Virus record (IMG/VR): IMGVR_UViG_3300010352_001543
DNA: 64,000 nt
Source: a virus
Taxonomy: Duplodnaviria; Caudoviricetes
Strand: one strand, 5' to 3'
Shown: one piece after another, positions 1 to 64,000 of the stretch
How the letters are laid out: every line of letters begins with the position of its first letter
Numbering within the stretch: position 1 is the first letter of the stretch
Notes under the pieces: generated by a model
What the model was told of the DNA's origin: nothing
Seen by the model: only the letters and a program-made list of their open reading frames with translations
The model's database searches: none
Position numbers and translations under genes: made by a program

Positions 1-298
1 TTAGGTATCGAACTATATAAAACGAATTCTGTTCCGGATGGTAAATATTTAGACCATCTTTTTAATGCTTTTCTGAAAGCTTTAACAGTATGCACTGTTT
101 TACAGGCATTGGAACAATCACAACCAATATTTCGATAAGATTCTATTTCTTCTATACTGTCCCAAAGTTCAGCTCTAATTTTTGGCTTATCTGGAAAAGC
201 GACTCTACTGTAAAACCATATATTGATGTCTTTAGCCACAACGTGCATAAATTTACTACGTTTTATTCTATTGTTCTTTTGTGCTTCGTATTTTAGTT

Positions 299-514
299 TC
301 ATATTTGAAATCCTTCTGGATATTTGGTTGTAAGTGGTCTGTAATCACCATAACCCTTTTGTCCACAAGCAGGACATATCATTGTAGGAATAACATTATT
401 ATGAAAATTTTCATCATCATATCCACGTTGCTCAATTTCAAAATCACAAAATTCACAAACATAAATTGCTCGGAAGTCCCTTCTATGCTGGCTCGTTATT
501 TCTTTAATTTTCAT
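299..514 (-). CDS. small zinc-ribbon protein
   Basis: CEFC...CPAC pairs in 71 aa. Confidence 0.55.
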   Translation of the reverse strand: MKIKEITSQHRRDFRAIYVCEFCDFEIEQRGYDDENFHNNVIPTMICPACGQKGYGDYRPLTTKYPEGFQI

Positions 515-804
515 TTTCTATAATTCCGCTAACTGTTTTTCTAGAATTTCCAGTTTGTTTTTGTTATGATTGTAGATCAAATCCAAAACAGCATCTGCTA
601 ATTCAATATCTGTAGTTAATACTTGAAATACTCTGCTTCTGTTACTTGCTATTCCATAATAGTATTTCATAAAACCGATAGATTCATATCCGGTATCGTA
701 TGCACCCTTTGAATCAACTCTATTATCTATCAAATAATTGATATCTCTAAGTTGAGTTATCTTGTTTCTCAAATCATTTGCTTGTTGTAATGTTTCTAAT
801 TCCA

Positions 805-1035
805 TTATATAACCACTTCCCTAAGTTTTGAACAACTAACACATCTATATCTTTCTTCTGTAATTCCTTCTTGAAATCCACTACAGAAGAATGGAAAAGT
901 TTTATCTTCGTAATGTAATTCTTGTAATGTAATTCTAAAATCATCACATGATGGTGAACATATAGAATTATTTAACGGATCAACCGTTATTTCAGCTTCT
1001 CTTAAAGCTACGATTATTTTCTTACCGTCAGTCAT
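805..1035 (-). CDS. Cys-rich small protein (paralog of 35831..36034 and 40661..40855)
   Basis: CxxxC...C...RCxxC pattern shared with the other two ORFs. Confidence 0.5.
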   Translation of the reverse strand: MTDGKKIIVALREAEITVDPLNNSICSPSCDDFRITLQELHYEDKTFPFFCSGFQEGITEERYRCVSCSKLREVVI

Positions 1036-1471
1036 TTTCTACTTCCATTTACCGTTTTTAAATCTGATTTTCCGAATACTATCCCTGAATTCTTGTTTAA
1101 CTTCTTCAGTGAAGCTATAACTTGGTGTAATAAAATTGTGCATATTGCCAAATTTTACTTCAATAGGCATCATGCTTATCATTTCTTGGTATTTTTCCAA
1201 AGCAAATTTTATCATCTCTGGGTAACTTTCTATTATGTCAATATGCTTATTGTTAAGATCAACTACTCCACGTCCGAGTTTTTTATCACCATTAATCCTA
1301 CTTCTTAAAACTCTCATATTATACTGAAACTCAGAACATGCTAAACCTATCTTAAGACCATCCATCACTGTTAAATTATCTTCGTTTTCTTTGACCCAGT
1401 CGATAAAGAATGGTCCAACAGAAGCAGCTTCTTGATCAGGGAAGATCAAAAAGTTGGAAATGTTAAAATCT

Positions 1472-1735
1472 TTATGCATCTTCATCCTCGTCATCATAAT
1501 ATTCATCTTCGTCTTCAAATGGATCAAAAGTATTTTCAGTTAATGTATAAAGAAGATGATTATAATCACCGGAAGTACATTCAGCTATAACAGCATCGAT
1601 TTCTGCTTTTGGTGTTCCTTGTTCTTTTGCTGCTGATTTAAATGCTCCTATTAAACTAAAAGCGTTTCCATCTAATCCTACAAGTTGTAATTCAACTAAT
1701 TCGGTTACTTTCTTTAAATCATTCATTTTTTTCAA
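1472..1735 (-). CDS. conserved phage hypothetical (LVGLDGNAF motif); paralog of 14478..14771
   Basis: EQGTPKxEIDAVIxEC shared; first gene after a promoter motif. Confidence 0.6.
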   Translation of the reverse strand: MKKMNDLKKVTELVELQLVGLDGNAFSLIGAFKSAAKEQGTPKAEIDAVIAECTSGDYNHLLYTLTENTFDPFEDEDEYYDDEDEDA

Positions 1736-1773
1736 ATCCTCTAAAATTATTAGTTTGTTATTTAAATATAATA

Positions 1774-1803
1774 TATAGACGTTGCAATTGGAATTTTATT
1801 GTA
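1774..1803 (-). promoter_or_regulatory. bipartite promoter TACAAT-N16-CGTC
   Basis: one of 18 fixed-spacing copies. Confidence 0.75.
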
Positions 1804-1877
1804 ACAAAAAAGAAAAATAATTAAAAAGATGTCTTTAATTTTCGATCATCAAAGGCATCTTATCATCGGAGAAATAT

Positions 1878-2813
1878 TTATATAGCAGAAATATCTGCTC
1901 GTCTCATTTTCTTTTTAATCTCTTCTAAATCACTTACATTCTCAATGGAAATCAATGGCGCCGGTTCTGGGAGAACTTCAATACACCGTCCAAGCTCATC
2001 CGTTATATCTTTTTTAAGTACCCATTTAGTTTTTCCCAACATCGAAGGAACAAATTCATAACATATTGAAGTGTCTGTTATTTCTAAAATCCGGATACAT
2101 CTTACATCATAATGTTCAGGTGTATTTCTTTTGAATAAATACCGATATCCAGCAATATATTCAGTAACTAATGGTTTTGAAATATACGCTACATACAATC
2201 CATTCCACCAATTTTTCATATCACCATTATAATCAGCGGGTAGTTCAGTTTCCCAAAGAACATTGTATCCCAAATCTTCGAACGCCATTCGGGTTCCTTC
2301 TTTTGCGTTTCTGTCATTCCAATCATCGACTATGCATATAAACCTATCTTCCAAAAATGGATTCAAATAAATAAATGCATTGTACTGGTCAGACTCGGTA
2401 TGAGCCCCGTCATAGAAATAAACATTGAATTTATCAAACTCGGAGTAATCAATATTTTTGAAATCATTATTTATAAGCAGTGATTTATTATGCCCTAAGT
2501 AGGTTTTGATATTATTCCATGAAATATCGAGCATGTCGGCTGCTTCTTCACCGCTTAAAAATTCAGAGAAATTATCCACCGCAATTGATTTGTTAGTTTC
2601 ATTGTTATAGTTTGCTGATATGAAAGTAGAACCTTTCCATATTCCAACTTCTAAATAATTAGTGTTTTCATGAAGATGGAGAAGGTTATTTAGAAAATGC
2701 CTTACCTTAGGACTTGACATTCCGGGCAGTTCTAAAATTTCCTTTGTTAATTGTGATTCTCCCAATTCAGCCAGCTGAATTGATTTTTCAATTATTTCTA
2801 TTGTTTTGTTCAT
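1878..2813 (-). CDS. class I SAM-dependent methyltransferase fused to a C-terminal domain homologous to ORF 2788..3093
   Basis: YLEVGIWKGST, FYDGAH, IVDDW motifs; C-terminal ILEITDTSICY vs VLMITETSICY. Confidence 0.75.
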   Translation of the reverse strand: MNKTIEIIEKSIQLAELGESQLTKEILELPGMSSPKVRHFLNNLLHLHENTNYLEVGIWKGSTFISANYNNETNKSIAVDNFSEFLSGEEAADMLDISWNNIKTYLGHNKSLLINNDFKNIDYSEFDKFNVYFYDGAHTESDQYNAFIYLNPFLEDRFICIVDDWNDRNAKEGTRMAFEDLGYNVLWETELPADYNGDMKNWWNGLYVAYISKPLVTEYIAGYRYLFKRNTPEHYDVRCIRILEITDTSICYEFVPSMLGKTKWVLKKDITDELGRCIEVLPEPAPLISIENVSDLEEIKKKMRRADISAI

Positions 2814-4835
2814 TTTGTTTTATAGCCCATTTTAGTTCATCTTCGTTATTTCTCTTCTTAGCATCAGTTGGGTCAGCAAACCACTCAATAATTTTGTATT
2901 GATAATCTAATTTTTCTTTTGTTTCCCATGCAGAACTACCTTGAATGGAATTATCAGGACAGTACATTTTATAACAAATTGAAGTTTCTGTTATCATTAA
3001 AACCTCTATTGCTTCGAGAAATGAAGTGCTTCGAAGCTGCAACAGGTAACATATACCTGTTTGCATATCCTTTGCATATAATTGTTCTTCCATTAAAATT
3101 TCCTAATGAATTATTATTCCACTACCTTCTTTGGTTTCAGTGTCTTCATCCAATGTTTCTAAGTCGGTTAAATAAGAAAAGAAAGCATCTTTGATAGATT
3201 CTATGATCATGTCTATGAATCCATTTACTGAATCTATAAACTGGTGTTTTCTGGTTTCTTCATCTTCAATTAATTCAATTGCTTTAGTTGCGATGTCTTT
3301 GGAGCCGAATACTCTACCGGTGAATTCTTCTTGTAAAAATTCTTCACTGTCATATACTATGACGAAATAATCATTAAATTCTTTTGAATTTTCAGATACG
3401 AAAGTTGCTAATTGCTTGTTCATTTTTAAGTTTCCTTGTTTTTATTGTTTTTGGATGGACCACTCTGATCTATCCGTTTTTTATTTCTTTTTATAATAAC
3501 CACAAAAATAGTTAGTTATTATCATAATGATCTCACCTACAATAATACCAATCAAAAAATATTTCATTTTTGCTCTCCGTTGTAAATTTTTAGGTGTTCG
3601 TGAGATAAGTAAGAGATCGTGTCAATCTCCGCTGGTATGATAATTCTCATCAGTGCATTGTCATTTCTATTATTCTTCAACATCCGGATGGAGTCATCTA
3701 TCTCAGTAATGACAAATTCAGGAGCTCCAAATTTTCTACATAATTCTTTCTTGCGTTTGATTTCATCTATGGCATTTTGGTTATTGGTTCGCCCGGAAGT
3801 AAATACCAAAAAATTAATTGATATGAAAATCAAAACTTCTAAGAGGATGATCCATATTTTTTTAGTTCTAATCTTCATTTTCATTTTTCCTATAAATTTT
3901 ACTCATCAAATCCATCAATGATTGCTCCAACTGGTTTTCTTGAAATTGTTGGAACAAACTCATATGTAATGATAACATAAATGATGGAGATGCTTTGGTA
4001 ATATTAACCGGTATTACCTTTGTGCCCTCGGTGTCCTTCGTTACTTCTAAAATAGGAAAATTTAATTCTTCTCCGGTTACATTATGAGAAGCAGTTACCG
4101 TTATTTTATTATTTTCTAATTTAAACTGGGCCATTGTTGAGATCCTCTAATTTTTGTAATTTTTTGGTTAAATTAATATATTTAATCAATTCTTGTAATA
4201 AGTCATTCAATAATTTTAGTTGCTTTGCTGTTACCCTTATACTAACTACTAAATTTAATGTAGAGCATATTTGGAAGTTGATAAAATTGTTCACTTGATA
4301 AAATATTTTTAACTCGGTATTAGGTGTTAAACTATCATAGTAAGTTCCTATGTGTCCAAAACATTTTTCTTTTTGATTAATTTTATAATTTAATCCATTT
4401 ATGCTACTGCATAAGGTTCTGAAGTCAACCATTGTCAAAACAATATGACCACAAACATTCAAGTAGTCTAATCTTATAATAACATAATCGTTGTCTCTTC
4501 CATCTCCAGAATAATCAATTTGGATTGAACTTAAGCAATCCGAATGAAATGCCATATATCCATCTGATTTGGTTATTCTATACATATTCATCAAACTCCC
4601 AATTACTTATATCTTCTGCTTTGTATTCATACTCTTTCACCGCCTGTTCCAACATAGGATCAGGGTCAACCAAGTCCGGGTCAAAATCCGGGATTTCTAC
4701 GTATATGTTAAACGTGACTGTTATCCTGGCTTTGACCATTGGTCGGTCATCTCTTTCATACTCATATTTTTCATCTTCAGCTAGAAACATTTTATTTACC
4801 TCTAAAATTATTAATTGTTATTTTAATTTATATAG

Positions 4836-4865
4836 TATAGACGTTGCAATTGAAATTTTATTGTA
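4836..4865 (-). promoter_or_regulatory. promoter TACAAT-N16-CGTC
   Basis: motif copy. Confidence 0.75.
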
Positions 4866-4874
4866 TATAAAAAC

Positions 4875-4904
4875 AAAAAAGATTCGGAATTTCTTCCGAA
4901 TCTT
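4875..4904 (-). terminator. intrinsic terminator
   Basis: AAGATTCGGAA...TTCCGAATCTT plus U-tract. Confidence 0.65.
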
Positions 4905-5532
4905 ATAAAAAAGAAAAATTATGAAAAGTAAAACATGTAAAAAGAAAAGAATGAAAGTTATTTTAAAGGAAAGGAATCAAGTTGTTTCTTGATTATAGTA
5001 TATATTAACAACAACTGTTCATCATTCAAAGTAATTTCTAAATCATCCTTGTTATAAGCACTTTGAAAAATTAAAATTGTCTTATCTTCATCAAATATGG
5101 CTTTAATGGTGTTTTTATTATTCCTGCCATCGTCCCGACAATCGGTGAAATCAAATTCCAATTCACTGAATTTAAATTGACCATGTTTTATAGCATTATT
5201 TAAAAACTCCATGAACATTTTTACCTGATGTTTGAAAACAGTTTCCATAATGACTTTGAACTTGTCTGATGTAATTTTTAAGTAATGGTACCCTGCCGCT
5301 TCATTGGTGGATCGGGACATTAGCTGAATTTTTAATTTTGTTTTTTTATTTTTCTTCAAGCAATTAACAAAAGAAACCGGTCCGGTAGGTTCCAGTTCTG
5401 TTTCTTCTAATTGTTCATTTAATATTGAAAGTTTTTGCATTTTTTAATTTGTTCTGTTTTTGCCGGTTATTTCTAAGAAAGCCTTGTCCAATTCTTTTTC
5501 GTTTTTAAATGTTTCATAATTTATTTCTGAAG

Positions 5533-5562
5533 TATAGACGTAACAATTTAATTTTTATTGTA
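5533..5562 (-). promoter_or_regulatory. promoter TACAAT-N16-CGTC
   Basis: motif copy. Confidence 0.7.
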
Positions 5563-5567
5563 AATTT

Positions 5568-5978
5568 CTATTTACCCCAACCAACTTTTTCTAACGCCTT
5601 TAAAAAATTTTCTAATGATTTTCTGATCAGTGCTTCATAAGTACCTCCATTAATATCATTCTTATTTAATAATACTATTATATCTTCTAAACATTTTTCT
5701 ATTTCCTTTTTATTAGAAGGTAATTTACATGAACCGTATGTTCTTCCACTAGACATCCAAACTAGAAAAAAACTAGTAGAATTTCCATCTGGGTGATCTC
5801 CTTTGCCTTTATAATTAACTAATCCACCTGTGAAAAACTCAAAGTTATAAACTATAGATCGTTCATCATTATAAATTGTGTAGTCTGCTGATTTTTCTTT
5901 ACCGGTAAAACGGATGGAACCGGTTTTATAAGTTTTTTCTTCATTTAAGAATTCTTCTCTTGTTTTTAAGTGTTTCAT
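5568..5978 (-). CDS. hypothetical protein with capsid-targeting-like leader
   Basis: N-terminus MKHLKTREEFLNEE. Confidence 0.55.
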   Translation of the reverse strand: MKHLKTREEFLNEEKTYKTGSIRFTGKEKSADYTIYNDERSIVYNFEFFTGGLVNYKGKGDHPDGNSTSFFLVWMSSGRTYGSCKLPSNKKEIEKCLEDIIVLLNKNDINGGTYEALIRKSLENFLKALEKVGWGK

Positions 5979-5995
5979 ATTTTTATCTTTTTATG

Positions 5996-6598
5996 TTAAG
6001 CAACATTATCTTGAATATACTTGATCAAACGAGATAAATCCGTGCCCCAATGATCTTCGGGAAATTCTTTAGTTGTTAAATCTTTCCATTTAGGGTTAGC
6101 ATAATCTTTAATTTTAGCACCTTTTGGATACTCTATTATAGCAGGTGAATTTAGACCATCATAATTCAATGAGCCCAAAACAAAAAATCCACCTTTATTG
6201 TTTTTCAAAGCCATACCATCCGTACTGCTTTTACTCCATTTACCGTCGATTTCTCTTTGATAGTAAATACAAGGAACATATACTGGATCACAATGTAGTA
6301 TAAATTCTACATCATCTTTTCTTTTTTTGATTAATTTCCATAAATTGTCTACTTCCGATAGTTCTTCTTCTGTTCTTATAATACTATCGGGTTTGATAGT
6401 TTTTGATTCATTTAAGAATTCTTCTCTTGTTTTTACATGGTTCATAATTTTTACTTTTTTGTTATTAATTTTAATTTCAATATCAGGCAGCATACCATCG
6501 AAATATTCTCTATTAAATTTTTTATATAAGTCTTTAATATCATTGGAAACCGACAGCTTCTCGTTGATGGACTCAATATAGTTATATATAGTTTGCAT
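5996..6598 (-). CDS. CTS-leader protein; SprT-like N-terminal remnant fused to a second leader (alternative start 6445)
   Basis: MQTIYNYIESINE...LYKKFNREYFDGMLP without HExxH, then MNHVKTREEFLNES. Confidence 0.5.
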   Translation of the reverse strand: MQTIYNYIESINEKLSVSNDIKDLYKKFNREYFDGMLPDIEIKINNKKVKIMNHVKTREEFLNESKTIKPDSIIRTEEELSEVDNLWKLIKKRKDDVEFILHCDPVYVPCIYYQREIDGKWSKSSTDGMALKNNKGGFFVLGSLNYDGLNSPAIIEYPKGAKIKDYANPKWKDLTTKEFPEDHWGTDLSRLIKYIQDNVA

Positions 6599-6599
6599 A

Positions 6600-7127
6600 C
6601 TATGAATTTTGTTTCTTTTTACTTCTACCGGCATACTCTTCGATATCCTCTTTAATAGTGTCATAGAAATCTTCTATGTGATCGAAAACAGCAATCAGAT
6701 GTTTACATAAAGCACCTTCTAAGTTTGGATTTTTGATTTCAGGTGGCCTGTCTTCCGGGCGGATTCCATAATCATCAACATCCGCCATATATTGGTAGCC
6801 ATGAAATAAAAAGTCCTGGCAAGAACAATAAACATGAATATCACCAGCCTGTATAGCGGTTTCTATTTTTTCTTTGGTATCATATTTCTTCGATCTACTT
6901 ATTTGCCGGTAGTCAGGAATTCTAACCATTATGTTATGTTCTGTTCCGCTACCATTTGGATCAGTCGCGATAAATTTCAGTGTTTTTATTCTATCGTTTT
7001 TTACACGATGAGCCATTCCAGTATACCTAACTTGGATTTCCTTTGCTCTTGTTTTGCGTTTGCCTTCTGAATTTTTGATTAACTCATGTAGCATTCGCTC
7101 ATCTAATATGTTTGAAAGTATTTTCAT
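6600..7127 (-). CDS. SWIM zinc-finger protein
   Basis: VYCSCQDF...LCKHLIAV. Confidence 0.75.
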   Translation of the reverse strand: MKILSNILDERMLHELIKNSEGKRKTRAKEIQVRYTGMAHRVKNDRIKTLKFIATDPNGSGTEHNIMVRIPDYRQISRSKKYDTKEKIETAIQAGDIHVYCSCQDFLFHGYQYMADVDDYGIRPEDRPPEIKNPNLEGALCKHLIAVFDHIEDFYDTIKEDIEEYAGRSKKKQNS

Positions 7128-7130
7128 ATA

Positions 7131-7973
7131 TTATATATTTAAGTCCGGTTCCGGAAGAAATTGTAAGTCCAGCGCATTTTTAAAATCTTCAAGTATCTGT
7201 TCTTTAAGGCCACCGAACAAATTAAATTTTGGATTATCCAAAACAGCCAACAGCGATTCATATGTTTTAGCATCTTCTATAGTAAAAGTTGGCCCAAGAA
7301 TTATATGAACCAATTCCTCTGGGTCATTAGTGATTATCTCTAAAACTGTTTTGGATGCTGTTTTTCTTATCTGTCCTTTTTTACCAACATATGAATATTT
7401 GGTTTTTTTCAATCCTTTGGAAAGGTCCAGCGCATATCGATCCATCTCTTTTATTTCACCATCTTTGTTATACGCTATAGAAAAAATAAAATTTCTCGCT
7501 ATGGCAATCAAAAGAATATTTCTATAGTAACTTTTGTACTTCGATTCATTTATTCTGTAGTCCGGAGAATAGCTTGCAAATTTTGTCCATTCGATTGAGT
7601 CGGTTAACATCAAATCCACTTGAACAAATTCCTTTTTCGTATAAGGAATAGGAAAAGCAATTGAAACTATATTGAAACCAATTGTCAGTTTCACTTCAAG
7701 ATCAAAAGCATTTTCTAATGCTTCTTTCAAAACATTCAAAACATCTTCATACTTACAATTCAGTACATTACAAAGTGCTTGTTTGTCCACCGCTATGTCA
7801 AGGTCTCCTGAAAGGTCATCAATTCCTGGTTTCTTTCCGGCAGAACCTACTAAAGCGTATTGATTTTTGTTTAGCCCCATAACAAAGAAAAATTGACTTA
7901 CTACAGCATAGTAGGTTTTATCAACTTCGTATTGTTTTATTGGTCGAGTGTATTCAAAAAGATTCCCACCCAT
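7131..7973 (-). CDS. Pol-beta-superfamily nucleotidyltransferase
   Basis: GSAGKK...SGDLDIAV and VQVDLM motifs. Confidence 0.75.
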   Translation of the reverse strand: MGGNLFEYTRPIKQYEVDKTYYAVVSQFFFVMGLNKNQYALVGSAGKKPGIDDLSGDLDIAVDKQALCNVLNCKYEDVLNVLKEALENAFDLEVKLTIGFNIVSIAFPIPYTKKEFVQVDLMLTDSIEWTKFASYSPDYRINESKYKSYYRNILLIAIARNFIFSIAYNKDGEIKEMDRYALDLSKGLKKTKYSYVGKKGQIRKTASKTVLEIITNDPEELVHIILGPTFTIEDAKTYESLLAVLDNPKFNLFGGLKEQILEDFKNALDLQFLPEPDLNI

Positions 7974-8139
7974 TTCTTGTTCCTATTAATTGTTAGACAT
8001 GTTCATATTTCTGTTTTGCTTTGTTGTTATATGGATTTCGATACTCATTTAACCTTACAATAGCAGAAATTATCAAAAATCTCATATAAGCGATTTATGA
8101 GATCATTTTATAGACGAATACATTTAAAAATTATTGTTT

Positions 8140-9066
8140 TTATTTTACAAATACTTTGCCACTTACATGACAAACTGTCCGGACATATTCCTCTGTGAAA
8201 TCTTCTTCATTGTCAGCGCAGTAGTAATTTTTCTTCACTGAAATTGGACCATCTTCTAATGTTTCTAAATAGTTTCCAACACAATAAAAACTTCCATCTA
8301 TCTTTTCGGTTACACCTTTTAAACTTGTTAATTTGTTATTATAACAAGCATAATCACCATCAACAAACAGTGGACCATTCAATATTTCTGTTAATTGATT
8401 ATCTCCGCAATTAAATTCTCCTTTAACTTGTCGCGGAAAATTAGTGGAATATTTTAGATTGTTTTCGCTACAATTGAAATCTCCAGAAATGTAACCAAAT
8501 TGAATAGGTAATGTATCTTCATAGTATCTTTTAATCTTAACATCGCCATGAACATGACAAACACCATTGGTTATCTCAAAAGTTCCTTTAACCCAAGATT
8601 TTATCAATTTAGTTAATGTAACATCTGCTGGTATAAATATCTTAGAAGGGTCTAAATGGTTACTTTTTAAAATCTCTTTTACTCTGCTTGATACATCCCA
8701 GTTGGTATTATCATATCTATATCTACTTTTAGACCAACCATTAGACCCATTAGCATACGCTTTAAACATCCCATTAGCAAAAACAAAAACAGCATAAAAA
8801 TCTGTTATTATTTTTTCTTCTTCTCTATCTACATAATTATTCACTACAATATAGTACTCGGTAGTTTCTAATTGTAAAGGTGAGCTATCTAAATTATAAT
8901 CTTTGAATAAACCACCGAATGTTGTTTTATTATCTATCAAAAATTGTCGAGCTTCGTCTTGTGATGTTGGATGAAAAATAAGCAAAGTGTTAGATTTATA
9001 CACTATTGGAAGATTATTTTTAGTTACAATTAACTCTTCATTTATTATAGTTGAAATAGTTTTCAT
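8140..9066 (-). CDS. leucine-rich-repeat-like protein
   Basis: repeated GxFxCxxNxLxxLxxxP units at the C-terminus; leader MKTISTIINEE. Confidence 0.7.
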   Translation of the reverse strand: MKTISTIINEELIVTKNNLPIVYKSNTLLIFHPTSQDEARQFLIDNKTTFGGLFKDYNLDSSPLQLETTEYYIVVNNYVDREEEKIITDFYAVFVFANGMFKAYANGSNGWSKSRYRYDNTNWDVSSRVKEILKSNHLDPSKIFIPADVTLTKLIKSWVKGTFEITNGVCHVHGDVKIKRYYEDTLPIQFGYISGDFNCSENNLKYSTNFPRQVKGEFNCGDNQLTEILNGPLFVDGDYACYNNKLTSLKGVTEKIDGSFYCVGNYLETLEDGPISVKKNYYCADNEEDFTEEYVRTVCHVSGKVFVK

Positions 9067-9092
9067 TTGTTTAATTTTTATAGTATATATTT

Positions 9093-9182
9093 TTAATTAC
9101 AATGACCTGTGGTTCCGCCGCAATGTCCGCTCATTATTGTTTCGATAATTTTCGAAATTTTTCTTAATAATTTGGTGTACAT
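9093..9182 (-). CDS. 29-aa peptide MYTKLLRKISKIIETIMSGHCGGTTGHCN, candidate radical-SAM substrate (not in ORF track)
   Basis: ATG 2 nt after the rSAM stop; tandem GHC motifs. Confidence 0.6.
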   Translation of the reverse strand: MYTKLLRKISKIIETIMSGHCGGTTGHCN

Positions 9183-9184
9183 TT

Positions 9185-10045
9185 TCATCTCCATTGATTA
9201 GTTAAATTGCCATTTTCATAAATAACTCCATATTTATTTTGTCCTGGTCTGCTTAATAATTTGCTTACTACCTTAACACCATCCATAAACGATGCTTTTA
9301 AAGTTTCTTCACATAGAAAACAAGAACGTTTCAAAAGTAGCGGAGTTCTTAAACCTGGTATAATTTTGGTAGTGTCCAAAAAAGACTGACAACCATGATA
9401 AAAAGGTGAGCCTAAATCTATTCCGAATGTCTTTTCAAATGAAACGAAATGATTCTTACCGTGTTGAATTTCAGAAAGTTTAATCTCATTAAATCCCATT
9501 TTATCGTAATGTAACAAGCAATTAGTTATATCCTCTTTTGTATATAAGTGAGGTTTTACTATATTCAAATTGATTCTTATTTTTTCCTTGTTGGGTAATG
9601 AATCGTAAAATTTTTGCCTATCATATTTTGATTTTACTTTCCGAATGTCATCCGCTACATCTTCTTTGTAATGTTGAACGGAAAGATTGATTCCATCTAA
9701 ATTTTCCATTAGTTCAACAAATAAATCGAACCTGTCTTTACATATTTTCGGAACGGCCGTAGTGACATAAATTTTAAGGTTGGTTTTTTCCTTGATTTGT
9801 TTTACACAGTCCAGCAATTCAGGTAAATACAAACAAGGTTCTCCTCCTAAAAATAAGACATCATCATATCCGGATTGATTTTCAACTATTGTCTTTACGA
9901 TTGCACTTACATCCGGTTTATAAATACCTAAACCATCGTATTTCAGATCAATGCAATGATCACATCTATTGTCACAAGCGCTGGTGAAATGCACATCGAA
10001 AGAGTTGTACAAACCATCACAACAATTTTTCTGTAATTTTTTCAT
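9185..10045 (-). CDS. radical SAM protein
   Basis: CDNRCDHC (CxxxCxxC), LGGEP; extra Cys at NCCD, HGC, SCFLC. Confidence 0.9.
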   Translation of the reverse strand: MKKLQKNCCDGLYNSFDVHFTSACDNRCDHCIDLKYDGLGIYKPDVSAIVKTIVENQSGYDDVLFLGGEPCLYLPELLDCVKQIKEKTNLKIYVTTAVPKICKDRFDLFVELMENLDGINLSVQHYKEDVADDIRKVKSKYDRQKFYDSLPNKEKIRINLNIVKPHLYTKEDITNCLLHYDKMGFNEIKLSEIQHGKNHFVSFEKTFGIDLGSPFYHGCQSFLDTTKIIPGLRTPLLLKRSCFLCEETLKASFMDGVKVVSKLLSRPGQNKYGVIYENGNLTNQWR

Positions 10046-11283
10046 CGTTGGACCATGAAACTTTTGAATTCATTACCTATATGAACAAAATATGAACCGT
10101 TAGGTAAATCTGAAATATCTTCATCTTTATTTATATCAATTTGCTTAACCTCTTCTCCATAAATATTGAATATCGGAACCTTCAAATTTTCAAATTCATT
10201 AGTAAATATTGTTATTTTGTCAATTGCTGGGTTTGGAAATATCTCCGCTCTATCTTTTATTATATGATTCACGCACATACGAATGTTGAAGTCTGATAAT
10301 TTAGCCCGGAACATCCCTGAAGGAGAGCCAAACGCATAAACATAGTCTCCATTAATAATCAAATTTTTAATATTGATATTACTCATTCCTTTGGTTTGTA
10401 TCCAAGTATAACCCTTATTTCCGGTTGCCCAAACACCAGTTCCCATTGTAGCAACAAATAATCTATTTTCTGAATCTGTTACTATTGATGATATGTATTT
10501 AAGTTTAATATTTTTGTTGAGATAATTAAATGTTTTGCCGTTATCTATACTCGAGAACACCTTTCCTAACCTCGTACCCAAATATAGTATAGAATCCGAT
10601 AAATTTGTTGACCTTATACCATCTGCCAATTTTATACCATCGACTGATCGTAATTTTAGTAAATCCCAACTAGATTGAATGCTTTTCGAATAATATAAAT
10701 ATACTTCGTTTGAAGGTCCTTCGCTTGCTGGTAAATTCATATAGACGCCGTTTTTAGTCATTGTTATCGTTTCGATATCTAATGGAAGATTATCATCGGA
10801 ATACATCCAAACCCATTTATCACCATCAGTAAGACATTTAGAATATACCTGAGTGCCATTAGATAAACCTTCTAACAATATAACTACGTTGATGTCATCA
10901 ACGGCTATTGAAGAAATTCTCCAATGCAATAGTTCTTTATTAGAAGAACACCATTTTAAATTTTCCCAGCTACCGCCTAAATTAGTCGATACCCATAACT
11001 TAGTTGTGTCACCAGTTGTAGCAACAAATAAATTATTTTTATATACTTTTATTGAACTTACTGAATGATTGAAAGATTCAATTATTTTTCGATTCCAAGT
11101 TTTCCCATCATCAGAGGAAACAAACAGTCCTGTTTTTGTTCCGATAACAAGATTGTTATCTATAGAGGCCATACACCTAATTTCCGTTTTTGATATCTCG
11201 TTGTTTAGTATTTCCCATTGAGCGTTTGCTGTTGATACACAGACACAAATAATAGCGAATAGCAAAGTTGTTAATTTTTTCAA
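10042..11283 (-). CDS. secreted BNR/Asp-box beta-propeller protein with T9SS C-terminal sorting domain
   Basis: signal peptide; SxDxGxTW boxes; IFPNPA...DISDLPNGSYFV...KSF. Confidence 0.8.
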   Translation of the reverse strand: MKKLTTLLFAIICVCVSTANAQWEILNNEISKTEIRCMASIDNNLVIGTKTGLFVSSDDGKTWNRKIIESFNHSVSSIKVYKNNLFVATTGDTTKLWVSTNLGGSWENLKWCSSNKELLHWRISSIAVDDINVVILLEGLSNGTQVYSKCLTDGDKWVWMYSDDNLPLDIETITMTKNGVYMNLPASEGPSNEVYLYYSKSIQSSWDLLKLRSVDGIKLADGIRSTNLSDSILYLGTRLGKVFSSIDNGKTFNYLNKNIKLKYISSIVTDSENRLFVATMGTGVWATGNKGYTWIQTKGMSNINIKNLIINGDYVYAFGSPSGMFRAKLSDFNIRMCVNHIIKDRAEIFPNPAIDKITIFTNEFENLKVPIFNIYGEEVKQIDINKDEDISDLPNGSYFVHIGNEFKSFMVQR

Positions 11284-11294
11284 TTTGATGTTCC

Positions 11295-12734
11295 TTAAAT
11301 AATAAATTTATAAGCAATATATTTTCCGTCTTGAAGCGTATAAAAAATATACATTCCGTGGACCAAATTTTTCCTAATTAGTATGTCTATTGGTGTCCAT
11401 GAATGAAATCCCGAATCCAATAATTCTCCATTCATTGAAAAACACCACCAGGTTGTTTCGGATGTTTCGTTTTGTCTTAATTCAAGCGGAAGCACTACAT
11501 AAACACCACCATCCACGATCTCGGCAAATATGCTTTTTGTTTTTGAGAAAGTTGTTTCGTCCTTAACAGTTTGCGTTACTCCGTTGTTATAGATAAGTTT
11601 TAAATTTATGCTATCTTTTCTAATTTTTGATATATCTATTTTTAATTTTTCGTTCTCTTTTTTTAGTTCTAAGTTAATAACGTTTAAACTGTCATTTTTA
11701 TCAGATAAATACTCATTTAAGGAATCCTGTTCATTGTATTTTTCTTTTAACTCGTTTAATCTCGCTAAGGTCCGTTCACAACTATCCCTGAAAATTATTC
11801 CTTCTTTTATTGCAACTTCACAAGGATTACCAACTGTGAATTTGGCCATCTGAACAATTCGGAAATTTCCGTCATCAACAACACAATCTATATTATATTC
11901 ACCATTTTTATTGAATTTAACAGTAGCAGATTTTCCATCAAAGTAGTTGAAATCATTTACCAAAGCATTATCGAAATACGTGACAATTTTTACATATTTA
12001 AAATTGGAAGATTTCTCATATTCAATTATTTCATTGGTCCCGATTTCTCTTTGTCCCCACTTATTCAAGACTTTGAGAAAAACCTCTTTTTCTTTATATG
12101 GTATCGTTGGAGTTTCACATACCACTTGAACCGGATTATCATAATATAATTGGAAAATTGCAGGATTTTTGATGTTTCCATTACTAAGTGGCATTGTCAT
12201 AACGGATTTGTTTTCCGGGATGGTATATGTTTCCCAACGTCTCCATGAACTTCCATTATCGATTGAATATCTAAGTGTCATTTCATCCGGAGCTTCTGAT
12301 GGGTCAAATTTGACATAAAATTGATGTTCTGAATTATTGAAAATTGTGTCAGGGTATGAGGCAAATGAAAACTTATCTGAGTATTTACAAACTACGCTAA
12401 ATGTATTACTATTAACCCATTCGTTATCAATCTTACAAAAAATTCCAATTTTTGTAACTCCTGTCTCTTTTACTTTGAATGTAAATTGAACTGGGTTGTT
12501 TATCCATACGGTAGGTTCTGTTAAATTTTTCCAAGTTGTTCCGTTATTCACCGAGTAAGCAAAATAATACATGGAACTTTTTGAAGGTACATCATTTTGA
12601 TATTCGATTGTGTAACTTCTGCCAAAAAAACATTCGGTAGGAGTTGTAATAAATTCACCAGCTTTGACAGGTTTTGTGCATGCTACTATTAATGCTATAA
12701 TTGCAAAAATCAACATCATTAATAATTTTTTCAT
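11295..12734 (-). CDS. secreted protein with coiled coil and T9SS-CTD-like end (paralog of 47516..48910)
   Basis: signal peptide; SxxNGxTW boxes; C-terminal GMYIF...YKFII. Confidence 0.6.
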   Translation of the reverse strand: MKKLLMMLIFAIIALIVACTKPVKAGEFITTPTECFFGRSYTIEYQNDVPSKSSMYYFAYSVNNGTTWKNLTEPTVWINNPVQFTFKVKETGVTKIGIFCKIDNEWVNSNTFSVVCKYSDKFSFASYPDTIFNNSEHQFYVKFDPSEAPDEMTLRYSIDNGSSWRRWETYTIPENKSVMTMPLSNGNIKNPAIFQLYYDNPVQVVCETPTIPYKEKEVFLKVLNKWGQREIGTNEIIEYEKSSNFKYVKIVTYFDNALVNDFNYFDGKSATVKFNKNGEYNIDCVVDDGNFRIVQMAKFTVGNPCEVAIKEGIIFRDSCERTLARLNELKEKYNEQDSLNEYLSDKNDSLNVINLELKKENEKLKIDISKIRKDSINLKLIYNNGVTQTVKDETTFSKTKSIFAEIVDGGVYVVLPLELRQNETSETTWWCFSMNGELLDSGFHSWTPIDILIRKNLVHGMYIFYTLQDGKYIAYKFII

Positions 12735-15700
12735 TGATCCATCCCATCTAAAGTAGTTTGTAATTCATCGTATATTGATGGTTCGATGCGAAATCCATAA
12801 CGTTTATAAAATTCTGCTACTTTACCATAATCTGTTACAATAGTTGCTTGATGATCGTCATATAAAAGTGAAAAAACCAATTTTTTTCTATTTTTAAATT
12901 TTTCATCAAATGAATCTTTACTTATATTTTTTAAACCAATTTTCATATCAAATGATGCCCAATTACATATAGCATACAAATCTTTGTATTTAGTAATTTG
13001 TTTATGTAAATATGTAGGTGATTCTATCTTGACAGGACATCTCATTTTCAAAATATAATATCGAGTTCCTGCGATATCTAACCTTGGAGGAATTACTTCA
13101 GAGAACTGTATTATACGCATAATATTTGCTAAAAAATTGAAAAATTCCTCTATTTTTTCAATAGGTTCATTATTGTCTGGATAAGGTAATCTAAGTGTTA
13201 ATTCATCCATATTTACAATCTTGCCGTCTCTAATACCTTCATAATTATGTCTGAAAGAATAATCGTAATATTCTATTAAGTGAAGATAATCAATAGCTTC
13301 GGCTACTGTTGTTTTTTGTTTTAATGTAAACATTTTAATTTTCCTTGTTGTTTAAATTATAAATTTCTAACGCTTTTTTATTTGTATATGTTCCATCATC
13401 ATTCAAAATATATTCATCTGAATTTTTTAATTCATCTATGGTCAAAGTTTGGTATGACTTTGACCAAGTTCCATCACCAGGAACCCACGGCATCTTTACT
13501 TCTATCATAGTCTTTCCTTCTTTGGCAAGTATTGCGTTTTCTGCTTCAAAGTGACTCATTCCAGTAGTAGCGCATAACGTTTCAATATCATAATGATATT
13601 GTTCAAATTTAGGTGAATGAGAATTGTCTTCTGGATTGTAGGTGAAAACTACTCCACGATTTCGTTCTTCTATAGTAAAATTAGTTATGCCACTATTTAA
13701 ATATTGCCTGAATTTCATATGAACATCCAGACCAGATTCATAGTATATTGAAGTATTAATTATAATAGAAGCACATTCCCAATTATCTAATTCATAGTTT
13801 TCTGAATTTGCCCTTACACTTATAACTTTGTCATTCAAATGATTATTCAATATATCTTTGATAGTATTTGAATAATCTTTAATGCTATCTGATGATACCG
13901 GTGTTACAGTAGGATCTAATTCTTCTAATTCAGTATTAATATCCATACTAAATCCGACAGTGTTTTTAATTCTTTCTTTCATTTTTTTAATTTTTCTTAT
14001 ATTTTATAAATTTATTTCTCTTCCACAAATTTCTTCCAGTTCTTCATGGTATATCCATTTTTTGGCTATGAGTGATTCAATGCCCATATCATCAGTTGTT
14101 TTGTTGATAATAAAACCATCGTCACTATCGTCACCACAAACACAATAAATTGTCAGTTTCTTATCATCTGGCATTTCTTTACCATCCGGACCATATATCG
14201 AATTAAAATCATCTAAATGGTCATAACATAATCCAATAATAAGATCATTCTCTTTGTCTTTTTCGGTATATGGCATTACAAACATACTCCTTGTACATCT
14301 TCTATTTTTGTTATGATCCCTTTTCTTTTTTTGGTTTCTAAATAGGTGTTTAGTACAGAGGGAATATCTGTTATTGGTGAATCAGTGTAAAAATGACCAG
14401 TACTTTGTTTAACATTTCCAGTGCTTCCATCATCCATTTTTGCAATTGTATAATAATTTACTTTATAACTCATTTCATTATTCCATATTGTTTAAATCTA
14501 TTAAAACATCATCATCAGAATAACTATTTTCATATATAATATCAGTTATTCTTTTCATATATCGTTCTGTATCTGGTATCATCTGAACGTTACCACATTC
14601 AATTATAACCGCATCAATTTCTTCTTTTGGAGTACCTTGCTCTGTAGCAACTTTCTTAAATTCATCCAATAATATCATAGTATTTTCGATGGGTATGAAC
14701 TCAATTAACTTATGTTCGACACTTTTCCAATTGAATTTTACTAATTTTGTTACTTTTCTATAATCTTCCATTTTCTTAATCCTTATTTTTTAATTCTTTC
14801 ACATTTTTCACATTTATAATAACTATGACCATCTAAATAAACTTTACTAATAAGATAATAATCATGAATACAAAACGTTTGTTTAATTAATTTACGAAAC
14901 CACAATATTAAATCACCTATCATATTATATCTCCATTATACCAAAATAATTCTCCATTACTATCCGATAAATTAGATTTATTAGTGGTAACTGATTCATT
15001 TTCTTCTAATAAATAATCATCAACTTCTTTTGTATATTCATCCAACTTAACTATGGCTCCTTGATAAGAACATTCTATTTTTTCTGGAATAATTTCATTA
15101 TCCACCATATCATGAAAATAAGTTAATAAATTTCGAATACATCTCAATTCGATTAAATCTTTAAATTCCATATTGATTAATTTCCTATATAATCCCAAAA
15201 TTTTAATGTCCAAATTAATAACACAATTGCGGTAAATAAAGGTAATATAGATGATATAAATAATTTACGTTTATTTACTACGTAATTACTCCATACACCT
15301 TGTTTTACATCCATATCAACTAAAGAGATTATGGATAATGTTAACAAAATTGCGTAAATTGCAATACCTAAATTAGTCCATGTCAAGATTTCCATATTAT
15401 TTACTCTGTTTAATCCAAATATCATACATACTATTAAAATCTCTAAAAACTTCTCCAAAGAACAATCCACCATCTTCAAAATCTAAGGGTTGATTTCTTA
15501 TCTTAGCTGACTCAATAATACATTTTATAAATTCTACATAGTTTCTCGTTTCTTCACTTATGATGTGATAAAATGGTAATGGTGGAAGCGAAAATACATC
15601 GAGTTTATCATTAGGTAATATTGGTCGGTTTAATAATTCCGAAGAAGTTATCAATAGTTCCATTTTTTTAACAAAATCTTTTGTTACTGTAGTTAATTTA

Positions 15701-17185
15701 GCTTCCTTTTCCATTTCATATTCAGCTTCAATTTGTTCTGCTGTTTTTCTATTTGCTTTATCAAAAAACAAATATCCTATTGCATCACCTATCCAACTCA
15801 TTATATAATTCCAAAATATTTAAAAATTTGTACTCCTGCATATAAAATGCAGAATATCGGAACTAATTTTCCCATAATCTGACAGAAAATTGTAAAAATA
15901 TTATTTGGTCCTCTTACTTTCAAAAAGAAAATAACCAAAGCTATCACTATTACCGCAAAGTGGTAAATTAATGTTATTGTGTTCATTATCTAAACCTCTA
16001 TATTTCTATTTCTTAAAATCTGACATACGTCCGATGCTTCATTTTTATTACTACATCGGCATATAATATTTTTAGAATTGTAAAAATTATATACTAAAAA
16101 ATATGGTACTTGTTCTTTTAATGTTTTTGTGATTGTGTTATTATGAGAATAATCGACTTTCCAAACGAACGGTAAGTAATCCATATTTGGAAGAGGATTC
16201 TTATCAACATCAATTTTGTGTTCATTTAAGAAAACATAAAGTTTATGAGCTTGCTTTTTATCACCAGAACTATAGATAACCTTTTTAGGGTCATTCCTTT
16301 CACAAATAACATAGGTATGTTCACAATCTTCTTCTGTTCGTATATCATTGTTAAATGTTATCATATCTCTCATTTGATATCGCCACTTCTTAATATCTTC
16401 AATTGTCAAACTTTCATAAGTTTTCTTAGCATCTTCTAATGAGAATTGTTGGTCATTTAGATTATTACAAATTTCATTTGCTTCTTCTTCAGTTTTTCGA
16501 TAACAAATAATGTCCTCATAATTACCTTCTTCTAAAGTCTTGTATGGTAGATACACATACCACGGAACGTCTGATCGTACTACAGATTTTGCAACAAGAT
16601 ATTCCAGTGTTTTATCTACGGTTGGTCTAATTCCACAATTCCACTCATACATCCGAACAAGATATTCAATTTTCTCTTCGGTCGTCATTTTATCTAATTC
16701 TTTCCGTTTCATTTTACCGCTTGTTCTTTTCTATTATTTGTTTTTCTAATTGTAATATTAATTGGTTAATTACCATATTATGAGTATCAATTCCAAACTG
16801 AGCATTAACATCCAATATTTGTTCCAATGAAACTTGCATCGTTGCTTTTACTCCTTTTTCTTCCAGCGAAAGGGTCATTACTCTGCTTCGTGGTAGAAGT
16901 CTATCAATGCTGGTATCCGGTTGACCTATAAATAAAATATGACTATCTTTTAACTCGATTGGTTTATCATTATTGAACCCAACTACAATTTGAAACCATT
17001 TGTAGCCTGATTCTGAACTATAAGTTCTAACCAATGATTCTGGATCTAATTGGTTCAATCCCATTATTTTATTAGTTACGTCATTATAGATTATTTCAAA
17101 GGCTAATCTATCTTTACCTGTTAAATCTTCACATACTGTCATTATAGAATGTCCGTATTTAATTTTAAAATATTTTGTTATTTAA

Positions 17186-17215
17186 TTAAGACGATATAGA
17201 TATAATTTTATTGTA
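17186..17215 (-). promoter_or_regulatory. promoter TACAAT-N16-CGTC
   Basis: motif copy with upstream hairpin. Confidence 0.7.
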
Positions 17216-17512
17216 ACAAAAAGAAAGAATTTTCAAAATAAATTGAAAATTCTTTCTGTTTTATATTTTGTTTTATTTAGGCAAAGTTTTCTTCACAGAA
17301 TAGGTTACCATCATAAAACATAATTTCACCTTCTTCATCGAATTCTATTACGTAAGACGCGGTTAAGTCAATTCCGTAGTCTTCTTCGAATTCGGATAGA
17401 ATTATCAAAGCTTTTCTTTTTGCTTCGTCGCTTAATTCATTTAGTCTGTATACGTTTAATGTTCTCATTTTTTTAAATCCTAAAGTTATTAGTTTGTAAT
17501 TAATTTATATAA

Positions 17513-17542
17513 TATAGACGTCGCTAATGGAATTTTATTGTA
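17513..17542 (-). promoter_or_regulatory. promoter TACAAT-N16-CGTC
   Basis: motif copy with upstream hairpin. Confidence 0.75.
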
Positions 17543-17605
17543 AACAAAAAGAAAGAATTTTCAAAATAAATTAAAAATTCTTTAAATACTACTATTTTAT
17601 TCTTT

Positions 17606-18190
17606 CTAAACCATCTTTTGGATCTGTTCAAATTCATCATCATAATCACTGAACCAGTCGGCCACCTGAGAAATCAAATCTTTTAAGTTTTCTTTCCATT
17701 TTTGGATTATGTCAGCTATTCCTTCGTCGACAGTATCTTTCTTGACTGAAGATAGTTTGGAAACGGTTCTAACTGTTGTTGTACATTCCTCTATCAACTC
17801 ATCCGCTATTTTCTTGAGCTTAGGAGTTAATTTTTCATAGATAGCTTTGAACAATTTTTCATAGTTCACTTTTTTAGATTCTGATTCAGCGCTGAAGGTC
17901 ACTGCAAATTCCTCCAGTTGTATCACCCGTGTCATGAATTCATCACCAACATCAAAAAAGTCAGTTCCTAATTTTTTCACTTCTGCTTTCAGTGGTTCCT
18001 GTTCTTTGGTGAACTTTTTGATTTTTATATCAAGTTCATAGAACTCGGAAATTAGTTTTTTCATTTCCCTTGTCTGCTTGTTTGACTTTTGAAAAGAGGC
18101 AAACAACTTCTTAGTTGTTTCCGTGTATTTTATTAACTTGTTATCCAATCGGGATTCATTTATAAATTCACAAAATTTTAATACTTTCAT
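17606..18190 (-). CDS. coiled-coil protein with CTS-like leader
   Basis: MKVLKFCEFINES. Confidence 0.5.
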   Translation of the reverse strand: MKVLKFCEFINESRLDNKLIKYTETTKKLFASFQKSNKQTREMKKLISEFYELDIKIKKFTKEQEPLKAEVKKLGTDFFDVGDEFMTRVIQLEEFAVTFSAESESKKVNYEKLFKAIYEKLTPKLKKIADELIEECTTTVRTVSKLSSVKKDTVDEGIADIIQKWKENLKDLISQVADWFSDYDDEFEQIQKMV

Positions 18191-18192
18191 TT

Positions 18193-18696
18193 TTATTTAT
18201 TATTTTTAAACTTAATATCTTTAAAATTACTTACCAACAATTCATATAAACCGTTGAAATTTTCCTCATAGTCAATATCAAAATGTTCTTCCCACCAGTT
18301 TTCACTAAAATCTGATATTTCGTCTTCTGATTGGTTTTCATATAAATTTACAACGATAATATATTTATGTAATTGTTTAATATCTTTAAAAACCTGTTCC
18401 TCCATTTCATCCCGAACTTTCCTGCCATTTAATGAAGTTCCGGAGTAATCGTATTGGAAAGGTTCGATTTTATAGTTATTAGACAACTTATCACCATCTA
18501 TTTCTAAACGAACCGGATACTCGGAAGCTATTGTTTTTATAGCATTTTTATCTCTTGTAAATGAAATCGTTCCATGATTATACGATACTTTTAGGATATC
18601 GCTTTCTAATATTTTTAGAAGGTTATCAATTGTAGTATGATGATACAATACTCCAACTTGTTTATTCTCATTTATAAAATCAGCTAAGGATTTCAT
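18193..18696 (-). CDS. putative ADP-ribosyltransferase-fold protein with CTS-like leader
   Basis: LYHHT..NL.KIL, ISFTR, EMEE; leader MKSLADFINE. Confidence 0.5.
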   Translation of the reverse strand: MKSLADFINENKQVGVLYHHTTIDNLLKILESDILKVSYNHGTISFTRDKNAIKTIASEYPVRLEIDGDKLSNNYKIEPFQYDYSGTSLNGRKVRDEMEEQVFKDIKQLHKYIIVVNLYENQSEDEISDFSENWWEEHFDIDYEENFNGLYELLVSNFKDIKFKNNK

Positions 18697-18918
18697 TTTT
18701 TTATTTATTATTTTTTACAAGGCGTTTAGCACCCTTAACTTCTTCTTTTAGAAATTCATATGCTTCTTTGTAATCCTGAGATCCCATCAACTCGGCATAA
18801 CTCCATACCATTTGAGACAGAATGCTCTTAGAGCAACTGTCTATTAAAACTGCCATTTTTTGCTGATAAACCTCTTGTTCATCATCTGCTTCGTTTAAGT
18901 ATTCCATCTTTCTTTCTA

Positions 18919-19818
18919 TTATTTTACAAACATATTAATCATGCTTTGTATCATATCTAACGTACCACTTATAGTAAAATATTTCAGATGTCCTTTTTGA
19001 ATATTTTTACTATTATCCGAAATGAATTTCTTTAAATCATTATTCATAGGAAATGATTCTAAAACAGCTACAGCGAAATCAGAATCCATGATTAATATCA
19101 TTTTTTTAATATTTTCTATATCCGAATATGAACTCTTTATATCAGCTTTCAAGTAATCTAATATTTTTCGTTCTTTTTTCCATTCACTGTCCATGATGTC
19201 TAAATCAACTTCAGCTTCTACCTCACCATTTTCTATACTGAAAATATAAGAATCCAATGACATAATAGTAACGTCATATTCTCCACCAAGTAAAACTACT
19301 TCATCCTCTCCTTCATCGTAAAAATCTAAGTTTGTTAAATCTACTAAAATTTCTTCTGGACGAGCAACATAAAAAACAAGAACTCCAATTCCTATTAAAT
19401 CACCTTCTTCGTAATCATTATCTAAAAATTCTGTATTATCAACCCATCTCTTTTCAAGACTGTCATATTTTGGATTAGCGAATTGTTTTGCAACAGTTGG
19501 ACTTTTTGTCCATGAGGTAGGACTTTTATGTTTTATTTTTACTTTGGTTCCTCTTTTTAATTTTGATAAATCGGTTCCGAAAAAATCTCTGAGATCAGAT
19601 TCGGTTTTGAATTTATAACCTCTCATTAACTTCATACTACTCAGATTTTTTGAAAAATGTCGTAATTCAGAATCAACTCTTCGAGTATACTCTCGCAATG
19701 CCCTTGTACTACCCTCCATCCAACTATTTAAAAAATCTATTGTTGGTTCAGTTAGGAATTGCTTTTTTATTTTCATACTTTCTATGACAAATTCACTAAA
19801 ATTAAAAATTCTTGACAT
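18919..19818 (-). CDS. putative R-S-E type ADP-ribosyltransferase (Alt/Mod-like) with CTS-like leader
   Basis: LMRG, TSWTKSPTVAKQFA, EDEVVL; start MSRIFNFSEFVIES at 19818. Confidence 0.65.
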   Translation of the reverse strand: MSRIFNFSEFVIESMKIKKQFLTEPTIDFLNSWMEGSTRALREYTRRVDSELRHFSKNLSSMKLMRGYKFKTESDLRDFFGTDLSKLKRGTKVKIKHKSPTSWTKSPTVAKQFANPKYDSLEKRWVDNTEFLDNDYEEGDLIGIGVLVFYVARPEEILVDLTNLDFYDEGEDEVVLLGGEYDVTIMSLDSYIFSIENGEVEAEVDLDIMDSEWKKERKILDYLKADIKSSYSDIENIKKMILIMDSDFAVAVLESFPMNNDLKKFISDNSKNIQKGHLKYFTISGTLDMIQSMINMFVK

Positions 19819-19823
19819 ATGTT

Positions 19824-20276
19824 TTATTTGAGTAATTTTTCTATTGCTTGTTTTTCTTTCTTGGAAACTTCTACTACTATTTCCAGGCAACCCAGTTCTT
19901 CCATTGCTTTTGTTCGGTGACGACCATCAGAATATGAAATTCCGTCTTTACCTTTGAGATCTATCAAAGGAGCTTCCAACAACCAATCTTTTTTATCTTG
20001 TTTTGGAAGATTAACTATTCGGCTTACAAAATCAATGTATCCCTGTATTCTCCCGCCTAACGACATGTTTCTATCAACTACAAATTCTGGATCTGTCTCC
20101 GCGTGAATATGAAGCAAATTTTTAACATTAACAATAATGAAACAATCGTTTGAATGTCTAAGTTTAAAATTTTTCAAGTCCAGTAGATAATCTCTGATCA
20201 ATTGAGTATCAGTGGACGGTTCTATTTCTTTTAAGTACACTTCGTTTAGAAACTCCTTAAATTTTAAAACATTCAT
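19824..20276 (-). CDS. ParB/Srx-like domain protein with CTS-like leader
   Basis: P.I...SDGRHRTKA; start MNVLKFKEFLNE. Confidence 0.6.
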   Translation of the reverse strand: MNVLKFKEFLNEVYLKEIEPSTDTQLIRDYLLDLKNFKLRHSNDCFIIVNVKNLLHIHAETDPEFVVDRNMSLGGRIQGYIDFVSRIVNLPKQDKKDWLLEAPLIDLKGKDGISYSDGRHRTKAMEELGCLEIVVEVSKKEKQAIEKLLK

Positions 20277-20292
20277 TTTAAGTTCTTTTTCT

Positions 20293-20688
20293 TTATATAT
20301 TCGCTTTAGCCGCTTCAACTATTTCTTGAATTGTCTTCTTGTCTTTTAGTAATTCTTTGATTCCGAAATCCTTTGCAAACGCTCTCATGATTTTTTTCTC
20401 GTTCGGTCTTTTTACATCATCTTCGTTTTCATAAATATCAACATCAAAAATATAATTTATGTTCTTGTCGATCATGATTTGAACTATGTATTTAATATAT
20501 TCAAAATAAATTTGCTTTTGATTATTATGGACCAATTCAGGTTTATTAATAAATTCAAAAGGATCTGCTATTACCGCTTCCGGGTAGATTCCTTGAAGCA
20601 TTTTCTTGGCTGATTTAAATTTCTTTTCATTTAAAATCCGGGTCGATTCAATATGTCCTATCAATTGTATTCTTTTTTGTTCTTTCAT
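20293..20688 (-). CDS. DUF4406/nucleoside deoxyribosyltransferase-like protein
   Basis: IQLIGHI...F..A...L....ADP...E...A...GI pattern. Confidence 0.35.
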   Translation of the reverse strand: MKEQKRIQLIGHIESTRILNEKKFKSAKKMLQGIYPEAVIADPFEFINKPELVHNNQKQIYFEYIKYIVQIMIDKNINYIFDVDIYENEDDVKRPNEKKIMRAFAKDFGIKELLKDKKTIQEIVEAAKANI

Positions 20689-21137
20689 TAAAATCCTTAT
20701 CGTTTGTTTTTAAGTTCTTGCTATCAATACAATAGCTAATGCAAGAACTACCATAATTAATACAAAGAGTGCTTCATTCTTTTGCTCTTTGTTTAGCTTG
20801 TTTATTATTTTCATTTTTTCTCCAAATATCTAACCTATATGCTTTACCTTTTCCGGCGTCTTCTGATGATTTAATTCCATAAGGAAAGCACATATTTAAA
20901 ATAAATCTTTTGTTGTAGATCATAGTAAATCCTTCTCTTTCGAAATCGTACCATCCCCAATAATCAGAGGTTGGAATATCTTTTTCGTTTTCTAAGATTT
21001 CTTGATTTTCCGAAATCTTCATCTCAACTTCTACAATATCTTCTGCCTTTTTGCCATACAATGAAGCAGTTATTGGACTAATTCCAAAATCAAAAAACTC
21101 ACCATCTTCATGCACTATAACATTTTCATTGAATATT

Positions 21138-21827
21138 TTATCTTTCATCGTCTTCTCTAATCTCAAATATTTCCAATTCGTCTAAATTTATAAAATTGCA
21201 TTGTTCGGTGTAGTTCCTATCACTTTGATGAAAATGCCCGGACACCCACCACTTGCAGTTGCTTTGGCTATAAATTTTTTCTATAAGTTTTCTTTCACTT
21301 ATCAAATCTTTAGCTAATTTTTCATCCTTAGTTAACCAGTAATCCAAAACAATGGATGATGGTATTTTAGCAAAGTACATTGGTGTCGGAACATGGGTAA
21401 CTAAAATATCACAACTACAATCGAAATTCTTAGGAATTCTTTTTATAGTTTCATTCTTCCACCAACTAACATCAGGTATTCTGCTTTTCCTATCCAATGA
21501 AATTCCTCCACCAACAAACAGAACAACCTTTCCTTCGATTGTTAATTTGGTATAATCATCAACGAAACAAATATTAGGATAATCAGAAGCTCCTCCGCTC
21601 CAATATGCTGGGTTATCGTGATTGCCTCTAACTACATAAAGAAGACAGTGATTTTCAACTAAACAATCACTTAATCTTTTTAAGTTTATTATATCAAGAT
21701 GATCATAAATATCGGAAACAAACCCCACTCCTATGTCTCCAACCTGGATTATTGTTTCATTTTGACAATTTTTTATCAATTCGATAAAAGTCAAAAATTT
21801 TCCGTGTATATCTCCTACATATATCAA
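21138..21827 (-). CDS. calcineurin-like metallophosphoesterase
   Basis: GDIHG, GDIG, GNHD, VTH, GHFH. Confidence 0.9.
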   Translation of the reverse strand: MIYVGDIHGKFLTFIELIKNCQNETIIQVGDIGVGFVSDIYDHLDIINLKRLSDCLVENHCLLYVVRGNHDNPAYWSGGASDYPNICFVDDYTKLTIEGKVVLFVGGGISLDRKSRIPDVSWWKNETIKRIPKNFDCSCDILVTHVPTPMYFAKIPSSIVLDYWLTKDEKLAKDLISERKLIEKIYSQSNCKWWVSGHFHQSDRNYTEQCNFINLDELEIFEIREDDER

Positions 21828-22069
21828 CTGTTTACTCCATCCATTTTCATTTTTCTAAACATAACATGACCAGCTATTTTCGTCTTCAAACCAGTCTAAT
21901 TCTTCTAAACGTTTTATGTCTTTTTCATCAGTCACCATTTCGTAACATCCTATCCATAGCTGAACATGTTCAGCTACAACACCACTATCGCCATTGTGTT
22001 TAGTTTTCCATTCATGAACATACTTGTTAATTATATTCAATCCTTCTAATAATCTTTCAATACTCATTT

Positions 22070-23164
22070 CTAATCCTTATTAATTTTTAAATCATATACT
22101 TGGCTAAGTATTTTTACCTTTGCTCTTCCAAGACCCCTGATATTATTTATTGTAGGACAAGCTACATAAACGACGCCTTCTGCAGGATGATCATTAGGAT
22201 ATTTTAATTCATTAGATATTTTCAAACCTTCTTCTAATGAAGGCAGTTTATCAATAAATAATCGAGGAACAGTTTCTATATCACACATCCAAAGAAATCT
22301 TATGAATTTATCATAGTCAATAAAACCTACATATTTTTCTGAAACTATATAAATATCAAATGCGTAAAATTTCTTTTCTGTTAAACCCATTCTATTTTTT
22401 TGGATACCTGGACCACAAATTTCACCCTGTAGAACCAATTTTTCAATTTTTCCATAATCATCTAAAATGCCATTAATAGATTCATATAACATATTTGTAG
22501 TGCAGTATTTGAAATTTACCAACATCCTACCAAAAATATTGTACTTCTTTTCGACTTCATGATAAAATGATGTTTCATTTTTAGTAATATCAAGATTTCT
22601 ACTACATATAATTCGTTGATTTTCTTCATCTTCTAAAAAATCAATCATGTAACTGGCTGATGTACCATCCATTTTCATTGTGGCATACCATTTCATATCT
22701 TTCAAAGGTTCTAAAATTCTAATAACATTTTGGTATCTTTCAGCATCTGATTTTTCTGCCCAAGCCGGCCAATTTTTTCCACCACGAGGACTATTCATCT
22801 GACCCTCTTCTGGAGGTTCATATTTTATTATACCAAAATGATCAGCATAATCCTCACCAACTTCAGCATTTTCAGGAGCATCAACTATTAAACCTTGGCT
22901 GAAAATTTGACGTAATTTAATTGTTTTGATTCTCGCCATACCATTTAATCGAGCATCTTTTACTAAAAATTCAAACTCTGGACGATTAACTGGAACTAAA
23001 GAATCAACTGGAACATAAACTACTTTTTCACCTATACTGCGTTTTCCTAATTTATCTATACAAGTCCAACCTATTTCATTGAACGTAATAATATCTAATG
23101 AATCTGCATTTGGGTGTTTTTCTACTGTTTGTACTGTTACACAAGGCACACTAAATATACTCAT
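22070..23164 (-). CDS. RNA ligase, DRB0094/Rnl2-like with N-terminal OB fold
   Basis: HPNADSL, KMDGTS, QGEICGPGIQKN, FDI, EGVV. Confidence 0.85.
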   Translation of the reverse strand: MSIFSVPCVTVQTVEKHPNADSLDIITFNEIGWTCIDKLGKRSIGEKVVYVPVDSLVPVNRPEFEFLVKDARLNGMARIKTIKLRQIFSQGLIVDAPENAEVGEDYADHFGIIKYEPPEEGQMNSPRGGKNWPAWAEKSDAERYQNVIRILEPLKDMKWYATMKMDGTSASYMIDFLEDEENQRIICSRNLDITKNETSFYHEVEKKYNIFGRMLVNFKYCTTNMLYESINGILDDYGKIEKLVLQGEICGPGIQKNRMGLTEKKFYAFDIYIVSEKYVGFIDYDKFIRFLWMCDIETVPRLFIDKLPSLEEGLKISNELKYPNDHPAEGVVYVACPTINNIRGLGRAKVKILSQVYDLKINKD

Positions 23165-24069
23165 ATCTAATCCTTCTCAATTATAATCTTTCCATTTTTG
23201 ATTATGCTATCGACCATCCAGTCGTAACCCATAATTCCGTTTGATTTCTTTTTTATTTTAGTAGCTGTTGCGGAGTCACATTTTTTAACTTGTATGTTGG
23301 CTCCCCATCCATCATCCCAACGATAATAAAAATTTGCTTCTTCTTTACCATTAAGAACTCGATCAACTACTTTTTTCTCTACTTTTCTAAATACAAAGTG
23401 GAGATTTTTTGCTCCTGTCCAAACTCCATTCCAACTTCCGCAGTTAGGCATGGTGAGTTCAAAACTTAATATATTCATTTTTGTTATTCCTTAAACGTTG
23501 TATATAAATATAGACAAACTAAACAAACTTTTATTGTCTTTAAATTTGTATTTTCTGGCCATTGTAGTTAAATATTTGAATCATCGACTTGGCTATTTCA
23601 CTTCTACCAAAATCTTCAAAAGTGAAGTTGAAGAATAGATGACTCATTACTTTCAATTTTAGTTCTTTGGGTAGATCAAAAGGATTATCATATTCTAAGT
23701 ACCAAGTTGTTTGTTCATATGCATCATAAATCATATCTTTTAATTTTGTGCAGTGTTCAATATCTACACTATAGTTATGGCATGCTGGATTATTTTTACA
23801 TTCTTGTCTATGTGATTTTGTCATATTGTCCTTTGTTGTATTTCTTGAACAAAATCTTGTAATATATGTAACCGAACAGCTGATTTACTTCTGGTGTATC
23901 CGGATTGAGCCATAGAATCAAAACACGGCTGACAAATCCATCCGGAGGTCTTTTCACCGGTCCAATTGTCTATACACTCTATAAATTGACCATGTCCTCC
24001 ATCAGCGTGGTTCTTGCATGACGGAACTAAACATTTCATTTTTTCTCTCATGTCTTTCTCTCTTAATAA

Positions 24070-25338
24070 TTATAACATATATTTATTATTTTCTTCTTCT
24101 ATTTCGTCTGTTTCATGTCGTAATACTTCAAATGTATTTTTAAATGAGTAGATATCAGACAATGTAATTTGTTTAGTAACTGGCATATCAATTCCTAAAA
24201 CATCTATTAATTTTTTAGCTCTATCTACAGGAATTTTTGAAAATTCTTTCTTTGATAACAACCTACCACTTCTTAATAAGGCTGAATCTAATTTATGTTC
24301 AGTATTAAAGGTAGCAATTACTTGAAATCCTAACATATCATTTAAAATACCATCACTGAGATTTAAAATGTTAGATACACCATCACCCCCACCGTTGTCC
24401 CTACTATGCAGTAATGGTTCTGCATCTTCTATAATTGATATTAAATTCTTTTTGTCATCTTCTTGAGCATAATCCATAATAAAAGTAATGAAATCTGGTC
24501 TCATGATATTTACAACCATATCGGCAGAAACATATAAAAACCTTTTATCGTCTTGAGATAGATCTTTAATTAAATTTTTAATGCAGTAAGTTTTTCCGGT
24601 TCCTGGAAAACCATGAAAAATAACTAATCCTTTTGTGTTATTTTTTATTAAGTTTTTCAGATCCTTATAATATTGCTCAAATCCATTACCGTAATGTAAG
24701 TCTAAATTAGTAAAAGGTCCTATATTTTTCATTATATTAAAATTTCTTACTATAAATCCTATATTATTTGCTGTAACAATACCAACATCGGCGGTAACTG
24801 TATTTTTGACTTCTCTATGTTTTTTATAAATATTTTTAATATTTTCTACTTCATCATTTAATGAAACATCATATACTACACAAGAAAAACAGGTTTCTGG
24901 TTCTTTTGTTTTATATAAATAATATTCGATATCAATATACAATTTTTCTTTTAATTCAAAAGAAATGAAATAGGTTCGTTCAATATTTCCTTCTGAACTT
25001 CGATTAAAAATACATTTAATATCAGGATAATTGATTTTTAAATCTTGTATGATGGTTATTAAATTATAATGCCAATGAAAATTATATTCGAAAGGAAATT
25101 GTTTGTGTTCTCTTATAAAATAATACGTAGACGAGAACATTGGATGGTTGTAATTACCACCATCATTTCCTTCATACCTTGGAATTTGTTTATAGTTAAC
25201 CATTTTTTGTGGAATGGTTGATATTAATTCTTCCAATTCTTCTTTTCTTAATATTTTCTGACCTATACTTTTTTCTTTTGGTTTTAATCTTTCTGCCATA
25301 TCTTTCCTTAGAAATCTCCGTATTGTACTTGTAAACAT
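24070..25338 (-). CDS. AAA+ ATPase
   Basis: HGFPGTGKT, IIEDAE, DSALLRSGRL. Confidence 0.85.
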   Translation of the reverse strand: MFTSTIRRFLRKDMAERLKPKEKSIGQKILRKEELEELISTIPQKMVNYKQIPRYEGNDGGNYNHPMFSSTYYFIREHKQFPFEYNFHWHYNLITIIQDLKINYPDIKCIFNRSSEGNIERTYFISFELKEKLYIDIEYYLYKTKEPETCFSCVVYDVSLNDEVENIKNIYKKHREVKNTVTADVGIVTANNIGFIVRNFNIMKNIGPFTNLDLHYGNGFEQYYKDLKNLIKNNTKGLVIFHGFPGTGKTYCIKNLIKDLSQDDKRFLYVSADMVVNIMRPDFITFIMDYAQEDDKKNLISIIEDAEPLLHSRDNGGGDGVSNILNLSDGILNDMLGFQVIATFNTEHKLDSALLRSGRLLSKKEFSKIPVDRAKKLIDVLGIDMPVTKQITLSDIYSFKNTFEVLRHETDEIEEENNKYML

Positions 25339-26291
25339 AAATAACCAGCATCACGCCACATTTTGACTACTGAATTCCGGTCATCAAGAATAAAATCAAT
25401 ATAGCTTTGTTTTCTAACTTGCTCAAATAATTCCATTTTGACTATTGAATCTTTCCTTCGATCATTCTTTGGACGCATAAACAGTTGTAGATTTTTCATT
25501 AACATGTTTGCTCTTAACATTCTATATTTTTCATCTTGAGCTGTATAATCAGGAAAAACTCGTTTCACATTTTCTAAATTAAACATTTTTTGTATTATCC
25601 ACCTTTCCGTTTCACTTCTACAAACCTCATCTCTTCCGGACATAAAAATGATTTGGTGTGTTGCTGCATACCTTATGACTATATCAACTACTGGTTGATT
25701 TATATCATCATTATAAACTTTACACCAATCAAATGGTCCTCTATCTTTTCTTATAGCAACCGTTCCATCAATATCAACTATGATCGTTTTTGGCATATCC
25801 GGGTCCTGCCATACATAAGGTGTAATAAATGTATCTTTATTCAATGTATCTGCAATTTCCTGTTGAGTTTTCTTTTCAATATACTTGGTGTACATTGATG
25901 TTATAACACTTTCCGGAACTTTCTTTTCTCTTAGAGAATTTCGCTTTAGTGCTTCATCCAGTGATACCTCAAAAAACTTAACTTCTATTACCAATTGTCC
26001 TGCTTCGATCAAGTCCCGGACAAGACCATAAATATGATGATAGTGTTTGTCTTCAAAATTAGTATCATCAACAATGACGCTCAGTCCTTCAGACAACGCT
26101 TTTAAAATTATTTGATCTCTAATTTCAATGATCATTTTTTCATTCTGTTTTGAAAATTTACTGGCATGGCACATTGCCCGGAGTTCATCTTTATTGGTTC
26201 TGATCCAACCCGGATTGTTTTTCAAGAATTCTAACGCCCATGTGGTCTTTCCACTTGCTGGGAGACCCTGTAGTATAGTTATTTTTTGCAA
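25308..26291 (-). CDS. pseT: polynucleotide 5'-kinase/3'-phosphatase
   Basis: GLPASGKTT kinase plus DIDGT, SGR, DDR HAD phosphatase. Confidence 0.9.
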   Translation of the reverse strand: MQKITILQGLPASGKTTWALEFLKNNPGWIRTNKDELRAMCHASKFSKQNEKMIIEIRDQIILKALSEGLSVIVDDTNFEDKHYHHIYGLVRDLIEAGQLVIEVKFFEVSLDEALKRNSLREKKVPESVITSMYTKYIEKKTQQEIADTLNKDTFITPYVWQDPDMPKTIIVDIDGTVAIRKDRGPFDWCKVYNDDINQPVVDIVIRYAATHQIIFMSGRDEVCRSETERWIIQKMFNLENVKRVFPDYTAQDEKYRMLRANMLMKNLQLFMRPKNDRRKDSIVKMELFEQVRKQSYIDFILDDRNSVVKMWRDAGYLCLQVQYGDF

Positions 26292-26293
26292 TT

Positions 26294-27858
26294 TTATTCT
26301 CCATCTAATTTATAGTCGTTGGTTATCGTTCCAAAAGGAACTTCTATAATATATTTAATTTTGTCATGAATCCAATGGGAGTCATCAAAAAATCTATCAT
26401 AATCAAAAAATCTGTTATGTTCCGTGTTTTTATAAGTCATTCCTTTTGTGACTATTCTTGGTGTTGTTTTAGTATATACAACTGTAGCCTCAGAGCATTT
26501 TATCTTTTTTAAGGTAAATCCATTATGTGTTTTAACATACATTACATAATACATTTCTTCACCGATGACACCACTTGCGAAAAATAATCCGGACCGAAAA
26601 CTACCTTCTACTTGAGAATTATCTTTTAGTAGTTCTATATTTTCATAGTTATAAGCTGTTTTAATGTCCGGTGGAATATTCATACATATGATACCATAAG
26701 TAACGATACCAATTAAAAATCCAAATGCACTCATAACAAATTTAGCGAATAATAAGTAAAGAATATTTTCTTTTTTTAATACTATATCATTGGTTCGATA
26801 CTCATAAATTAAAGTGGAAACTATTGCTATTATAACGGCACTGGCTATACAAATTAATGGTAATGTCATTTTAAATTATCCAATGGTAAAACAATTTTCA
26901 TTTTTAAAAACATCTGATTCTCCATTATCCAGCAGCCACAAAATTTATTATAAGTTGTGTTAGCAATTTCTCTCCATTGCTTGATGAAATATCCTTTGTT
27001 CCCTTTTCTATAATATATTCTTACCTTATCGTCTTTTCTTAGCTGTAATGAACGAATATAGTCCTTTCCGTTCAAAGCTATTCTATATTTATATTCATCT
27101 GTTACCAATAAACAAGGCGTTCCTTTAGAAGGAACTTCGGCTAACTCATATTTATCGTAATGGTAAGTATAGTCCGGTTTTACAAACAAGAACATAACAA
27201 AAAAATATAATATTGCGCCACAAAGAGCACCTGTTAATGCAGCGAACCCAAAAGTATCATCTGCTATATAAGATATTAAACCGAATATAACGGCAACTCC
27301 AATAATTAAAATCCATACTAACATTTCTTAGTCTCCTGCTATCATAAAAATAACTAATATCCATATAATCCATAGTAATAACAATTCCATTTATTTACTC
27401 TCCTTTGGTAAAACAATAATATATTTTTCATACTTTGGTTCGAATCCACATTTAAAAATCATGTTCCTGGTAGTTTTCGGATACTCTATCCAATATTTTA
27501 TTAGTAGATATTTAGCGCCTGAAATTTTGAAATTTGTTTCTGACTTATCGATATATCTTATCGTTTCAAAATCATTTTTAACTATCAGAACTTTGTATAG
27601 GCCTTCGTTCAGTCCATCACCATTTCCAAAATATTGATCATTCCCTTCAATGTCTTTCATCTTCATCAGCTCATATTTTACTGATCTTTTTACAGTATCT
27701 TTATCAGCAGCAAGACTTATCATTATTCCTATTACCGTTCCTACAGTAAATCCGAAAACAACGCCACTTAAAACAGCCATTCCAAAATCATCAGTAAGTT
27801 TAAGCGTTATAAGCAAAGCTGCTATAAAAATTATAAAAATACAAATCCAAATAAACAT
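26294..27858 (-). CDS. three tandem paralogous 2-TM membrane proteins (26294..26869, 26866..27324, 27391..27858)
   Basis: same layout: two N-terminal TM helices, soluble domain, I.LP/VP end. Confidence 0.55.
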
Positions 27859-28231
27859 ACATTACTCACATACAAATTTAATTGTTGATTTATTATTTTC
27901 TTCATTTAAAAGTCGATTGATAATTCGAGCATTATGTTCGAACTGCGATGAATAAACCGATCTATTAGAATTTATATCTACTACATGATACTCGCTACAT
28001 ATATCTATAACGTGTTGTTTCCTAACATCAAAACGGTCTGGATTTATTTTTTCTAAAAAATATACAATAAAATCTTCTTTTACTTCTACTATTTCTTTTT
28101 CCAGTGTACTCCAAAACGTGTCTATTGTCATTTTTATTTTTATGTTAGTATCACTAGGTACTGCTTTGAATGGAAGTCCTATTTTCAAAGCACTGAAATT
28201 TACCTGACCTATTGTTATAAATTTATCCATC

Positions 28232-28525
28232 TTATACTCCGGTCGAGGCAAATCGTGGAACAAAACCATTTATAAATGTTGCAGTTTCCCGGTTGATATT
28301 ATTCTGAATACCCGATATATCATGTACGAAATTAAAATCATCAGCTACCAACAATTCATCCAATTTCAAATCAAATTCAAGATATGCCAACGCTATATCC
28401 ATCATTAATGATAGTACTGAAGTGTGTTGTATTTGTAAACTTTCTGCTCTGCTGGCAATTTCTGAAATTATTTGTAATTTTGGTTTAATTTTTTCTGTAT
28501 TTTCATATTCTGTTAATTTACTCAT
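28232..28525 (-). CDS. DUF6874-like protein
   Basis: LMMDI...LDELL.ADDFNF.HDI.GI...R.T..F...F.PRFA. Confidence 0.6.
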   Translation of the reverse strand: MSKLTEYENTEKIKPKLQIISEIASRAESLQIQHTSVLSLMMDIALAYLEFDLKLDELLVADDFNFVHDISGIQNNINRETATFINGFVPRFASTGV

Positions 28526-28536
28526 TTCTAATTTTC

Positions 28537-28971
28537 CTATCGTCTGATAAAAACATGTTCTAAAATGTCACAATGAAACGTTTCTTTATATAAAATAGCA
28601 TTAGTATCAAACCAAAGGCATTGTAAATTTTCATTAAAAAATTCATCATCCGAATCTGATTGAATACGAGACACTGTCATTTTTGGTCCTGGTATTCCTT
28701 TGACTTGAACAACATCACCAAGTTTATCGCACATATGAACACCGCCTTTGTAATTACCACGTTGGATAATTGCTTCAGGATCATCTTTTTCTGTACAAAA
28801 TGTCCAGCCGTATTTCAATAATCTGTTACCATGTTGGAAGCATCCATCATAAACCATGATACACATATCGTCGATAATTAATCTACCATTTCCGTAGTAG
28901 TCAACAAGAATGATAACTTTTTTATCATTTATCGTTTTTTTAACTGCCCAAGACAAATCTGCCATTTTCAT
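28537..28971 (-). CDS. hypothetical protein with C-terminal YodC/DUF2158-like domain
   Basis: GDVVQVK..GPKMTV...CLWFD. Confidence 0.55.
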   Translation of the reverse strand: MKMADLSWAVKKTINDKKVIILVDYYGNGRLIIDDMCIMVYDGCFQHGNRLLKYGWTFCTEKDDPEAIIQRGNYKGGVHMCDKLGDVVQVKGIPGPKMTVSRIQSDSDDEFFNENLQCLWFDTNAILYKETFHCDILEHVFIRR

Positions 28972-29009
28972 ATTTCCTAAAATTATTAGTTTTGTTTTTA
29001 AATATGATA

Positions 29010-29039
29010 TATAGACGTAGCAAATTAATTTTTAGTGTA
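29010..29039 (-). promoter_or_regulatory. promoter TACACT-N16-CGTC
   Basis: motif variant. Confidence 0.7.
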
Positions 29040-29505
29040 TAACTCTTGCTTAATTTTTTCACAAACTTCTTGAAGTGTTCCTATTGTTCCGAGAAGAGTT
29101 CCGTACTCTAAACTCCAGGGTATGTTCGGATCACTTGAAGGTCCTGATATGCCCGGATGGCCGCAAAGTTTGTCATTGTTATCTGCCACCATAAACCAAA
29201 GAGAAGTCGCTTCTCTTTGTATTGCATCAATTCTTTCTTTTCTATTTATCCGTTCCATTTTTTATCTTCCCAATAATAATGATATCCGTCATACCCTACC
29301 TTCTTCCAATCATCATAAAGATTCATTGTAGATAATTTTCTTTTTGATAATTCTTGAATGACACTGGCTAAACAAAGCCATCTTGTTTCACCTTCTAAAC
29401 ACAGAGGAAATAACAAGAATTTTTTCTTTATTCTTATTCGTTTAGTTAATTTCGGTAGTTCATAGTATAAATTTCTTAATTTATTTTGCTTTGTTATCCA
29501 TTTCA

Positions 29506-29820
29506 TTACTCATCCTCATCATAGTCATCATCTTCGTAATCATCTCCATTATAAGCAAAAGGATCTACACATGCTTCTTCTTCACCATCCCAACCAACAA
29601 ATTTCCAGCGATAGTGTCGATGATCACTGGCCGTTGGAACGCGATCACTATGATAACTTTTTATTTCATACTTAGCTGTCACAACAGTTAGCTACTTAAT
29701 CTTACCATTTACCTTTGTTGGAAACAGCAAGAAGTGTCTTCTTAGTTTAGTTATTTCACTTGGAGTTATGTGCGAGATATATTGACATCTCAATTTCTCT
29801 TGTCTACTAATCCATTCCAT
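29506..29820 (-). pseudogene. paralog of 29246..29506 with in-frame TAG at 29692-29694
   Basis: MEWISRQEKLR...FLLFP...IK*LTVV aligns with MKWITKQNKLR...FLLFP...TRWLCL. Confidence 0.7.
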
Positions 29821-30098
29821 TTTTTAATTCCCATTAAATTCTTGTTCAGTCATTCGTATTAATTTATTGTCAATTCCTGAAATGCCCAGAAAGTAACTAT
29901 TCCATCCATCCATTAAATACCATTCTGTTATATCTTCATCGAATACATCATTATGAGCAAATAATAATTCACTGCCTCTCTTATCTACTTGCCTTTTATC
30001 GATATAGTAATCATGGTAACTTATCGATTCTATTCTTTCAAATTGGTTCATGTCTAAACCATTTGAATATTTTGATAGGTCTATCATTTCTATTTCCT

Positions 30099-31169
30099 TT
30101 ATTCTGCATCTAAATTACGTTGATGAAATGGTTTTTCTGCTTTCGGTTTAATTAATTTCCAAATAAGCGATCTGTATTCATGGCCATCCATCATCTTAAA
30201 AATAATGCTACTAAATTCTTTGTGGTATTTCATAATATAAAGTGCCTTCTCTTTTCTTGTAGAGTCAGGCCAATCTGAAATATCCCAAAATATTTTGTTA
30301 GTAAATAACTCTATTCGTTTATACTTGTCGTTTAAATCTTTTATAACTTTCTTTACCCAATCGTAAAATTCATCCGGAACATTTTCAAGAATATAATCAA
30401 TCGATTCATTGTTGGACAACAACTCCCAAATACGACGTTCATTTATTCCGCACATCAATTTATGTAGCCGGCAGTACTCAGCATATTTTATCTTCATCCT
30501 GAACCCATTAAGAAATTTAACTACATAACCTTCAGCGTTTGTTCCATCTACTTTATCTCTAATTGTTTTATAATCACAATCATGATAAACTATCGGTCGT
30601 ATGAATGATAAGTTTCTTACGTCTTGACAATCTTTACCTGTTTCTGGATCTATAATTGTCAGTAATACCAATTCCTCTTTATCCCTGTAGTCACACACTA
30701 TCCTATTTTCCGGAAAAAGAATTTCGAAAATGTAGCTCTTTGACGGGTCCATCTTAAATAAATTATGAACATATTTTTCGAAGAGAAGACTTTCTGCTTT
30801 CTTTGCTTGATCAGAATTAAAAGATCCACGTGTAGCTGTACACCATTGCATTTTCCAATAAAATGCGATGATCATCGAACCATCGATTTTGTCTGATATT
30901 TCATACGGTAAATTTGGAATGTCTTTTCCTTTGTTTACTAATTCTTCATAGTTAAAGAATTTATCAAATGAGCGGGCAACTATATTATAATCTTTGTCTA
31001 AAATTAAACCACGACACATCATTGTCATCTCATCCCAATTTTGTTCGTATTGAGTTTGATTGGTATAGTTATAGATAAACAAATCACCTGTTTCATTTGT
31101 CTGAAAACGAATATAACCATCCTTGATGTGTTTGTTTAATTTTTCTATTTGATTAGGATTTAGTTTCAT
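30099..31169 (-). CDS. rnlA: T4 Rnl1-like RNA ligase
   Basis: CRGLILD...RSFDKFFN, KIDGS, TRGSF, EGYVV, KIK. Confidence 0.85.
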   Translation of the reverse strand: MKLNPNQIEKLNKHIKDGYIRFQTNETGDLFIYNYTNQTQYEQNWDEMTMMCRGLILDKDYNIVARSFDKFFNYEELVNKGKDIPNLPYEISDKIDGSMIIAFYWKMQWCTATRGSFNSDQAKKAESLLFEKYVHNLFKMDPSKSYIFEILFPENRIVCDYRDKEELVLLTIIDPETGKDCQDVRNLSFIRPIVYHDCDYKTIRDKVDGTNAEGYVVKFLNGFRMKIKYAEYCRLHKLMCGINERRIWELLSNNESIDYILENVPDEFYDWVKKVIKDLNDKYKRIELFTNKIFWDISDWPDSTRKEKALYIMKYHKEFSSIIFKMMDGHEYRSLIWKLIKPKAEKPFHQRNLDAE

Positions 31170-32306
31170 TTATGTTCATCCATTTAAAATCATTATCTGT
31201 GCTTGATATAGTTATTGTAGTTTCCCACTCAAGAGGTTTTCTGCCGGATGGTCCTTGATCACCGGTTGGTCCTGTTAGCGGTCCATCTATACCAGGAACT
31301 ATTTCAATTTCAAACGGAATTCTCGGAAGTCCAAGAGAAGGACATCTAACAACCGGTATTTCTTCTTCCGGTGGAAGAACTTCAAATATTTCAATTCTTC
31401 CATTTCTGATGTTCATGAATAAAATTAAAGATTCTTTTCCATTTTCATCTTTAACAAAAAATGATTTATCAAATACTTTAACAACTGTATAGACTTGAGC
31501 ATTTCTGAATGGTGTTCCTAATTGCCAAGGGTCATTCATATAAGTTATTACTGGATTACTCATAACCAATCTATTTCCCGGTTTAAGAGATTTAAGTATT
31601 TCTTCTATCAAGCTATTTTTTTCATGAATGAACAAATCTACTTTCTTTTGTAAATCAGCATTCTCCTTAATTAACAATCCATTTTCTTTTCTGAGATTTT
31701 CAATTTCTTTTTTCTTATTCATCTATACTATTTTCATCCAAATGATTGACAACATCAACAAGTTCTATATTGTTTTTTATAATATCTTCATAAGTAAAAA
31801 TTTCATTAAAATAGGTAGGAATTGTATTTATTTTTGTTCCGGAAAGAACATAAGTATCATTCGTTTTTAATTTTCTTAAGAAATCATTTTCGAAATATTC
31901 ATTTATGTATTTTACTTTCATAGAGTAATCATTTAGTGTAGTTACTCTACCTTCAAATGTGGACAAACTAGGAGGAATATACGGACCATTAAGTGTAGTT
32001 CTTCTAAAAACAATATATGAATGTAAAATAATTTCCGACCATAGTTCGTTTTGTTTTTTGATTCTTATTTCTTCTTTTAATTCATGGTCAATTAAAGTTT
32101 GTGATTTTGGTTTAATGCCCATTATAAGAGGGTACTTGTTATTGAGTAATACATAAAAAGTAACCGAATTATCATATCCATTATTGAGCCACAAAAAAGC
32201 TGAATCGTTCTTGCCGGATACATAATATTCTTCAACTCTATCGTCACTCATTTTTACCATTAGTGTATCACCAATTTTGATATCAGGAATCATTTCTTTG
32301 TTCTGC

Positions 32307-32609
32307 TTATTCATTTTCTTCTACCTTCTCGTAAGTTTGTTCAAAAATATCGGGTTTGCGAGGATAAAATTCTCCTTGAACACCTTTGATAATATAGTCT
32401 CCAAAATTTGCTTTCATGGTACCTTCAAGTGTTTTAATTTCCATTCCACCAGCATTATATACATTTAAGCAAAACTCAGTAAATTTTTCCTAAGTCATAT
32501 AGTCTAATGCTACATATTGACCCATGAACATCAAACATTCCCTTATAGTCAATTGACTAGAGTCTAGTCTAACTGCGTCGATTATTACAGGTTTCTTTCT
32601 GTATTTCAT
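32307..32609 (-). pseudogene. common phage protein (YRKKPV...TLEG...GDYIIKG...KPDIF..TY family) with in-frame TAG at 32490-32492
   Basis: manual translation shows family motifs on both sides of the stop. Confidence 0.75.
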
Positions 32610-33576
32610 TTTAAATTTTCCTTTTTATAATTAATAATTTCCATTGCTTTGTCCATCATATCACCTAAATTATATTCAGATGTATCAATTGCATCACCAT
32701 CATTGAAGATAGAAAATTCCACATGGTAACAATCAACCTCGTCCGAAAAGAAATCTTCATCGGACGTAGATACATTTTCAGTTAAACATTTAATAGCATT
32801 TTCAACATTCATTTTATGAACATCGGTTGAATTAGTAATATCAACAAAATGTTTTTTATCCCAAAAAATAGATGGGTTTGGAATATCTTCTATTTTCTTA
32901 TAAATTTGCCAAATATTTACGGTTGGCCGATAATCACCTTCTTCTTCCAATGGATATGTAATAAAATTACTACATTGGTAAGGAATGATTTGATTTATTT
33001 TTTCTTCGATTGTCATTTTTAAAATACCTTTTTGTTAATTTTCTTATATTGGATTAATCCAGTATATTTGTTGGAAAGGTTGCTCTAAATGTTTCAGTAC
33101 CATCATTATTCTGAATTCTTTCAAATGCTACTTCTGATTTTTCGAATTCTTTATCCATTTTTATTTTTCCTCAACTGAATCAAATTCTTCAGTCTCAATT
33201 AATTTATTAATTTTTTTCTGTTCATTTCTATTATACTCTTCAGCTCGACATCCATCACATGAGCAAAGGGTACTATGATTTTTCAATCCGTATGGAGTCC
33301 AGGGAGCTATACCTTTTGGTTCTGTATGTTTTCTATTGAATTCATCAACCATCCAAAGTTTCCAACGCTTCTTAAATTTTGCTTTCATTTTCGAAATCCG
33401 TTCTCTGTTTATCATTTTCGCTTCTCAATTTTTTCTTTCATAAATCGCTTATATGAGATTTTTATAGTTTTTCTGTAATTACTATCCATTGAACTATAAA
33501 AACATTGTTATAACAAATAAAAATTGTTTTATAACTATATCTGTATTCAATCACAAGATAGTTTTATGATATCCGA

Positions 33577-33606
33577 TATAGACGTATAAAAAATAAATTT
33601 ATTGTA
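33577..33606 (-). promoter_or_regulatory. promoter TACAAT-N16-CGTC
   Basis: motif copy. Confidence 0.7.
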
Positions 33607-33675
33607 TAAAAAAAGAAAAATTTCTTAAAAATAAATTCAAGAAATTTCAATTTTGTTGTTTCAGAAGAAAAGTGA

Positions 33676-34035
33676 CTAAATGTACTTTTTAATCATATTC
33701 AATAATTCATCCGGACTAAAAGGTTTAGAAATCCAATCTACACATCCAGCATCCAACGCCTGTTGTTTATCCTTAGCAAATGCAAATGCTGTTTGTGCAA
33801 TGACCGGGATTTCCGGCTTAATTTTTTTGATCTCATTGGTTGCTTTATATCCATCCATAACAGGCATTTTCATATCCATTAAAATAAGATCTATATTAGT
33901 GTCTTCACAAAGTTTCACAGCTTCAATTCCATCCCATGCCAAAAGAAGTTTATATTTTTCATATTTCAGAACTTCTTTAATGTACATAACATTAATGTAT
34001 TCGTCTTCTACAATAAGAATAGTTTTTTCTTCCAC
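33676..34035 (-). CDS. stand-alone response-regulator receiver (CheY-like)
   Basis: IVEDE, LMDMKMP, AQTA, ISKP. Confidence 0.9.
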   Translation of the reverse strand: MEEKTILIVEDEYINVMYIKEVLKYEKYKLLLAWDGIEAVKLCEDTNIDLILMDMKMPVMDGYKATNEIKKIKPEIPVIAQTAFAFAKDKQQALDAGCVDWISKPFSPDELLNMIKKYI

Positions 34036-34451
34036 TATCTTCTTTTCTTATTTTTATCGGCCAACCACTCTTCGAAAACTTCCATCATGAATTCAGTATA
34101 ACTTTTACCTTCTGACTTCTTGAATATTTTATTAGCAACGTCGTTATAAGGAAACACACCGAATATATTTTCAACTACATAATTACTGAATTTAGTTGAT
34201 TCATTATTGGTGAAGTATATCCAAGTGCCGAACATGTCATTTAAATGGACTTCTAATTCCATCCAATCATCCATGAAAGTTCCGGTTATTTTTGATATAG
34301 TGATTGGTGATACCGCTAAATTATATTTGTTAGCAAAGTGTTCTTCATACCGTTGCATGTCTTTTCTGACTTTTTCATCCTCTTGTTCATAGGAAACTGA
34401 AAACTGAGCTGTCTCATTCAGCTTTTGATAATCTTTAAATTTTGGTATCAT
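34035..34451 (-). CDS. CTS-leader protein, paralog of the N-terminal domain of 44676..45416
   Basis: MIPKFKDYQKLNE; GKSYTEFMMEVFEEW vs GKPCIEWGLDVYEDW. Confidence 0.5.
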   Translation of the reverse strand: MIPKFKDYQKLNETAQFSVSYEQEDEKVRKDMQRYEEHFANKYNLAVSPITISKITGTFMDDWMELEVHLNDMFGTWIYFTNNESTKFSNYVVENIFGVFPYNDVANKIFKKSEGKSYTEFMMEVFEEWLADKNKKRR

Positions 34452-34592
34452 TTTATTTTCTTTATTTTTGATATATATATTTGATTAAAAATATTATTGA
34501 AACGTCAATAATATTTTTATTGTAAGTCGATTCTGTAATTTTTTGTTTTAATATATACTTTATAAGGAAAACATAATTAGTATATCAGAAAA

Positions 34593-35852
34593 ATGGTCCA
34601 AGTAGAACAACATATTGTTAAAAAATCCAACAGCAGTGATTGGCAAGTGATTGATCACTTAGCATTACTATCTAAGAACTTGTACAACACCTGTCTATGG
34701 ACTATCAAAAATCATTTTGAAGCAACCGGAAAGTGGATGCGCTACAACGAAATGTACCGAAAGTTTTATGATGAAAAGAATCCTTCTTTCATTGCTCTAC
34801 CAGCAGCGACTGCACAACAAATTATGATGGTGATGGATAGGAACATGAAGAGCTACTTCGCCTTACTAAAAATGTATCGAAAGAACAAAAAGTCTTTAAA
34901 CGGATGCCCTAAGTTTCCAAAGTACAAAGATAGCATTAAAGGTAGAAATATAATTATTTTTACTGCTGAAAATCAAGCAAAACTACAAAAGGATGGAACT
35001 ATCACTTTTCCAAAGAAAACTGGGCTAAGACCACTAACAACTAAAATACCAGCTGGAAGCCTAAAACAAGTAAGAATAGTGCCACAATCAAGCTGCTATG
35101 TTATTGAAGTTATTTACGAAAAAGAAGTAGTACAAGCATTTCCAGAAAATGATTCATGGTTGTCTATTGATTTAGGAATCAACAACCTAATGACATGCTT
35201 TGATACTGTTTCATCTAAACCAACAATCATCACAGGCAAGCCACTTAAATCCATCAACCAATTTTACAACAAGAAACATGCTAAATTACAATCAATTCTA
35301 CAAAAACAATACCCTAAACGACATAAGTCAAAGAAATTAAACAAACTAACAATAAAACGAAACAGAAAAATTAAGGACTACCTCCATAAGAGCTCCAGGT
35401 TTGTAGTCAATTATTGCTTAGAAAGTGGTATCTCCAACATTGCTATAGGTTACAACGCTGAGTGGAAACAAAATGTTTCACTCGGCAGCCGTATCAACCA
35501 AAACTTTGTTCAAATTCCTTTTCTAACACTAATAAATCAAATAGAATATAAAGCAGCGCTGCTTGGCATTTCAGTAACAAGGAACGAAGAATCCTACACC
35601 AGTAAGTGCTCAGCAATTGATTTAGAACCAGTTGAAAAACATGACGTTTATGCCGGAGAGCGTAAAAAACGTGGTATGTTTATTAGCGCTAAAGGTACTA
35701 AAATCAATGCTGACTTAAATGGAGCCATCAATATTCTTCGAAAGGTAGCTGGAGATAAGGAACCTGTAATGACTGTTGTAAAACAGTGGGTGCAAACTCA
35801 ATCCAGTAGAGGCCAAGTCGTTTGGCCGTTTCATGTTAACATGAATAAATAG
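34593..35852 (+). CDS. tnpB: RNA-guided endonuclease TnpB (rearranged RuvC-II type), intact
   Basis: SKNLYN, SIDLG, IGYN..WKQ, EESYTSKC, NADLNGAINI; no tnpA nearby. Confidence 0.92.
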   Translation: MVQVEQHIVKKSNSSDWQVIDHLALLSKNLYNTCLWTIKNHFEATGKWMRYNEMYRKFYDEKNPSFIALPAATAQQIMMVMDRNMKSYFALLKMYRKNKKSLNGCPKFPKYKDSIKGRNIIIFTAENQAKLQKDGTITFPKKTGLRPLTTKIPAGSLKQVRIVPQSSCYVIEVIYEKEVVQAFPENDSWLSIDLGINNLMTCFDTVSSKPTIITGKPLKSINQFYNKKHAKLQSILQKQYPKRHKSKKLNKLTIKRNRKIKDYLHKSSRFVVNYCLESGISNIAIGYNAEWKQNVSLGSRINQNFVQIPFLTLINQIEYKAALLGISVTRNEESYTSKCSAIDLEPVEKHDVYAGERKKRGMFISAKGTKINADLNGAINILRKVAGDKEPVMTVVKQWVQTQSSRGQVVWPFHVNMNK

Positions 35853-35906
35853 TTTTTAAAGAGCATTCTTTTTAAGCTAATACGATCAGCGTCTATCAGA
35901 GAATCA
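35790..35906 (+). ncRNA. omegaRNA 3' scaffold plus predicted guide (from about 35887) of tnpB copy 1
   Basis: GGCCAA-GTCGT-TTGGCC hairpin whose loop can pair with terminal ACGAT; hairpins covary with copy 2. Confidence 0.65.
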
Positions 35907-36034
35907 AAATATTCACAATAGTAATCAGGAAAAACTTCATATTTTTGGAAGTAGTCGCATTCTTCAGAACATTTGGTATGGTCCGAATCATCAATCGCTA
36001 TTTCAAAATATTCTATAGCTACTAATACTTTCAT
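35831..36034 (-). pseudogene. Cys-rich paralog with C-terminus replaced by tnpB cassette end
   Basis: lacks the terminal RCxxC of its paralogs; junction at ..DADR|ISLK. Confidence 0.5.
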
Positions 36035-36222
36035 TTTAAAATTCCGCCAATATGGTTAACACGCTGTCTATTTCTTCCAATGACAACAATCGATGTTTTG
36101 ATTGTATCGCTTCCAGAAAATAGATGTCAAAATAATAGTGTTGAGTGTATGGATCAACTGGAACTGTTTTAAGCACATTTGCTATTTGCCGTAACGCCTC
36201 ATGTATTTCTAATTCGCTCATT

Positions 36223-36591
36223 TTAATTTCCTATATACAAAATTACAAAATAGTTCCAAATAAGATGGAGAGTATTGTCTTGAATTATATACAACCAAGT
36301 TGACATCCAAGGTGGAGTTTCTACCGGGAATCCCAAATTAGAACCATCTCTTTCAAGATTTTTTATGCTAATGAAAGCACTAACCACGTACCATCGATCA
36401 ATTAAAAAATGTCCTATCGCGATAGCCAAGCATGCTTTCCAATTCGTTATTAGAAGGAATGGAATTGCATAAGTAATACAATGAAAAATACAGTACATTA
36501 AACCAGTCAATGATTTTTCTTTCTTTCTGGTTCCTACCGCATTGTTCTGAAGAATATAGTCTCCAAAAAGATGTAGTAATAGTTGTTCCAT
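36223..36591 (-). CDS. DUF3307-like membrane protein
   Basis: HLFGDYILQ...H...HFLID...DNTLH. Confidence 0.75.
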   Translation of the reverse strand: MEQLLLHLFGDYILQNNAVGTRKKEKSLTGLMYCIFHCITYAIPFLLITNWKACLAIAIGHFLIDRWYVVSAFISIKNLERDGSNLGFPVETPPWMSTWLYIIQDNTLHLIWNYFVILYIGN

Positions 36592-36593
36592 TC

Positions 36594-37034
36594 TTATTTT
36601 CCTACAAATTTAGAATTAGATAATTTAGGAATAGCTCCATTTAAATAATCAGCAACATCGTAAAGATTTTTAAAATACTTCCCACCATTCCGCTCCACCA
36701 TCTTACCCACTTCATTAAGTGATTTCATTTGAGCATCATCAAATTTTGGTCTGAAATTTCTCGGTTCTTTATAAAGAAAACAAAATATTGTTTTTTCTGG
36801 CCGTTTATTTGAGTCATCGATGACTTCAGCGATTGAATAAACACCTTTCATTAAAGGTGTGATACAATAAAGAACATAGTCACAAATCTTTCTTTGTAAA
36901 CGTTCCTCTTCCATACATTCTTCTGTCCAATCCTCTACAACCGGATTGAAATAATCAATTTTTAACAATGGAATTAATTCATCTCTCCAAGTGCTATCAT
37001 TCCAAGTTCCTCCAAGGAAAACTTTCTTTTTCAT
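36594..37034 (-). CDS. nucleoside 2-deoxyribosyltransferase-like protein
   Basis: VFLGGT...WR...YFNP...YSIAE. Confidence 0.7.
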   Translation of the reverse strand: MKKKVFLGGTWNDSTWRDELIPLLKIDYFNPVVEDWTEECMEEERLQRKICDYVLYCITPLMKGVYSIAEVIDDSNKRPEKTIFCFLYKEPRNFRPKFDDAQMKSLNEVGKMVERNGGKYFKNLYDVADYLNGAIPKLSNSKFVGK

Positions 37035-39627
37035 TTTTTGTTCCTAAAATTTAAATGTAAATTTAAATACAACTAAATGGTCATTAATTGATTTTGATTG
37101 TGATATTGATCCACGACCATTGCAATGGAAATTTTTGTCTCTGGCCATCTTTTTATTTTTTTGACAAATATGATAGTTTAAAATATCATTTTTATCTTTT
37201 CCAGGAATAAAAAATATATCACTGTTTTTAAGGTGTTTATAATAAACAGGTGTAATTTGCACAATATTTTTTACCTCAGATAAGCTGGAAAAATAAAGTT
37301 TTTTATCTATTATTCTATTAATCATAAATGAATCATTTCCATAAAAAACAAATCCATTTGGTTGATTTATATTTGAAGCAATACATAATTGTGTTTCTGT
37401 AAGGACATCATTTTCCGTTTCAAACATTTTTATACACGGATAATTAATAATATCAAAATCCGGATCATACACTTTGTTAAAGACTATAGGATAGTACCGA
37501 CGTTCTTTTTCGTTTGGATTAACCTTGTATCTTATTTTATAAGTATCTGTTGCAATCATTACTTCATCTTCTCCTGTTTTGGTACCGAATTCCTTTTCGT
37601 TAAGAAAAGGATTGGTTACATAAGCTTGTCCTATTTCTAAATTTTTAAATGCTACTTTATTGAAATTTACTTGAATATTGGAAAATAAACTCATGAACAC
37701 CTGTTGATCAGTTACACTAGTATATCTATAACATTGTTTGGACATCATTCGGTTAGGATCAGTTGACCCGGTTGGTATCTGCTCAGTGTTATTATGAATA
37801 ACTTCTTTTAAATCACTCTTGTATTTTTCGTATATTCTATTCATTACATTCTCTTTTGCTTGCCAGTACGGAACAGCAGTTCTTTCAACATCGGTTAATT
37901 GTTTTGCCCAATCAGCCGCTTCCGTTAAAGCTTCTTTTTAATTTACTCATTTTAGATTACCTGAATTTAAATCTTCTAAATGTCTTTCTAACTGTTCAAA
38001 TATCATGTCAACTGTATTCATATCAAATTTGGTATCCAAACTAGATATTGTATGATAAGGAAATTCAGTTTGAACTTCAAACTTATCATCCTTTAATTTA
38101 ATAGTCATTATTCTTTTATCATCACTCATTTTTTTAATTCCTTTAAATAATTGTACATCTTCTTGCTTCAGCAATACGTTTTTCTCTTTCTGTATTACGT
38201 TGTTTACATATTTCCTGTTGCTCTTGATTATGCTGTTCGATTAGTTCCGGGTTTGCTTTTATTTTCTTTGCATATTCTAATGCTTCATCGTAGTCGGAAA
38301 ATAACGTTGGCATATCAACTTTACTTGCATAAAGTCTCCCATGATTTAGAACCTTGTAAATATCCCGCCATGATTCATGGATAAGCATTCTACCAAGAAA
38401 TGTCTTATGTTTTGGTCTATACCTTACAACATAGTAATCCGGGTCATCTTCTATATATGATTTTACTAATACTTCTATTTCTTTATTTTTCATTTAACTT
38501 TTTCAACCTCTCATAAACTTCTTTCAAGCGCTCTATTTGTTTACCTAATTTATCATCATAAGGAATAACAGAACTATTTGTTAATCCCCAAATAGCATTG
38601 TGTATATAATCCATGTAGTCATCTTTATCTAAATGTAGTTGAAGATATTTAATAGCATCATATACATGTTCAGCTGGATCACAATATTCACATTTATTAA
38701 TTTCTTCAATTATATCCATTATAGATAATTTTTCGATTACTATTTTAACTTCAGTGGTTTCAAAAGCGTCATTTATAGCTTTTGATATTTCTTTCTTAAT
38801 GCCGCTTATTTTATCAAGATTTGTTATAGATTCATTTGTTACCTTAGCAACAACCTTTATTTCTTTATTTTTCATTTAAATTCCGTGTTTCATACAAAAA
38901 TTGTTCAACCATTTTAAAAATTTGAATGGTTTGGAATTCTTCCGCCATTCATATGTAAAATTCTCAAAACGTTCCTTAGCGGGCAATCTCTTGGATTTTT
39001 TCAAAAACAAGAATATGAAAGTTGTTTGTGGTAACTCTAAACAATGTTTATCCAATAGTCCTCTACTTCACCATCGTCATTATTTGATGAACAAGGGTCA
39101 CCACCATTGGCACTATAATATGGATTTGAAGCTGCTTCAAATTCATATACATATTCATTAATTCGTAAATCTCTTACTTGCTCACCGTCTGGTTCATATA
39201 ACTTAAATTTATCACCTTTTTTTAAAAGACTCATTTCTGTTTTTATCCATATATCATCTTTTAAAACTTCTACTGTTCTTTTATTATTCATTTTTTTATA
39301 CCATTAAATTTTGTCCAATATTCATTATCATCTTCTATATATGAAGCATATTATATAATCCTAAAATATCAAGTTTGTTAATTTGTGCTTGTGTTGGTTC
39401 TTTCTTGATAGAAACAGGCGGTCCACCAAGACTTCCAATTTTAATCCATCCTAATTTTTCCATTACAAAATCTTCTGGATATTCTAACTCAGGAAAGTTT
39501 TCTTTAGCTATAGCATAATGTATTGATACTATTTCATCTGTTTGATTATTTTTAATCTTCACAACTTTGCCGTAAGTGTCGATATAATACTGTTTATCTA
39601 TTCTTTCGTCTTCTGTTTCCATTATTT

Positions 39628-40065
39628 CTAAAAATCCTTATGGTCCCAATATTCAGAATCTCCTGGATCATCTATACCAATTATTCCATCATAAACTGGT
39701 TCATCATATTCATCTACCGCTGTATACGTACCATCAGATTTAATAAACATTTTATAACCTTCAGAAGTGTATTTTCCTTTGAAAGTTCCGTAGTAACTTT
39801 CTTCTTTGATATTTTGTCTTGCTTCTCTAATAACATCTTGACTTGCCACATAAGATAAACTTGCCGGTGATATTCGAGTAGTGTTACATTTCTTTTCCGG
39901 AGTTACCAAATTCCAGTATTTGTCTTTACATTTAGTGCCGGATCTCGATTTACAAAAGGCTTGTTGATAATTTGTCTTTATGAATTTTGTTCCACAAGAC
40001 GGGCAAATACATACCTCACCAACTTTCGCTTCTTTTGCTATTTTATATTTTTCTTTAATTTTCAA
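39628..40065 (-). CDS. zinc-finger protein
   Basis: CPSC...FC.....C. Confidence 0.45.
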   Translation of the reverse strand: MKIKEKYKIAKEAKVGEVCICPSCGTKFIKTNYQQAFCKSRSGTKCKDKYWNLVTPEKKCNTTRISPASLSYVASQDVIREARQNIKEESYYGTFKGKYTSEGYKMFIKSDGTYTAVDEYDEPVYDGIIGIDDPGDSEYWDHKDF

Positions 40066-40631
40066 AACCGTATGACCTAAAAAATACTGATGCTTTTTCT
40101 CCTATTAGATTCTCTCCATCTTTTGGATAAATATTATATAAGTGCTTACCAATAAGAGTTACTTCTTTCGGAACTACAATAAAAGCATCGAAATTTAAAG
40201 AATAAATAAAATAATTAGTCGGTTTGTTATTGCATGTGAAAATTTCTTTTTTATCATTAAATATGATAAATTCTCTATGAAGAGATACCATTCCAAATTT
40301 AGCTGGATCATATGAAGCATCAGAATCGAAGAAAATTTCATCATCTTCCGACATTAAAACTCTTACTTTTATCGAGTATTGATTTTTTAGAAGTTCATTC
40401 AATTCAAATTCTCTTTTAACTGACATATTATTGTTTTTGGTCCATAGCTCACCTGAATAAACTTGTTTTTCCTCAATGTAAATGGTTAGTTCATGTTTGT
40501 GTCTATAATCATTTATCTTTACCGATGGAATGACAAGATATACTTTGTCATTTTTTCTGGTGTAATATGGTACTGTATGCTTTTTCATTTTCAATTTTCC
40601 TAAAATTATTAGTTGTTAATTAAATATAATA

Positions 40632-40660
40632 TATTGACGTAGCTAATGGAATTTTATTGT
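40632..40660 (-). promoter_or_regulatory. promoter ACAAT-N16-CGTC
   Basis: motif copy. Confidence 0.7.
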
Positions 40661-42006
40661 CTATTTAAAATATTTTTTGCATTTATCACAACGCAAAACA
40701 TCCATGTACATATCTTCGGAATCATAATACTTTTTTAATTCAATATTTTCAAAAAATATACAATTGAATTTATAACCATCTTCGCTTCGTTGTTTACCTT
40801 CACATGCTGGATGGCAAACACTGCTGTTTTCGATAATAATTTTAAACTTTTTCATACTTTTTACTCCGAGTACTCTTCAAAAGTTAAATTCATGCTACTA
40901 CATAATTCACGAGCAGAAAGCTCTGTGTCACAATAGGCCATTGGATCGGTGTAGTATCCACTACTGTCCATTATCAACCAGTCATATCCAATATAATATT
41001 CATTATCAATAAATCTATCTTTCTTATAATCGATTATAAATCTTTGTCCCATTTTTGATTCCTTCTATCATTCAACCAATTAATTAAAAATTCAAATTCT
41101 TTAAAGCATATAAATTCTACCTTAATCCAATTCCAAATAAGTTTTAGTCGTTCGCATGTATCATCTTCGCCATACATTTTTAGACGTTCAATACATTCTT
41201 TCATTCTAAAGGCATCTATACCGGCCATTTTTATTCCTCTCCAAAAAACAATTTTTTCTGTTTGGTTATTGTTTCAATGGCCAATGTTAGTACTTCATCG
41301 AAATCTCTTTCGAACTCACAAAGGACTAACATATCCTTTGCATAGTTAGTCCAAATATTTTCAATTTTCCACATCATCCGGTCGTCATGTGAGTAATACT
41401 CCGGAAATACAAATTTGTCGCCGGATATTGTTAGGAGTTGGTCTATTTTTTTCATTTAGTTCACACATTTTTATATTTCCTAAAAATTAATAACTGTTTC
41501 TGAATGCCGATACAATTATATTTGCATGTTCAGCATCTTTAATTTTTGTAAAAGGATTTTCTTGTTTTAATTGTTTAATAATTTTGTTTCGTTGCATGGA
41601 TGGATGAATAGAATCTTCATTCATTAAAACAGCAATACTTTGTTTATGACAATTTAATTTATTGCATGCTATTTCTAAACAATTTGAAAGTGGAGTTTGT
41701 GATAAGACAGAAAGTCTTTTAGCCCATTCGGTTGCTAATTCTTCATCTGATTTTTTAGTAGGTAAGGTTTCTGTACTGCATTGTTTTATTAGTTCATAGA
41801 ATTTTTCTAATTCTGTTTCCTGTGTGATGATTACTGCCATCGGTAATCGTTCGTAACCGTATCCATTGAATTTACCACTTGGTTTAATTAATGGTAATCC
41901 ATTTTTCTTACATGCATTGATTAACTTTGAATTCTTATTCAAACTAATTACTTGCTTTTCCATCTTTTCAAATCCTTAAAAAATTATCAAAATAAAACTT
42001 ATAAAA

Positions 42007-42036
42007 TATAGACGTTATATTTGAAATTTTATTGTA
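42007..42036 (-). promoter_or_regulatory. promoter TACAAT-N16-CGTC
   Basis: motif copy. Confidence 0.75.
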
Positions 42037-42118
42037 AAAAAAAATAAAAAAATTTCTTAAAAATAAATTTAAGAAATTTCAAAAAGAAGGAATGAAAATT
42101 TTTGTTAAATGGTGTTTA

Positions 42119-42595
42119 CTAATTCTTCAAATTCTTTATTTGTTTAATGAATTCATTTTCGATTGCTCTTATTCTTGGCTTAATATCCGATTTTGATTTG
42201 ACTGGTAATAGTTCATATCGATTTGTATCGTTTTTGAACCAGGCTACATCTAATTTAGTAGGATTACCTTCTTGTAAATCGTCATCGAACCAGTCATCCG
42301 GATAAATATAGATTGTATGAACAGTGTCTATATATTCTGCTATTTCTTGATTAAAACGATATAATGTATTTTTATCAAACCGGGTATACGGTACTAACTC
42401 CCATCCATCATTGTATTGATTGATATTGGATTCATAATTTTTCAAAAGTTCTTTATCAACTAATTTTTTGTAAATAGGATCCAACCGTTTTTGTAATTTA
42501 AACATTGTTGTCCTGATGGCATCCGATGACATTACTGTTTCATTTTCTTCATTAAGAAAATTGCTATATGTTTTTATATGTTTTAGTGGTTGCAT
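42119..42595 (-). CDS. CTS-leader hypothetical protein
   Basis: MQPLKHIKTYSNFLNEE. Confidence 0.55.
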   Translation of the reverse strand: MQPLKHIKTYSNFLNEENETVMSSDAIRTTMFKLQKRLDPIYKKLVDKELLKNYESNINQYNDGWELVPYTRFDKNTLYRFNQEIAEYIDTVHTIYIYPDDWFDDDLQEGNPTKLDVAWFKNDTNRYELLPVKSKSDIKPRIRAIENEFIKQIKNLKN

Positions 42596-42624
42596 ACTTT
42601 TTTGTTAATATTTAAATTATATAT

Positions 42625-42654
42625 TAAAGACGTTACAATTGAAATTTTATTGTA
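42625..42654 (-). promoter_or_regulatory. promoter TACAAT-N16-CGTC, back-to-back with tnpB cassette 2
   Basis: motif copy. Confidence 0.7.
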
Positions 42655-42723
42655 AATCGGTTCTGTAAATTTTTGTTTTAATATATACTGTATAAGAAAA
42701 ATATAAATTAGTTATACACTATA

Positions 42724-43972
42724 ATGGTCCAAGTAGAACAACATATAGTTAAAAAATCCAACATCAGAAAGAGTGACTGGCAAGTGATTGATCACTTAGC
42801 ATTCTTGTCTAAAAACTTGTACAATACTTGTCTATGGACCATCAAAAATCATTTTGAAGCAACCGGAAAGTGGATGCGATACAACGAAATGTATAGAAAG
42901 TTCTATGACGAGCAGAATCCTGCTTTCTTTGCTCTACCGGCAGCGACTGCTCAGCAAATTATGATGTTGATGGACAAAAACATGAAGTCTTACTTCGCCC
43001 TGCTAAAAATGTATCGAAAGAACAAAAAGTTATTGAATGGCTGCCCACAGTTTCCTAAGTACAAAGACAGTGTCAATGGAAGAAATGTTGTCATTTTTAC
43101 TTCTATTCAAGCAAGGCTACAAAAAGATGAGACAATTAATTTTCCAAAGAAAACTGACCTAAGACCACTAAAGACTAAAATTCCAGCTGGAAGCCTGAAA
43201 CAAGTAAGGATCATTCCTCAATCGTCCTGCTATATCATTGAAGTTGTCTATGAAAAAGAAGTAGTGCAAGCATTTCCTCCTAATGATTCCTGGTTGTCTA
43301 TCGACCTTGGAGTCAATAACTTAATGACCTGTTTTGATACTGTTTCCAACAAACCAACAATAGTAAACGGTAAACCACTCAAATCCATCAACCAATTCTA
43401 CAACAAGAAACATGCTAAACTACAATCACAACTACAAAAACAGTATCCAAAACGACATAAGTCAAAAAAACTAAATAAATTAACAACAAAAAGAAATCGT
43501 AAAATTAAAGACTACCTCCACAAGAGTTCCAGGTTTGTAGTCAATTATTGCTTGGAAGCAGGCATCTCCAACATTGTAGTAGGTTACAACGCTGAGTGGA
43601 AACAAAACGTTCAGCTCGGCAGTCGCACCAATCAAAACTTTGTTCAAATACCTTTTCTAACACTAATAAATCAAATAGAATACAAAGCAGCACTGCTTGG
43701 CATAACTGTTGTAAGGAACGAAGAATCCTACACCAGTAAGTGCTCAGCGATGGACCTTGAACCAGTTAAAAAACATGACATATTGCGGTAAGCGCATAAA
43801 GCGCGGCATGTTTATAACTGCTAACGGAACTAAGATCAATGCTGATTTAAATGGAGCAATAAATATTCTTCGAAAGGTAGCCGGAGATAAGGAACAAATT
43901 ATTAAATTTGTTCAAACTCAATCTAGTAGAGGTCAAGTCGTTTGGCCGTTTCATGTATGCATGAATAAATAG
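42724..43972 (+). pseudogene. tnpB: TnpB copy 2 with a 2-nt deletion frameshift near 43780, before RuvC-III
   Basis: highly similar to copy 1; CATGACGTTTAT vs CATGACATAT; C-terminus continues in ORF 43757..43972. Confidence 0.88.
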
Positions 43973-44011
43973 TTTTTAAAACTAATACGATACTGATTTT
44001 CTCAACGAAGA
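43910..44011 (+). ncRNA. omegaRNA 3' scaffold plus predicted guide (from about 43992) of tnpB copy 2
   Basis: same hairpins and pseudoknot potential; scaffold ends CTAATACGAT as in copy 1. Confidence 0.65.
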
Positions 44012-44143
44012 AAATGAGGTAGTGATGGCTTCCGATACCATCCAAGCAACGATAAATTACAAAAACAATTAGATCCAATCTACAAAAAATTAGTTGATAA
44101 AGGACTTATAAAAAGTTATAAATTCAGAATCGATCAATCGTAT
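43992..44143 (+). pseudogene. inverted, diverged fragment of the 42119..42595 gene
   Basis: TDFLNEENEVVMASDTIQAT/KLQKQLDPIYKKLVDKGLIKSY vs SNFLNEENETVMSSDAIRTTMFKLQKRLDPIYKKLVDKELLKNY. Confidence 0.85.
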
Positions 44144-44675
44144 GTTTTAATCGACTCATAATTTTTACCTATAATTTCCAGCCATCTTTTATGGCTTCTT
44201 GTTTTGTTCGATATCCTGAAATTTTAGAAACATAAGTTAAGTCCAATTCAAAATAAGCATAGAAATAAATATCATCACCATCCGGATAAATTCGACTTAA
44301 TATTATAGGAGCACCTTCTGCCACATTGATAGTATATCCTCCTATATTATCATTAATTTTTCCACCAAAATTAAATTGGTTGAATTCAGTAACATAAGGA
44401 GTTCGAGGACCTCTGTGATTATCAAAACTTTTAGAATCTTTTGCTAAAATCAATACTTTTTCATAGTTAGATTCAAGTGAAATGGAAACATCTTTTTTAG
44501 TATTTCCTCTTGGTATCATGTATAAACCTGGATGGTGATGAGTTGATATAGTGTGTTTGAAAATCTGATAAATATCCCCTTGATAAACAACTAACATCCC
44601 TTCTTTGAAGCTGTCCAAAATATTATGTTCGTTCCGTTCAAACAATTTAATACGCTCACTGAATTTTTTCATAAT

Positions 44676-45416
44676 TTATTTATAGCAAGCGGCTCCTTCA
44701 TCACCATAAATCCAAACTACTGTTTCCGAGTTGTTTTTACATGCTATTAGTTCTATTGAAACCAATTCATCATAATCCAACTCATCCAAATATTCTTCAA
44801 CAGTACCGGTATCATATCTTTTTATGCGATTAAAATTATTTCCGGTTTCTTTTGCTATAACAACCCAAGGTTTATCTCCATAGTCCATTGCTATCATTTC
44901 TGGTTTAACGTCTTTGAAAGGAATAAGTTTACCCCAATCATTAGATTCATTTAAACTACTATAACTGTTTGATTTTTTGCTTTCATTTACACCACCGAAT
45001 AGATTATTAAACCAATCCTCGTAAACATCCAATCCCCATTCAATACAAGGTTTCCCTTTAAAATAACCACTTAAATTATTAGTATTAAAATTAGCGGCTG
45101 GTTTTGTTAAATTTTTACCGGTGAATATTATAAGAGTATCATATTCAGGTTTTTTACTGCCTGTGGGTTTATGCCCTTGTGCCATTATAGTATGACCATT
45201 TGATAAAACTATAGTATATTCATAATCTTCTTCACCTTCAGTTACTTCAGCTTTTATGCTTTCGATTGTTATATCAACCGGTTTCGGTACAGCATGAAAT
45301 TTATATTTTTTCAATCTACTTATAACTGCAGATTCGGTTGTTTTATCGTCTTCCCATTTGACATCAAAAGAAGATTCATTTAAAGCAAATTCATTGAATT
45401 TTTTTGTTCTTTGCAT
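44676..45416 (-). CDS. two-domain CTS-leader protein with internal NES-type linker
   Basis: MQRTKKFNEFALNES; internal VNESKKSNSYSSLNES. Confidence 0.5.
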   Translation of the reverse strand: MQRTKKFNEFALNESSFDVKWEDDKTTESAVISRLKKYKFHAVPKPVDITIESIKAEVTEGEEDYEYTIVLSNGHTIMAQGHKPTGSKKPEYDTLIIFTGKNLTKPAANFNTNNLSGYFKGKPCIEWGLDVYEDWFNNLFGGVNESKKSNSYSSLNESNDWGKLIPFKDVKPEMIAMDYGDKPWVVIAKETGNNFNRIKRYDTGTVEEYLDELDYDELVSIELIACKNNSETVVWIYGDEGAACYK

Positions 45417-45452
45417 TTTTATATACCTTTTATTCTTATTTAAATTATATTA

Positions 45453-45481
45453 TATTGACGTAACTAATCAAAATTTATTGT
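45453..45481 (-). promoter_or_regulatory. promoter ACAAT-N16-CGTC
   Basis: motif copy. Confidence 0.7.
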
Positions 45482-46055
45482 CCTTCATCATCTTTACTTT
45501 CTGTAGTTTAGCAACCAACTGATCAGAGGAACCGGTAATGATAACTTTCCTATGCATCTGTCCACCAATCATTCGTTGGTAGTGAAATCCATCTGGATCT
45601 TTTACAATTTCTTTTTCTATTAGCTCTTCGACCATCTCATTTGGAATTCTTTCCGCCCCGAATTTCTTACAGAAAATATACTCAAGTTTATCGTTTACTT
45701 CTGCCCAAGCTCTGCAGAATTTAATATCCTCTTTGAAGATTAAATAAAGGCCATGTTTACCGGCCATAGTGCCATTTGTTCCACTACAAATGGCTTTCCT
45801 GCCGTATTTGTCCTTACTTGCCCGAAACGCCGCTGGAACACCATTAGACTTATAAATTTTGATCAATGAACAATCATCTATAAATTCTTTAATATCATAA
45901 TGGCCATGCTTAAATCCACCGATCGGTGCATATGAAATATCGATCATATTGGCCAGCGCATCAGCATATTCAGTGGTCATTTTACCATCTGGGTCTTCTT
46001 GCGGAAACCAATTTATAAATTTCTCGTTTAATACATCTGATAGTATTTTTATCAT
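45468..46055 (-). CDS. phage hypothetical protein, CTS-like leader
   Basis: MIKILSDVLNE; SYAPIGG. Confidence 0.45.
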   Translation of the reverse strand: MIKILSDVLNEKFINWFPQEDPDGKMTTEYADALANMIDISYAPIGGFKHGHYDIKEFIDDCSLIKIYKSNGVPAAFRASKDKYGRKAICSGTNGTMAGKHGLYLIFKEDIKFCRAWAEVNDKLEYIFCKKFGAERIPNEMVEELIEKEIVKDPDGFHYQRMIGGQMHRKVIITGSSDQLVAKLQKVKMMKDNKF

Positions 46056-46063
46056 CTTTGTTT

Positions 46064-46699
46064 CTATTTTTCTTTAGTGTAGGTTTCGTTATCAACTTGG
46101 AAACGATCTTCATTTCCAATATCATTTTTCATTAACGTCATCCGGATATCTAATAATTTGTCCGGTAAGCAAGTGTAAAGATGTCCACCAGTTTCAGAAA
46201 TATCAATTATTCCGATATCTTTACTGAAAAGAGAATCGAAATGTTGTATTTGATAATCCTTTACTCTTTCATCGTCAGAAGCAACATAAACTCCAATTTT
46301 TGAATTATGTTTATTGCTACTAAAACACATCATACCATTTTCTGTTCTAAGCTGATAACATGCAGTTAATTCATCATCCGTTATTATTCCTTCTAATGTT
46401 TCTTCCGGAAAATAACTTGGGTTAATGGCTACTAACGGTCTATCAAATATATAGTAGCAATAAAGCGCTGGAATAACTCCCAAAGAAGAGCTAATGAAAT
46501 AAAGAGAATTTGGATCAGCTTTTTTAATTATTTTATCTAATTTATCAAGATCTTTTTCTATATTGAACGTTTGATCAAATCGAACAACATTCATAGCTGA
46601 AAAATATTCTTTAATTATTTCAAATTTGTTGAAATTTGATTTATTTGCTTCCGGTGGTGATTTATATCCACCGAAATAGATTATCGTACCTTTTTTCAT
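46064..46699 (-). CDS. YqiA/UPF0227-like alpha/beta hydrolase
   Basis: ISSSLG, INPS, DDE, GGH. Confidence 0.7.
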   Translation of the reverse strand: MKKGTIIYFGGYKSPPEANKSNFNKFEIIKEYFSAMNVVRFDQTFNIEKDLDKLDKIIKKADPNSLYFISSSLGVIPALYCYYIFDRPLVAINPSYFPEETLEGIITDDELTACYQLRTENGMMCFSSNKHNSKIGVYVASDDERVKDYQIQHFDSLFSKDIGIIDISETGGHLYTCLPDKLLDIRMTLMKNDIGNEDRFQVDNETYTKEK

Positions 46700-46730
46700 T
46701 TTTTGTTTTCCTTTATAAAAATGAAACTGA

Positions 46731-47108
46731 TTAATTTAGTTGATTAACTGAGAGAGTTTTGTATCTGGAATTTTTTCCATAATAAACTCCTCCTAACATT
46801 TTTTTGTAATCTTCTGGTGTCCAAAATTCATCTTCATAAGAACCCCAAACGTATTTTACATCTTGATCTTTAATGTATTTTTGATCACTTTTAGAACCAT
46901 GTGCAGTTAAATTATAACTTCTTTTTGTTACTGTTGCTTGGCCATCATTAGTGAAAAATATATCCACACCATCTTTTGTATTTCTATACTTTCTAACGAA
47001 TTCTTCCGGTGTGCCGGTGAAATCATACACTTTTTCTTCGCCCCAAGTTATTCTTTGGTGTTCTTCATTTAACTGATTAAATTCATTGTAACTTTTAACG
47101 TTATTCAT
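46731..47108 (-). CDS. CTS-leader hypothetical protein
   Basis: MNNVKSYNEFNQLNEE. Confidence 0.5.
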   Translation of the reverse strand: MNNVKSYNEFNQLNEEHQRITWGEEKVYDFTGTPEEFVRKYRNTKDGVDIFFTNDGQATVTKRSYNLTAHGSKSDQKYIKDQDVKYVWGSYEDEFWTPEDYKKMLGGVYYGKNSRYKTLSVNQLN

Positions 47109-47148
47109 AATTCTTGCTTTTTTTGTTGTAACATTTATTTTATATATT

Positions 47149-47178
47149 AATAGACGATTTTCTTTTAATTTTATTGTA
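47149..47178 (-). promoter_or_regulatory. promoter TACAAT-N16-CGTC
   Basis: motif copy. Confidence 0.7.
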
Positions 47179-47180
47179 AC

Positions 47181-47215
47181 AAAAAAAGAAGATTGTCCTT
47201 TAGCACAATCTTCTT
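47181..47215 (-). terminator. intrinsic terminator after the Hc1-like gene
   Basis: AAGAAGATTGT...ACAATCTTCTT plus U-tract. Confidence 0.65.
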
Positions 47216-47245
47216 AACATAATTAAAATTAAAAAAAGGAAATTT

Positions 47246-47431
47246 TTAGTCTTCTTTCTTGACCGCTTCAACTGATTCTTTTCTGTATTCAGTGACTAAT
47301 TTTTTGATGTCGCCTAGTGCTTTTCTTGCCCTGGCTTCCGCCGCTTTTGTTCCCTTAGAAACATATTGTAAATGATTTGTTTTAAAATCTTCGTATAGTT
47401 TATCGATTTCTGCAAATTTTTGCTCTAACAT
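47246..47431 (-). CDS. Hc1/histone H1-like small protein
   Basis: KGTKAAEARARKAL..IKKL..EYRKES; likely start MLEQKF. Confidence 0.7.
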   Translation of the reverse strand: MLEQKFAEIDKLYEDFKTNHLQYVSKGTKAAEARARKALGDIKKLVTEYRKESVEAVKKED

Positions 47432-47515
47432 GATTTTTATCCTTTTATATTTTTTAAAATATGGGACCTCTTTCGGTCCCATTGTTGCAACGACTCCGGT
47501 TCCACACACCTATCG

Positions 47516-48910
47516 TTATGCTTTTATGAATTTGTACAATTTATATTCGTTGTTATTTAACACCCAAATGAAGTAGACTCCGGATGTATATGATTCAATA
47601 TTTAGCTCAACCGTCTCTGTAATGAAACAATTTGATACTATTAATTGTCCAGTATAGTCAAAAATCCAAATAGTAGTGGTGCCAGTGAACGGTTCCAAGA
47701 ATTTTACTATGTTGTTATCATATGTTATCAAATTAGCGTCTTCTGTCCGGGTTTCCGCCATTACTGATGTTACATCACCTTCTCTATATACTAATTGAAT
47801 TAATGTACTATCAATAATATATTGTCTAAGTTTCATATTATCTTCTGTCAACAGAGTTATTGTTCTTTGTAATTCATTGATTATTTCACTCCAAACAACC
47901 ATTATGCTATCTTTTTTGATACTCTCATTTAGCCACCTTGTGTTGGCTTCAGACAAACGGATATTTTCTTTTGTTAGTGAATCGTTTTCTAATTTCAGTT
48001 CATTGCATGGATCATCCACTGTAAATAATAGTGTTTCATCAATTTTGAAACCGGTAGATTCTACTGCACCTGTAACAGTCCAATGTCCATAAGAAGGGAA
48101 ATTTAAAAACAATCCATCCGATTGATAAGACGTAGCACTAATTAAAGAATCATTTAAATATACTTTAATATGAACGTTTTTGAAATTTTCAGATTTTTCC
48201 CAATCAATCTGAACTACATCATTTAAATTTTTTGTTCCTGAATATGTTTTAAATCGGAAGTATGTATCTCTTTCTAAAACAGGTATCATATCAGATTGTG
48301 CTACTACAATATTTGTCTCGTTATATACATACCTGTATTGAACGGAACCTGGAACAAGATAGATATTATCGAATTCATAAACTACTTCATTTGCTATATT
48401 AATTTTTTCGATATTATTCCAATTGATTCCATCTTGAGAAAATTGTAATGTTAATTGACTTGGGAGATGTAATGGATTGAATATTGTCTTTGCTATATAG
48501 TGGCCACCATTATAAATTTCAGAAGGTATTAAGGTAAATTGACCAGAAGAGGCGATAAAGTTAATAGTATGTACATCTATAGGTTCTGTTCCCCATTCAT
48601 CATCTGGATTAACAAAAATACCAATTAATGCATTTGATACTATTGTTTCCGGTACATAAGAAAATGTTTTTGTTGCTGGTCTTGGATTCTCCCAACTGGT
48701 GATTTCTGTTATTTGTTGCCATGTTGTTCCATTATCGAATGACAAAGCTACGTAAAATTGATCGGACATTGCCGGTGACCAATCTTCAACTGTGTAAGTG
48801 AATGCTGTTTTGAAATAGTAGTTTTCATTTAAATTTTTGAAACCTTCAGCATTTAGTGTGAAGTAGCATGAAATTGCTACTAATAATGTGATCAGTAATT
48901 TTTTAAACAT
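47516..48910 (-). CDS. secreted protein with coiled coil and T9SS CTD
   Basis: signal peptide; IFDYTGQL...LNIESYTSGVYFI...YKFIK. Confidence 0.7.
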   Translation of the reverse strand: MFKKLLITLLVAISCYFTLNAEGFKNLNENYYFKTAFTYTVEDWSPAMSDQFYVALSFDNGTTWQQITEITSWENPRPATKTFSYVPETIVSNALIGIFVNPDDEWGTEPIDVHTINFIASSGQFTLIPSEIYNGGHYIAKTIFNPLHLPSQLTLQFSQDGINWNNIEKINIANEVVYEFDNIYLVPGSVQYRYVYNETNIVVAQSDMIPVLERDTYFRFKTYSGTKNLNDVVQIDWEKSENFKNVHIKVYLNDSLISATSYQSDGLFLNFPSYGHWTVTGAVESTGFKIDETLLFTVDDPCNELKLENDSLTKENIRLSEANTRWLNESIKKDSIMVVWSEIINELQRTITLLTEDNMKLRQYIIDSTLIQLVYREGDVTSVMAETRTEDANLITYDNNIVKFLEPFTGTTTIWIFDYTGQLIVSNCFITETVELNIESYTSGVYFIWVLNNNEYKLYKFIKA

Positions 48911-49042
48911 TTTGTTTTTAAACCTTTTAATAATTTTTAAATAATTTTTTGTTTCTTTATTAATATTTATACAATTAAGTATGTTGTTTCTAAAATAGAA
49001 AAAAGTTGATTTTTTATTTCAACTTTTCTTTTTCGACCTTGT

Positions 49043-49516
49043 TTAGTCCATTCTATAAATGTAATAGCCTTTATCATCATATATCAGACTATGTTCATAT
49101 CCGTCATATTGTGAGATCCATTGACCTCTGTCATCTGAATCCATACTGTCTCTGACCCATGAATTAGTATCGAAATACTCTTGTAAATGTTCCGGAACCT
49201 GTGGAACTATTTCATTTTCCGCATATTCTTTAATATTTTCACGTTCTCTTTCTTCCGCTTCTTCATAGTCTAATATGAGGTATTCTTCTCCATCATAACT
49301 GTAAAGATTCTTATCCCAAGTATTTTGCTCAAGAAAATCTTCTAACAATGGGTAATTTTCATTTAAATGTTCTGATATCTCATCATGATTTACTGATTCA
49401 GAACATATAGATTTAAATTCTTTCGGTTTAATAATAAAATATTTATCATCAAATTTAACTAAATCTATTCATAGAAATTCAGCTAATGCTAATACCTTGT
49501 CGTTAATTTCTAACAT
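49043..49516 (-). pseudogene. hypothetical ORF with in-frame TGA at 49469-49471
   Basis: MLEINDKVLALAEFL*IDLV... is in frame with 49043..49348. Confidence 0.6.
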
Positions 49517-49529
49517 TAATATTTTCCTA

Positions 49530-49970
49530 CTAAAGTGTTAATAATCTACCTTCTATCCATTCAGAAGTTTCTGGTTTGAACCAAAGGGATTGCCAAACAA
49601 AATCTCTACCATTAGAACCGCCACCAGGATGAGTGTATGCTAATTGAGGATTGAACCAAATACTGCCGTCATCCACAATTGTTCCGCCCCAAAAATCAAT
49701 AACAATGTTTTTGAACAATGTATTGACTAATGTCTTTCCAAGTTCGGATTTTAAATCACCTGATTTAATTTTGAATGTTGGATTGCCTCTAATTGTCTCC
49801 ATTTCACAACTGAGTTTTACTTTCATTCCATTTAGACGTTTTGATATCAATTTTTCTAAATCAGGAATATGCTTTGTTAAATTATCAAACAATTCTGTTA
49901 ACTCTTCATTGGAAATATCTAATGTTTCATTGAGTTGAGTTGTCTGATAGTCATCGTATTTTCTTGCCAT
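49530..49970 (-). CDS. CTS-leader hypothetical protein
   Basis: MARKYDDYQTTQLNE. Confidence 0.5.
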   Translation of the reverse strand: MARKYDDYQTTQLNETLDISNEELTELFDNLTKHIPDLEKLISKRLNGMKVKLSCEMETIRGNPTFKIKSGDLKSELGKTLVNTLFKNIVIDFWGGTIVDDGSIWFNPQLAYTHPGGGSNGRDFVWQSLWFKPETSEWIEGRLLTL

Positions 49971-49988
49971 TGTAATTTTCCTTTATTT

Positions 49989-50558
49989 TTATATACTATA
50001 TATTTCTGTTTTATTTTTGATATGATTATAAACATGTTTTCTCGCTCGATAGATATGGACAGAAACAGATCCGACAGGAACATCAGTAATTAATGATATT
50101 TCATTGTAACTGAAATTATCCATTTCTCTTAGTAAGTATGATTCCAAATAAATTTCAGGTATTCCTTGTATAGCTTCTTCTATAGATTTACTAATTAGAT
50201 GCTGGTCAAAAAGAATTTCCTGTTCAAATATTCGGTCATCTATCTCTTCAATATATTCGGTAGCTACTGGACGTTTTTGTCTGAATTTATTAAATATATC
50301 ATTCCGGGCAATTCTTAATAGGTAAGCATAAACATTATTAATTTCTTTATTGTCTGAAATGGAGGAATAAAAATTGATAAATGTTTGTTGAAAGGTATCT
50401 TCAACATCCTGCTTATTTTTCAATAAGTATGAAATATATCGAAGCACCTTACTGGAGTACCTATTATATAACTCAGTGAATGCCTTTTCGGATACTGTTT
50501 TATTTTTTGAAAGTAGTAATCTATAAAGTTCTATGTCAGATTTTTGTTTGATTTCTAT
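49989..50558 (-). CDS. ECF (group IV) RNA polymerase sigma factor; probable ATA start at 50558
   Basis: SDIEL..L...EKAFTELYNRY, EDTFQQTF, YLLRIARN, LREMDNFSYNEIS...GSVSVHIYRAR. Confidence 0.88.
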   Translation of the reverse strand: MEIKQKSDIELYRLLLSKNKTVSEKAFTELYNRYSSKVLRYISYLLKNKQDVEDTFQQTFINFYSSISDNKEINNVYAYLLRIARNDIFNKFRQKRPVATEYIEEIDDRIFEQEILFDQHLISKSIEEAIQGIPEIYLESYLLREMDNFSYNEISLITDVPVGSVSVHIYRARKHVYNHIKNKTEIYSI

Positions 50559-50584
50559 TGCCTGTTTGTTCTGTGTTAAAATAG

Positions 50585-50614
50585 TATTAACGATTCAGTT
50601 GAAATTTTATTGTA
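50585..50614 (-). promoter_or_regulatory. promoter variant TACAAT-N16-CGTT upstream of the ECF sigma gene
   Basis: motif variant. Confidence 0.65.
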
Positions 50615-50854
50615 GAGAAATTAAATAAATTATTACATTTATTTTTTATTTTTCAAGATTTCTTTTAATCTTTTACATGCGTTTAGGTAAACACGATGAT
50701 CAAAATGATAATCTTTAGTCCAATATTTTGCTTGTAATTCAGCAGTATCTAATATATTTTTTAATTCCTCTGTATTCATATCTTCTGAAAATGAATATGG
50801 AGGTCCATATTGCTCCAATTCTGAATCAAAATTGACCGGATCATAAAAGTTATC

Positions 50855-51157
50855 CTATCGTGATTCATTCATAAATTCTTCAAATTTCATGACTCTGGAT
50901 TCATTTTGTTTTGTTTTGCCTATGTCGGTTGCTTTTGTTTTCAAATGTTGGACATTATCCGCTTTGGTGAAGTCGATAGAATCCATCACTTTATCCGGAA
51001 GATTTTTAGTTTTAATAGAAGCAAAATCTTCAAGGTCTTTTAAAGACATCGAATCTGCTAATTCTTTTACTTCGGTTGAGGCATCAACGGTCTCTCCTCT
51101 TTTGTATGCTAAGGCCATTCCCATGATTGCTTGTTGTGCTTTTGATTTTGCTGGCAT
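50855..51157 (-). CDS. DUF3008-like protein; frame stays open about 70 codons past its TAG
   Basis: MPAKSKAQQ..MG.ALA.KRGE...SMS..DLEDFA; ends MKFEEFMNESR*. Confidence 0.75.
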   Translation of the reverse strand: MPAKSKAQQAIMGMALAYKRGETVDASTEVKELADSMSLKDLEDFASIKTKNLPDKVMDSIDFTKADNVQHLKTKATDIGKTKQNESRVMKFEEFMNESR

Positions 51158-51184
51158 TTTTATTACTCTTTTATTTAAAAATTA

Positions 51185-51345
51185 AAAAACGAGGATAGTT
51201 AGAGGGTTTTTAACCTCATCGACATGTTGGTCTTTCAGGCCAAGTTGTACACGGGAATTCCTCACAACGCGATCGAATACAACCGGTCTTGCTCTCTCAT
51301 TAGCTTAGTGAACTTTTTCGTGTGTTCACTTTCCTATCCTCTGAA
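51185..51345 (-). ncRNA. unclassified multi-stem structured RNA
   Basis: GC-rich intergenic island; GAGGATAG/CTATCCTC closing stem, four internal hairpins, 3' U-run. Confidence 0.5.
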
Positions 51346-51529
51346 CCGCTAAATTAAGTATGCTGATATGGTGATTTAAACCAAACTCGCCTAAAATAGA
51401 GACGGCCTATAGTATATATTATCTACAATAGTAGAAATTTTTTAAGAAAGATTATTAAAGAAGTTATAATAGATGAATCAATTATATAATCAAAATAACC
51501 CTCTAATTATATATTTAAAATTAATATTT

Positions 51530-51592
51530 GCTCCATGACAAGGAATCGAACCTTGAACTGAAATGTAATCTTTCTCCGTTTGTCATACAGAG
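51530..51592 (-). pseudogene. degenerate tRNA remnant
   Basis: T-arm CAAGG-TTCGATT-CCTTG intact, no anticodon arm. Confidence 0.45.
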
Positions 51593-52151
51593 AAATCAAA
51601 CAAAAACAGGTTATCCATTTATAACTCATGAAACCTTGAAACATTTTTGTTTTATACAAATTCGGTGATTTAATTTATGTACTTCTATTAATCAATAAAT
51701 TATAAACATAAATTTTGTTTTTTTTACTAATATATATAAATTTATCAACTTGAATTTTAATTGAACCAACAGGCAACAATTTTGTTGACACAGTTTAGTA
51801 TTTCATTTCAAAAATTGTTTCAAAGAACGACGTTCTATTTTCTAACCTTCTAAAATTGTATATTCAGCAACTCTTCTGAAAAAGTAAACTGTTTTATCCA
51901 ATTCAATTTTTCCGTTCGATGCTGCATTGGTCAAATGACCTTCTGTTTCTTTCCAAAGTACAACCGGACCAAGTTCCGGAAAATTAGCACCATAAAAAGG
52001 ACTTTCGATTGGATATGCTTTACGGTAACATTTTGATTCTATTGACAAAGCTATTTCTTTAGCTGCATTGAAATTATTTAATTCGGTATTTTGAGATTCT
52101 GTTAGCATTTTCTATTTTCCTAAAATTATTAGTTTTATTTAATTTATAATA

Positions 52152-52181
52152 TATTGACGTTACTAATAAATTTTTATTGTA
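52152..52181 (-). promoter_or_regulatory. promoter TACAAT-N16-CGTC
   Basis: motif copy. Confidence 0.75.
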
Positions 52182-52190
52182 ACGAAAAAT

Positions 52191-52224
52191 AAAAAAGATC
52201 TAAACTTTTTCAAATTTAGATCTT
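52191..52224 (-). terminator. terminator closing the tRNA operon
   Basis: AAGATCTAAA...TTTAGATCTT plus U-tract. Confidence 0.7.
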
Positions 52225-52225
52225 C

Positions 52226-52302
52226 TGGCGGAACCATCGGGATTCGAACCCGAGATCTCTTGATAGACAGTCAAGCGCTTTAACCAACTAAGCTATGATT
52301 CC
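52226..52302 (-). tRNA. tRNA-Asp(GTC), CCA encoded
   Basis: cloverleaf, loop CTGTCTA. Confidence 0.92.
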
Positions 52303-52307
52303 ATTTC

Positions 52308-52382
52308 GGTGGATTATAAAGGACTTGAACCTTCACCTTCGGTATGCAAAACCGATATGCTCCCAATTAACACTAATAACCC
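52308..52382 (-). tRNA. tRNA-Ala(TGC)
   Basis: G3-U70 pair, loop TTTGCAT. Confidence 0.9.
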
Positions 52383-52389
52383 GTTCTTG

Positions 52390-52462
52390 TACGTCTAAGC
52401 AGGATCGAACTGCTACCAATGGATTGAAGGTCCATTAAACTATCCATTTATTCTATAGACGC
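52390..52462 (-). tRNA. tRNA-Glu(TTC), atypical C33
   Basis: stem ATGGA/TCCAT, loop CCTTCAA. Confidence 0.7.
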
Positions 52463-52469
52463 ATAATTG

Positions 52470-52541
52470 AGACATCGGTGAGAATCGCACTCACATAAAC
52501 GGTTTTGCAGACCGCTACCTAAACTATTCGGACACGATGTC
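52470..52541 (-). tRNA. tRNA-Cys(GCA)
   Basis: loop CTGCAAA, U73. Confidence 0.88.
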
Positions 52542-52553
52542 GTTGCTGTTTTG

Positions 52554-52627
52554 TGCCTTGACGTGGTAACGCTCCACGCTCTTCGGTGTTTCAAACCGAT
52601 GCTTTCTACTTGATTAGCTTTCAAGGC
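52554..52627 (-). tRNA. tRNA-Phe(GAA)
   Basis: loop TTGAAAC; atypical T-loop. Confidence 0.8.
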
Positions 52628-52635
52628 ATTTCTTG

Positions 52636-52708
<73 letters not shown>

Positions 52709-52715
52709 AATTTTG

Positions 52716-52790
52716 TGAAAATAGAAGGATTTGAACCTTCGACCATCTGCGTGTAAAACAGATGCTCTATACCAACTGAGCTATATTTTC
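52716..52790 (-). tRNA. tRNA-Val(TAC)
   Basis: loop TTTACAC. Confidence 0.92.
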
Positions 52791-52795
52791 ATCTG

Positions 52796-52869
52796 TGGAC
52801 CCTGTTGGGATTGAACCAACGATTTCTGAGTTATGAGCTCAGTACTTTTACCAACTAAGTTAAAGGTCC
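52796..52869 (-). tRNA. tRNA-Ile2/Met(CAT)
   Basis: loop CTCATAA; GGACCTT acceptor resembles Ile2. Confidence 0.85.
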
Positions 52870-52877
52870 ATTACTTG

Positions 52878-52951
52878 CACTGATAGTTAGATTCGAACTA
52901 ACATTTATCAAATTAGAAGTTTGATGCTCTATCCAGTTGAGCTATATCAGC
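52878..52951 (-). tRNA. tRNA-Arg(TCT)
   Basis: loop CTTCTAA. Confidence 0.92.
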
Positions 52952-52960
52952 GTTGTTTTG

Positions 52961-53033
52961 TAGCGGACCCGGAACCTGCCTCCGGAACTACAGCTTATGA
53001 GACTGTCGAGATAACTAATTTCTCTAATCCGCT
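52961..53033 (-). tRNA. tRNA-Met(CAT), initiator-like, atypical T-loop
   Basis: AGCGGAT acceptor, loop CTCATAA, T-loop GGCAGGT. Confidence 0.7.
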
Positions 53034-53040
53034 ATTTTTG

Positions 53041-53112
53041 CACGTCGAGCAGGTCTCGAACCTGAACCCGTGGGTTTGGAATCCACTACTCTACCAATTG
53101 AGCTATCGACGT
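53041..53112 (-). tRNA. tRNA-Trp(CCA)
   Basis: loop TTCCAAA. Confidence 0.88.
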
Positions 53113-53120
53113 ATATCTTG

Positions 53121-53194
53121 AGCGCCTACCCGGGGTTGAACCGAGACATTTTGGTTGGAAGCCAAACATGCTAATCCATTAACATCATAGGCGC
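53121..53194 (-). tRNA. tRNA-Gly(TCC)
   Basis: GCG acceptor, U73, loop CTTCCAA. Confidence 0.9.
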
Positions 53195-53200
53195 GTTTTG

Positions 53201-53283
53201 CAGAAGCAACCGGATTTGAACCGATACATCCTTTCGGACAACTCATTAGCGGTGAGTAGCAATACCAATTATGCGATGCTTCT
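53201..53283 (-). tRNA. tRNA-Ser(GCT), C33
   Basis: long variable arm, loop CCGCTAA. Confidence 0.85.
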
Positions 53284-53287
53284 ATCG

Positions 53288-53361
53288 GGTAATTAATGAG
53301 GAACGATCTCATACTTTCAGCTTCACAGGCTGGGGTGCTAACCAATTACACCATAATTACC
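53288..53361 (-). tRNA. tRNA-His(GTG)
   Basis: G-1/C73, loop CTGTGAA. Confidence 0.88.
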
Positions 53362-53373
53362 GTGTTTAAAAAA

Positions 53374-53409
53374 TGCACCAAATATTCTATCCAGTTGAGC
53401 TAATGGTGC
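53374..53409 (-). pseudogene. internally deleted tRNA-Arg-like remnant
   Basis: GCACCATTAGCTCAACTGGATAGAATA joined directly to TTTGGTGCA. Confidence 0.7.
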
Positions 53410-53423
53410 GTTTTTTATTATTG

Positions 53424-53495
53424 AGCTCACAAAAGGAATCGAACCCTTATCTGAAGATTACAAGTCATCTGTTCTACCAATTGAACTATGCGAGC
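53424..53495 (-). tRNA. tRNA-Thr(TGT)
   Basis: loop CTTGTAA. Confidence 0.9.
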
Positions 53496-53498
53496 ATT

Positions 53499-53575
53499 TG
53501 GTTGTCTATCAAGGATTTGAACCTAAATCTTTGCTGTATCAGAGCAACATTCTAACCGGATTGAACTAATAGACA
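53499..53575 (-). tRNA. tRNA-Ile(GAT), CCA encoded
   Basis: loop CTGATAC. Confidence 0.88.
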
Positions 53576-53585
53576 ATATTATATG

Positions 53586-53670
53586 TGTCAGAGGTGGGCA
53601 TCGAACCCACATGGAATTTCTTCCACGGGTTTTTAAGACCCGTGCGTACTACCAATTTCGCCACTCCGAC
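53586..53670 (-). tRNA. tRNA-Leu(TAA)
   Basis: long variable arm, loop CTTAAAA. Confidence 0.92.
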
Positions 53671-53678
53671 ATTTTAAG

Positions 53679-53752
53679 TAATCACGCTAAGATTTGAACT
53701 TAGACTTTATGACTTTTGAAATCATCGCCACTGCCAATTGGGCTACGTGATC
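53679..53752 (-). tRNA. tRNA-Leu(CAA), short variable loop
   Basis: loop TTCAAAA; variable region AAAGT only. Confidence 0.8.
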
Positions 53753-53760
53753 ATTTGAAG

Positions 53761-54576
53761 TAACCCTACTTGGATTTGAACCAAGACTTTTTATATCAAA
53801 TCTAAAAACCCTTCACTGGAAAACCATCTTCTTTTAAATTCTTTGTGATTTATCCGTGTAACATTATATCCAATATCCTTTAAATAATTATCTCTTATCT
53901 TATCTTTTTCTATCGTCTTTTCATGTTGATTACCATCTAATTCTATTATTAATTTTTTATCTTCAAATGTATAATCTGCGAATATGTTCTTTTTATCTTT
54001 CTCATTATAAAAATGTCTATTATACTGATATTCAATTTTATTAGATATCAAATATTTTTCAAAATTTTCTTCCATCCACGATCTCTTATGACTTCCGTAT
54101 ATCTTATGATTTTCTGGATTTTTTAGCCATTCTGTTCTTGCTTTTGAAATTTTAGACCTTCTTATTAATTCTTTCTCTGTAGTAGAAGCTCGACCAGTTG
54201 GAGCTTTAGTTATTCCATTTTTCATATTTAATGAGCTATTAATAGAGTTTCTTTTGATTCTTTCATCTGTGTACTTTGTCAATCCTTTAGACCAACCTCT
54301 TTTAGCAAGATCATCAACAGACATTTCATCTTTTCTCTTCTGGACAATTCTACCATCATTGTAGCATTTTTTAACACCTTCACTATTCTTTTTTCTATTT
54401 GTCGGACAACTATTATAAGATTTAGAGCAACACCATTTTCCACTTTTAGATTGATATATTGCTTCTTGTCCACATCCATACTCACATAATTGAATTTCAT
54501 CCATAATACACTATAATATTTTTAATAATATAGTATATATTTGAGACTGTCTCCTCTGCCGTTGGGATATAGGGTC
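53761..54576 (-). pseudogene. tRNA-Leu(CAA) split at the anticodon loop by an endonuclease gene (5' half 54541-54576, 3' half 53761-53790)
   Basis: GACCCTA...ACAGT-CTCAAA | insert | AAAGT-CTTGG-TTCAAAT-CCAAG-TAGGGTTA; acceptor strands complementary. Confidence 0.8.
53791..54504 (-). mobile_element. free-standing homing endonuclease (CEYGCG Zn motif, NUMOD3-like, DUF559/Vsr-like nuclease)
   Basis: WSKGLTK; ADY...IIELDGNQH...DKIRD.YL...GY.V.RI. Confidence 0.8.
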
Positions 54577-54584
54577 ATTTTACA

Positions 54585-54667
54585 GGTGCCGTTTTATGGA
54601 ATTGAACCATACTGTACTAAGTACAAAAGTTTTACAGACTTCGTCGCCACCTTGGCTGTTAAACGGC
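54585..54667 (-). tRNA. tRNA-Tyr(GTA)
   Basis: long variable arm, loop CTGTAAA; atypical D-arm. Confidence 0.8.
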
Positions 54668-54675
54668 TTTTTATT

Positions 54676-54751
54676 TGGCTCATCGGGTAGGACTCGAACC
54701 TACAATCGCCGCGTTAACAGCGCGGTACTCTACCAATTGAGTTACCGATGA
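54676..54751 (-). tRNA. tRNA-Asn(GTT), CCA encoded
   Basis: loop CTGTTAA. Confidence 0.93.
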
Positions 54752-54762
54752 ATTTTAATCTG

Positions 54763-54835
54763 CTGCCGGTGAATGATTTGAACATTCATAAACGGCTTCA
54801 AAGGCCGTTGTCTTAACCAGTTGGACGAACCGACA
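54763..54835 (-). tRNA. tRNA-Gln(TTG)
   Basis: loop CTTTGAA. Confidence 0.88.
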
Positions 54836-54869
54836 GTATTTTATTTTCTAATTTTCAAAGGACTAAGGC

Positions 54870-54944
54870 GGTCAGTGCGCAGCGACTTGAACGCTGACTC
54901 CTGGCTCCCAAAACCAGTGGATTAACCAATTTTCCTACGCACTG
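54870..54944 (-). tRNA. tRNA-Pro(TGG), first tRNA of the operon
   Basis: loop TTTGGGA. Confidence 0.88.
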
Positions 54945-54952
54945 AGTATAAT

Positions 54953-54988
54953 AAAAAACCGAATTTCTTGTTTAGTGAAATCCGGTTT
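54953..54988 (-). terminator. intrinsic terminator between leader ORF and first tRNA (putative attenuator)
   Basis: AAACCGGATTTC-loop-GAAATTCGGTTT followed by U-rich tail. Confidence 0.75.
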
Positions 54989-55020
54989 AATATTTTTAAT
55001 TTTTTATGAATAAAACGTTT

Positions 55021-55215
55021 TTAAAACGTTTCAAAACAAACCGGATTTATCTTTCTTGCTGCTCCACTAAATAGATAGCTTTCATGATCATTATTGTTGA
55101 CGTTTTGTATCGAACAATAAAATTCACTGCCAGGTTTCGTTGAGCTGGTTGAGCTGGTTGAGCTGGTTAAGGGGCAATTTCTGCTAATCTGATATGTCAT
55201 GTTTGATGTTTTCAT
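55021..55215 (-). CDS. putative attenuator leader peptide of the tRNA operon
   Basis: 3' end carries AAATCCGGTTT complementary to the terminator 5' arm; (ACC AGC TCA)x3; 19 of 20 amino acids. Confidence 0.6.
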   Translation of the reverse strand: MKTSNMTYQISRNCPLTSSTSSTSSTKPGSEFYCSIQNVNNNDHESYLFSGAARKINPVCFETF

Positions 55216-55310
55216 ATAATCTATATATTAAAGTTAATTTCTACTGAATGTGTTTTTACACCTTATTTTACAATTTTCTTTCACTTTTTGAAAGAAAGTT
55301 TTTAATTATT

Positions 55311-55628
55311 TTATTTTTTAGGAGCGTAATCTTCATCTGATAACACATATCCTTCTCTTTCAAGCTCCTTGATAATCTTTTTTATCATTGTAGATCTAAA
55401 CGAAGGTCTTGTGGCTACATCTTTGGACCAAACACCTTTCCTATAAATAATTTCATAGTTTGTATTATTTCCGTTAAAATATGAAGTAATAAAAGCGTAT
55501 TTACCTTCATCGTTTTTATAAAGAGAATAACCTTCAGCACTGTTCTTAATATCAGTTTCCGTAATTCCCTCATTTAACTTATTTTCATTCAAAAAGAATT
55601 CTTCTCTTGTTAATACATGCTTATTCAT
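55311..55628 (-). CDS. CTS-leader hypothetical protein
   Basis: MNKHVLTREEFFLNENKLNEG. Confidence 0.55.
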   Translation of the reverse strand: MNKHVLTREEFFLNENKLNEGITETDIKNSAEGYSLYKNDEGKYAFITSYFNGNNTNYEIIYRKGVWSKDVATRPSFRSTMIKKIIKELEREGYVLSDEDYAPKK

Positions 55629-55660
55629 AAAATTTCTTATTTTTTGTTTTGTTAAAATTA

Positions 55661-55689
55661 TAAAGACGAAGCAATTTAATTTTTATTGT
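55661..55689 (-). promoter_or_regulatory. promoter ACAAT-N16-CGTC
   Basis: motif copy. Confidence 0.65.
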
Positions 55690-56104
55690 CGTATAGTTTT
55701 GACAATTTCGGTATTTTGCTGTCTTCTACAAATATTTTAAATGTTTCATCATTTATTAAAGATTCATATACTTCTACGTACTTGTCCTGAGCTTTAGGAA
55801 AAAAGTGCGATTTCAGCATCACAGTAATCACCTTAAAAATCCATTCCTTTCCTTTCCGGACCAATGCTCCAACAATGTTTAAATTTGATTTCAATCCATG
55901 AATTACAAATGTTTTAGCACCTTGTAAATTCTTTGTTAGGATGTTTGCTGATTTTCTAACAAGTTCTTCAATGTCTTCCCTTTTGATGTTTATAGGCAAC
56001 CCATTCCGCTCTCTGGAACGATCCATTGCATGAGTTGTCAGAAGAACATCAATTTCGTGTTGTTCTTCGTTTAGTAAAAGGGACCAGTCAAAGTAAATTT
56101 TCAT
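55676..56104 (-). CDS. DUF4258/RelE-like fold protein, possible RNase, CTS-like leader
   Basis: TTHAMDRSRER...I...VITV; LLLNEE. Confidence 0.45.
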   Translation of the reverse strand: MKIYFDWSLLLNEEQHEIDVLLTTHAMDRSRERNGLPINIKREDIEELVRKSANILTKNLQGAKTFVIHGLKSNLNIVGALVRKGKEWIFKVITVMLKSHFFPKAQDKYVEVYESLINDETFKIFVEDSKIPKLSKLYDNKN

Positions 56105-56587
56105 ACTTTCTATAATTTTTGTTGTAGTTCTTCAAGTGAGTACTTTTCAAACATTTGACAAAGAATGCCAAATTTTTCTTCATCAGCTAAATTGTTAATA
56201 GAAGGAAAATCATAATTATATCCTAATTGCTTATTTAAAAAATCACTCAAGTCTTTGTCTGACATATTGCTTAAAATTTCTTCTGCGTCATCTTTGTCTA
56301 AATCCACATCAACAATCACATAGTCTTCTTCAATATTAGTATAAATTTTTACCTCATGAGAATCATCCATCGAGTCTAATATTTCTTCTAATTGCTGTTT
56401 TTGAGTTTCATCATCAAAACTATAGGCACTGAAAAATTCTCTAACATCATCCATATCAAATACTATATATTTATGAAAGTCAACCGACACTTCTTTTTCA
56501 ATCCACATTATATGTATTCCTTAAAATATAAAATCCGTTTTCTTTTTTATACAATCAAGAAAACGGATTTGAACAACTAAATAATAT

Positions 56588-56878
56588 TTATTCAGATTTT
56601 TTCTGAACAACTTTTAGTTCTTTTATATAATCACTACCATCGCCATCCCAGCCAAATGTTTTTTCATAGTCACTGTCATTCGGATCAACAACAATCGAAA
56701 ATGAATGCCCTATATTTCCAATCTGTGCAATATACTCTATCAATTCTTTTAGTTGATTTTCTGTATCTCTACAGTAAATGATATACTGGTCACAATCAGA
56801 ATTATTTAGACCTTCATTTAATTTTGATTCATTTACAAAAGATGTAAATGTTTTTACATGTTTTAAATTTTTTTCCAT
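56588..56878 (-). CDS. CTS-leader hypothetical protein
   Basis: MEKNLKHVKTFTSFVNESKLNEG. Confidence 0.55.
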   Translation of the reverse strand: MEKNLKHVKTFTSFVNESKLNEGLNNSDCDQYIIYCRDTENQLKELIEYIAQIGNIGHSFSIVVDPNDSDYEKTFGWDGDGSDYIKELKVVQKKSE

Positions 56879-56895
56879 ATTTTGTTTTTTGATTT

Positions 56896-58248
56896 CTATT
56901 TTTCGATAAAGACAGTTCGTTTCTTATCATATTCTCTTTCGGGCGCTACTACGGAGCCACAATTATAGCATTTATATAGATGAATATTTTCATCTAAGCT
57001 TATAATTTTTCCATTTGACCACACAGGAGTTAAGTAAATATCTTTATTCTTTATATATTTCAAAGACAACCAATCTATATTTGTTTCTTCTTTCAAAACA
57101 TTTCCTTCTAATATTCTTTTAATATTGATTTTTACCTCTTCTTGATTACTATTCCATTCGTAATCCCAAATAAAATATAAATCTATATTTTTATTTAATG
57201 CTTCCATTTTCTTGTCTAAATGATAAGTAGACTCTTTAAATTTATCAGAATGCCAATATGAACCATTGAATTCAAATCCTATGTTTTTAGAAGGAATTAA
57301 AATATCTATTTCTTGATATTTTAATATTGTTCTATCATTAGTTTTGACCTCATAACCTAAGGATTCGATATAAGTAGAAATTTCTACTTCGGTTTTATTA
57401 ATCAAATGTTTTCCATTGTTCAACGAACATGAAACACCATATCTTTCTATATGAGTTTGTCTTGATTTATTTCTTATTTCTTCCGAACTCCATGAACCAT
57501 ATCTTTCGAGTCTGGTCATTAGTGTTTTTTGTTTACATATATCAGATTGTGATGGATACGCAACACCATATTTTTTTAGATTTGTATCTATTGATTTGTT
57601 TTTTGATTCTTCTAACTGCATTGGATTTTCTACACCATGTTTCTGCATATGTGTTTTCTTGCGTCTATTTATTATTTCATGATTTTGCATTGGATTTTCT
57701 ACACCGTATCTATCGAACATAGTATGTTTTATTATACCTTTAATTTCTTCTGATAGATAAGGAGACTCAACACCATAATTTTTAAAACAAGTTTCTTTAA
57801 ATTTCTTTCTTATTTTTTTAGATTGCATAGGTGATCTTACACCATTATTTTTAAGGCATGTTTCTTGAATCTTATTTTTTATTATATCTAACTTACTTGG
57901 ATTTTCAACACCATATCTTTCTATACATGTTCTTTTCCTTTTTTCTTTTGCTTTTTTCTTTTTACATTTATCACAATCTGATTTATAAACATTATTTTTT
58001 ATCAGATTTAGATTACCCAATAACACTGGTTCTTCTTTACAGGTAGAACAATATAAAATTTCTAATTTTTCATTAAATATATGCCAAAGTCGTTGAATTT
58101 CATTATCATCATAATAATCATCTAAAAATTTAGTCAGCTCTTTTATTTTATCTATTAACTCTGGATTTTTACTTACTGCACTTCTAAATTTATAGATATA
58201 TAATCTAAAATTTTTTGAATCTTCTTTAATTTTTTGTAGTTGTTCCAT
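56896..58248 (-). mobile_element. homing-endonuclease-like protein with ERYGVENP repeats and PD-(D/E)xK nuclease
   Basis: about 8 T...YGV..P repeats; EIDILIP...GFEFNGSYWH. Confidence 0.75.
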
Positions 58249-58348
58249 TTTTACTTTTATTTTTAATGTAGTTTAAATATAAAATGGTGGAGTATCCAAC
58301 TACAAAATACATACTCCACCGAAATAAGGATTAATTACTTCCCTATTT

Positions 58349-59092
58349 TTAACTTTTCACTTTAACAATATTAGAGCATATTCCACTCTTTGATGCATTA
58401 ACAATAGTTTGTGCTGCTGCCCCTGACACAGGTAATTTAGCATCTATCATTTTTGCTAAATTTCCAATCATATCCATAAGTGGTCCACATTTTGCCAGTG
58501 GTTCAGTACATGTTTCAGCTCCTAAATTTATGTCATCACAATCTATACTCCATTTATCATCGGCATGTTCTAACACTTTTCCATCCACCATTTCGATATA
58601 TGATGTTTTCCCTGAATGATAAATTTTAACATGTGTATCCTTATCAATATTAATTATTGACTCTTTGTGAAACAATAACAAACCTTGTTTTTGCGTGTAG
58701 AAAATACGGACCTGTTCATCTACATCCATTATCAGTACCTGACTATTAATATAGTCATCTTTGATCAACGTTTGCATTTCTGGATTCATTATTTCAACTT
58801 CTTTGTATTGTGGAGAATATAAATCTCCACCAGCAAATTGAACTGTTACTAATGTGTTTAATTTTGGAAACGAAAACGAACCAAAACCTCCACCTCCACC
58901 ATCTGCATTTTCAGCTGTCTTAGCAAAAATAGTAGATCTCATAGGGAACGCCCACGGCAAATTAGCAGGTTCAATATCATCAAACTTACTGAATATTTTT
59001 ATCTTGCAGCGTCCTAAATAGAGTGGATCTTTATTATCAACTACTACACCTAAAAAGGTACCTTCTAAATCTTCTGTCTTAAAATCTGTCAT
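58349..59092 (-). CDS. T4 gp5-like baseplate hub/spike protein (OB fold)
   Basis: GVVVDNKDPLYLGRCKIKI...LPWA.P...P.LNTLV.V.F..GD. Confidence 0.85.
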   Translation of the reverse strand: MTDFKTEDLEGTFLGVVVDNKDPLYLGRCKIKIFSKFDDIEPANLPWAFPMRSTIFAKTAENADGGGGGFGSFSFPKLNTLVTVQFAGGDLYSPQYKEVEIMNPEMQTLIKDDYINSQVLIMDVDEQVRIFYTQKQGLLLFHKESIINIDKDTHVKIYHSGKTSYIEMVDGKVLEHADDKWSIDCDDINLGAETCTEPLAKCGPLMDMIGNLAKMIDAKLPVSGAAAQTIVNASKSGICSNIVKVKS

Positions 59093-59110
59093 TATATACT
59101 ATATATTCTC

Positions 59111-61201
59111 TTATTTGTAAATGTTCTTTGGATTTATTGTTTTCTTTGGTTCTTTGCTTTCAAATTTGATTGTTTTTGGATTAATTGTTTCTTTTGGTTT
59201 ATTACTTTCAAATTTGATTGTTTCAGGATCGATGTCATCTTTCGGAGGAGTTTCCACTAATTCTACCGGTTCAATTGTATCTTTTGGTGAAGTTTCAGTC
59301 AACTCTACTGGATCAATTATTTCCTTGAATGGTGTGTTATCAAATTGTAATTGATCAATCGTATCTTTGACAGGTGTCACATCAAATTGTAATTGGTCAA
59401 TTGTATCTTTTGGAGGAGTTTCATTTAGTTGAATTGGATCAATCGTATCTTTGACAGGTGTCACATCAAATTGTAATTGGTCAATTGTATCTTTTGGAGG
59501 AGTCTCATCCAATTTAATAGGGTCAATTGTATCTTTAAATGGTGTTTCATCGAACTGAATTGGATCAATCGTATCTTTAACAGGTGTTATATCGAATTGT
59601 AGTTGATCAATTGTTTTCTTCGGTTCAGCCGATTCGAATTGGACCGGATCAATTGTTTTCTTTGGTTCGGTCCCATGTAAATTTACTTCAGTTATTTTTT
59701 TGTTTGGTTCGGTCATAGTCAATATCACCGGATCAATTGTTTCTTTAACCGGAGTAATTAGGAAATCCATTTTACCTAAAACTTTGTTGTCTATGTTTTC
59801 GATTATGCTTGTTGAGTAAGCATTCTTCCAGTTTTGATCAGCAGCTGTTTTTTCAACAACTTGTGATGTATCATAAATACTTTTCTGATCAATAGTTTTA
59901 ACCGGTCCGGTCGTATCATTTCCACCATACTGTAGAAAGCTATTTGCTGGATCAGCAAGTCTTGCTTCTTTCTCAGCTTTAGTGGCTGCCCATTCTTCAA
60001 ATGCCTCACCTTTTATAGTACTTGAAATATCTTTAAATTTATTGCTGTCATTATTGTAATCATGTAATGCTCTTTGTTCATTGATATAAGTATCTATATC
60101 TGTTTGGATGTCCTTACCAAGCGGACTCAACAGTACCGATAAATTTTTTCTGAATTCATTGTAGTTTTTTAGACCATCTTGAAGGGCACGCCCAGACTGA
60201 GGAATACCAAATTTTTCTGTACTGGTTAGTATCCATTCAAAAAATCCATATTGTTGAAATTCATCTACTTCTTCCACTTCAACCGAAAATGATTGAGCTA
60301 CCGGTTCACTTTGGGAACTATTACTTACCTTTCCAAAACCCTCGAATGATTCTTCAAAATCAAAAATACATTTAGGAAAAGTGAACTTGTAATATGTTAT
60401 GTAATCGTTTAAACTTTGAAGTTTGTACTGTGATTTTTCTTTTTCAACTGGTTGAGGGGCAATCACTGGTATTTCACTTGTCATAGGAGTAGAAACAGTT
60501 GCTGGTGAATTTTGTCCTGCTTTATAAATATCAGCGCTTGAGTGTTCATTAGCGAGCACTGATTGTACTACAGAAGAATTGGCCGATAAACTTGGTGGAG
60601 TGGTTGTTCCTATTATTTGTCTAATAGTATATAAATCTCTGAATTCAGCTACCGTTATTTCCATCTCAAATCTTCGTTTATCTATAGGTAAATTATATTT
60701 TAAGTATTTCCAGTCATAAACAGCTACTCGATACAAGTTAATCCAGAATGACATAATATTATCAAGTGACTCAAGAGTCTCAAATTTAATCTTATGATTT
60801 TTCAAACGATAAGGAACTCCTGATTCAGGAAACTTGAAAATTTCTTGAAGCCCGGAAACTGACTGGAAAAAATGAGGTCGATTAGTTTGGATATAATCAG
60901 TCATATTTCTAAATTCAGTTAGTGCTTCTGATTGCTTATAAAGATTTCTTCTTCTAAGAAAATTAATTGCTGATTCTATTTGATCAGTTCCTAATAAAAG
61001 TCCAAGTGGAATAGTTTCTGTTCCAGGGTAAGGAACTCCTTGCTCATTTCTAAGATGATCAGAAAATAGATTAAAATGTACGGAAAAACAATAGAATGTC
61101 GGTTCATCCAACATGTCGTTATGTGATTCTGAAAATTTAACCAAGTCCGAATTTGAAACACTTAGAAAATTTCTTATCTTACTATTAGGAGATTTAATCA
61201 T
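59111..61201 (-). CDS. putative tail/baseplate structural protein with C-terminal 14-aa repeat array
   Basis: lies between gp5-like and hub-like genes; about 15 KDTIDxxQxDxTPx repeats. Confidence 0.55.
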   Translation of the reverse strand: MIKSPNSKIRNFLSVSNSDLVKFSESHNDMLDEPTFYCFSVHFNLFSDHLRNEQGVPYPGTETIPLGLLLGTDQIESAINFLRRRNLYKQSEALTEFRNMTDYIQTNRPHFFQSVSGLQEIFKFPESGVPYRLKNHKIKFETLESLDNIMSFWINLYRVAVYDWKYLKYNLPIDKRRFEMEITVAEFRDLYTIRQIIGTTTPPSLSANSSVVQSVLANEHSSADIYKAGQNSPATVSTPMTSEIPVIAPQPVEKEKSQYKLQSLNDYITYYKFTFPKCIFDFEESFEGFGKVSNSSQSEPVAQSFSVEVEEVDEFQQYGFFEWILTSTEKFGIPQSGRALQDGLKNYNEFRKNLSVLLSPLGKDIQTDIDTYINEQRALHDYNNDSNKFKDISSTIKGEAFEEWAATKAEKEARLADPANSFLQYGGNDTTGPVKTIDQKSIYDTSQVVEKTAADQNWKNAYSTSIIENIDNKVLGKMDFLITPVKETIDPVILTMTEPNKKITEVNLHGTEPKKTIDPVQFESAEPKKTIDQLQFDITPVKDTIDPIQFDETPFKDTIDPIKLDETPPKDTIDQLQFDVTPVKDTIDPIQLNETPPKDTIDQLQFDVTPVKDTIDQLQFDNTPFKEIIDPVELTETSPKDTIEPVELVETPPKDDIDPETIKFESNKPKETINPKTIKFESKEPKKTINPKNIYK
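59114..59750 (-). repeat. 42-bp coding tandem repeat
   Basis: near-perfect 84-bp-period duplication at 59353 and 59437. Confidence 0.85.
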
Positions 61202-61215
61202 TATTGTTTTTATTT

Positions 61216-62616
61216 TTACTCAAAGTTTGGATGAGTCCATTCTCGTCTGCTTAGAACAACTTCTTGTTGAATTATATTATCTGAGGATGGTCGTAATGGA
61301 TCAATTGTGTTTTTATAAATTAAATTAATAGCCCTTATTATATAATTACCGGACAAAAATCTATCAACAGAGAAGCCTATATTTTTAGCGTCATCCGCTT
61401 TCCAACCGGATATATTAACACGTTGCTCATTGTTAATATTTACAATTATTATAGGAACCCGTTGGCCACTATAATAATTTAAATTTGTTCTTGACAACAA
61501 CGCTTTGAATTTTATCTTATTAATATTTTCGTTATTTATTCGGTTTTGATAAGCAGCTTCTTTATAGAACTCATGAATGTTATGATCCGGCAACAAATAG
61601 TTCCATCCTGACCATGTCTTCTTTATTTCGTTTTTATAAATGTCTTCATTTGGCCGACCTTTCAATGCTATCTTTTTCGTCTTGGAGTTAGTCACTGTTG
61701 ACTCAATATTAAAATTTACGTGCTTCTGTGTAGTGAAATCAAAAATATTTAAGTTCTTGATGTAACCGTCTTTCATTGCACTTGCTCCCGACTGGTTGAA
61801 CAGCTCATGTTTTTCTATGAAATTTCCACCGTTCTTTAGTTCCGGTAGATTAGATAGTATATTCTTGTTCTTAATATAGTCAATTTGTTCGGTAGCGATG
61901 GTGTCCTTAGTAAAAAGAGAGAAGTCAATACCGGTGGAAGTATCAGCAGAGTCTGCAATAGAAAACATTGAATTCATTTCTACAAAGTTTAAGTTGTAAT
62001 AATGGTCAAACCAAAAACTGAAAAAACTATACTCATTAGAATATGAATGGGACACTACTGATTTAATAAATTCTAAGTATGTTTGATTTGGACTAAGCCA
62101 GGTCATAGTATCTTTTAAATCAGTATCTGTAACATTGGTGACAAAACCAAGTCCTAAATCATTAGCAACTTCAATTAGCGTCTGTAGTGTATTCATCGAA
62201 GGAAATGCTTTGTTAAAACTTGCATAAAGCTTTGGTATCCACATTTCACCATAGACAGTAATACTCATAGTGTCTCCGGATGGTCCGGTACTCCTACTGG
62301 TAGTAACATGAGTAATTCTAAAATCGACCCTGACTGGTTTTAAATCCTTGACAAGTGAACGAATGAAAACAGAAAGCATATCTCCATCTTTAGGAAAATG
62401 CTTTGAAATGAAAACACCATCGTTAATATTAAAAGTACAATTCGCTTTTGGGAGAATGTCTTCATTATTGATTTCAAGGTACCTTATTTGCTTTTGGGAA
62501 ATAGAATAGCCATTGATTTCAATGACCGGGTATCTACTACCTCGTCCACCAACAATGTAACCAATCGTTTGGTCTTTCTTGGAATTGCTAATTATTTCTG
62601 AGCCATTATCTGCCAT
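61216..62616 (-). CDS. putative baseplate hub (gp27/late-control-D-like) protein
   Basis: position upstream of gp5-like gene; L.EVA.DLGLGF, FWFDHYYNLNFV, LSGNYII. Confidence 0.55.
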   Translation of the reverse strand: MADNGSEIISNSKKDQTIGYIVGGRGSRYPVIEINGYSISQKQIRYLEINNEDILPKANCTFNINDGVFISKHFPKDGDMLSVFIRSLVKDLKPVRVDFRITHVTTSRSTGPSGDTMSITVYGEMWIPKLYASFNKAFPSMNTLQTLIEVANDLGLGFVTNVTDTDLKDTMTWLSPNQTYLEFIKSVVSHSYSNEYSFFSFWFDHYYNLNFVEMNSMFSIADSADTSTGIDFSLFTKDTIATEQIDYIKNKNILSNLPELKNGGNFIEKHELFNQSGASAMKDGYIKNLNIFDFTTQKHVNFNIESTVTNSKTKKIALKGRPNEDIYKNEIKKTWSGWNYLLPDHNIHEFYKEAAYQNRINNENINKIKFKALLSRTNLNYYSGQRVPIIIVNINNEQRVNISGWKADDAKNIGFSVDRFLSGNYIIRAINLIYKNTIDPLRPSSDNIIQQEVVLSRREWTHPNFE

Positions 62617-62820
62617 TTAATATCTTATAAATATATTTTTTGTAGAAACTTCTTGGAGAAAAATGGTTCTCCGTTATCTGTTTTAATTTCGGATAATGAT
62701 TTTACAAATTCTTTTCTTTCTTGTTTTCTTTTTGATTCATCTGCGTTCATTAATGATACTATTTTCGTGAATTCTGTTCTATTCATTTTTAATTCCTTTT
62801 AACGGTGTACATTTATTTTA

Positions 62821-63153
62821 TTAATTCTTAAAAAATTTTTGATTTTTCTTTATTTCTTGTTCTGTTAGCAAAGTTTGTTTAACTTCATTGGAACCTATAA
62901 TTTCTAATTTATAGATTTCCTCTGTGTTTGGATTTCCTAAATATTGTATGAACACTATTTTTTTATCTATCCATCCAAGAGCAGCAACATCTAAATTAAG
63001 ATGAAAATATTTGTTTAATGCTTTCTCTAAATCATCATTATTTTCATCTATTATAGATTGATAAATATTTTTATCTTTTATCGTCATTTCTGAATTTTTA
63101 TAAGGTATGTCTGACTCTAATAAAAATTCACTATATGTTTTTATATTTTTCAT
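62821..63153 (-). CDS. CTS-leader hypothetical protein
   Basis: MKNIKTYSEFLLES. Confidence 0.55.
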   Translation of the reverse strand: MKNIKTYSEFLLESDIPYKNSEMTIKDKNIYQSIIDENNDDLEKALNKYFHLNLDVAALGWIDKKIVFIQYLGNPNTEEIYKLEIIGSNEVKQTLLTEQEIKKNQKFFKN

Positions 63154-63575
63154 TAATGTAGCTCATTTATTTTATAAAGCGTGGTTGAAATAAGTTCAAC
63201 CATTTCATCTATAATTGTTTCTAAGTCTGTTTGATCGGTATAGCCAATTCTGTAATTACTTAAATCATCTTTTAGTTCGGTTAAATGCTCATTCATGTTT
63301 ATCGGTTCAGAAGAAGGAATAGTAATTTCTACTTTACCGAATGTGCCTTGATATGCTTCAGCAAATCTATCAGTTAGGTCAAGAATACCATCATAATATT
63401 CATTTAATGCTTTGTGTTCAGCATAGCTTTCAGTTGCTAAGTGATTTAGATGGGCAATGTCTCTGCTTTGAAAAAGTTTACCAATCATATAACCATCCAT
63501 ATTATCCTCTAAGAGACCTGAACCGATTTCTTCATTTAAGAAATCACCGAATTTTTTAACGTATATTTTTTTCAT
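63153..63575 (-). CDS. ferritin/Dps-like (DUF5856-like) protein with CTS-like leader
   Basis: HLNH...YAEHKAL.EYYD...D.FAE.YQG; KKFGDFLNEE. Confidence 0.7.
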   Translation of the reverse strand: MKKIYVKKFGDFLNEEIGSGLLEDNMDGYMIGKLFQSRDIAHLNHLATESYAEHKALNEYYDGILDLTDRFAEAYQGTFGKVEITIPSSEPINMNEHLTELKDDLSNYRIGYTDQTDLETIIDEMVELISTTLYKINELH

Positions 63576-63605
63576 TTTAAATAGTCTTATTTTATTATCT
63601 ATATA

Positions 63606-64000
63606 TTAAAGAAGCCGCTTTTTCTTATGCGCCGCCTCAATGTCTTCTTTTGCCAGATCAAATACTTTTTTAGTTACTTCAAATTCCTCTTGTCTGTAAA
63701 TAGCCAATCTCTGCTCACTGTGTTTAAAAATGAAATTCTTATATTTACTGAATCCTTTGATCCGGAAATCATCAATTAAGTCATATATAGTTACATCATC
63801 TTTATTTTCATCGAGTCTCATTCCTCGACCAATACCTTGTTTAATTATTTTCTCACTTTTATATGACTCGGCCAGTAAAATGTAATGCAGATTATTAACA
63901 TCTATGCCTGTACTAAAAACTCCAAAGGATGCTATAATAATTCTTATTTTGTCCCTTTGGTTTAATCTCAGTCTATACTCTTCTCTGAGTTCTTTAGAGA
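63606..64000 (-). CDS. uvsW: UvsW-like SF2 helicase, 3' part (runs off window)
   Basis: upstream frame reads IASFGVFSTGIDV.NLH...QGIGRGMR...IYDLIDD. Confidence 0.8.
   Translation of the reverse strand, partial: SKELREEYRLRLNQRDKIRIIIASFGVFSTGIDVNNLHYILLAESYKSEKIIKQGIGRGMRLDENKDDVTIYDLIDDFRIKGFSKYKNFIFKHSEQRLAIYRQEEFEVTKKVFDLAKEDIEAAHKKKRLL

Follow-up and report, generated by a model that had tools for sequence, protein, structure and literature searches.

Why do some twenty otherwise dissimilar genes begin with the same short peptide in the window, the 64,000-nucleotide stretch of DNA from virus record IMGVR_UViG_3300010352_001543 that we analysed as a whole? The first-pass annotation had listed 20 ORFs with a common N-terminal leader, likened that leader to the signal that sends internal proteins into the T4 capsid, and proposed an arsenal of co-injected effectors. 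All 20 listed starts are minus-strand ATGs that give the N-termini quoted, with the consensus K-x-[FY]-x-x-F-[LIV]-N-E. Naming each gene by its start position, 14 of the 20 carry strong leaders with T4 spacing (matrix score 15-27): 5978, 6445, 9066, 18190, 18696, 19818, 20276, 42595, 46055, 55628, 56104, 56878, 63153 and 63575. Four more (34451, 45416, 47108 and 49970) are spaced variants that keep the aromatics and the L-N-E end and have one or two extra residues. The two other entries fared less well: the leader of 44672 is weak, and 6598 is probably not a separate gene, since, as read from the sequence, it opens a SprT-like fragment of 51 codons in frame with the true leader at 6445, whose open frame extends upstream to 6598/6664. 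Three leaders, at 7127, 5440 and 18907, had been overlooked. The leader genes are as follows:

4958..5440, minus strand: weak short leader MQKLSILNE, 160 aa; overlooked at first pass
5568..5978, minus strand: leader gene MKHLKTREEFLNE, 136 aa; matrix score 24.8
5996..6445, minus strand: leader gene MNHVKTREEFLNE, 149 aa; matrix score 26.6
6600..7127, minus strand: leader gene MKILSNILDE, 175 aa; score 17.7; overlooked at first pass
8140..9066, minus strand: leader gene MKTISTIINE, 308 aa; four 21-residue LRR-like repeats in the C-terminal half
17606..18190, minus strand: leader gene MKVLKFCEFINE, 194 aa; score 22.5
18193..18696, minus strand: leader gene MKSLADFINE, 167 aa; hints of a Tpt1/DarT-like ADP-ribosyltransferase fold
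18701..18907, minus strand: minimal leader MEYLNE, 68 aa; overlooked at first pass
18919..19818, minus strand: leader gene MSRIFNFSEFVIE, 299 aa; predicted R-S-ExE ADP-ribosyltransferase and C-terminal helical domain
19824..20276, minus strand: leader gene MNVLKFKEFLNE, 150 aa; ParB/sulfiredoxin-like fold from residue 22
34035..34451, minus strand: spaced-variant leader MIPKFKDYQKLNE, 138 aa
42119..42595, minus strand: leader gene MQPLKHIKTYSNFLNE, 158 aa; score 25.2
44169..44672, minus strand: doubtful leader MKKFSERIKLFERNE, 167 aa; weak, under the matrix threshold
44676..45416, minus strand: spaced-variant leader MQRTKKFNEFALNE, 246 aa
45468..46055, minus strand: leader gene MIKILSDVLNE, 195 aa; score 20.2
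46731..47108, minus strand: spaced-variant leader MNNVKSYNEFNQLNE, 125 aa
49530..49970, minus strand: spaced-variant leader MARKYDDYQTTQLNE, 146 aa
55311..55628, minus strand: leader gene MNKHVLTREEFFLNE, then a second KLNE, 105 aa; score 16.6
55676..56104, minus strand: leader gene MKIYFDWSLLLNE, 142 aa; weak DUF4258 (toxin-like RNase) match
56588..56878, minus strand: leader gene MEKNLKHVKTFTSFVNE, then a second KLNE, 96 aa; score 22.5
62821..63153, minus strand: leader gene MKNIKTYSEFLLE, 110 aa; score 23.0; closest to T4 MKTYQEFIAE
63153..63575, minus strand: leader gene MKKIYVKKFGDFLNE, 140 aa; DUF5856 (Dps-like) domain; homologue of T4 rI.-1

Enrichment at N-termini had been proposed as a check, and it is pronounced: in 20 of the 121 genes an [ILVF]NE ends no later than residue 24, where the interior density of [ILVF]NE predicts 4.9 (Poisson P=2e-7). 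Glu is the only residue enriched at the last position, as substituting D, Q, K, N, S or T for it in the same test gave no enrichment. On the plus strand no ATG-started frame of at least 30 aa scores 10 or more with the leader matrix, and the leader is absent from the genes at 1-4900 and from the 24 small genes that lie immediately below the window. The bodies behind the leader are unrelated, as had been claimed: similarities in an all-against-all BLASTP are confined to the leader, which lies some 10-30 residues ahead of unrelated folded domains. Searches of Pfam and PHROGs returned almost no matches for the leader proteins (none in either for the 5978 protein), and sub-threshold matches to PLC-beta_C, Uricase and Rpc34 were disregarded.

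In T4, the leader of the internal proteins IPII and IPIII, like that of IPI and Alt, loads these proteins into the head and is removed by the gp21 prohead protease. IPII and IPIII start with MKTYQEFIAE, as the first-pass annotation had stated and as NC_000866 confirms. When scanned against T4, LR756500.1 and PTm1, our 10-column matrix, trained on the leaders of this window only, retrieved exactly IPII, IPIII and gp61.1 from T4 (3 matches versus 0.06 expected) and 20 N-termini from the 462-kb phage LR756500.1 (0.43 expected), while it found no match in Tenacibaculum phage PTm1, a distant relative that has an S77 protease, lacks the leader family and served as a composition control. Mutagenesis of IPIII has assigned residues 4 and 7 to targeting and residues 8 and 10 to processing, which is blocked by Asp at position 10 (PMC9026906 section 2.6), and the four conserved leader positions here are the four mapped in that study: 12 leaders have, in exact spacing, a hydrophobic or aromatic residue at positions 4 and 7 of the capsid targeting sequence (CTS), Ile or Leu at 8 and Glu at 10. 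Like the T4 CTS, the leader thus tags the N-termini of unrelated proteins with a short sequence that has an aromatic P7, Phe at P4, Ile, Leu or Val at P3 and Glu at P1; unlike the CTS, it strongly prefers Asn at P2, where T4 has Ala. The settings differ too, with about 20 tagged genes in 64 kb here against four or five in T4, a Bacteroidota as host, and a clade capsid protein only ~22% identical to gp23. Seven genes of the window and its flanks matched T4 proteins by BLASTP, the DUF5856 protein being the sole leader gene among them.

What the leader is attached to is best seen in the 19818 protein, for which the ADP-ribosyltransferase call of the first-pass annotation held up well. Across 25 homologues, R66 is invariant and S102, W103, E171 and E173 are nearly so, which comprises the R, SWT and ExE motifs. 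The predicted structure (pLDDT 88.8) has low pLDDT at residues 1-20, so that the leader lies outside the folded domain, and its top 12 structural matches (VIA) are all ADP-ribosyltransferases (Z 6.6-8.0 over 125-143 residues); Foldseek alone returned no significant match. Together these observations give good support, within the limits of a model, to an R-S-ExE ADP-ribosyltransferase. T4, too, has an ADP-ribosyltransferase among its cargos, Alt; hhalign gives the pair a probability of 1.5%, over an alignment restricted to the ExE region, and many homologues of the 19818 protein begin, as Alt does, with a leader ending in [LI]-x-E. Good support also goes to the ParB/Srx-like call for the 20276 protein, which falls with the ParB_N cluster by features (0.94) and by structure (TM 0.60/0.58).

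The other calls came through in part. The 18696 protein may be Tpt1/DarT-like, as weakly suggested by a PF01885 match (E=0.075) and by atlas matches to a Tpt1 cluster (TM 0.70 by target) and, by features, to a DarT/PARP cluster. For the 63575 protein, described earlier as ferritin-like, membership of DUF5856 is clear (PF19174, E=1.3e-19) and the protein aligns with T4 rI.-1, while its likeness to Dps or ferritin is weak. That most of its 73 DUF5856 homologues have no leader (the N-termini of four score as one, and some five others resemble it) indicates that the leader is a modular add-on. Four 21-residue repeats weakly suggest an LRR-like protein at 9066, as does a sub-threshold DUF4258 match that covers the whole profile (E=0.1) for an RNase-like protein at 56104. 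Structure prediction, which had been suggested as a check on the cargos, thus favoured the calls for 19818 and 20276; the single-sequence model of the 56104 protein (pLDDT 55) was too poor for a structure search. PDB sequence searches with the 19818, 9066 and 63575 proteins gave nothing useful.

Related phages connect the leader with head genes. In four relatives it occurs on genes located between the gene for an S77 (gp21-type) protease and that for the major capsid protein, or immediately past the capsid gene: small leader genes stand between the two in L054 and L058, and in L054, L058 and L059 a leader gene follows the capsid gene. The S77 protease is present in LR756500.1, L054, L058, L059 and PTm1, so relatives of this phage share with T4 a protease of this type. 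The capsid proteins of the clade themselves begin x-[LFIMV]-[IVL]-N-E. Because the Glu65 cleavage site of T4 gp23 has no counterpart in the clade capsid alignment, an internal LNE near residue 45 was dropped as a candidate for the equivalent site. The C-terminal parts of three protease fusions contain 16 hNE sites against 4.2 expected (P=9e-6), and a conserved RVNE, followed by S or A, comes after the protease domain. An exact-protein contig walk, which extended 21 kb upward and 6.5 kb downward from the window, did not come upon an S77 protease or a capsid gene of this phage. More than 3,000 proteins were matched in a search for gp23-like capsids. Three candidate capsid proteins on long contigs proved to belong to other phages, and scans of IMG/VR with a 696-aa structural protein and with UvsW yielded no relatives.

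A promoter-like motif is shared between leader genes and structural genes. The looser form [AT]ATATA[TA]A occurs 5-50 nt ahead of 7 of 22 leader genes versus 5 of 88 others (Fisher P=0.002). ATATATA itself stands 12 nt upstream of 7127 and 28-30 nt upstream of 34451, and in the relatives it is found upstream of portal, protease and capsid genes. Sites in the window are:

63600..63607, minus strand: [AT]ATATATA promoter-like motif, 32 nt before leader gene 63575
59100..59107, minus strand: [AT]ATATATA, 15 nt before the gp5-like baseplate hub gene (58349-59092), a virion structural gene
49997-50004, 47141-47148, 42618-42625, 34474-34481, 20294-20301, 9084-9091 and 7132-7139: further [AT]ATATATA sites

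We consider it likely that the shared N-terminus is the form which the T4 capsid targeting sequence takes in this lineage, and that it marks head-packaged cargo. The likeness to the CTS claimed at first pass is upheld by the retrieval of IPII and IPIII and by the head-module leaders that adjoin the S77 protease in relatives; the cargo assignments made with it are mixed. Leader genes would be co-transcribed with head genes from an ATATATA-type promoter; the P7 and P4 aromatics would dock the precursor on the scaffolding core of the prohead; once the shell is assembled, a gp21-type (S77) prohead protease would cut after the invariant Glu and free the mature cargo inside the head; and the cargo would leave with the DNA at infection. 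Since the tag is modular, sitting on unrelated domains (ADP-ribosyltransferase, ParB/Srx-like, DUF5856, LRR-like and many others), the phage would carry a large injected cargo. In kind, this is a known mechanism in a greatly expanded form, through which an unusually large set of enzymes is probably packaged and injected; docking, packaging, cleavage, injection and the roles of the cargos are what we infer. Some points speak against a CTS: the phage's own S77 protease and capsid gene did not turn up within the reach of the contig walk; the clade's capsid proteins do not align with the Glu65 cleavage site of T4; one head would have to make room for dozens of competing cargo species; most of the mature parts are acidic (median pI 5.4), being enzymes or proteins without known function, unlike the small, basic, DNA-binding or DNA-coating internal proteins IPI-IPIII of T4; and in three strong leaders (the TREEF group) P7 is Arg or Glu instead of a hydrophobic residue.

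Could the leader mark something other than injected effectors? The T4 core proteins gp22, gp67 and gp68 are cut and then degraded or expelled during head maturation, and the leader might mark such prohead core or scaffold parts, with a role in assembly. The leader genes of relatives do occupy, between protease and capsid genes, the place that gp67, gp68 and gp22 have in T4, and some of the window proteins are small, helical and without known function. We nevertheless regard this as unlikely: several cargos have enzyme-like folds with intact catalytic motifs (the R-S-ExE of the ADP-ribosyltransferase, the ParB/Srx fold), their genes lie dispersed over accessory islands, far away from any head gene, and homologues of them are absent from the related phage LR756500.1, which is unexpected of assembly parts. 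It is quite unlikely, in our view, that the tag is a protease-removable propeptide, or a signal to another place or partner, with no part in packaging. A toxic ADP-ribosyltransferase or nuclease could need masking until late, and what has been shown comprises a sequence motif and a requirement for Glu; however, the short leader lies outside the folded domain in the ADP-ribosyltransferase model, which makes masking of the active site unlikely, the tag is found on head-module genes in relatives, and the same tag has been proven by experiment to load T4 heads (PMC9026906).

Very improbable is an origin of the similarity at the nucleotide level, as a translation start context or recombination handle, or in recent duplication of one family. 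The leaders of 5978 and 6445 do share 27 identical nucleotides, and the gene fragment fused in frame to the 6445 leader suggests that leaders may also act as recombination joints. However, the Leu, Asn, Glu and Phe codons at P4-P1 vary synonymously as in the rest of the genome, which indicates that selection acts on the leader protein, the peptide motif persists across genomes of 24%, 30%, 32% and 40% G+C, and the protein bodies have different folds.

Comparable systems are known from phiKZ, 201phi2-1 and SPN3US, where propeptide-bearing inner-body or ejection proteins are cut after Glu by a diverged gp21-like protease (PMC5694885, PMC10052503, PMC9026906 Fig. 3). Those phages likewise have large genomes, and many of their head-internal proteins are processed after the Glu of a three-residue motif and then ejected; they are set apart, by description and not by sequence, by the conserved block of about 10 residues found here, as in T4. 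To our knowledge, their propeptides are long and dissimilar and include no common short portable tag. Closer to the present case, other T-even phages carry CTS-like leaders on variable internal proteins (PMC3012670 section 6; PMC9026906 section 3.1). Common to both is the idea of a conserved tag with which T4-like phages can package defence-countering proteins in changing sets, although the T-even examples are a few basic proteins of phages closely related to T4. We found no report in the literature of a CTS-like tag on dozens of genes in distant uncultured jumbo phages.

Injected phage proteins act ahead of all phage gene expression, which makes them prime candidates for blocking host defences. 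Biochemistry has revealed only a handful of them in T4. With a conserved tag that marks such proteins in distant uncultured jumbo phages, candidate injected effectors could be listed from sequence only; the tag would also offer a route, tested in T4, both for checking these candidates and for loading foreign proteins into the heads of other phages. The number of tagged genes points to protein injection as a far larger share of the infection strategy here than in T4. More tentatively, and with slightly less than even confidence, we extend this to a whole clade of uncultured T4-related phages, including ones of 200-460 kb, that would load dozens of fast-changing enzymes into the head by means of one conserved, readable tag; the tag could serve in addition as a recombination joint for exchanging cargo cassettes. 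In that case, sequence alone could suffice to predict the proteins that thousands of uncultured phages inject, and counter-defence and takeover factors, ADP-ribosyltransferases and ParB/Srx-like enzymes among them, would likely be abundant in this set.

In the first-pass annotation, 20 ORFs in the window were listed as sharing a short N-terminal leader, for which our consensus is K-x-[FY]-x-x-F-[LIV]-N-E (genes are named here by their start coordinate; P1 is the final Glu, from which P2 to P7 are counted backwards). The quoted N-termini were recovered at all 20 starts (e.g. MKNIKTYSEFLLE and MKVLKFCEFINE), and most of the ORFs stand as tagged genes; the exception is 6598, which opens a 51-codon fragment, 6446-6664 (-). 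To the eye this fragment resembles the beginning of SprT-like proteins; it contains a YIESINE motif of its own and reads without a frame break into the leader proper of 6445. This in-frame fusion suggests that leaders are sites of cassette insertion. Three additional leaders, at 7127, 5440 and 18907, had been missed. As judged by strength, 14 leaders are strong, four are spaced variants and that of 44672 is weak. In 20 of the 121 genes, [ILVF]-N-E is complete by residue 24, as compared to 4.9 expected from its interior density (P=2e-7), and substituting Asp, Gln, Lys, Asn, Ser or Thr for Glu in the same test abolishes the enrichment. No plus-strand frame scores with a matrix trained on the window leaders, and the small-gene blocks at 1-4900 and directly below the window contain no leader, so small size and AT-richness do not in general bring the motif with them. 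Five residues beyond the leaders of 55311-55628 and 56588-56878 (-), K-L-N-E-G occurs a second time, and cleavage may be possible there too. A 100-aa DUF3008 ORF, 50855-51157 (-), carries the leader-like VMKFEEFMNESR (matrix score 13.9) directly before its stop codon, which could be what is left of a tagged gene since lost, or else a site of processing at the C-terminus.

T4 internal proteins IPII and IPIII do begin with MKTYQEFIAE, as stated in the first-pass annotation (NC_000866). When the matrix, which has 10 columns and was trained on 15 of the window leaders, was run over every T4 gene, it matched exactly IPII, IPIII and gp61.1 (0.06 matches expected). The same matrix returned 20 N-termini from the first 400 kb of the uncultured relative LR756500.1 (0.43 expected) and zero matches in Tenacibaculum phage PTm1, the composition control. 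T4 gp61.1 (54 aa, NC_000866 18966-19130) starts MKTFKEFIKED and scores above IPII and IPIII; it is not known to be packaged. For IPIII, the initial 10 residues are reported to be enough for loading, with targeting via residues 4 and 7 and processing via residues 8 and 10, and Asp at position 10 stops processing (PMC9026906, section 2.6). The four conserved window positions – aromatic P7, Phe P4, Leu/Ile/Val P3 and Glu P1 – are these IPIII four. As judged from its sequence, the window leader is the T4 tag.

Both a DNA signal and descent from one gene family were weighed as sources of the shared N-termini. The P4-P1 codons vary as they do genome-wide (six Leu codons; Asn AAT/AAC 14:5; Glu GAA/GAG 17:5). 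All-against-all BLASTP confined similarity to the leader, upholding the description of the ORFs as unrelated, and the bodies have differing folds. On these comparisons the leader reads as a protein signal, not a DNA signal or one gene family. Most of the 73 homologues of the DUF5856 protein 63575, whose T4 homologue is rI.-1, start directly at the domain, while four score as leaders and some five more are leader-like. Many of the 36 homologues of the ADP-ribosyltransferase 19818 have short leaders ending [LI]-x-E, as does the start of T4 Alt, MMELITELFDE. LR756500.1 holds no homologue of any window leader protein, which suggests fast turnover of these proteins.

The head modules of relatives place the leader, on gene context, on prohead-core genes. 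In three clade contigs (L054, the 294-kb L058 and L059) the portal gene is followed by the gene of an S77 protease, to which a long C-terminal part is fused, and then by the capsid gene. Between protease and capsid, L054 has small genes with full leaders (MKHVKLFEDFLN, MIKDFQSFLHE and MHIKLFEDFNKEE) and L058 a gene ending MKHIKLFEEFVNE; the gene following the capsid gene is also tagged, starting MKRVKSFDEFVNE in L059. The LR756500.1 capsid protein matched 3,228 gp23-like proteins, and nearly all of the best 120 start M-x(0-5)-[LFIMV]-[IVL]-N-E. Together, the three fused C-terminal parts contain 16 hydrophobic-Asn-Glu sites as compared to 4.2 expected (P=9e-6), and an RVNE|S or RVNE|A site right behind the protease domain is common to all three and the LR756500.1 protease. 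These observations fit hydrophobic-Asn-Glu being the cleavage motif of the clade's protease. Neither a protease nor a capsid gene of this phage itself turned up in the window or in the flanking stretches followed, 21 kb above and 6.5 kb below it.

The cargo assignments made on first reading fared unevenly. An ADP-ribosyltransferase-like cargo is borne out in 19818: R66 is invariant, S102, W103, E171 and E173 are nearly so, and the predicted structure (pLDDT 88.8, first 20 residues floppy) has ADP-ribosyltransferases as all of its best 12 structural matches (Z 6.6-8.0); Foldseek alone gave no significant match, and homology to T4 Alt was undetectable. Likewise, 20276 is ParB/sulfiredoxin-like from residue 22. 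For 18696 there are weak Tpt1/DarT-type signals; 63575 is a DUF5856 member with weak though consistent Dps matches; 9066 has four 21-residue leucine-rich-repeat-like repeats; and an RNase-like cargo comes down to a sub-threshold DUF4258 match in 56104. The other leader proteins match no recognised family. While T4 internal proteins are basic, the mature parts here are mostly acidic (median pI 5.4).

Eight leader genes, as well as the baseplate hub gene, have [AT]ATATATA upstream, 12-40 nt away in the leader genes. With the looser [AT]ATATA[TA]A, 7/22 leader genes versus 5/88 others have a match 5-50 nt upstream (Fisher P=0.002). The same motif stands before the portal and protease genes in L054, L058, L059 and LR756500.1; L058 and LR756500.1 also have it ahead of the capsid gene, and L054, L058 and L059 ahead of the gene that comes next after the capsid gene. 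We infer that it is the clade's late promoter, whose T4 counterpart is TATAAATA. Directly upstream of 49970 lies a gene for a 152-aa protein with sigma-70 regions 2 and 4, 49989-50447 (-), a candidate phage sigma factor.

The window has a G+C content of ~30% and nearly all its genes on the minus strand. With its flanks it encodes a T4-type set (gp32, UvsW, gp41, gp46/47, polynucleotide kinase, and RNA ligases 1 and 2), along with a gp5-like baseplate hub and an array of 18 tRNAs, 52226-54944 (-), broken by a DUF559 endonuclease-like ORF (53791-54504). Among phage records, the uncultured 462-kb LR756500.1 is closest (UvsW identity ~35%), ahead of T4-like phages (33%); of the contigs that bear a window protein, the longest measures 280,711 bp. 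Two features speak for a Bacteroidota host: a C-terminal Por_Secre_tail domain (type IX secretion sorting) in two proteins, 47516-48910 and 10042-11283 (-), and start codons without Shine-Dalgarno sites. The few genes on the plus strand include two long paralogous ORFs, 34593-35852 (+) and 42724-43791 (+) (419 and 355 aa; ~41% identity to an LR756500.1 ORF), which are probably mobile-element genes. Over 60 residues, the 142-aa ORF 16714-17142 (-) shares ~40% identity with an inner stretch (residues ~174-233) of the T4-type portal proteins from L054 and L058; lying among accessory genes, it may be a fragment or a paralogue of the portal gene. A Tad3 anti-defence gene (PF25185; 5263-5877 of locus L028, ~15 kb past the window end) adjoins gp46/gp47.

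Reviews have suggested that T4-like phages package diverse proteins by means of the tag (PMC3012670, PMC9026906); our full-text literature searches returned no report of it on such a scale, with such cargo or in such phages. By analogy with T4, and from gene context in relatives, the leader proteins would be packaged, cleaved and injected. The proposed mechanism is the known T4 capsid targeting system. What is new is its scale, with some 20 genes in 64 kb, its occurrence in distant, uncultured jumbo phages, a P2 at which Asn is preferred, and a cargo that is acidic and enzyme-like.

What the first reader, a model, noticed from the sequence alone, without database searches (positions are those of the whole stretch)
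9093..10045. Radical SAM enzyme followed by an unannotated GHC-repeat peptide: candidate phage RiPP system
Seen: a 29-aa ORF (MYTKLLRKISKIIETIMS-GHCGGTTGHCN) starts 2 nt after the rSAM stop. It has an amphipathic leader-like half and a Gly-rich core with two GHC motifs. The rSAM has extra cysteines and overlaps (ATGA) the upstream T9SS-cargo gene. Established: rSAM maturases crosslink Cys/His in short adjacent precursors. Inference: a phage-made modified peptide; alternatively a detached metal-binding tail of the enzyme.
Basis: partly seen in the sequence, partly recalled or inferred. Interest (0 to 1): 0.76.

Follow-up and report, generated by a model that had tools for sequence, protein, structure and literature searches.

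The report
Phage radical-SAM enzyme with Gly-His-Cys peptide
A giant phage carries a self-contained two-gene unit, a compact iron-sulfur "radical SAM" enzyme followed at once by a 29-residue peptide with two Gly-His-Cys motifs. The same pairing, split or fused, recurs beside almost every relative of the enzyme whose flanks could be read, so it is probably an undescribed virus-borne system for chemically modifying a peptide.

Summary
All features lie on the minus strand. A 286-aa radical SAM (rSAM) gene (9185-10045) is followed 2 nt after its TGA by a 29-aa ORF (9093-9182), which has a GGAG 6 nt upstream.

- **Conservation.** All 46 loci whose enzyme is at least 49% identical carry the peptide. 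It has a conserved leader (M-[YFW]-T-[KR]-x-L-R-K), two invariant GHC motifs encoded by synonymous codons, and a Gly/Ser/Asp spacer of 2-13 residues.
- **No shared neighbour.** No other neighbouring gene is conserved across 54 loci.
- **Distant relatives.** At 34-38% identity (including Lak megaphages), most loci checked have GGC, SC, CH or YGCG tails in a neighbouring ORF. About a tenth of the family carries CH-motif tails fused to the enzyme's own C-terminus.
- **Enzyme.** It has three extra family-invariant cysteines (C9, C219, C242), a twitch-like C-terminal domain, no RRE and no SPASM motif.
- **Complex model.** The model supports binding (0.71 against 0.02 for the best control). The leader lies on helix 253-264 and the GHC core lies near C9 and K239.

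My best reading (0.5) is a new RiPP-like enzyme-substrate pair that acts on cysteine. The main rival (0.33) is that the tail is a cluster-ligand or redox arm of an enzyme with another substrate. The scan has found this family before on other DNA. I found no paper describing it.

The parts
9185..10045 (-). Radical SAM enzyme, 286 aa: core barrel plus a twitch-like C-terminal domain; no RRE and no SPASM motif
   Evidence: Pfam PF04055 scores 44.2 bits against a cutoff of 29.5. No NCBIfam family reaches its cutoff. The AF2 model has pLDDT 95.3. The fold neighbours are tied: viperin Z 17.7, GDGT-MAS 17.5, SuiB 17.1, MoaA 16.8, CteB 16.0. 951 homologues have E<=1e-3, and the best 120 are 70-81% identical.
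9953..9976 (-). CX3CX2C motif (C24, C28, C31) that binds the SAM-cleaving [4Fe-4S] cluster
   Evidence: Read from the sequence. Invariant in 89 sequences, as is GGEP at residues 67-70.
10019..10021 (-). C9, within an N-x-C-D-G motif; a family-invariant extra cysteine and probable auxiliary-cluster ligand
   Evidence: Invariant in alignments A1, A3 and A5. Residues 7-9 touch the peptide's GHC in the complex model.
9320..9391 (-). C219 to C242: the twitch-like beta-hairpin, flanked by the two other family-invariant cysteines
   Evidence: C219 precedes strand 220-223 and C242 follows strand 236-239 in the model. These are the canonical twitch ligand positions described in PMC6231123. Both are invariant.
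9254..9319 (-). Residues 243-264: a strand plus amphipathic helix, predicted to be the docking site for the peptide leader
   Evidence: This segment holds the lowest-error contacts in the complex model. It is present in enzymes with a separate peptide. In the clade with fused tails it is replaced by a Pro/basic-rich coil.
9189..9192 (-). GGAG, a Shine-Dalgarno-like motif 6 nt before the peptide ATG, lying inside the last rSAM codons (W285, R286)
   Evidence: Read from the sequence. GGAG, AGGA or GGATGG-like motifs lie upstream of all 26 peptide copies examined.
9129..9182 (-). Peptide leader, residues 1-18 of the 29-aa form, with conserved M-[YFW]-T-[KR]-x-L-R-K
   Evidence: Alignment A4: M and T are at least 90% conserved. 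Synonymous Thr, Lys and Arg codons are used. The leader contacts enzyme residues 243-263 in the model.
9093..9128 (-). Peptide core, GHC-x4-GHC-N, plus the stop codon
   Evidence: H, C, G, H and C are invariant in 27 distinct peptides. They are encoded by GGA/GGT/GGG/GGC, CAT/CAC and TGT/TGC. The spacer is 2-13 residues and rich in Gly, Ser and Asp.

Best explanation
This is a self-contained, phage-borne enzyme-substrate pair of the RiPP type.

Proposed mechanism:
1. The peptide's amphipathic leader docks on the strand and helix (residues 243-264) of the enzyme's twitch-like C-terminal domain.
2. Docking feeds the flexible Gly-rich core into the barrel, beside an auxiliary Fe-S cluster held by C9, C219 and C242, which leaves one iron open.
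3. A core cysteine thiolate binds that iron, as the substrate cysteine does in the sactisynthase CteB.
4. The 5'-deoxyadenosyl radical abstracts a hydrogen from a nearby core residue.
5. A sulfur-to-carbon crosslink, or another cysteine-centred change, results. Gly C-alpha is the most likely acceptor, because Gly-x-Cys is the only feature common to all tail types.

The two motifs joined by a loop of variable length would give a small hairpin macrocycle that displays two histidines.

Shown here: the pairing, protein-level selection on the peptide, the conserved extra cysteines, and a modelled interface that passes its controls.

Inferred: the auxiliary cluster, the chemistry, and the role in infection. 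The product could be released at lysis or act inside the cell, since no protease or exporter travels with the pair.
For: 1. The peptide follows the enzyme in 46 of 46 loci with enzymes at least 49% identical. This gives 32 distinct peptides from 37 IMG/VR loci, 6 MAG contigs and other metagenome contigs, on DNA of 23-56% GC.
2. Conservation is bipartite, as in RiPP precursors: a conserved leader, invariant GHC motifs and a hypervariable spacer. Synonymous codons occur at the invariant residues.
3. The number of targets varies, as in RiPP precursors. L027 has two tandem precursor genes. Seven loci have 58-62-aa forms with four HC motifs and an internal leader-like E-T-[LF]-Y-R-K. L058 has a 69-aa form with four CH motifs. 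Fused tails carry 2-7 Cys.
4. Most distant relatives checked keep a Gly/Cys tail in a neighbouring ORF. Lak phages have ORFs of 156-170 aa ending in two GGC motifs. L008 has an SC..SC..GGC tail. L011 has an upstream YGCG-repeat ORF.
5. Only the enzyme is shared among 54 loci; there is no conserved neighbour.
6. C9, C219 and C242 are invariant in 89 sequences. C219 and C242 lie at twitch ligand positions.
7. The complex model scores 0.71 with a best control of 0.02. That mark was reached by 58 of 80 solved complexes and 2 of 110 mismatched pairs. The three runs share at least 65% of their contacts, and the partner's pLDDT is at least 59. These counts hold only roughly, because my own alignments and riding ligands were used. 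The leader lies on residues 243-263. The core G-H-C and the last Cys lie on residues 7-9, 194 and 239.
8. The docking strand and helix are present where the peptide is separate and absent in the fused-tail clade.
9. RiPP maturases (SuiB, CteB, ChlB, SkfB, PqqE) are among the tied best fold matches.
10. Borosins give a precedent for RiPP precursors that are fused to their enzyme in some lineages and split in others (10.1101/2021.12.24.474128, PMC8429565).
Against: - No modification has been observed.
- The enzyme lacks the RRE and SPASM domains typical of peptide-modifying rSAM enzymes.
- No protease, exporter or immunity gene accompanies the pair.
- The enzyme is unusually conserved (64-81% identity between otherwise unrelated phages). 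That would also suit a fixed small-molecule substrate.
- Short-linker fused tails, such as P0251 found on at least 24 contigs, would make the enzyme single-turnover if the tail were its only substrate.
- Sequence and fold matches to viperin and MoaA, which act on nucleotides, are as good as those to the maturases.
- For two distant relatives no partner was found on the short contigs available: L059 (P0150) and L012 (P0132). The ORF after L060 (P0190) is cut by the contig end.
Confidence: 0.5

Rival explanations
1. The peptide, or the fused tail, is a working part of the enzyme and not its substrate. It would be a detachable arm whose Cys and His residues complete or ligate an auxiliary Fe-S or metal site (a split twitch domain). 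Alternatively, it could shuttle electrons, hydrogen atoms or sulfur to the active site. The real substrate would then be something else, for example a nucleotide, as in viperin and MoaA.
For: - About 10 of 80 full-length cluster representatives carry (G/S)CH motifs fused straight after the conserved G-W C-terminus. Linkers can be as short as about 10 residues and there is no leader. P0251 is seen on at least 24 contigs.
- At least two independent fusion or fission events appear on the tree.
- A canonical twitch domain has its last two Cys ligands after helix alpha2' (PMC6231123). This enzyme has no Cys after that helix, and the tail cysteines come exactly there.
- A Gly-rich spacer of free length suits two ligand 'knuckles' joined by a flexible loop.
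- The enzyme is highly conserved while the spacer is not.
- The best sequence matches in the PDB are viperin-like enzymes, at 2.6e-17 over the core only.
- From general knowledge: small Cys-rich metal proteins can serve rSAM-type enzymes as electron donors (Dph3/Kti11 with Dph1-Dph2), and flexible C-terminal Cys pairs shuttle reducing equivalents in class I ribonucleotide reductase.
Against: - The number of Cys motifs varies (2, 3, 4 or 7). Two tandem peptide genes sit beside one enzyme (L027), and some forms have internal repeats of leader-like motif plus two Cys motifs. A fixed ligand set would not be expected to vary this way.
- His is dispensable in the Lak, L008 and L011 types.
- Borosins show that fused precursors are compatible with a RiPP reading.
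- No candidate second substrate or pathway gene co-occurs with the pair.
Confidence: 0.33
2. The enzyme modifies its own tail or partner peptide once, to build a peptide-derived cofactor or crosslinked metal site. The modified peptide then stays on the enzyme and supports a second, unknown activity. This would be self-processing cofactor biogenesis.
For: This reading reconciles the fused forms, which suit a stoichiometric partner, with the substrate-like position of the core beside the putative auxiliary site and barrel residues Q194 and K239 in the model. From general knowledge, peptide-derived cofactors made with rSAM help exist (PQQ, mycofactocin, and the QhpC crosslinks made by QhpD).
Against: There is no direct evidence. 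Tandem and multi-core precursors fit a stoichiometric cofactor poorly. No second catalytic domain is present in the 286-aa protein.
Confidence: 0.1
3. The small ORF is an independent small protein, such as a metal-binding or regulatory peptide, that merely shares an operon with the enzyme. Alternatively it is not translated.
For: There are no expression data for this window. No family in NCBIfam or PHROGs matches the peptide.
Against: - Linkage is strict in 46 of 46 loci while every other neighbour changes.
- Fusions to the enzyme exist.
- The docking helix is correlated with the presence of a leader.
- The complex model passes its controls.
- Synonymous-codon evidence and Shine-Dalgarno-like motifs support translation.
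Confidence: 0.03

Closest known systems
Sactipeptide and ranthipeptide systems (CteB/CteA 'SCIFF', SkfB/SkfA, AlbA/SboA, PapB/PapA)
   Same: An rSAM enzyme sits next to a short precursor with a conserved leader and a Cys-bearing core. The C-terminal domain carries an auxiliary cluster. An open iron site that binds the substrate cysteine is documented for CteB (PMC6231123; PMC10177961). CteB and SkfB are among the top fold matches (Z 16.0 and 14.9).
   Different: - There is no RRE domain and no SPASM 7-Cys motif.
- Only two Cys lie in the C-terminal domain, plus one N-terminal Cys (C9).
- The leader is predicted to dock on the twitch helix and not on an RRE.
- The GHC motif is unknown in those classes.
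- No NCBIfam maturase or precursor model is matched above its cutoff.
- The system is carried by phages as a bare two-gene unit.
- The chemistry is untested.
Viperin / MoaA clade of radical SAM enzymes (nucleotide substrates)
   Same: These are the best sequence matches in the PDB (viperin-like, 2.6e-17 over core residues 17-190). They tie for the best fold matches (viperin Z 17.7, MoaA Z 16.8). MoaA has a twitch cluster with three Cys and an open iron that binds its substrate.
   Different: NCBIfam viperin_w_prok scores 34.1 bits against a cutoff of 180, and moaA scores 23.7 against 284. Viperin has no auxiliary cluster. Neither enzyme has an obligate Cys-peptide partner or tail.
Borosin RiPPs (fused OphMA type and split bacterial types)
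   Same: The same family occurs with the modified peptide either fused to the enzyme's C-terminus or encoded as a separate adjacent gene (10.1101/2021.12.24.474128, PMC8429565).
   Different: Borosin enzymes are SAM-dependent N-methyltransferases, not radical SAM enzymes, and there is no sequence relationship. This is an analogy of architecture only.
Phage CXXX-repeat and Cys-array rSAM systems noted earlier in this scan (e1-342313, e1-5322982)
   Same: Both are phage-borne rSAM enzymes beside Cys-repeat targets.
   Different: Those use SPASM-type maturases, sit among tail-fibre genes, and have targets that can form the tips of fibre proteins. Here the neighbours are not conserved, and no structural-protein link was seen in 54 loci. 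I did not test those systems myself.

Membership tests
Radical SAM superfamily (PF04055) | CX3CX2C cluster motif and a match to the Pfam model above its gathering score | tested here: met
   C24, C28 and C31 are present. PF04055 scores 44.2 bits against a cutoff of 29.5. The cysteine triad and GGEP at residues 67-70 are invariant in 89 sequences.
SPASM-domain rSAM maturases | C-terminal 7-Cys motif binding two auxiliary clusters | tested here: not met
   Only C219, C242 and C245 lie in the C-terminal 100 residues, and only two of these are family-invariant. All SPASM-type NCBIfam models score far below their cutoffs.
Twitch-domain rSAM enzymes | Beta-hairpin plus helix, with Cys ligands before and after the hairpin and after the helix, holding one auxiliary cluster | tested here: inconclusive
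   The hairpin (strands 220-223 and 236-239) and helix 253-264 are present, with C219 before and C242 after the hairpin. There is no Cys after the helix. NF033640 N_Twi_rSAM scores 13 bits against a cutoff of 170. Cluster binding is not testable here.
RRE-dependent RiPP maturases | N-terminal PqqD-like RiPP recognition element | tested here: not met
   The rSAM core begins at about residue 15. No PqqD or RRE hit appears in Pfam or NCBIfam. The model shows no extra N-terminal domain.
RiPP biosynthetic systems (general definition) | A genetically encoded precursor with leader and core next to its modifying enzyme | tested here: met
   Adjacent in 46 of 46 loci, with bipartite conservation.
RiPP biosynthetic systems (general definition) | Covalent post-translational modification of the core, and usually leader removal | not testable with these tools
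   This needs mass spectrometry of the co-expressed peptide. No protease gene is conserved nearby.
Sactipeptides / ranthipeptides | Cys sulfur to alpha-, beta- or gamma-carbon thioether crosslinks | not testable with these tools
   Inference only, from the invariant Cys and the putative open-site auxiliary cluster.
Viperin family (NF038283 / TIGR04278) | Match to the curated equivalog models | tested here: not met
   34.1 bits against a cutoff of 180, and 18.7 bits against 450.
Known rSAM-target peptide families in NCBIfam (SCIFF, ACGX, CXXX repeat, KxxxW and others) | Match of the peptide to a curated precursor model | tested here: not met
   No NCBIfam hit for the 33-aa ORF at E<=1, and none in PHROGs.

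The most novel reading that the evidence does not exclude
Phages of many host phyla make, with a minimal two-gene kit, a new class of radical-SAM-crosslinked His/Cys peptide with chemistry not yet described. One possibility is Cys-to-Gly or Cys-to-His links forming a histidine-displaying hairpin. The phage would use it during infection as an intracellular effector, metal binder or released signal. The enzyme would represent a new RRE-less way to recognise a leader, through the twitch-domain helix.
Probability: 0.3. Interest if true: 0.85.

Novelty: new variant of a known kind. Interest (0 to 1): 0.72.

Why it matters
Virus-encoded RiPP-like chemistry is almost unexplored, and my seven full-text searches found no description of this family.

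- **Distribution.** The unit is widespread. There are 951 enzyme homologues in metagenomes, on contigs of up to 321 kb. Hosts span 23-56% GC, and Lak megaphages carry a distant form.
- **Tractability.** The unit is minimal (about 950 bp) and therefore easy to test.
- **If it modifies the peptide.** It would define a new maturase type without RRE or SPASM, and probably new cysteine chemistry. It would also raise the question of what large phages do with such peptides.
- **If the peptide is a cofactor arm.** It would be the first split twitch domain, and the enzyme would be an orphan phage rSAM with an unknown, highly conserved substrate.

Tried and rejected
- **No whole genome.** None is held for this window.
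- **Search failures.** The search for related loci with the diverse alignment A1 failed because no stretch was conserved enough. I repeated it with A2.
- **Peptide family scans.** No hit in NCBIfam or PHROGs.
- **Conserved neighbours.** The second and third largest blastp clusters among 54 loci were antisense ORFs inside the rSAM gene, not real neighbours. A DNA methylase follows the peptide in 4 loci and is incidental.
- **Promoters and terminators.** The scan of 7900-13500 gave fewer promoter-like sites than shuffles and no terminator around the pair. The pair sits inside a long co-directional gene run.
- **Fold searches.** They could not place the enzyme in one family. Viperin, GDGT-MAS, SuiB, MoaA, PFL-AE and CteB are tied within about 1.7 Z units.
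- **AF2 of the fused form P0251.** The tail (residues 281-297) has pLDDT below 50. The model holds no cluster, so this says nothing about where the tail goes.
- **Distant relatives without a partner.** For L059 (P0150) and L012 (P0132) no partner peptide was seen on contigs of 2.2 kb and 1.0 kb. For L060 (P0190) the downstream ORF is cut by the contig end.
- **Rejected readings.**
  - A link between the cassette and the T9SS cargo genes: not conserved.
  - A glycyl-radical activase, as JGI names some homologues: no glycyl-radical partner, and PFL-AE matches only the core.
  - A NiSOD-like Ni-hook: the Cys spacing varies from 2 to 13 residues.
Full report
**1. What is in the window**

All genes in this stretch run on the minus strand.

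- A 286-aa ORF (9185-10045) carries a CX3CX2C motif (C24, C28, C31). It matches Pfam Radical_SAM at 44.2 bits, against a cutoff of 29.5.
- Its ATG overlaps, as ATGA, the stop of the upstream gene (10042-11283). That gene has a T9SS sorting domain and BNR/sortilin-like repeats.
- Its TGA (9187-9185) is followed by two bases and then the ATG (9182) of a 29-aa ORF ending at 9093.
- In-frame ATGs at 9188 and 9194 would give 31 or 33 aa.
- A GGAG (9192-9189) lies 6 nt before the 9182 ATG.
- The ORF has a basic amphipathic first half and ends GHC-x4-GHC-N.
- It is the only such ORF in the window, and none arose in 200 shuffles.

**2. The pairing is conserved; nothing else is**

The enzyme has 951 homologues at E<=1e-3 in the metagenome protein collection. 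The best 120 are 70-81% identical and lie on contigs of up to 321 kb.

I read the DNA after the gene in 37 IMG/VR loci, 6 MAG contigs and several other metagenome contigs.

- In all 46 loci with an enzyme at least 49% identical, a small ORF follows at once. This gives 32 distinct peptides.
- In the alignment of 27 peptides, the two H-C pairs and the second Gly are invariant. The first Gly and the leader's M and T are at least 90% conserved. The leader reads M-[YFW]-T-[KR]-x-L-R-K.
- The spacer between the motifs is 2-13 residues of mostly Gly, Ser and Asp.
- The invariant residues use all synonymous codons (four Gly codons, both His codons, both Cys codons). Every copy has a GGAG/AGGA-like motif upstream. 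Selection therefore acts on the protein.
- By contrast, no ORF of 70 aa or more within about 2.5-4 kb is shared among 54 loci, apart from near-identical phages.
- GC content across loci ranges from 23 to 56%.
- The unit is an autonomous two-gene cassette. The T9SS neighbour here is incidental.

**3. Variants that bear on function**

- L027 has two tandem peptide genes.
- Seven loci have one ORF of 58-62 aa with four HC motifs and an internal leader-like E-T-[LF]-Y-R-K.
- L025 and the protein fragment P0243 fuse enzyme and peptide by a frame change.
- P0125 (346 aa) is a clean fusion through a leader-like linker.

Further out in the family (34-38% identity):

- L008, a 695-aa double rSAM, is followed by a 27-aa peptide with a related leader and an SC..SC..GGC tail.
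- L058 is followed by a 69-aa peptide with four [GS]CH motifs and an internal T-K-I-R-R.
- L011 has an upstream ORF of YGCG repeats ending in Cys.
- In 15 Lak megaphage genomes the enzyme is 34% identical. In the two read (Lak-B1, Lak-A1), the next ORF (156-170 aa) ends in two GGC motifs, the last at the C-terminus.

About 10 of 80 full-length 50%-identity cluster representatives carry 2-4 (in one case 7) Cys, mostly as (G/S)CH motifs, fused directly after the conserved G-W C-terminus and with no leader. One of them, P0251, is on at least 24 contigs, so the fusion is real.

On a quick maximum-likelihood tree, the short-linker fused forms fall mostly in one clade (SH-aLRT 100). P0125 lies inside the split clade. 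This means at least two fusion or fission events. The tree is midpoint-rooted and is the quick tree, because the careful search did not finish.

For two distant relatives on very short contigs I found no partner. A third was cut by the contig end.

**4. The enzyme**

- No curated family claims it. The best NCBIfam hit is prokaryotic viperin at 34 bits, against a cutoff of 180.
- A profile of 89 members matches viperin-like PDB chains at 2.6e-17, but only over the core.
- The AF2 model is confident (pLDDT 95.3).
- Its fold neighbours are tied: viperin Z 17.7, GDGT-MAS 17.5, SuiB 17.1, MoaA 16.8, PFL-AE 16.2, CteB 16.0, ChlB 15.5 (Foldseek agrees).
- There is no RRE and no SPASM motif.
- Besides the SAM-cluster triad, three cysteines are invariant in 89 sequences: C9, C219 and C242.
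- In the model, C219 precedes strand 220-223, C242 follows strand 236-239, and helix 253-264 comes next.
- That is the twitch layout described in PMC6231123: one Cys ligand before the hairpin, one after it, and two after the helix. The same paper records that MoaA and CteB keep one iron open for the substrate, which in CteB is a substrate cysteine.
- This enzyme has no Cys after the helix. That is exactly where the fused tails, or the separate peptide, bring theirs.

**5. Do they bind?**

I folded the enzyme (alignment A3) with the 33-aa ORF (alignment A4), two 4Fe-4S clusters and SAM.

- The score was 0.71 (three runs: 0.71, 0.72, 0.71), and the best of three controls was 0.02.
- That mark was reached by 58 of 80 solved complexes and 2 of 110 mismatched pairs.
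- The runs share at least 65% of their contacts, and the partner's pLDDT is at least 59.
- The counts hold only roughly, because my own alignments and riding ligands were used. The model supports binding; it does not show it.
- The leader (Y, T, L, R, I, S, I, I, E at positions 6-18 of the 33-aa form) lies on enzyme residues 243-263.
- G23-H24-C25 and C32 touch N7-C8-C9, Q194, K239, 272 and 284.

An independent check agrees. Enzymes with a separate peptide keep the segment C-F-x-x-E...K-A-S..D..K (strand plus helix) after C242. In the fused-tail clade, which has no leader, that segment is replaced by a Pro/basic-rich coil. The P0251 model shows no helix there.

**6. What it most likely does**

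Two readings survive.

(A) Substrate. The leader docks on the twitch helix. The Gly-rich core enters the barrel next to an auxiliary cluster held by C9, C219 and C242. A core cysteine binds the open iron, and radical chemistry crosslinks or otherwise alters the core.
- In favour: the RiPP-like leader/core conservation pattern; duplicated and multi-core precursors; the variable number of Cys motifs; and the CteB precedent.
- Gly-x-Cys is the only feature common to all tail types, so Cys sulfur to Gly C-alpha is my first guess. This is inference only.
- Fused forms have a precedent in borosins, which exist both fused and split.

(B) Working part. The tail supplies cluster or metal ligands, or acts as a redox or sulfur arm, and the enzyme acts on something else.
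- In favour: the short-linker fusions; the position of the tail where twitch domains keep their last two ligands; the very high conservation of the enzyme; and the viperin/MoaA likeness.

I put A at 0.5, B at 0.33, a hybrid (self-made peptide cofactor) at 0.1, and an unrelated or untranslated ORF at 0.03.

The role in infection is unknown. No protease, exporter or immunity gene travels with the pair. A product would therefore act inside the cell or be freed at lysis.

**7. Novelty**

Seven full-text searches found no description of this family or of a GHC-type rSAM target. The peptide matches no curated model.

The scan itself has met the family before on other DNA (e1-5468706, e1-4111224, e1-5468698, e1-3506680, e1-3418501). 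Those reports read it as enzyme plus substrate.

My independent tests agree on the pairing. They add three things: the fused-tail clade, the correlated loss of the docking helix, and the twitch-ligand argument. Together these keep the 'part of the enzyme' rival seriously alive.

I class it as a new variant of a known kind: an rSAM enzyme with a Cys-peptide partner.

Noticed in passing
window 10042-11283 and 11295-12734 (minus strand): Two adjacent phage genes look like secreted host-type cargo. The first has a Por_Secre_tail T9SS sorting domain (6.9e-11) and sortilin/BNR repeats. The second has BNR and reelin-subrepeat-like hits. They point to a Bacteroidota host. They are not linked to the rSAM cassette in other phages.
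   Followed up: partly
window 8140-9066 (minus strand): The 308-aa gene just downstream of the peptide has no Pfam, NCBIfam or PHROG hit. Its C-terminal half is a run of short repeats of the form [FY]-x-C-x-x-N-x-L, which looks like a leucine-rich repeat.
   Followed up: no
window 6600-7127 (minus strand): A 175-aa protein with a SWIM zinc-finger hit (9.2e-05). It also matches phrog_4315 (6e-14) and a 'tail protein' phrog (8.6e-11).
   Followed up: no
L046:2501-2953: A decayed copy of the cassette. The rSAM match stops at about residue 126 and then runs in frame into a leader-plus-GHC peptide, apparently through an internal deletion.
   Followed up: no
L008:67-2260: A 695-aa protein (P0170) with two Radical_SAM stretches. 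Its C-terminal half belongs to this family. It is followed by a 27-aa peptide with an SC..SC..GGC tail and no His.
   Followed up: partly
L011:20-2492: In a 38%-identical relative the Cys-bearing ORF lies upstream and consists of YGCG repeats. A microbial PARG (poly-ADP-ribose glycohydrolase) gene lies about 700 nt downstream.
   Followed up: partly
L061:2501-5894: The fused-tail enzyme P0251 is followed by an RlaP-family nucleotidyltransferase-like gene, a dCMP deaminase and a second, larger radical SAM gene. This nucleotide-metabolism setting may bear on the rival reading.
   Followed up: no
L056 and L057 (Prevotella phages Lak-B1, Lak-A1): All 15 Lak megaphage genomes in the phage collection carry a 34%-identical enzyme. 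In the two genomes read, the next ORF (156-170 aa) ends in two GGC motifs. The GenBank records are unannotated.
   Followed up: partly

Follow-up and report, generated by a model that had tools for sequence, protein, structure and literature searches.

A frameshifted tnpB element beside two divergent alleles of one phage gene probably marks a scar of rearrangement and recombination

The locus described here spans positions 42,119 to 44,143 of a 64,000-nucleotide stretch of viral DNA (IMGVR_UViG_3300010352_001543), and this whole stretch is referred to as the window. The window is an AT-rich part of a large phage. Contigs as long as 280 kb carry the same proteins, which are also found on ENA, JGI and Logan assemblies, and the sequencing runs that contain the stretch are activated-sludge metagenomes. 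Nearly all genes of the window lie on the minus strand, and the sole large plus-strand ORFs are two tnpB genes; no tnpA was found next to either copy.

Both genes belong to tnpB-only elements of the IS200/IS605 type. Copy 1 (34527..35886, plus strand) encodes an intact TnpB of 419 aa (34593-35852) with the domains PF01385 (OrfB_IS605, 1.3e-22) and PF07282 (zinc-ribbon-like TNB, 2.1e-10), and was used to define the ends of the element. Copy 2 (42657..43991, plus strand), the one at the locus, consists of a left end (LE, 42657-42723), tnpB and a right end (RE) that finishes in ACGAT, and its TnpB is 88% identical to that of copy 1 over the aligned residues. The position of the end at 43991 is supported by copy 1 (RE end 35886) and by the elements L135, L136, L139 and L005, all of which finish in ACGAT and diverge completely beyond it. 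The last ~185 nt of copy 2 (43807..43991, plus strand), up to this invariant ACGAT, are a conserved structured 3' region that resembles an omegaRNA scaffold. Folding of five elements with RNAalifold gave 37 consensus pairs, nine of them with compensatory changes, and no Rfam family matches this RNA. The same 280-kb genome has at least two more intact copies, which makes at least four tnpB copies in one phage genome when L135 and L136 are counted with the two in the window, and TnpB relatives in the genome contigs collection reach only 41-44% identity.

The reading frame of copy 2 (42724..43972, plus strand) is broken. A 2-nt deletion (AC) at 43778..43781 on the plus strand, which turns GACACATAT into GACATAT relative to the closest intact copy, L136, causes a frameshift, so that 42724..43791 encodes 355 aa and the Asp of NADLNGA falls in another frame at 43781..43972. 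The 355-aa part retains the RuvC-I Asp (SIDLG, residue 194) and the Glu of NEESYTSK, whereas the deletion cuts off the RuvC-III Asp (NADLNGA). Judged by motif matches, the RuvC triad is therefore absent from any one frame of copy 2, whereas copy 1 has all three motifs. The deletion is also present in independent assemblies such as L001, a 217-kb ENA contig from another study, and the frame downstream of it is still conserved against a 92%-identical intact copy (dN/dS 0.13-0.20). The element copies differ from each other with a dS of 0.4-1.0 and a dN/dS of about 0.1. These many synonymous differences and the low dN/dS indicate that the copies are old, selected paralogues and that the frameshift is recent. 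Copy 2 is also a mosaic, with its first ~400 nt closest to copy 1 and the remainder closest to L136 (100% over ~250 nt), and therefore IS copies recombine in the phage. Within tnpB of copy 2, the otherwise identical L001 contig differs from the window in a patch of ~40 nt (43217-43255), which could reflect gene conversion between IS copies or mixing of copies during assembly.

The left ends of eight family members were aligned on a conserved AATATATA(C/T) block. The sequence to the left of the element reads TGTAA in copy 1, copy 2, L137 and L138, AGTAA in L141, TTTAA in L136 and TATAA/AAAAA in L135. We infer from this alignment that the transposon-adjacent motif (TAM) of the TnpB family is NGTAA, mostly TGTAA; no literature on a TGTAA TAM was found. 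An empty site for copy 1, from which the TAM could be read, was not obtained, as two different genes occupy this position in the relative L130 and the divergence of the neighbour is too great. At this copy-1 locus (35831-36034), a small Cys-rich neighbour ORF now ends inside the RE of the element, and L130 (4685-5829) carries a longer, 91-aa homologue of that ORF and a 277-aa gene with no IS. A gene for a stand-alone response-regulator receiver domain (PF00072 in the annotation of relatives) lies just downstream of the copy-1 locus at 33676-34035.

At copy 2, the motif TGTAA(A) (42651..42656, plus strand) lies directly 5' of the LE. Like its relatives, the element thus abuts TGTAA at the edge of a promoter-like motif (42629..42655, minus strand; GACGT-N12-TTTATTGTAA on the plus strand), which now drives the intact gene to its left. 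In the window, the TTTATTGTAA part of this motif occurs nine times in exact form (plus coordinates 1795, 5554, 17207, 17534, 34516, 42028, 42646, 47170 and 52173), on one strand only and each after a GACGT-like sequence. These promoter-like modules usually follow an A-run and a hairpin, and all point in the direction of the minus-strand genes. The TGTAA that ends the promoter motif is the exact position of three independent tnpB elements, at 34516-34526, at 42646-42656 and at about 540-560 of L138. The -35-like box of the promoter doubles as the insertion motif; either the elements prefer this site or the phage tolerates them there.

The gene to the left of the element, allele A (42119..42595, minus strand), is an intact phage gene of 158 aa. 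Pfam assigns its product no function, with no family above the cut-off. No loci of this ORF158 were found in viral contigs, and a word-indexed protein search returned its own protein alone; a full HMMER search returned a 71-aa product of the related phage L009 (81% identity) and about 50 distant homologues with 25-40% identity. A second version of the gene, allele B, is found in two pieces on the other side of tnpB. The larger piece is an inverted, decayed fragment (43992..44138, plus strand) that starts immediately after the RE and corresponds to codons 11 to ~60 of ORF 42119..42595. Read on the plus strand from 43992, it begins with TDFLNEENEVVMASD and then runs into a frameshift and stops, with a net 4-nt deletion near 44043-44052. 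A repeat search detected the inverted arms as two blocks, 42415-42500 with 44053-44138 (86 nt, 84%) and 42504-42561 with 43996-44053 (58 nt, 74%). Local alignment merges these into one 143-nt match of 43996-44138 with 42561-42415, in which the right copy has the net 4-nt deletion, and BLASTN of the fragment against the intact allele gives 77.6% over 147 nt (E ~1e-27). The fragment, of ~145 nt and roughly 78% identity, confirms an earlier, sequence-only reading of this DNA, which had described about 150 bp of a diverged, frameshifted and inverted copy right after the ACGAT at 43991. That reading had also taken the 5' piece of the broken allele to be missing, which proved incorrect. This piece is an 18-nt remnant (44142..44159, minus strand; ATGAGTCGATTAAAACAT, encoding MSRLKH, with its ATG at 44159) that remains in the native place of the gene, 9 nt past the stop of ORF167, and stands head to head with the fragment of codons 11-60.

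The phage L009 shows what an uninterrupted locus looks like. It has the same gene order and has kept the ancestral layout, in which ORF167 is followed by a 10-nt spacer, by the gene as a single copy, and then by a terminator and the next promoter. It is without the IS and without the promoter motif before the gene, where the 10-nt spacer stands, and its terminator and promoter after the gene are the same as those of the window (42118->42050). In the window, the upstream operon neighbour ORF167 (44169..44672, minus strand) has 92.9% nucleotide identity to its L009 homologue, which gives the baseline divergence. The homology between the window and L009 continues from ORF167 across the spacer and takes in the first 17-18 nt of the gene, where the remnant is identical to the L009 gene start at 15 of 18 positions, and ends at 44142. 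Allele B was therefore the resident gene here.

Other differences between the two phages were seen around this locus. The 246-aa ORF upstream of ORF167 (44676-45416) has no counterpart in L009, in which a 191-aa gene directly precedes the ORF167 homologue. L009 has an in-frame TGA at 8214-8216 where allele A has CGG (Arg), with the frame open beyond it; a nonsense polymorphism, recoding or an error could account for this. Near the 3' end of allele A (42119-42150), the window has a 1-nt deletion in an A-run relative to L009, which alters the last residues to KQIKNLKN* from KQIKEFEDLVNII* in L009.

Comparison of the three sequences over 154 nt, with L009 as the one relative available, gave 15 unique changes in allele A, 20 in fragment B and 2 in L009. 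Alleles A and B differ at 36 of these 154 positions, and the two differ from L009 at 18 and 23, respectively. Because the distance between A and B is greater than that of either to L009, the alleles come from different lineages. A recent inverted duplication within the genome was rejected by this three-way divergence, which supports the earlier suggestion that the guide region is a diverged allele of the neighbouring gene. The divergence of allele A from L009 is uneven, with 18 of the first 75 nt differing (24%) against 41 of the remaining 402 (10%; p=0.002). From this pattern, the intact gene looks like a foreign promoter and 5' end joined to the resident 3' part. Fragment B is uneven as well. 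Its first 50 nt, which include the guide, are 94% identical to L009 and hold 3 unique changes, against 11 in the 38 nt at its end (p=0.006). The better conservation of the guide-proximal part could reflect a constraint on the guide.

The guide-equivalent 20 nt directly after the scaffold (43992..44011, plus strand) correspond to codons 11-17 of allele B. This guide, ACTGATTTTCTCAACGAAGA, agrees with the carrier's own allele A, AGCAATTTTCTTAATGAAGA, at 15 of 20 positions, with mismatches at positions 2, 3, 4, 12 and 15; the earlier count of five mismatches to the carrier's intact allele, three of them at positions 2-4, was thus correct. The L009 allele matches at 19 of 20 positions, the sole mismatch being at position 3. 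The matching sites are preceded by AAACATAC (ACATAC) in L009 and by ACATAT in allele A, with no NGTAA at either, so that if an NGTAA-type requirement of the TnpB is real, neither allele is a substrate. The expectation that a relative would carry the target allele is therefore borne out only as far as L009 has it at the same locus; the match is imperfect, and the NGTAA TAM is absent. No other targets of the guide were found in the window. The exact 20-nt guide was found in neither the viral contigs nor the metagenome contigs collections, its 17-nt core had more than 120 metagenome matches, all unrelated by BLAST, and a 23-nt core had no match in viral contigs. Likewise, the protein and DNA collections searched contained neither an exact target nor a second lineage bearing the cassette of guide fragment, IS, promoter and 5' gene end.

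A short patch at the junction between the fragment and the remnant (44120..44143, minus strand) reads ATACGAT, TG, ATCGATTCTG and AATTT from 44143 to 44120 on the minus strand. It is composed of the last 7 nt of the RE (ATACGAT) followed by a near-copy of the LE start. The 9-mer TCGATTCTG occurs three times and the 7-mer ATACGAT twelve times in 128 kb of both strands, and with words this rare, coincidence is an improbable explanation of their adjacency at the junction. When the patch was aligned to the LE with gaps, the score was not significant, since 8.7% of random windows reach it; all support for the patch thus comes from the rarity of the exact 9-mer and 7-mer. The patch seems to resemble the short templated insertions of complex replication-based rearrangements, and its derivation from a single event was not achieved.

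The structure is not an assembly artefact. Several contigs end inside the IS, and the IS has ~5x the depth of unique sequence, as might be expected if a chimera had formed at a repeated IS. However, the independent L001 contig crosses the whole structure identically, and both outer junctions are crossed with 0 differences by Logan contigs of 2.1 kb and 15.5 kb from two activated-sludge runs, which leaves a chimera with next to no probability. All contigs that carry the cassette belong to one phage. The contigs of four runs contained neither an IS-less joint (for which the canonical empty site would read TGTAA(A)+ACTGATTTTC), nor an intact B allele, nor the opposite isomer; these absences say little because rare variants are lost from contigs.

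Taken together, the locus is probably the scar of an IS-associated inversion or other rearrangement and of recombination between two phage lineages, with the guide being simply the flank. In this scenario, inversion or faulty repair would have affected a segment with the IS and the start of the resident gene. Recombination with another lineage or with the flank of another IS copy, using homology in the IS on one side and in the gene on the other, would then have supplied the promoter and a new 5' end, such that the gene was restored under its own promoter. The omegaRNA of copy 2 would then carry an allele B guide and would have only the usual selfish role of the family, which is to re-cut the joint of TGTAA(A) and flank after loss of the element (PMC8612924; 10.1101/2023.03.14.532601). 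As the local tnpB is frameshifted, this guide could act only through the intact paralogues.

Several lines of evidence argue for the scar. The L009 locus is uninterrupted and single-copy, its collinear homology with the window covers ORF167 and the first 17-18 nt of the gene before ending at 44142, and the inverted fragment starts exactly at the RE end. The two alleles come from different lineages (36 differences in 154 nt between them against 18 and 23 to L009), and allele A is itself a hybrid of a foreign-looking first ~75-100 nt and a resident-like remainder. The IS is likewise a mosaic of copy-1-like and L136-like parts, and an IS-end-like patch sits at the junction. Finally, NGTAA adjoins the LE but is lacking at the sites that match the guide, the tnpB is frameshifted, the fragment is decayed by an indel and stops, and the guide lacks another target in the window. 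An old insertion followed by rearrangement had been named as the alternative in the sequence-only reading, and with the 5' remnant in place, the head-to-head junction, the mosaic IS and the mosaic allele A, it fits better than the cleave-and-rescue system or inter-phage weapon proposed there.

Some observations nevertheless count against the scar. The order of events was not reconstructed, and a simple one-step inversion model was rejected as it fails to reproduce the left junction. The junction between the RE and codon 11 has no NGTAA on its gene side in any known allele and therefore does not look like a canonical insertion. The exact abutment of promoter edge, IS and fragment is an unexplained coincidence, and the conservation next to the guide, measured against a single relative, could mean that the guide is constrained.

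It is also conceivable, although we regard it as unlikely, that the IS is a bystander, and that a partial inverted duplication or recombination of the 5' region near a terminator-promoter module came first, followed by canonical insertion of the element at the promoter TGTAA bordering the fragment. The canonical TAM at the promoter edge on the left, as in copy 1 and L138, and the precision of both element ends agree with such an order, and promoter modules repeated at least nine times could mediate recombination. However, the insertion point would have to match an older breakpoint within 1 nt, and both the IS-end-like patch at 44120-44143 and the mosaic IS are left without account. A nuclease-dead regulator resembling TldR, in which the truncated 355-aa TnpB and the omegaRNA bind the 5' coding region of the gene and repress it, seems highly improbable. 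The frameshift does drop the RuvC-III Asp while keeping most of the protein, and the guide lies within the 5' coding region of a member of the gene family. Yet the deletion is recent, with the downstream frame conserved and the closest copy intact, neither allele has a TAM, and the carrier's own allele has five mismatches.

A functional role for the guide deserves closer scrutiny. In a form of RNA-guided allele exclusion analogous to intronless homing, the omegaRNA of copy 2 and an intact TnpB paralogue would cut B- or L009-type alleles of co-infecting relatives, and repair from the carrier would bring in the IS, the promoter and a resistant A-type 5' end. A natural allele at the same locus does match the guide at 19 of 20 positions, the carrier allele has five mismatches with three of them at positions 2-4, and allele A is most diverged beside the element. 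The omegaRNA scaffold is intact, the intact paralogues in the genome are under purifying selection (dN/dS about 0.1), the layout allows repair across ORF167 and the 3' part of the gene, the guide-proximal part of the fragment is the better conserved one, and homing of this transposon type to co-infecting phages has been discussed as theoretically possible (PMC13565253). Against this, the match is not preceded by NGTAA in either L009 or allele A, and the sole known near-match has its mismatch at position 3, beside the TAM. A frameshift ahead of the RuvC-III Asp breaks the cognate tnpB, neither an exact target nor a second cassette-bearing lineage was found in the protein and DNA collections, and ~125 nt of useless decayed fragment are kept. 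These points also speak against the proposed weapon, and make allele exclusion improbable. The more specific proposal has slightly less chance still. Here the copy-2 omegaRNA would act in trans with intact paralogues to cut the B- or L009-type alleles of co-infecting relatives, and repair would insert the guide fragment, the IS, the promoter and the resistant 5' end as one self-contained cassette, an RNA-guided counterpart of T4-type intronless homing in which the gene is kept. What we find at the L009 site is a 19/20 match flanked by AAACATAC and not by NGTAA, and at the carrier allele five mismatches and no TAM, with which the carrier's own gene would escape recognition; a cassette in several lineages with co-converted flanks was not found, all carriers being the same phage.

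If the recombination scar holds, the locus is a worked case of tnpB elements and repeated promoter modules reshuffling alleles in large environmental phages. It would be a broken gene rescued by recombination with a relative, which is useful background and no surprise. It also carries a caution, in that a guide matching a gene of a relative can arise passively by rearrangement, and the flank motif should be checked before function is claimed. Were the minority reading true, this would be the first natural use of TnpB for allele-specific competition between phages.

The element resembles the tnpB-only (IS1341-like) members of the IS200/IS605 TnpB/omegaRNA group, for which ISDra2 is the reference (PMC8612924; homing 10.1101/2023.03.14.532601). 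It shares with them the OrfB_IS605 and Cas12f1-like TNB domains, a structured 3' RNA that overlaps the end of the gene and terminates at a sharply defined RE, a flank that is the guide and a motif 5' of the LE. In contrast to that group, the window contains no tnpA, GYN stands where the RuvC-II Glu is usually found while NEESYTSK supplies a Glu instead, and CxxC pairs are missing. It also differs in its setting, a large phage genome with at least four such elements that frequently lie at the TGTAA of a promoter of the phage, and in that copy 2 is frameshifted and flanked by the other allele of a neighbouring gene. The free-standing homing endonucleases SegF/SegG and Mob of T-even phages, whose intronless homing and marker exclusion are reviewed in PMC13565253, offer a second comparison. 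There too, a nuclease gene lies between conserved phage genes, and the carrier's neighbouring allele differs from that of the relative at the recognised site and is most diverged next to the nuclease gene. Unlike in T-even homing, an RNA would provide the recognition here, the site in the relative lacks the flank motif, and no spread of the cassette was seen. TldR proteins (the subject of Wiegand et al. 2024) are reportedly TnpB-like nuclease-dead repressors that lack the last RuvC residue and whose guide matches a gene with a second divergent copy on the mobile element. Copy 2 likewise encodes a TnpB derivative without the last RuvC residue and has a guide that matches a gene with a second divergent copy; unlike TldR, it owes this to a fresh 2-nt slip and not to a conserved shortened gene, and its guide lies in coding sequence without a TAM. 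The tnpB of cyanophage A-1(L) is also phage-borne and lies beside inverted repeats and a segment inversion (bioRxiv 10.64898/2026.02.14.705889). The A-1(L) module is large, reversible and found in both orientations, whereas the arms here are 150 nt, 78% alike and found in one form. The locus is best described as a tnpB-only IS200/IS605-type phage element with an unusually informative rearrangement beside it.

Follow-up and report, generated by a model that had tools for sequence, protein, structure and literature searches.

A probable ribosome-dependent attenuator in front of a complete tRNA operon in an uncultured jumbo phage

The window, that is the whole 64,000-nt stretch of viral DNA analysed here (IMG/VR record IMGVR_UViG_3300010352_001543), has a G+C content of 31% and carries on its minus strand the motif AATATATA, followed after 6 nt by an ORF of 64 codons, after another 32 nt by a 12-bp hairpin with a tract of six T, and 8 nt further on by a gene for tRNA-Pro that begins at 54944. 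The motif (55222-55229), located 6 nt upstream of the ATG, is probably a phage late-type promoter giving rise to a nearly leaderless transcript, by analogy to the T4 late promoter motif TATAAATA. It occurs 22 times in the window against 13.9 expected, a modest enrichment (4 of 100 shuffles), and 17 of the 22 copies are on the coding strand, about 11 of these at most 45 nt from a gene start. The leader ORF (55021-55215) is also a called gene in public assemblies, and its codon 6 is another in-frame ATG; the 64 aa match no Pfam family. Codons 17-25 form an in-frame 9-nt tandem repeat (55141-55167) encoding (Thr-Ser-Ser)x3, the (ACC AGC TCA)x3 element noted in the initial annotation. An A/U-rich hairpin on the same strand (55011-55033) has the stop codon of the leader within its loop and is followed by a predicted intrinsic terminator with the T6 tract (54953-54988), the stem of which (54956-54988) has 12 bp including one G-U pair. 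As its loop comprises 9 nt, this hairpin is omitted by a simple terminator scan restricted to loops of at most 8 nt. The positions given in the initial annotation for the promoter motif, the ORF, the antiterminator strands described below, the terminator and tRNA-Pro were all correct on recheck.

The source is an uncultured jumbo phage, as judged from a neighbour protein found on a contig of 280,711 nt. A baseplate gp5-type OB domain is encoded at 58349-59092, while the protein encoded at 47516-48910 carries a type IX secretion sorting domain (above the Pfam cut-off), so that the host may belong to the Bacteroidota group. DNA of the window is present in activated-sludge runs, and RNA contigs from three sludge libraries match it at 99% identity or higher.

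The array behind the leader contains 22 intact tRNAs serving all 20 amino acids, in agreement with the operon for 20 amino acids proposed earlier. ARAGORN called 18 of these, Gly and Phe were identified by Rfam, Tyr was added, and a second tRNA with anticodon CAT was recognized by eye at 52961-53033. The first four genes (Pro, Gln, Asn and Tyr; 54585-54944, minus strand) are separated from the other 18 by a broken tRNA-Leu(CAA) (53760-54576, minus strand). The latter is split at the anticodon by a gene for a DUF559 endonuclease (53791-54504), its 3' anticodon strand is gone, and an intact tRNA-Leu(CAA) comes next. The remaining 18 (52226-53752, minus strand) are arranged in the order Leu, Leu, Ile, Thr, His, Ser, Gly, Trp, CAT, Arg, CAT, Val, Lys, Phe, Cys, Glu, Ala and Asp. 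A tRNA fragment consisting of an acceptor start and D-arm, lacking anticodon and T-arm, lies between Thr and His (about 53376-53410). The broken tRNA-Leu also encloses another copy of AATATATA (54534-54541), which came with the endonuclease gene and had been omitted from the initial annotation. This internal motif may allow the last 18 tRNAs to bypass the switch discussed below; if it is active, strict gating may apply only to Pro, Gln, Asn and Tyr, the sole tRNAs located upstream of it. The only sigma70-like site found before these four has its -10 element at 54945-54950, and transcription from it would start inside tRNA-Pro.

Leader contigs are present in three activated-sludge metatranscriptomes, covering 55042-55320, 55183-55368 and 55081-55254 among the pieces listed. 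They extend across the AATATATA promoter from upstream and end at various positions, at a depth of 3-4 at which DNA carry-over is possible; the depth in the bin with the terminator is 0.48, 0 and 0, and the contigs are no evidence of termination. Elsewhere in the window, a non-coding stretch on the minus strand (51105-51438) lies behind a AATATATA motif (51420), is closed by an 8-bp helix and has a T-run near 51190. Its RNA contigs reach depths of 89, 32 and 35 in the three libraries, and one contig joins 51436 back to 51105, representing either a 332-nt circle or an artefact; it has no Rfam match and a folding z of just -1.3. A second non-coding stretch (51530-51829) is represented among the RNA contigs of two libraries, at depths of 78 and 5, and a low-scoring tRNA-like call falls at 51530-51632.

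The 3' end of the leader ORF is complementary to the terminator. The inner strand, AAATCCGGTTT (55038-55048, minus strand, codons 56-60), is exactly complementary to the 5' arm of the terminator (54978-54988), and the outer strand, TTTAGTG (55065-55071, minus strand), is complementary to 54971-54977, the two being nested in the correct order relative to their partners. The perfect pairing with terminator arm and loop claimed from the first inspection is thus confirmed as an exact 11-mer and 7-mer. Pairing with AAATCCGGTTT places a G-C where the terminator hairpin has its G-U, and exact matches to the 11-mer occur in the 64 kb at its two sites only. The upstream duplex has a predicted energy of -18.6 kcal/mol (z -5.1 against dinucleotide shuffles) and beats all 200 shuffles (p 0.005, the floor of the test). 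The A/U-rich hairpin around the stop codon would shorten the loop of this antiterminator.

The competition between the two helices was modelled by equilibrium folding, in which bases under a ribosome were masked. In a growing transcript free of ribosomes, the antiterminator is predicted with a probability of 0.95-0.99 once the terminator 5' arm emerges, and of 0.89-0.99 as long as 54960 is not yet free. The equilibrium shifts to the terminator from 54959 on, and the terminator probability exceeds 0.9 as soon as 54958 has been released. When a ribosome is placed at codons 10-48, the antiterminator has a probability of 0.92-0.99, compared with 0.89-0.98 when there is none, and with one at codons 58-63 the terminator reaches 0.96-1.0. 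With a footprint of -15 to +15 around the P site the boundary is at codon 53/54, the antiterminator being predicted when the A site is at any of codons 2-53, and the terminator at codon 54 and beyond, as far as the stop. A ribosome at the stop codon itself then gives the terminator 0.74-0.99, a borderline step, since with a footprint 3 nt shorter on the 5' side this ribosome ceases to block the antiterminator. The outer strand is weakly populated, at about 0.2 in the ribosome-free model and between 0 and 0.8 once a ribosome is added. Since the completed terminator prevails at equilibrium, read-through would require a kinetic trap in which the helix formed first persists while the polymerase crosses the U-tract, as is usual for attenuators. 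No 1:2 protector helix appears in the folding models of the window leader, and the untranslated state is therefore predicted to be 'on', unlike in trp.

The initial annotation had regarded the composition of the ORF as a sign of a broad sensor. Its counts of about 34 codons and 19 amino acids with no Trp are correct, but 34 codons are reached by 20% and 19 amino acids by 22% of 63-codon stretches from the genes of this phage, about a fifth in either case, and 19 amino acids also by 24% of shuffled leaders. Likewise, GC-ending codons are indeed more frequent than usual (GC3 35% versus 23%), yet 6% of stretches equal this value. Codon diversity and GC3 were consequently rejected as evidence for a sensor, being within the range of ordinary gene stretches and shuffles. 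The overall synonymous codon usage of the leader is atypical (0.4th percentile), partly owing to the 9-nt repeat. Furthermore, the array of the window covers all 20 amino acids, so that any residue of this leader would have a cognate tRNA, and Trp is absent from the leader though tRNA-Trp is present in the array. An all-amino-acid leader is a prediction of the rule found for the class as a whole, described below, and the ORF by itself is indistinguishable from chance.

With two neighbour genes as queries, no relatives spanning the leader were found; contigs with homologues of a neighbour gene at 88% and 52% stop short of it. The one other assembly compared is identical to the window across 54001-56200, and a search of metagenomes for the exact tRNA-Pro pattern gave no match. 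A near-identical relative (98% in gp5) occurs in run ERR7336226. The helices of the window are predictions from its own sequence.

A comparison to other phages was made by scanning IMG/VR for tRNAs with a G-rich T-run in front and testing the first gene of each array, an antiterminator being accepted at p 0.05 or better. Leaving out the window, a significant antiterminator precedes 11 of 15 arrays with at least eight tRNAs and a terminator in front, compared with 2/13 single tRNAs and 2/71 terminators behind long genes at the same loci (Fisher p 0.003 and 4e-9, respectively). Among 26 other arrays of at least four tRNAs and a terminator, 24 have an ATG ORF of 20-44 codons that ends 14-34 nt before the hairpin. 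The stop-to-hairpin distance is within 14-34 nt in all 25 leaders (the selection allowed up to 75) and is 32 nt in the window. Helix sequences vary between phages while complementarity holds, and the peptides are unconserved across the class. The architecture with an unconserved peptide, for which a search upstream of related tRNA arrays had been proposed as a check, is conserved in many phages. Some of the loci are related (L091, L108 and L130 have a leader type in common). As the search pattern also biased which arrays were sampled, frequencies among phages are not readable from this set. In a crude ribosome-masking test the switch was seen in just 10 of the 25 leaders. Most phages in the set distribute their tRNAs over several blocks, each with its own leader, while the window holds a single complete array. 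Among cellular genomes (120 locus ids scanned), five tRNA starts have a terminator and one, L218, a matched leader. The latter (L218:4367-4480) precedes Lys-Asn-Pro tRNAs on a contig from a Planctomycetota MAG, the gene content of which looks phage-like. Judged by its sequence features, the ribosome-dependent terminator/antiterminator design is a recurring class in phages, cultured ones included.

Some variation was noted within the set. The motif ACATA occurs 13-18 nt after the ATG in 11 of the 25 leaders, in differing frames, against 60 among 1178 ordinary gene starts. A TATGT adjoining the antiterminator can pair with it in some leaders, as a possible protector helix, a pairing that is impossible in the window. 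In the variant represented by L336 (2781-2937) and L337, a 22-aa leader with all eight array amino acids ends within tRNA-Trp, the 3' strand of which doubles as the terminator 5' arm. By eye, its acceptor helix could be the antiterminator; the fold did not recover the cloverleaf.

These comparisons bear on one alternative, namely that upstream genes or a small RNA end at the hairpin as at any ordinary terminator, that the 11-nt match is a chance event or a duplicate, and that the tRNAs are expressed by leak-through and from a promoter at 54541. The antiterminator strand is indeed a copy of the terminator 3' arm with one mismatch, and the RNA contigs that cross the promoter from upstream would suit this explanation. 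So would a similar 11-mer pair that builds another hairpin at 56531-56570, an intergenic inverted repeat with arms resembling the antiterminator 11-mer with one mismatch. However, such matches are rare at gene-end terminators, and the ORF, the spacing and the helix of the window fit the layout of the class. An ordinary terminator would also leave Pro, Gln, Asn and Tyr without a promoter, the site at 54945-54950 being placed too late for tRNA-Pro. We consider this explanation very unlikely.

The composition of the leaders follows their arrays. In 23 leaders, 57% of the residues have a cognate tRNA in the array of the same phage, versus 36% after permutation (z 9.5), while frames +1 and +2 and the reverse strand give z values of -0.4, -1.7 and 0.9; conversely, 99% of array amino acids are present in their own leader. 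This frame-specific match is the best evidence for translation of the ORFs of the class and for selection on their amino acid content. Codons that are Watson-Crick cognates of the array tRNAs are in no excess among synonymous codons (158 versus 164 expected, z -0.7; six-box codon choice, z 2.25), so that the match is one by amino acid. Over 17 complete arrays, the diversity of the array is not significantly correlated with either the diversity (rho 0.32) or the length (rho 0.33) of the leader (p about 0.2), and Trp is among merely three array amino acids absent across 25 leaders. Just one further complete array was found (L126/L338); its leader of 44 aa contains all 20 amino acids, as do 0.5% of gene stretches. 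Seven leaders added later match as well: two in a 635-kb megaphage (L343), those of L336 and L218, and three in cultured Caulobacter phages. In the last three, from Ccr34 and CcrC3, the share of residues served by their own array is 0.93, 0.65 and 0.87, and the seven amino acids served by the array of Ccr34 gp089 make up 93% of its residues. The Ccr34 leaders lie at L345:2906-3043 and L345:4707-4805. The CcrC3 counterpart of gp089, gp135, has a Trp codon in the leader and an array ending in tRNA-Trp, while the Ccr34 pair has neither. The cassette was absent from the fetched stretches of Aeromonas 65, RSL1, DLP_6, BcoS-136, SPA01, S-PM2, BcepSauron and the T5-like polluks.

The idea of a broad sensor thus gains from other leaders, which spell the amino acids of their own arrays, and from the 20 amino acids in that of L126/L338, although the diversity of the window ORF is unremarkable. 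The match also weighs against a switch that senses merely whether the leader is translated, responding to a block of initiation, ribosome damage or late uncoupling, with codon identity irrelevant and the codons acting as filler. Such a switch would agree with the read-through predicted by the model when no ribosome is present, with the amino acid spread of the window ORF equalling that of shuffled sequence, and with the 9-nt repeat, which looks like tolerated drift. In view of the strong and frame-specific signal across the class and the 44-aa leader of L126/L338, we regard it as improbable. The window leader is the longest in the set and is called as a gene, which might indicate that the peptide is itself the functional product, either a ligand-dependent arrest peptide (TnaC/ErmCL-like), with an RNA switch reading one arrest site, or a trans-acting small protein. 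This appears most unlikely, as the leaders are unconserved across the class with a composition that tracks the arrays, the ORF lacks a Pfam family, and the model outcome is identical for stalls anywhere in codons 2-53. The element is probably a matched leader attenuator, in a version covering all amino acids.

Such attenuators are well known from the enterobacterial ilvGMEDA, thr, ilvBN and trpL/hisL systems, in which a translated leader with cognate control codons, an exclusive antiterminator/terminator pair and ribosome position as the switch are combined. The window shares with these a short ORF between promoter and first gene, a predicted terminator and an exclusive antiterminator above chance, with ribosome position as the proposed switch. 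It differs from the trp/his-type geometry named in the initial annotation in lacking, in the models, a 1:2 protector helix and in lacking a target in amino acid biosynthesis or a synthetase, the place of which is taken by 22 tRNAs. Unlike in ilvGMEDA, thr and trpL/hisL, tRNAs of a phage would be regulated, up to 19-20 amino acids would be sensed, and the antiterminator strand lies within the ORF before the stop, so that no translation means 'on'. With good confidence, we propose that the element acts in the manner of multivalent leader-peptide attenuators such as ilvGMEDA and thr, but on the tRNA genes of a phage. The pheM leader of the pheST synthetase operon likewise senses charged tRNA and controls part of the translation machinery, but it responds to one amino acid, has a protein product and is chromosomal, while the phage leaders concern many amino acids and a tRNA product. 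In whiB7/wblC and in Listeria hflXr and lmo0919, antitermination is promoted when ribosomes stall or slow at any point of a short uORF; these differ in being induced by ribosome-targeting drugs, in a composition unmatched to the product and in controlling proteins. T-box riboswitches bind uncharged tRNA directly and, as proposed here, choose between terminator and antiterminator by tRNA charging, while in the phage element the signal lies in the reading frame; a T-box with its stem I specifier and antiterminator bulge was rejected, as 54945-55230 has no match to any Rfam family, T-box included, at E values up to 1. Among published systems the closest in function, to judge by the abstract, is the trn operon of Anabaena, a large accessory array of 26 tRNA genes on a megaplasmid that is normally silent and switched on under translational stress (PMC10272220). 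Its control is at initiation by the ribbon-helix-helix repressor TrcR, and neither a leader peptide nor a terminator switch is mentioned in the abstract (PMC10272220). No account of attenuators of phage tRNA genes was found in the literature searched, most subscription journals being outside its scope.

In the mechanism that we consider likely, the element is a ribosome-dependent transcription attenuator gating the complete phage tRNA operon, and an all-amino-acid member of its class. Transcription would begin right behind AATATATA and the leader would be translated immediately. A ribosome keeping pace would cover 55038-55048 and be at the stop codon as the terminator 5' arm emerges, whereupon the hairpin would form and transcription end 8 nt before tRNA-Pro. 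Should the ribosome fall behind anywhere in codons 2-53, or be missing altogether, the antiterminator of 11-12 bp would form first and, in the models, block the hairpin until the polymerase has passed the U-tract. With 19 of the 20 served amino acids in the leader, the switch would act as an OR gate, a shortage of almost any charged tRNA raising the output, as would any other slowdown of the ribosome. Translation of this ORF, coupling to the host polymerase, induction by a shortage of charged tRNA and a link to anticodon nucleases may all be part of this scheme.

What phages gain from tRNA genes has been asked for a long time; the usual explanations are compensation of codon bias and replacement of tRNAs destroyed by host defence. 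We lean slightly towards the broader view that phages monitor the charged-tRNA pool via leaders listing the amino acids of each block and release the tRNA genes on demand, here by one audit gene for all amino acids, whereby an attack by the host (anticodon nucleases, starvation) would itself trigger the resupply. As the element is present in CbK-group phages of Caulobacter, which are in culture, the design is open to experiment now. If the switch holds the tRNAs back until decoding slows, this would argue for a conditional reserve, and each leader would name the shortages that its phage expects. Ribosome-dependent attenuation would then extend to tRNA genes and to viruses.
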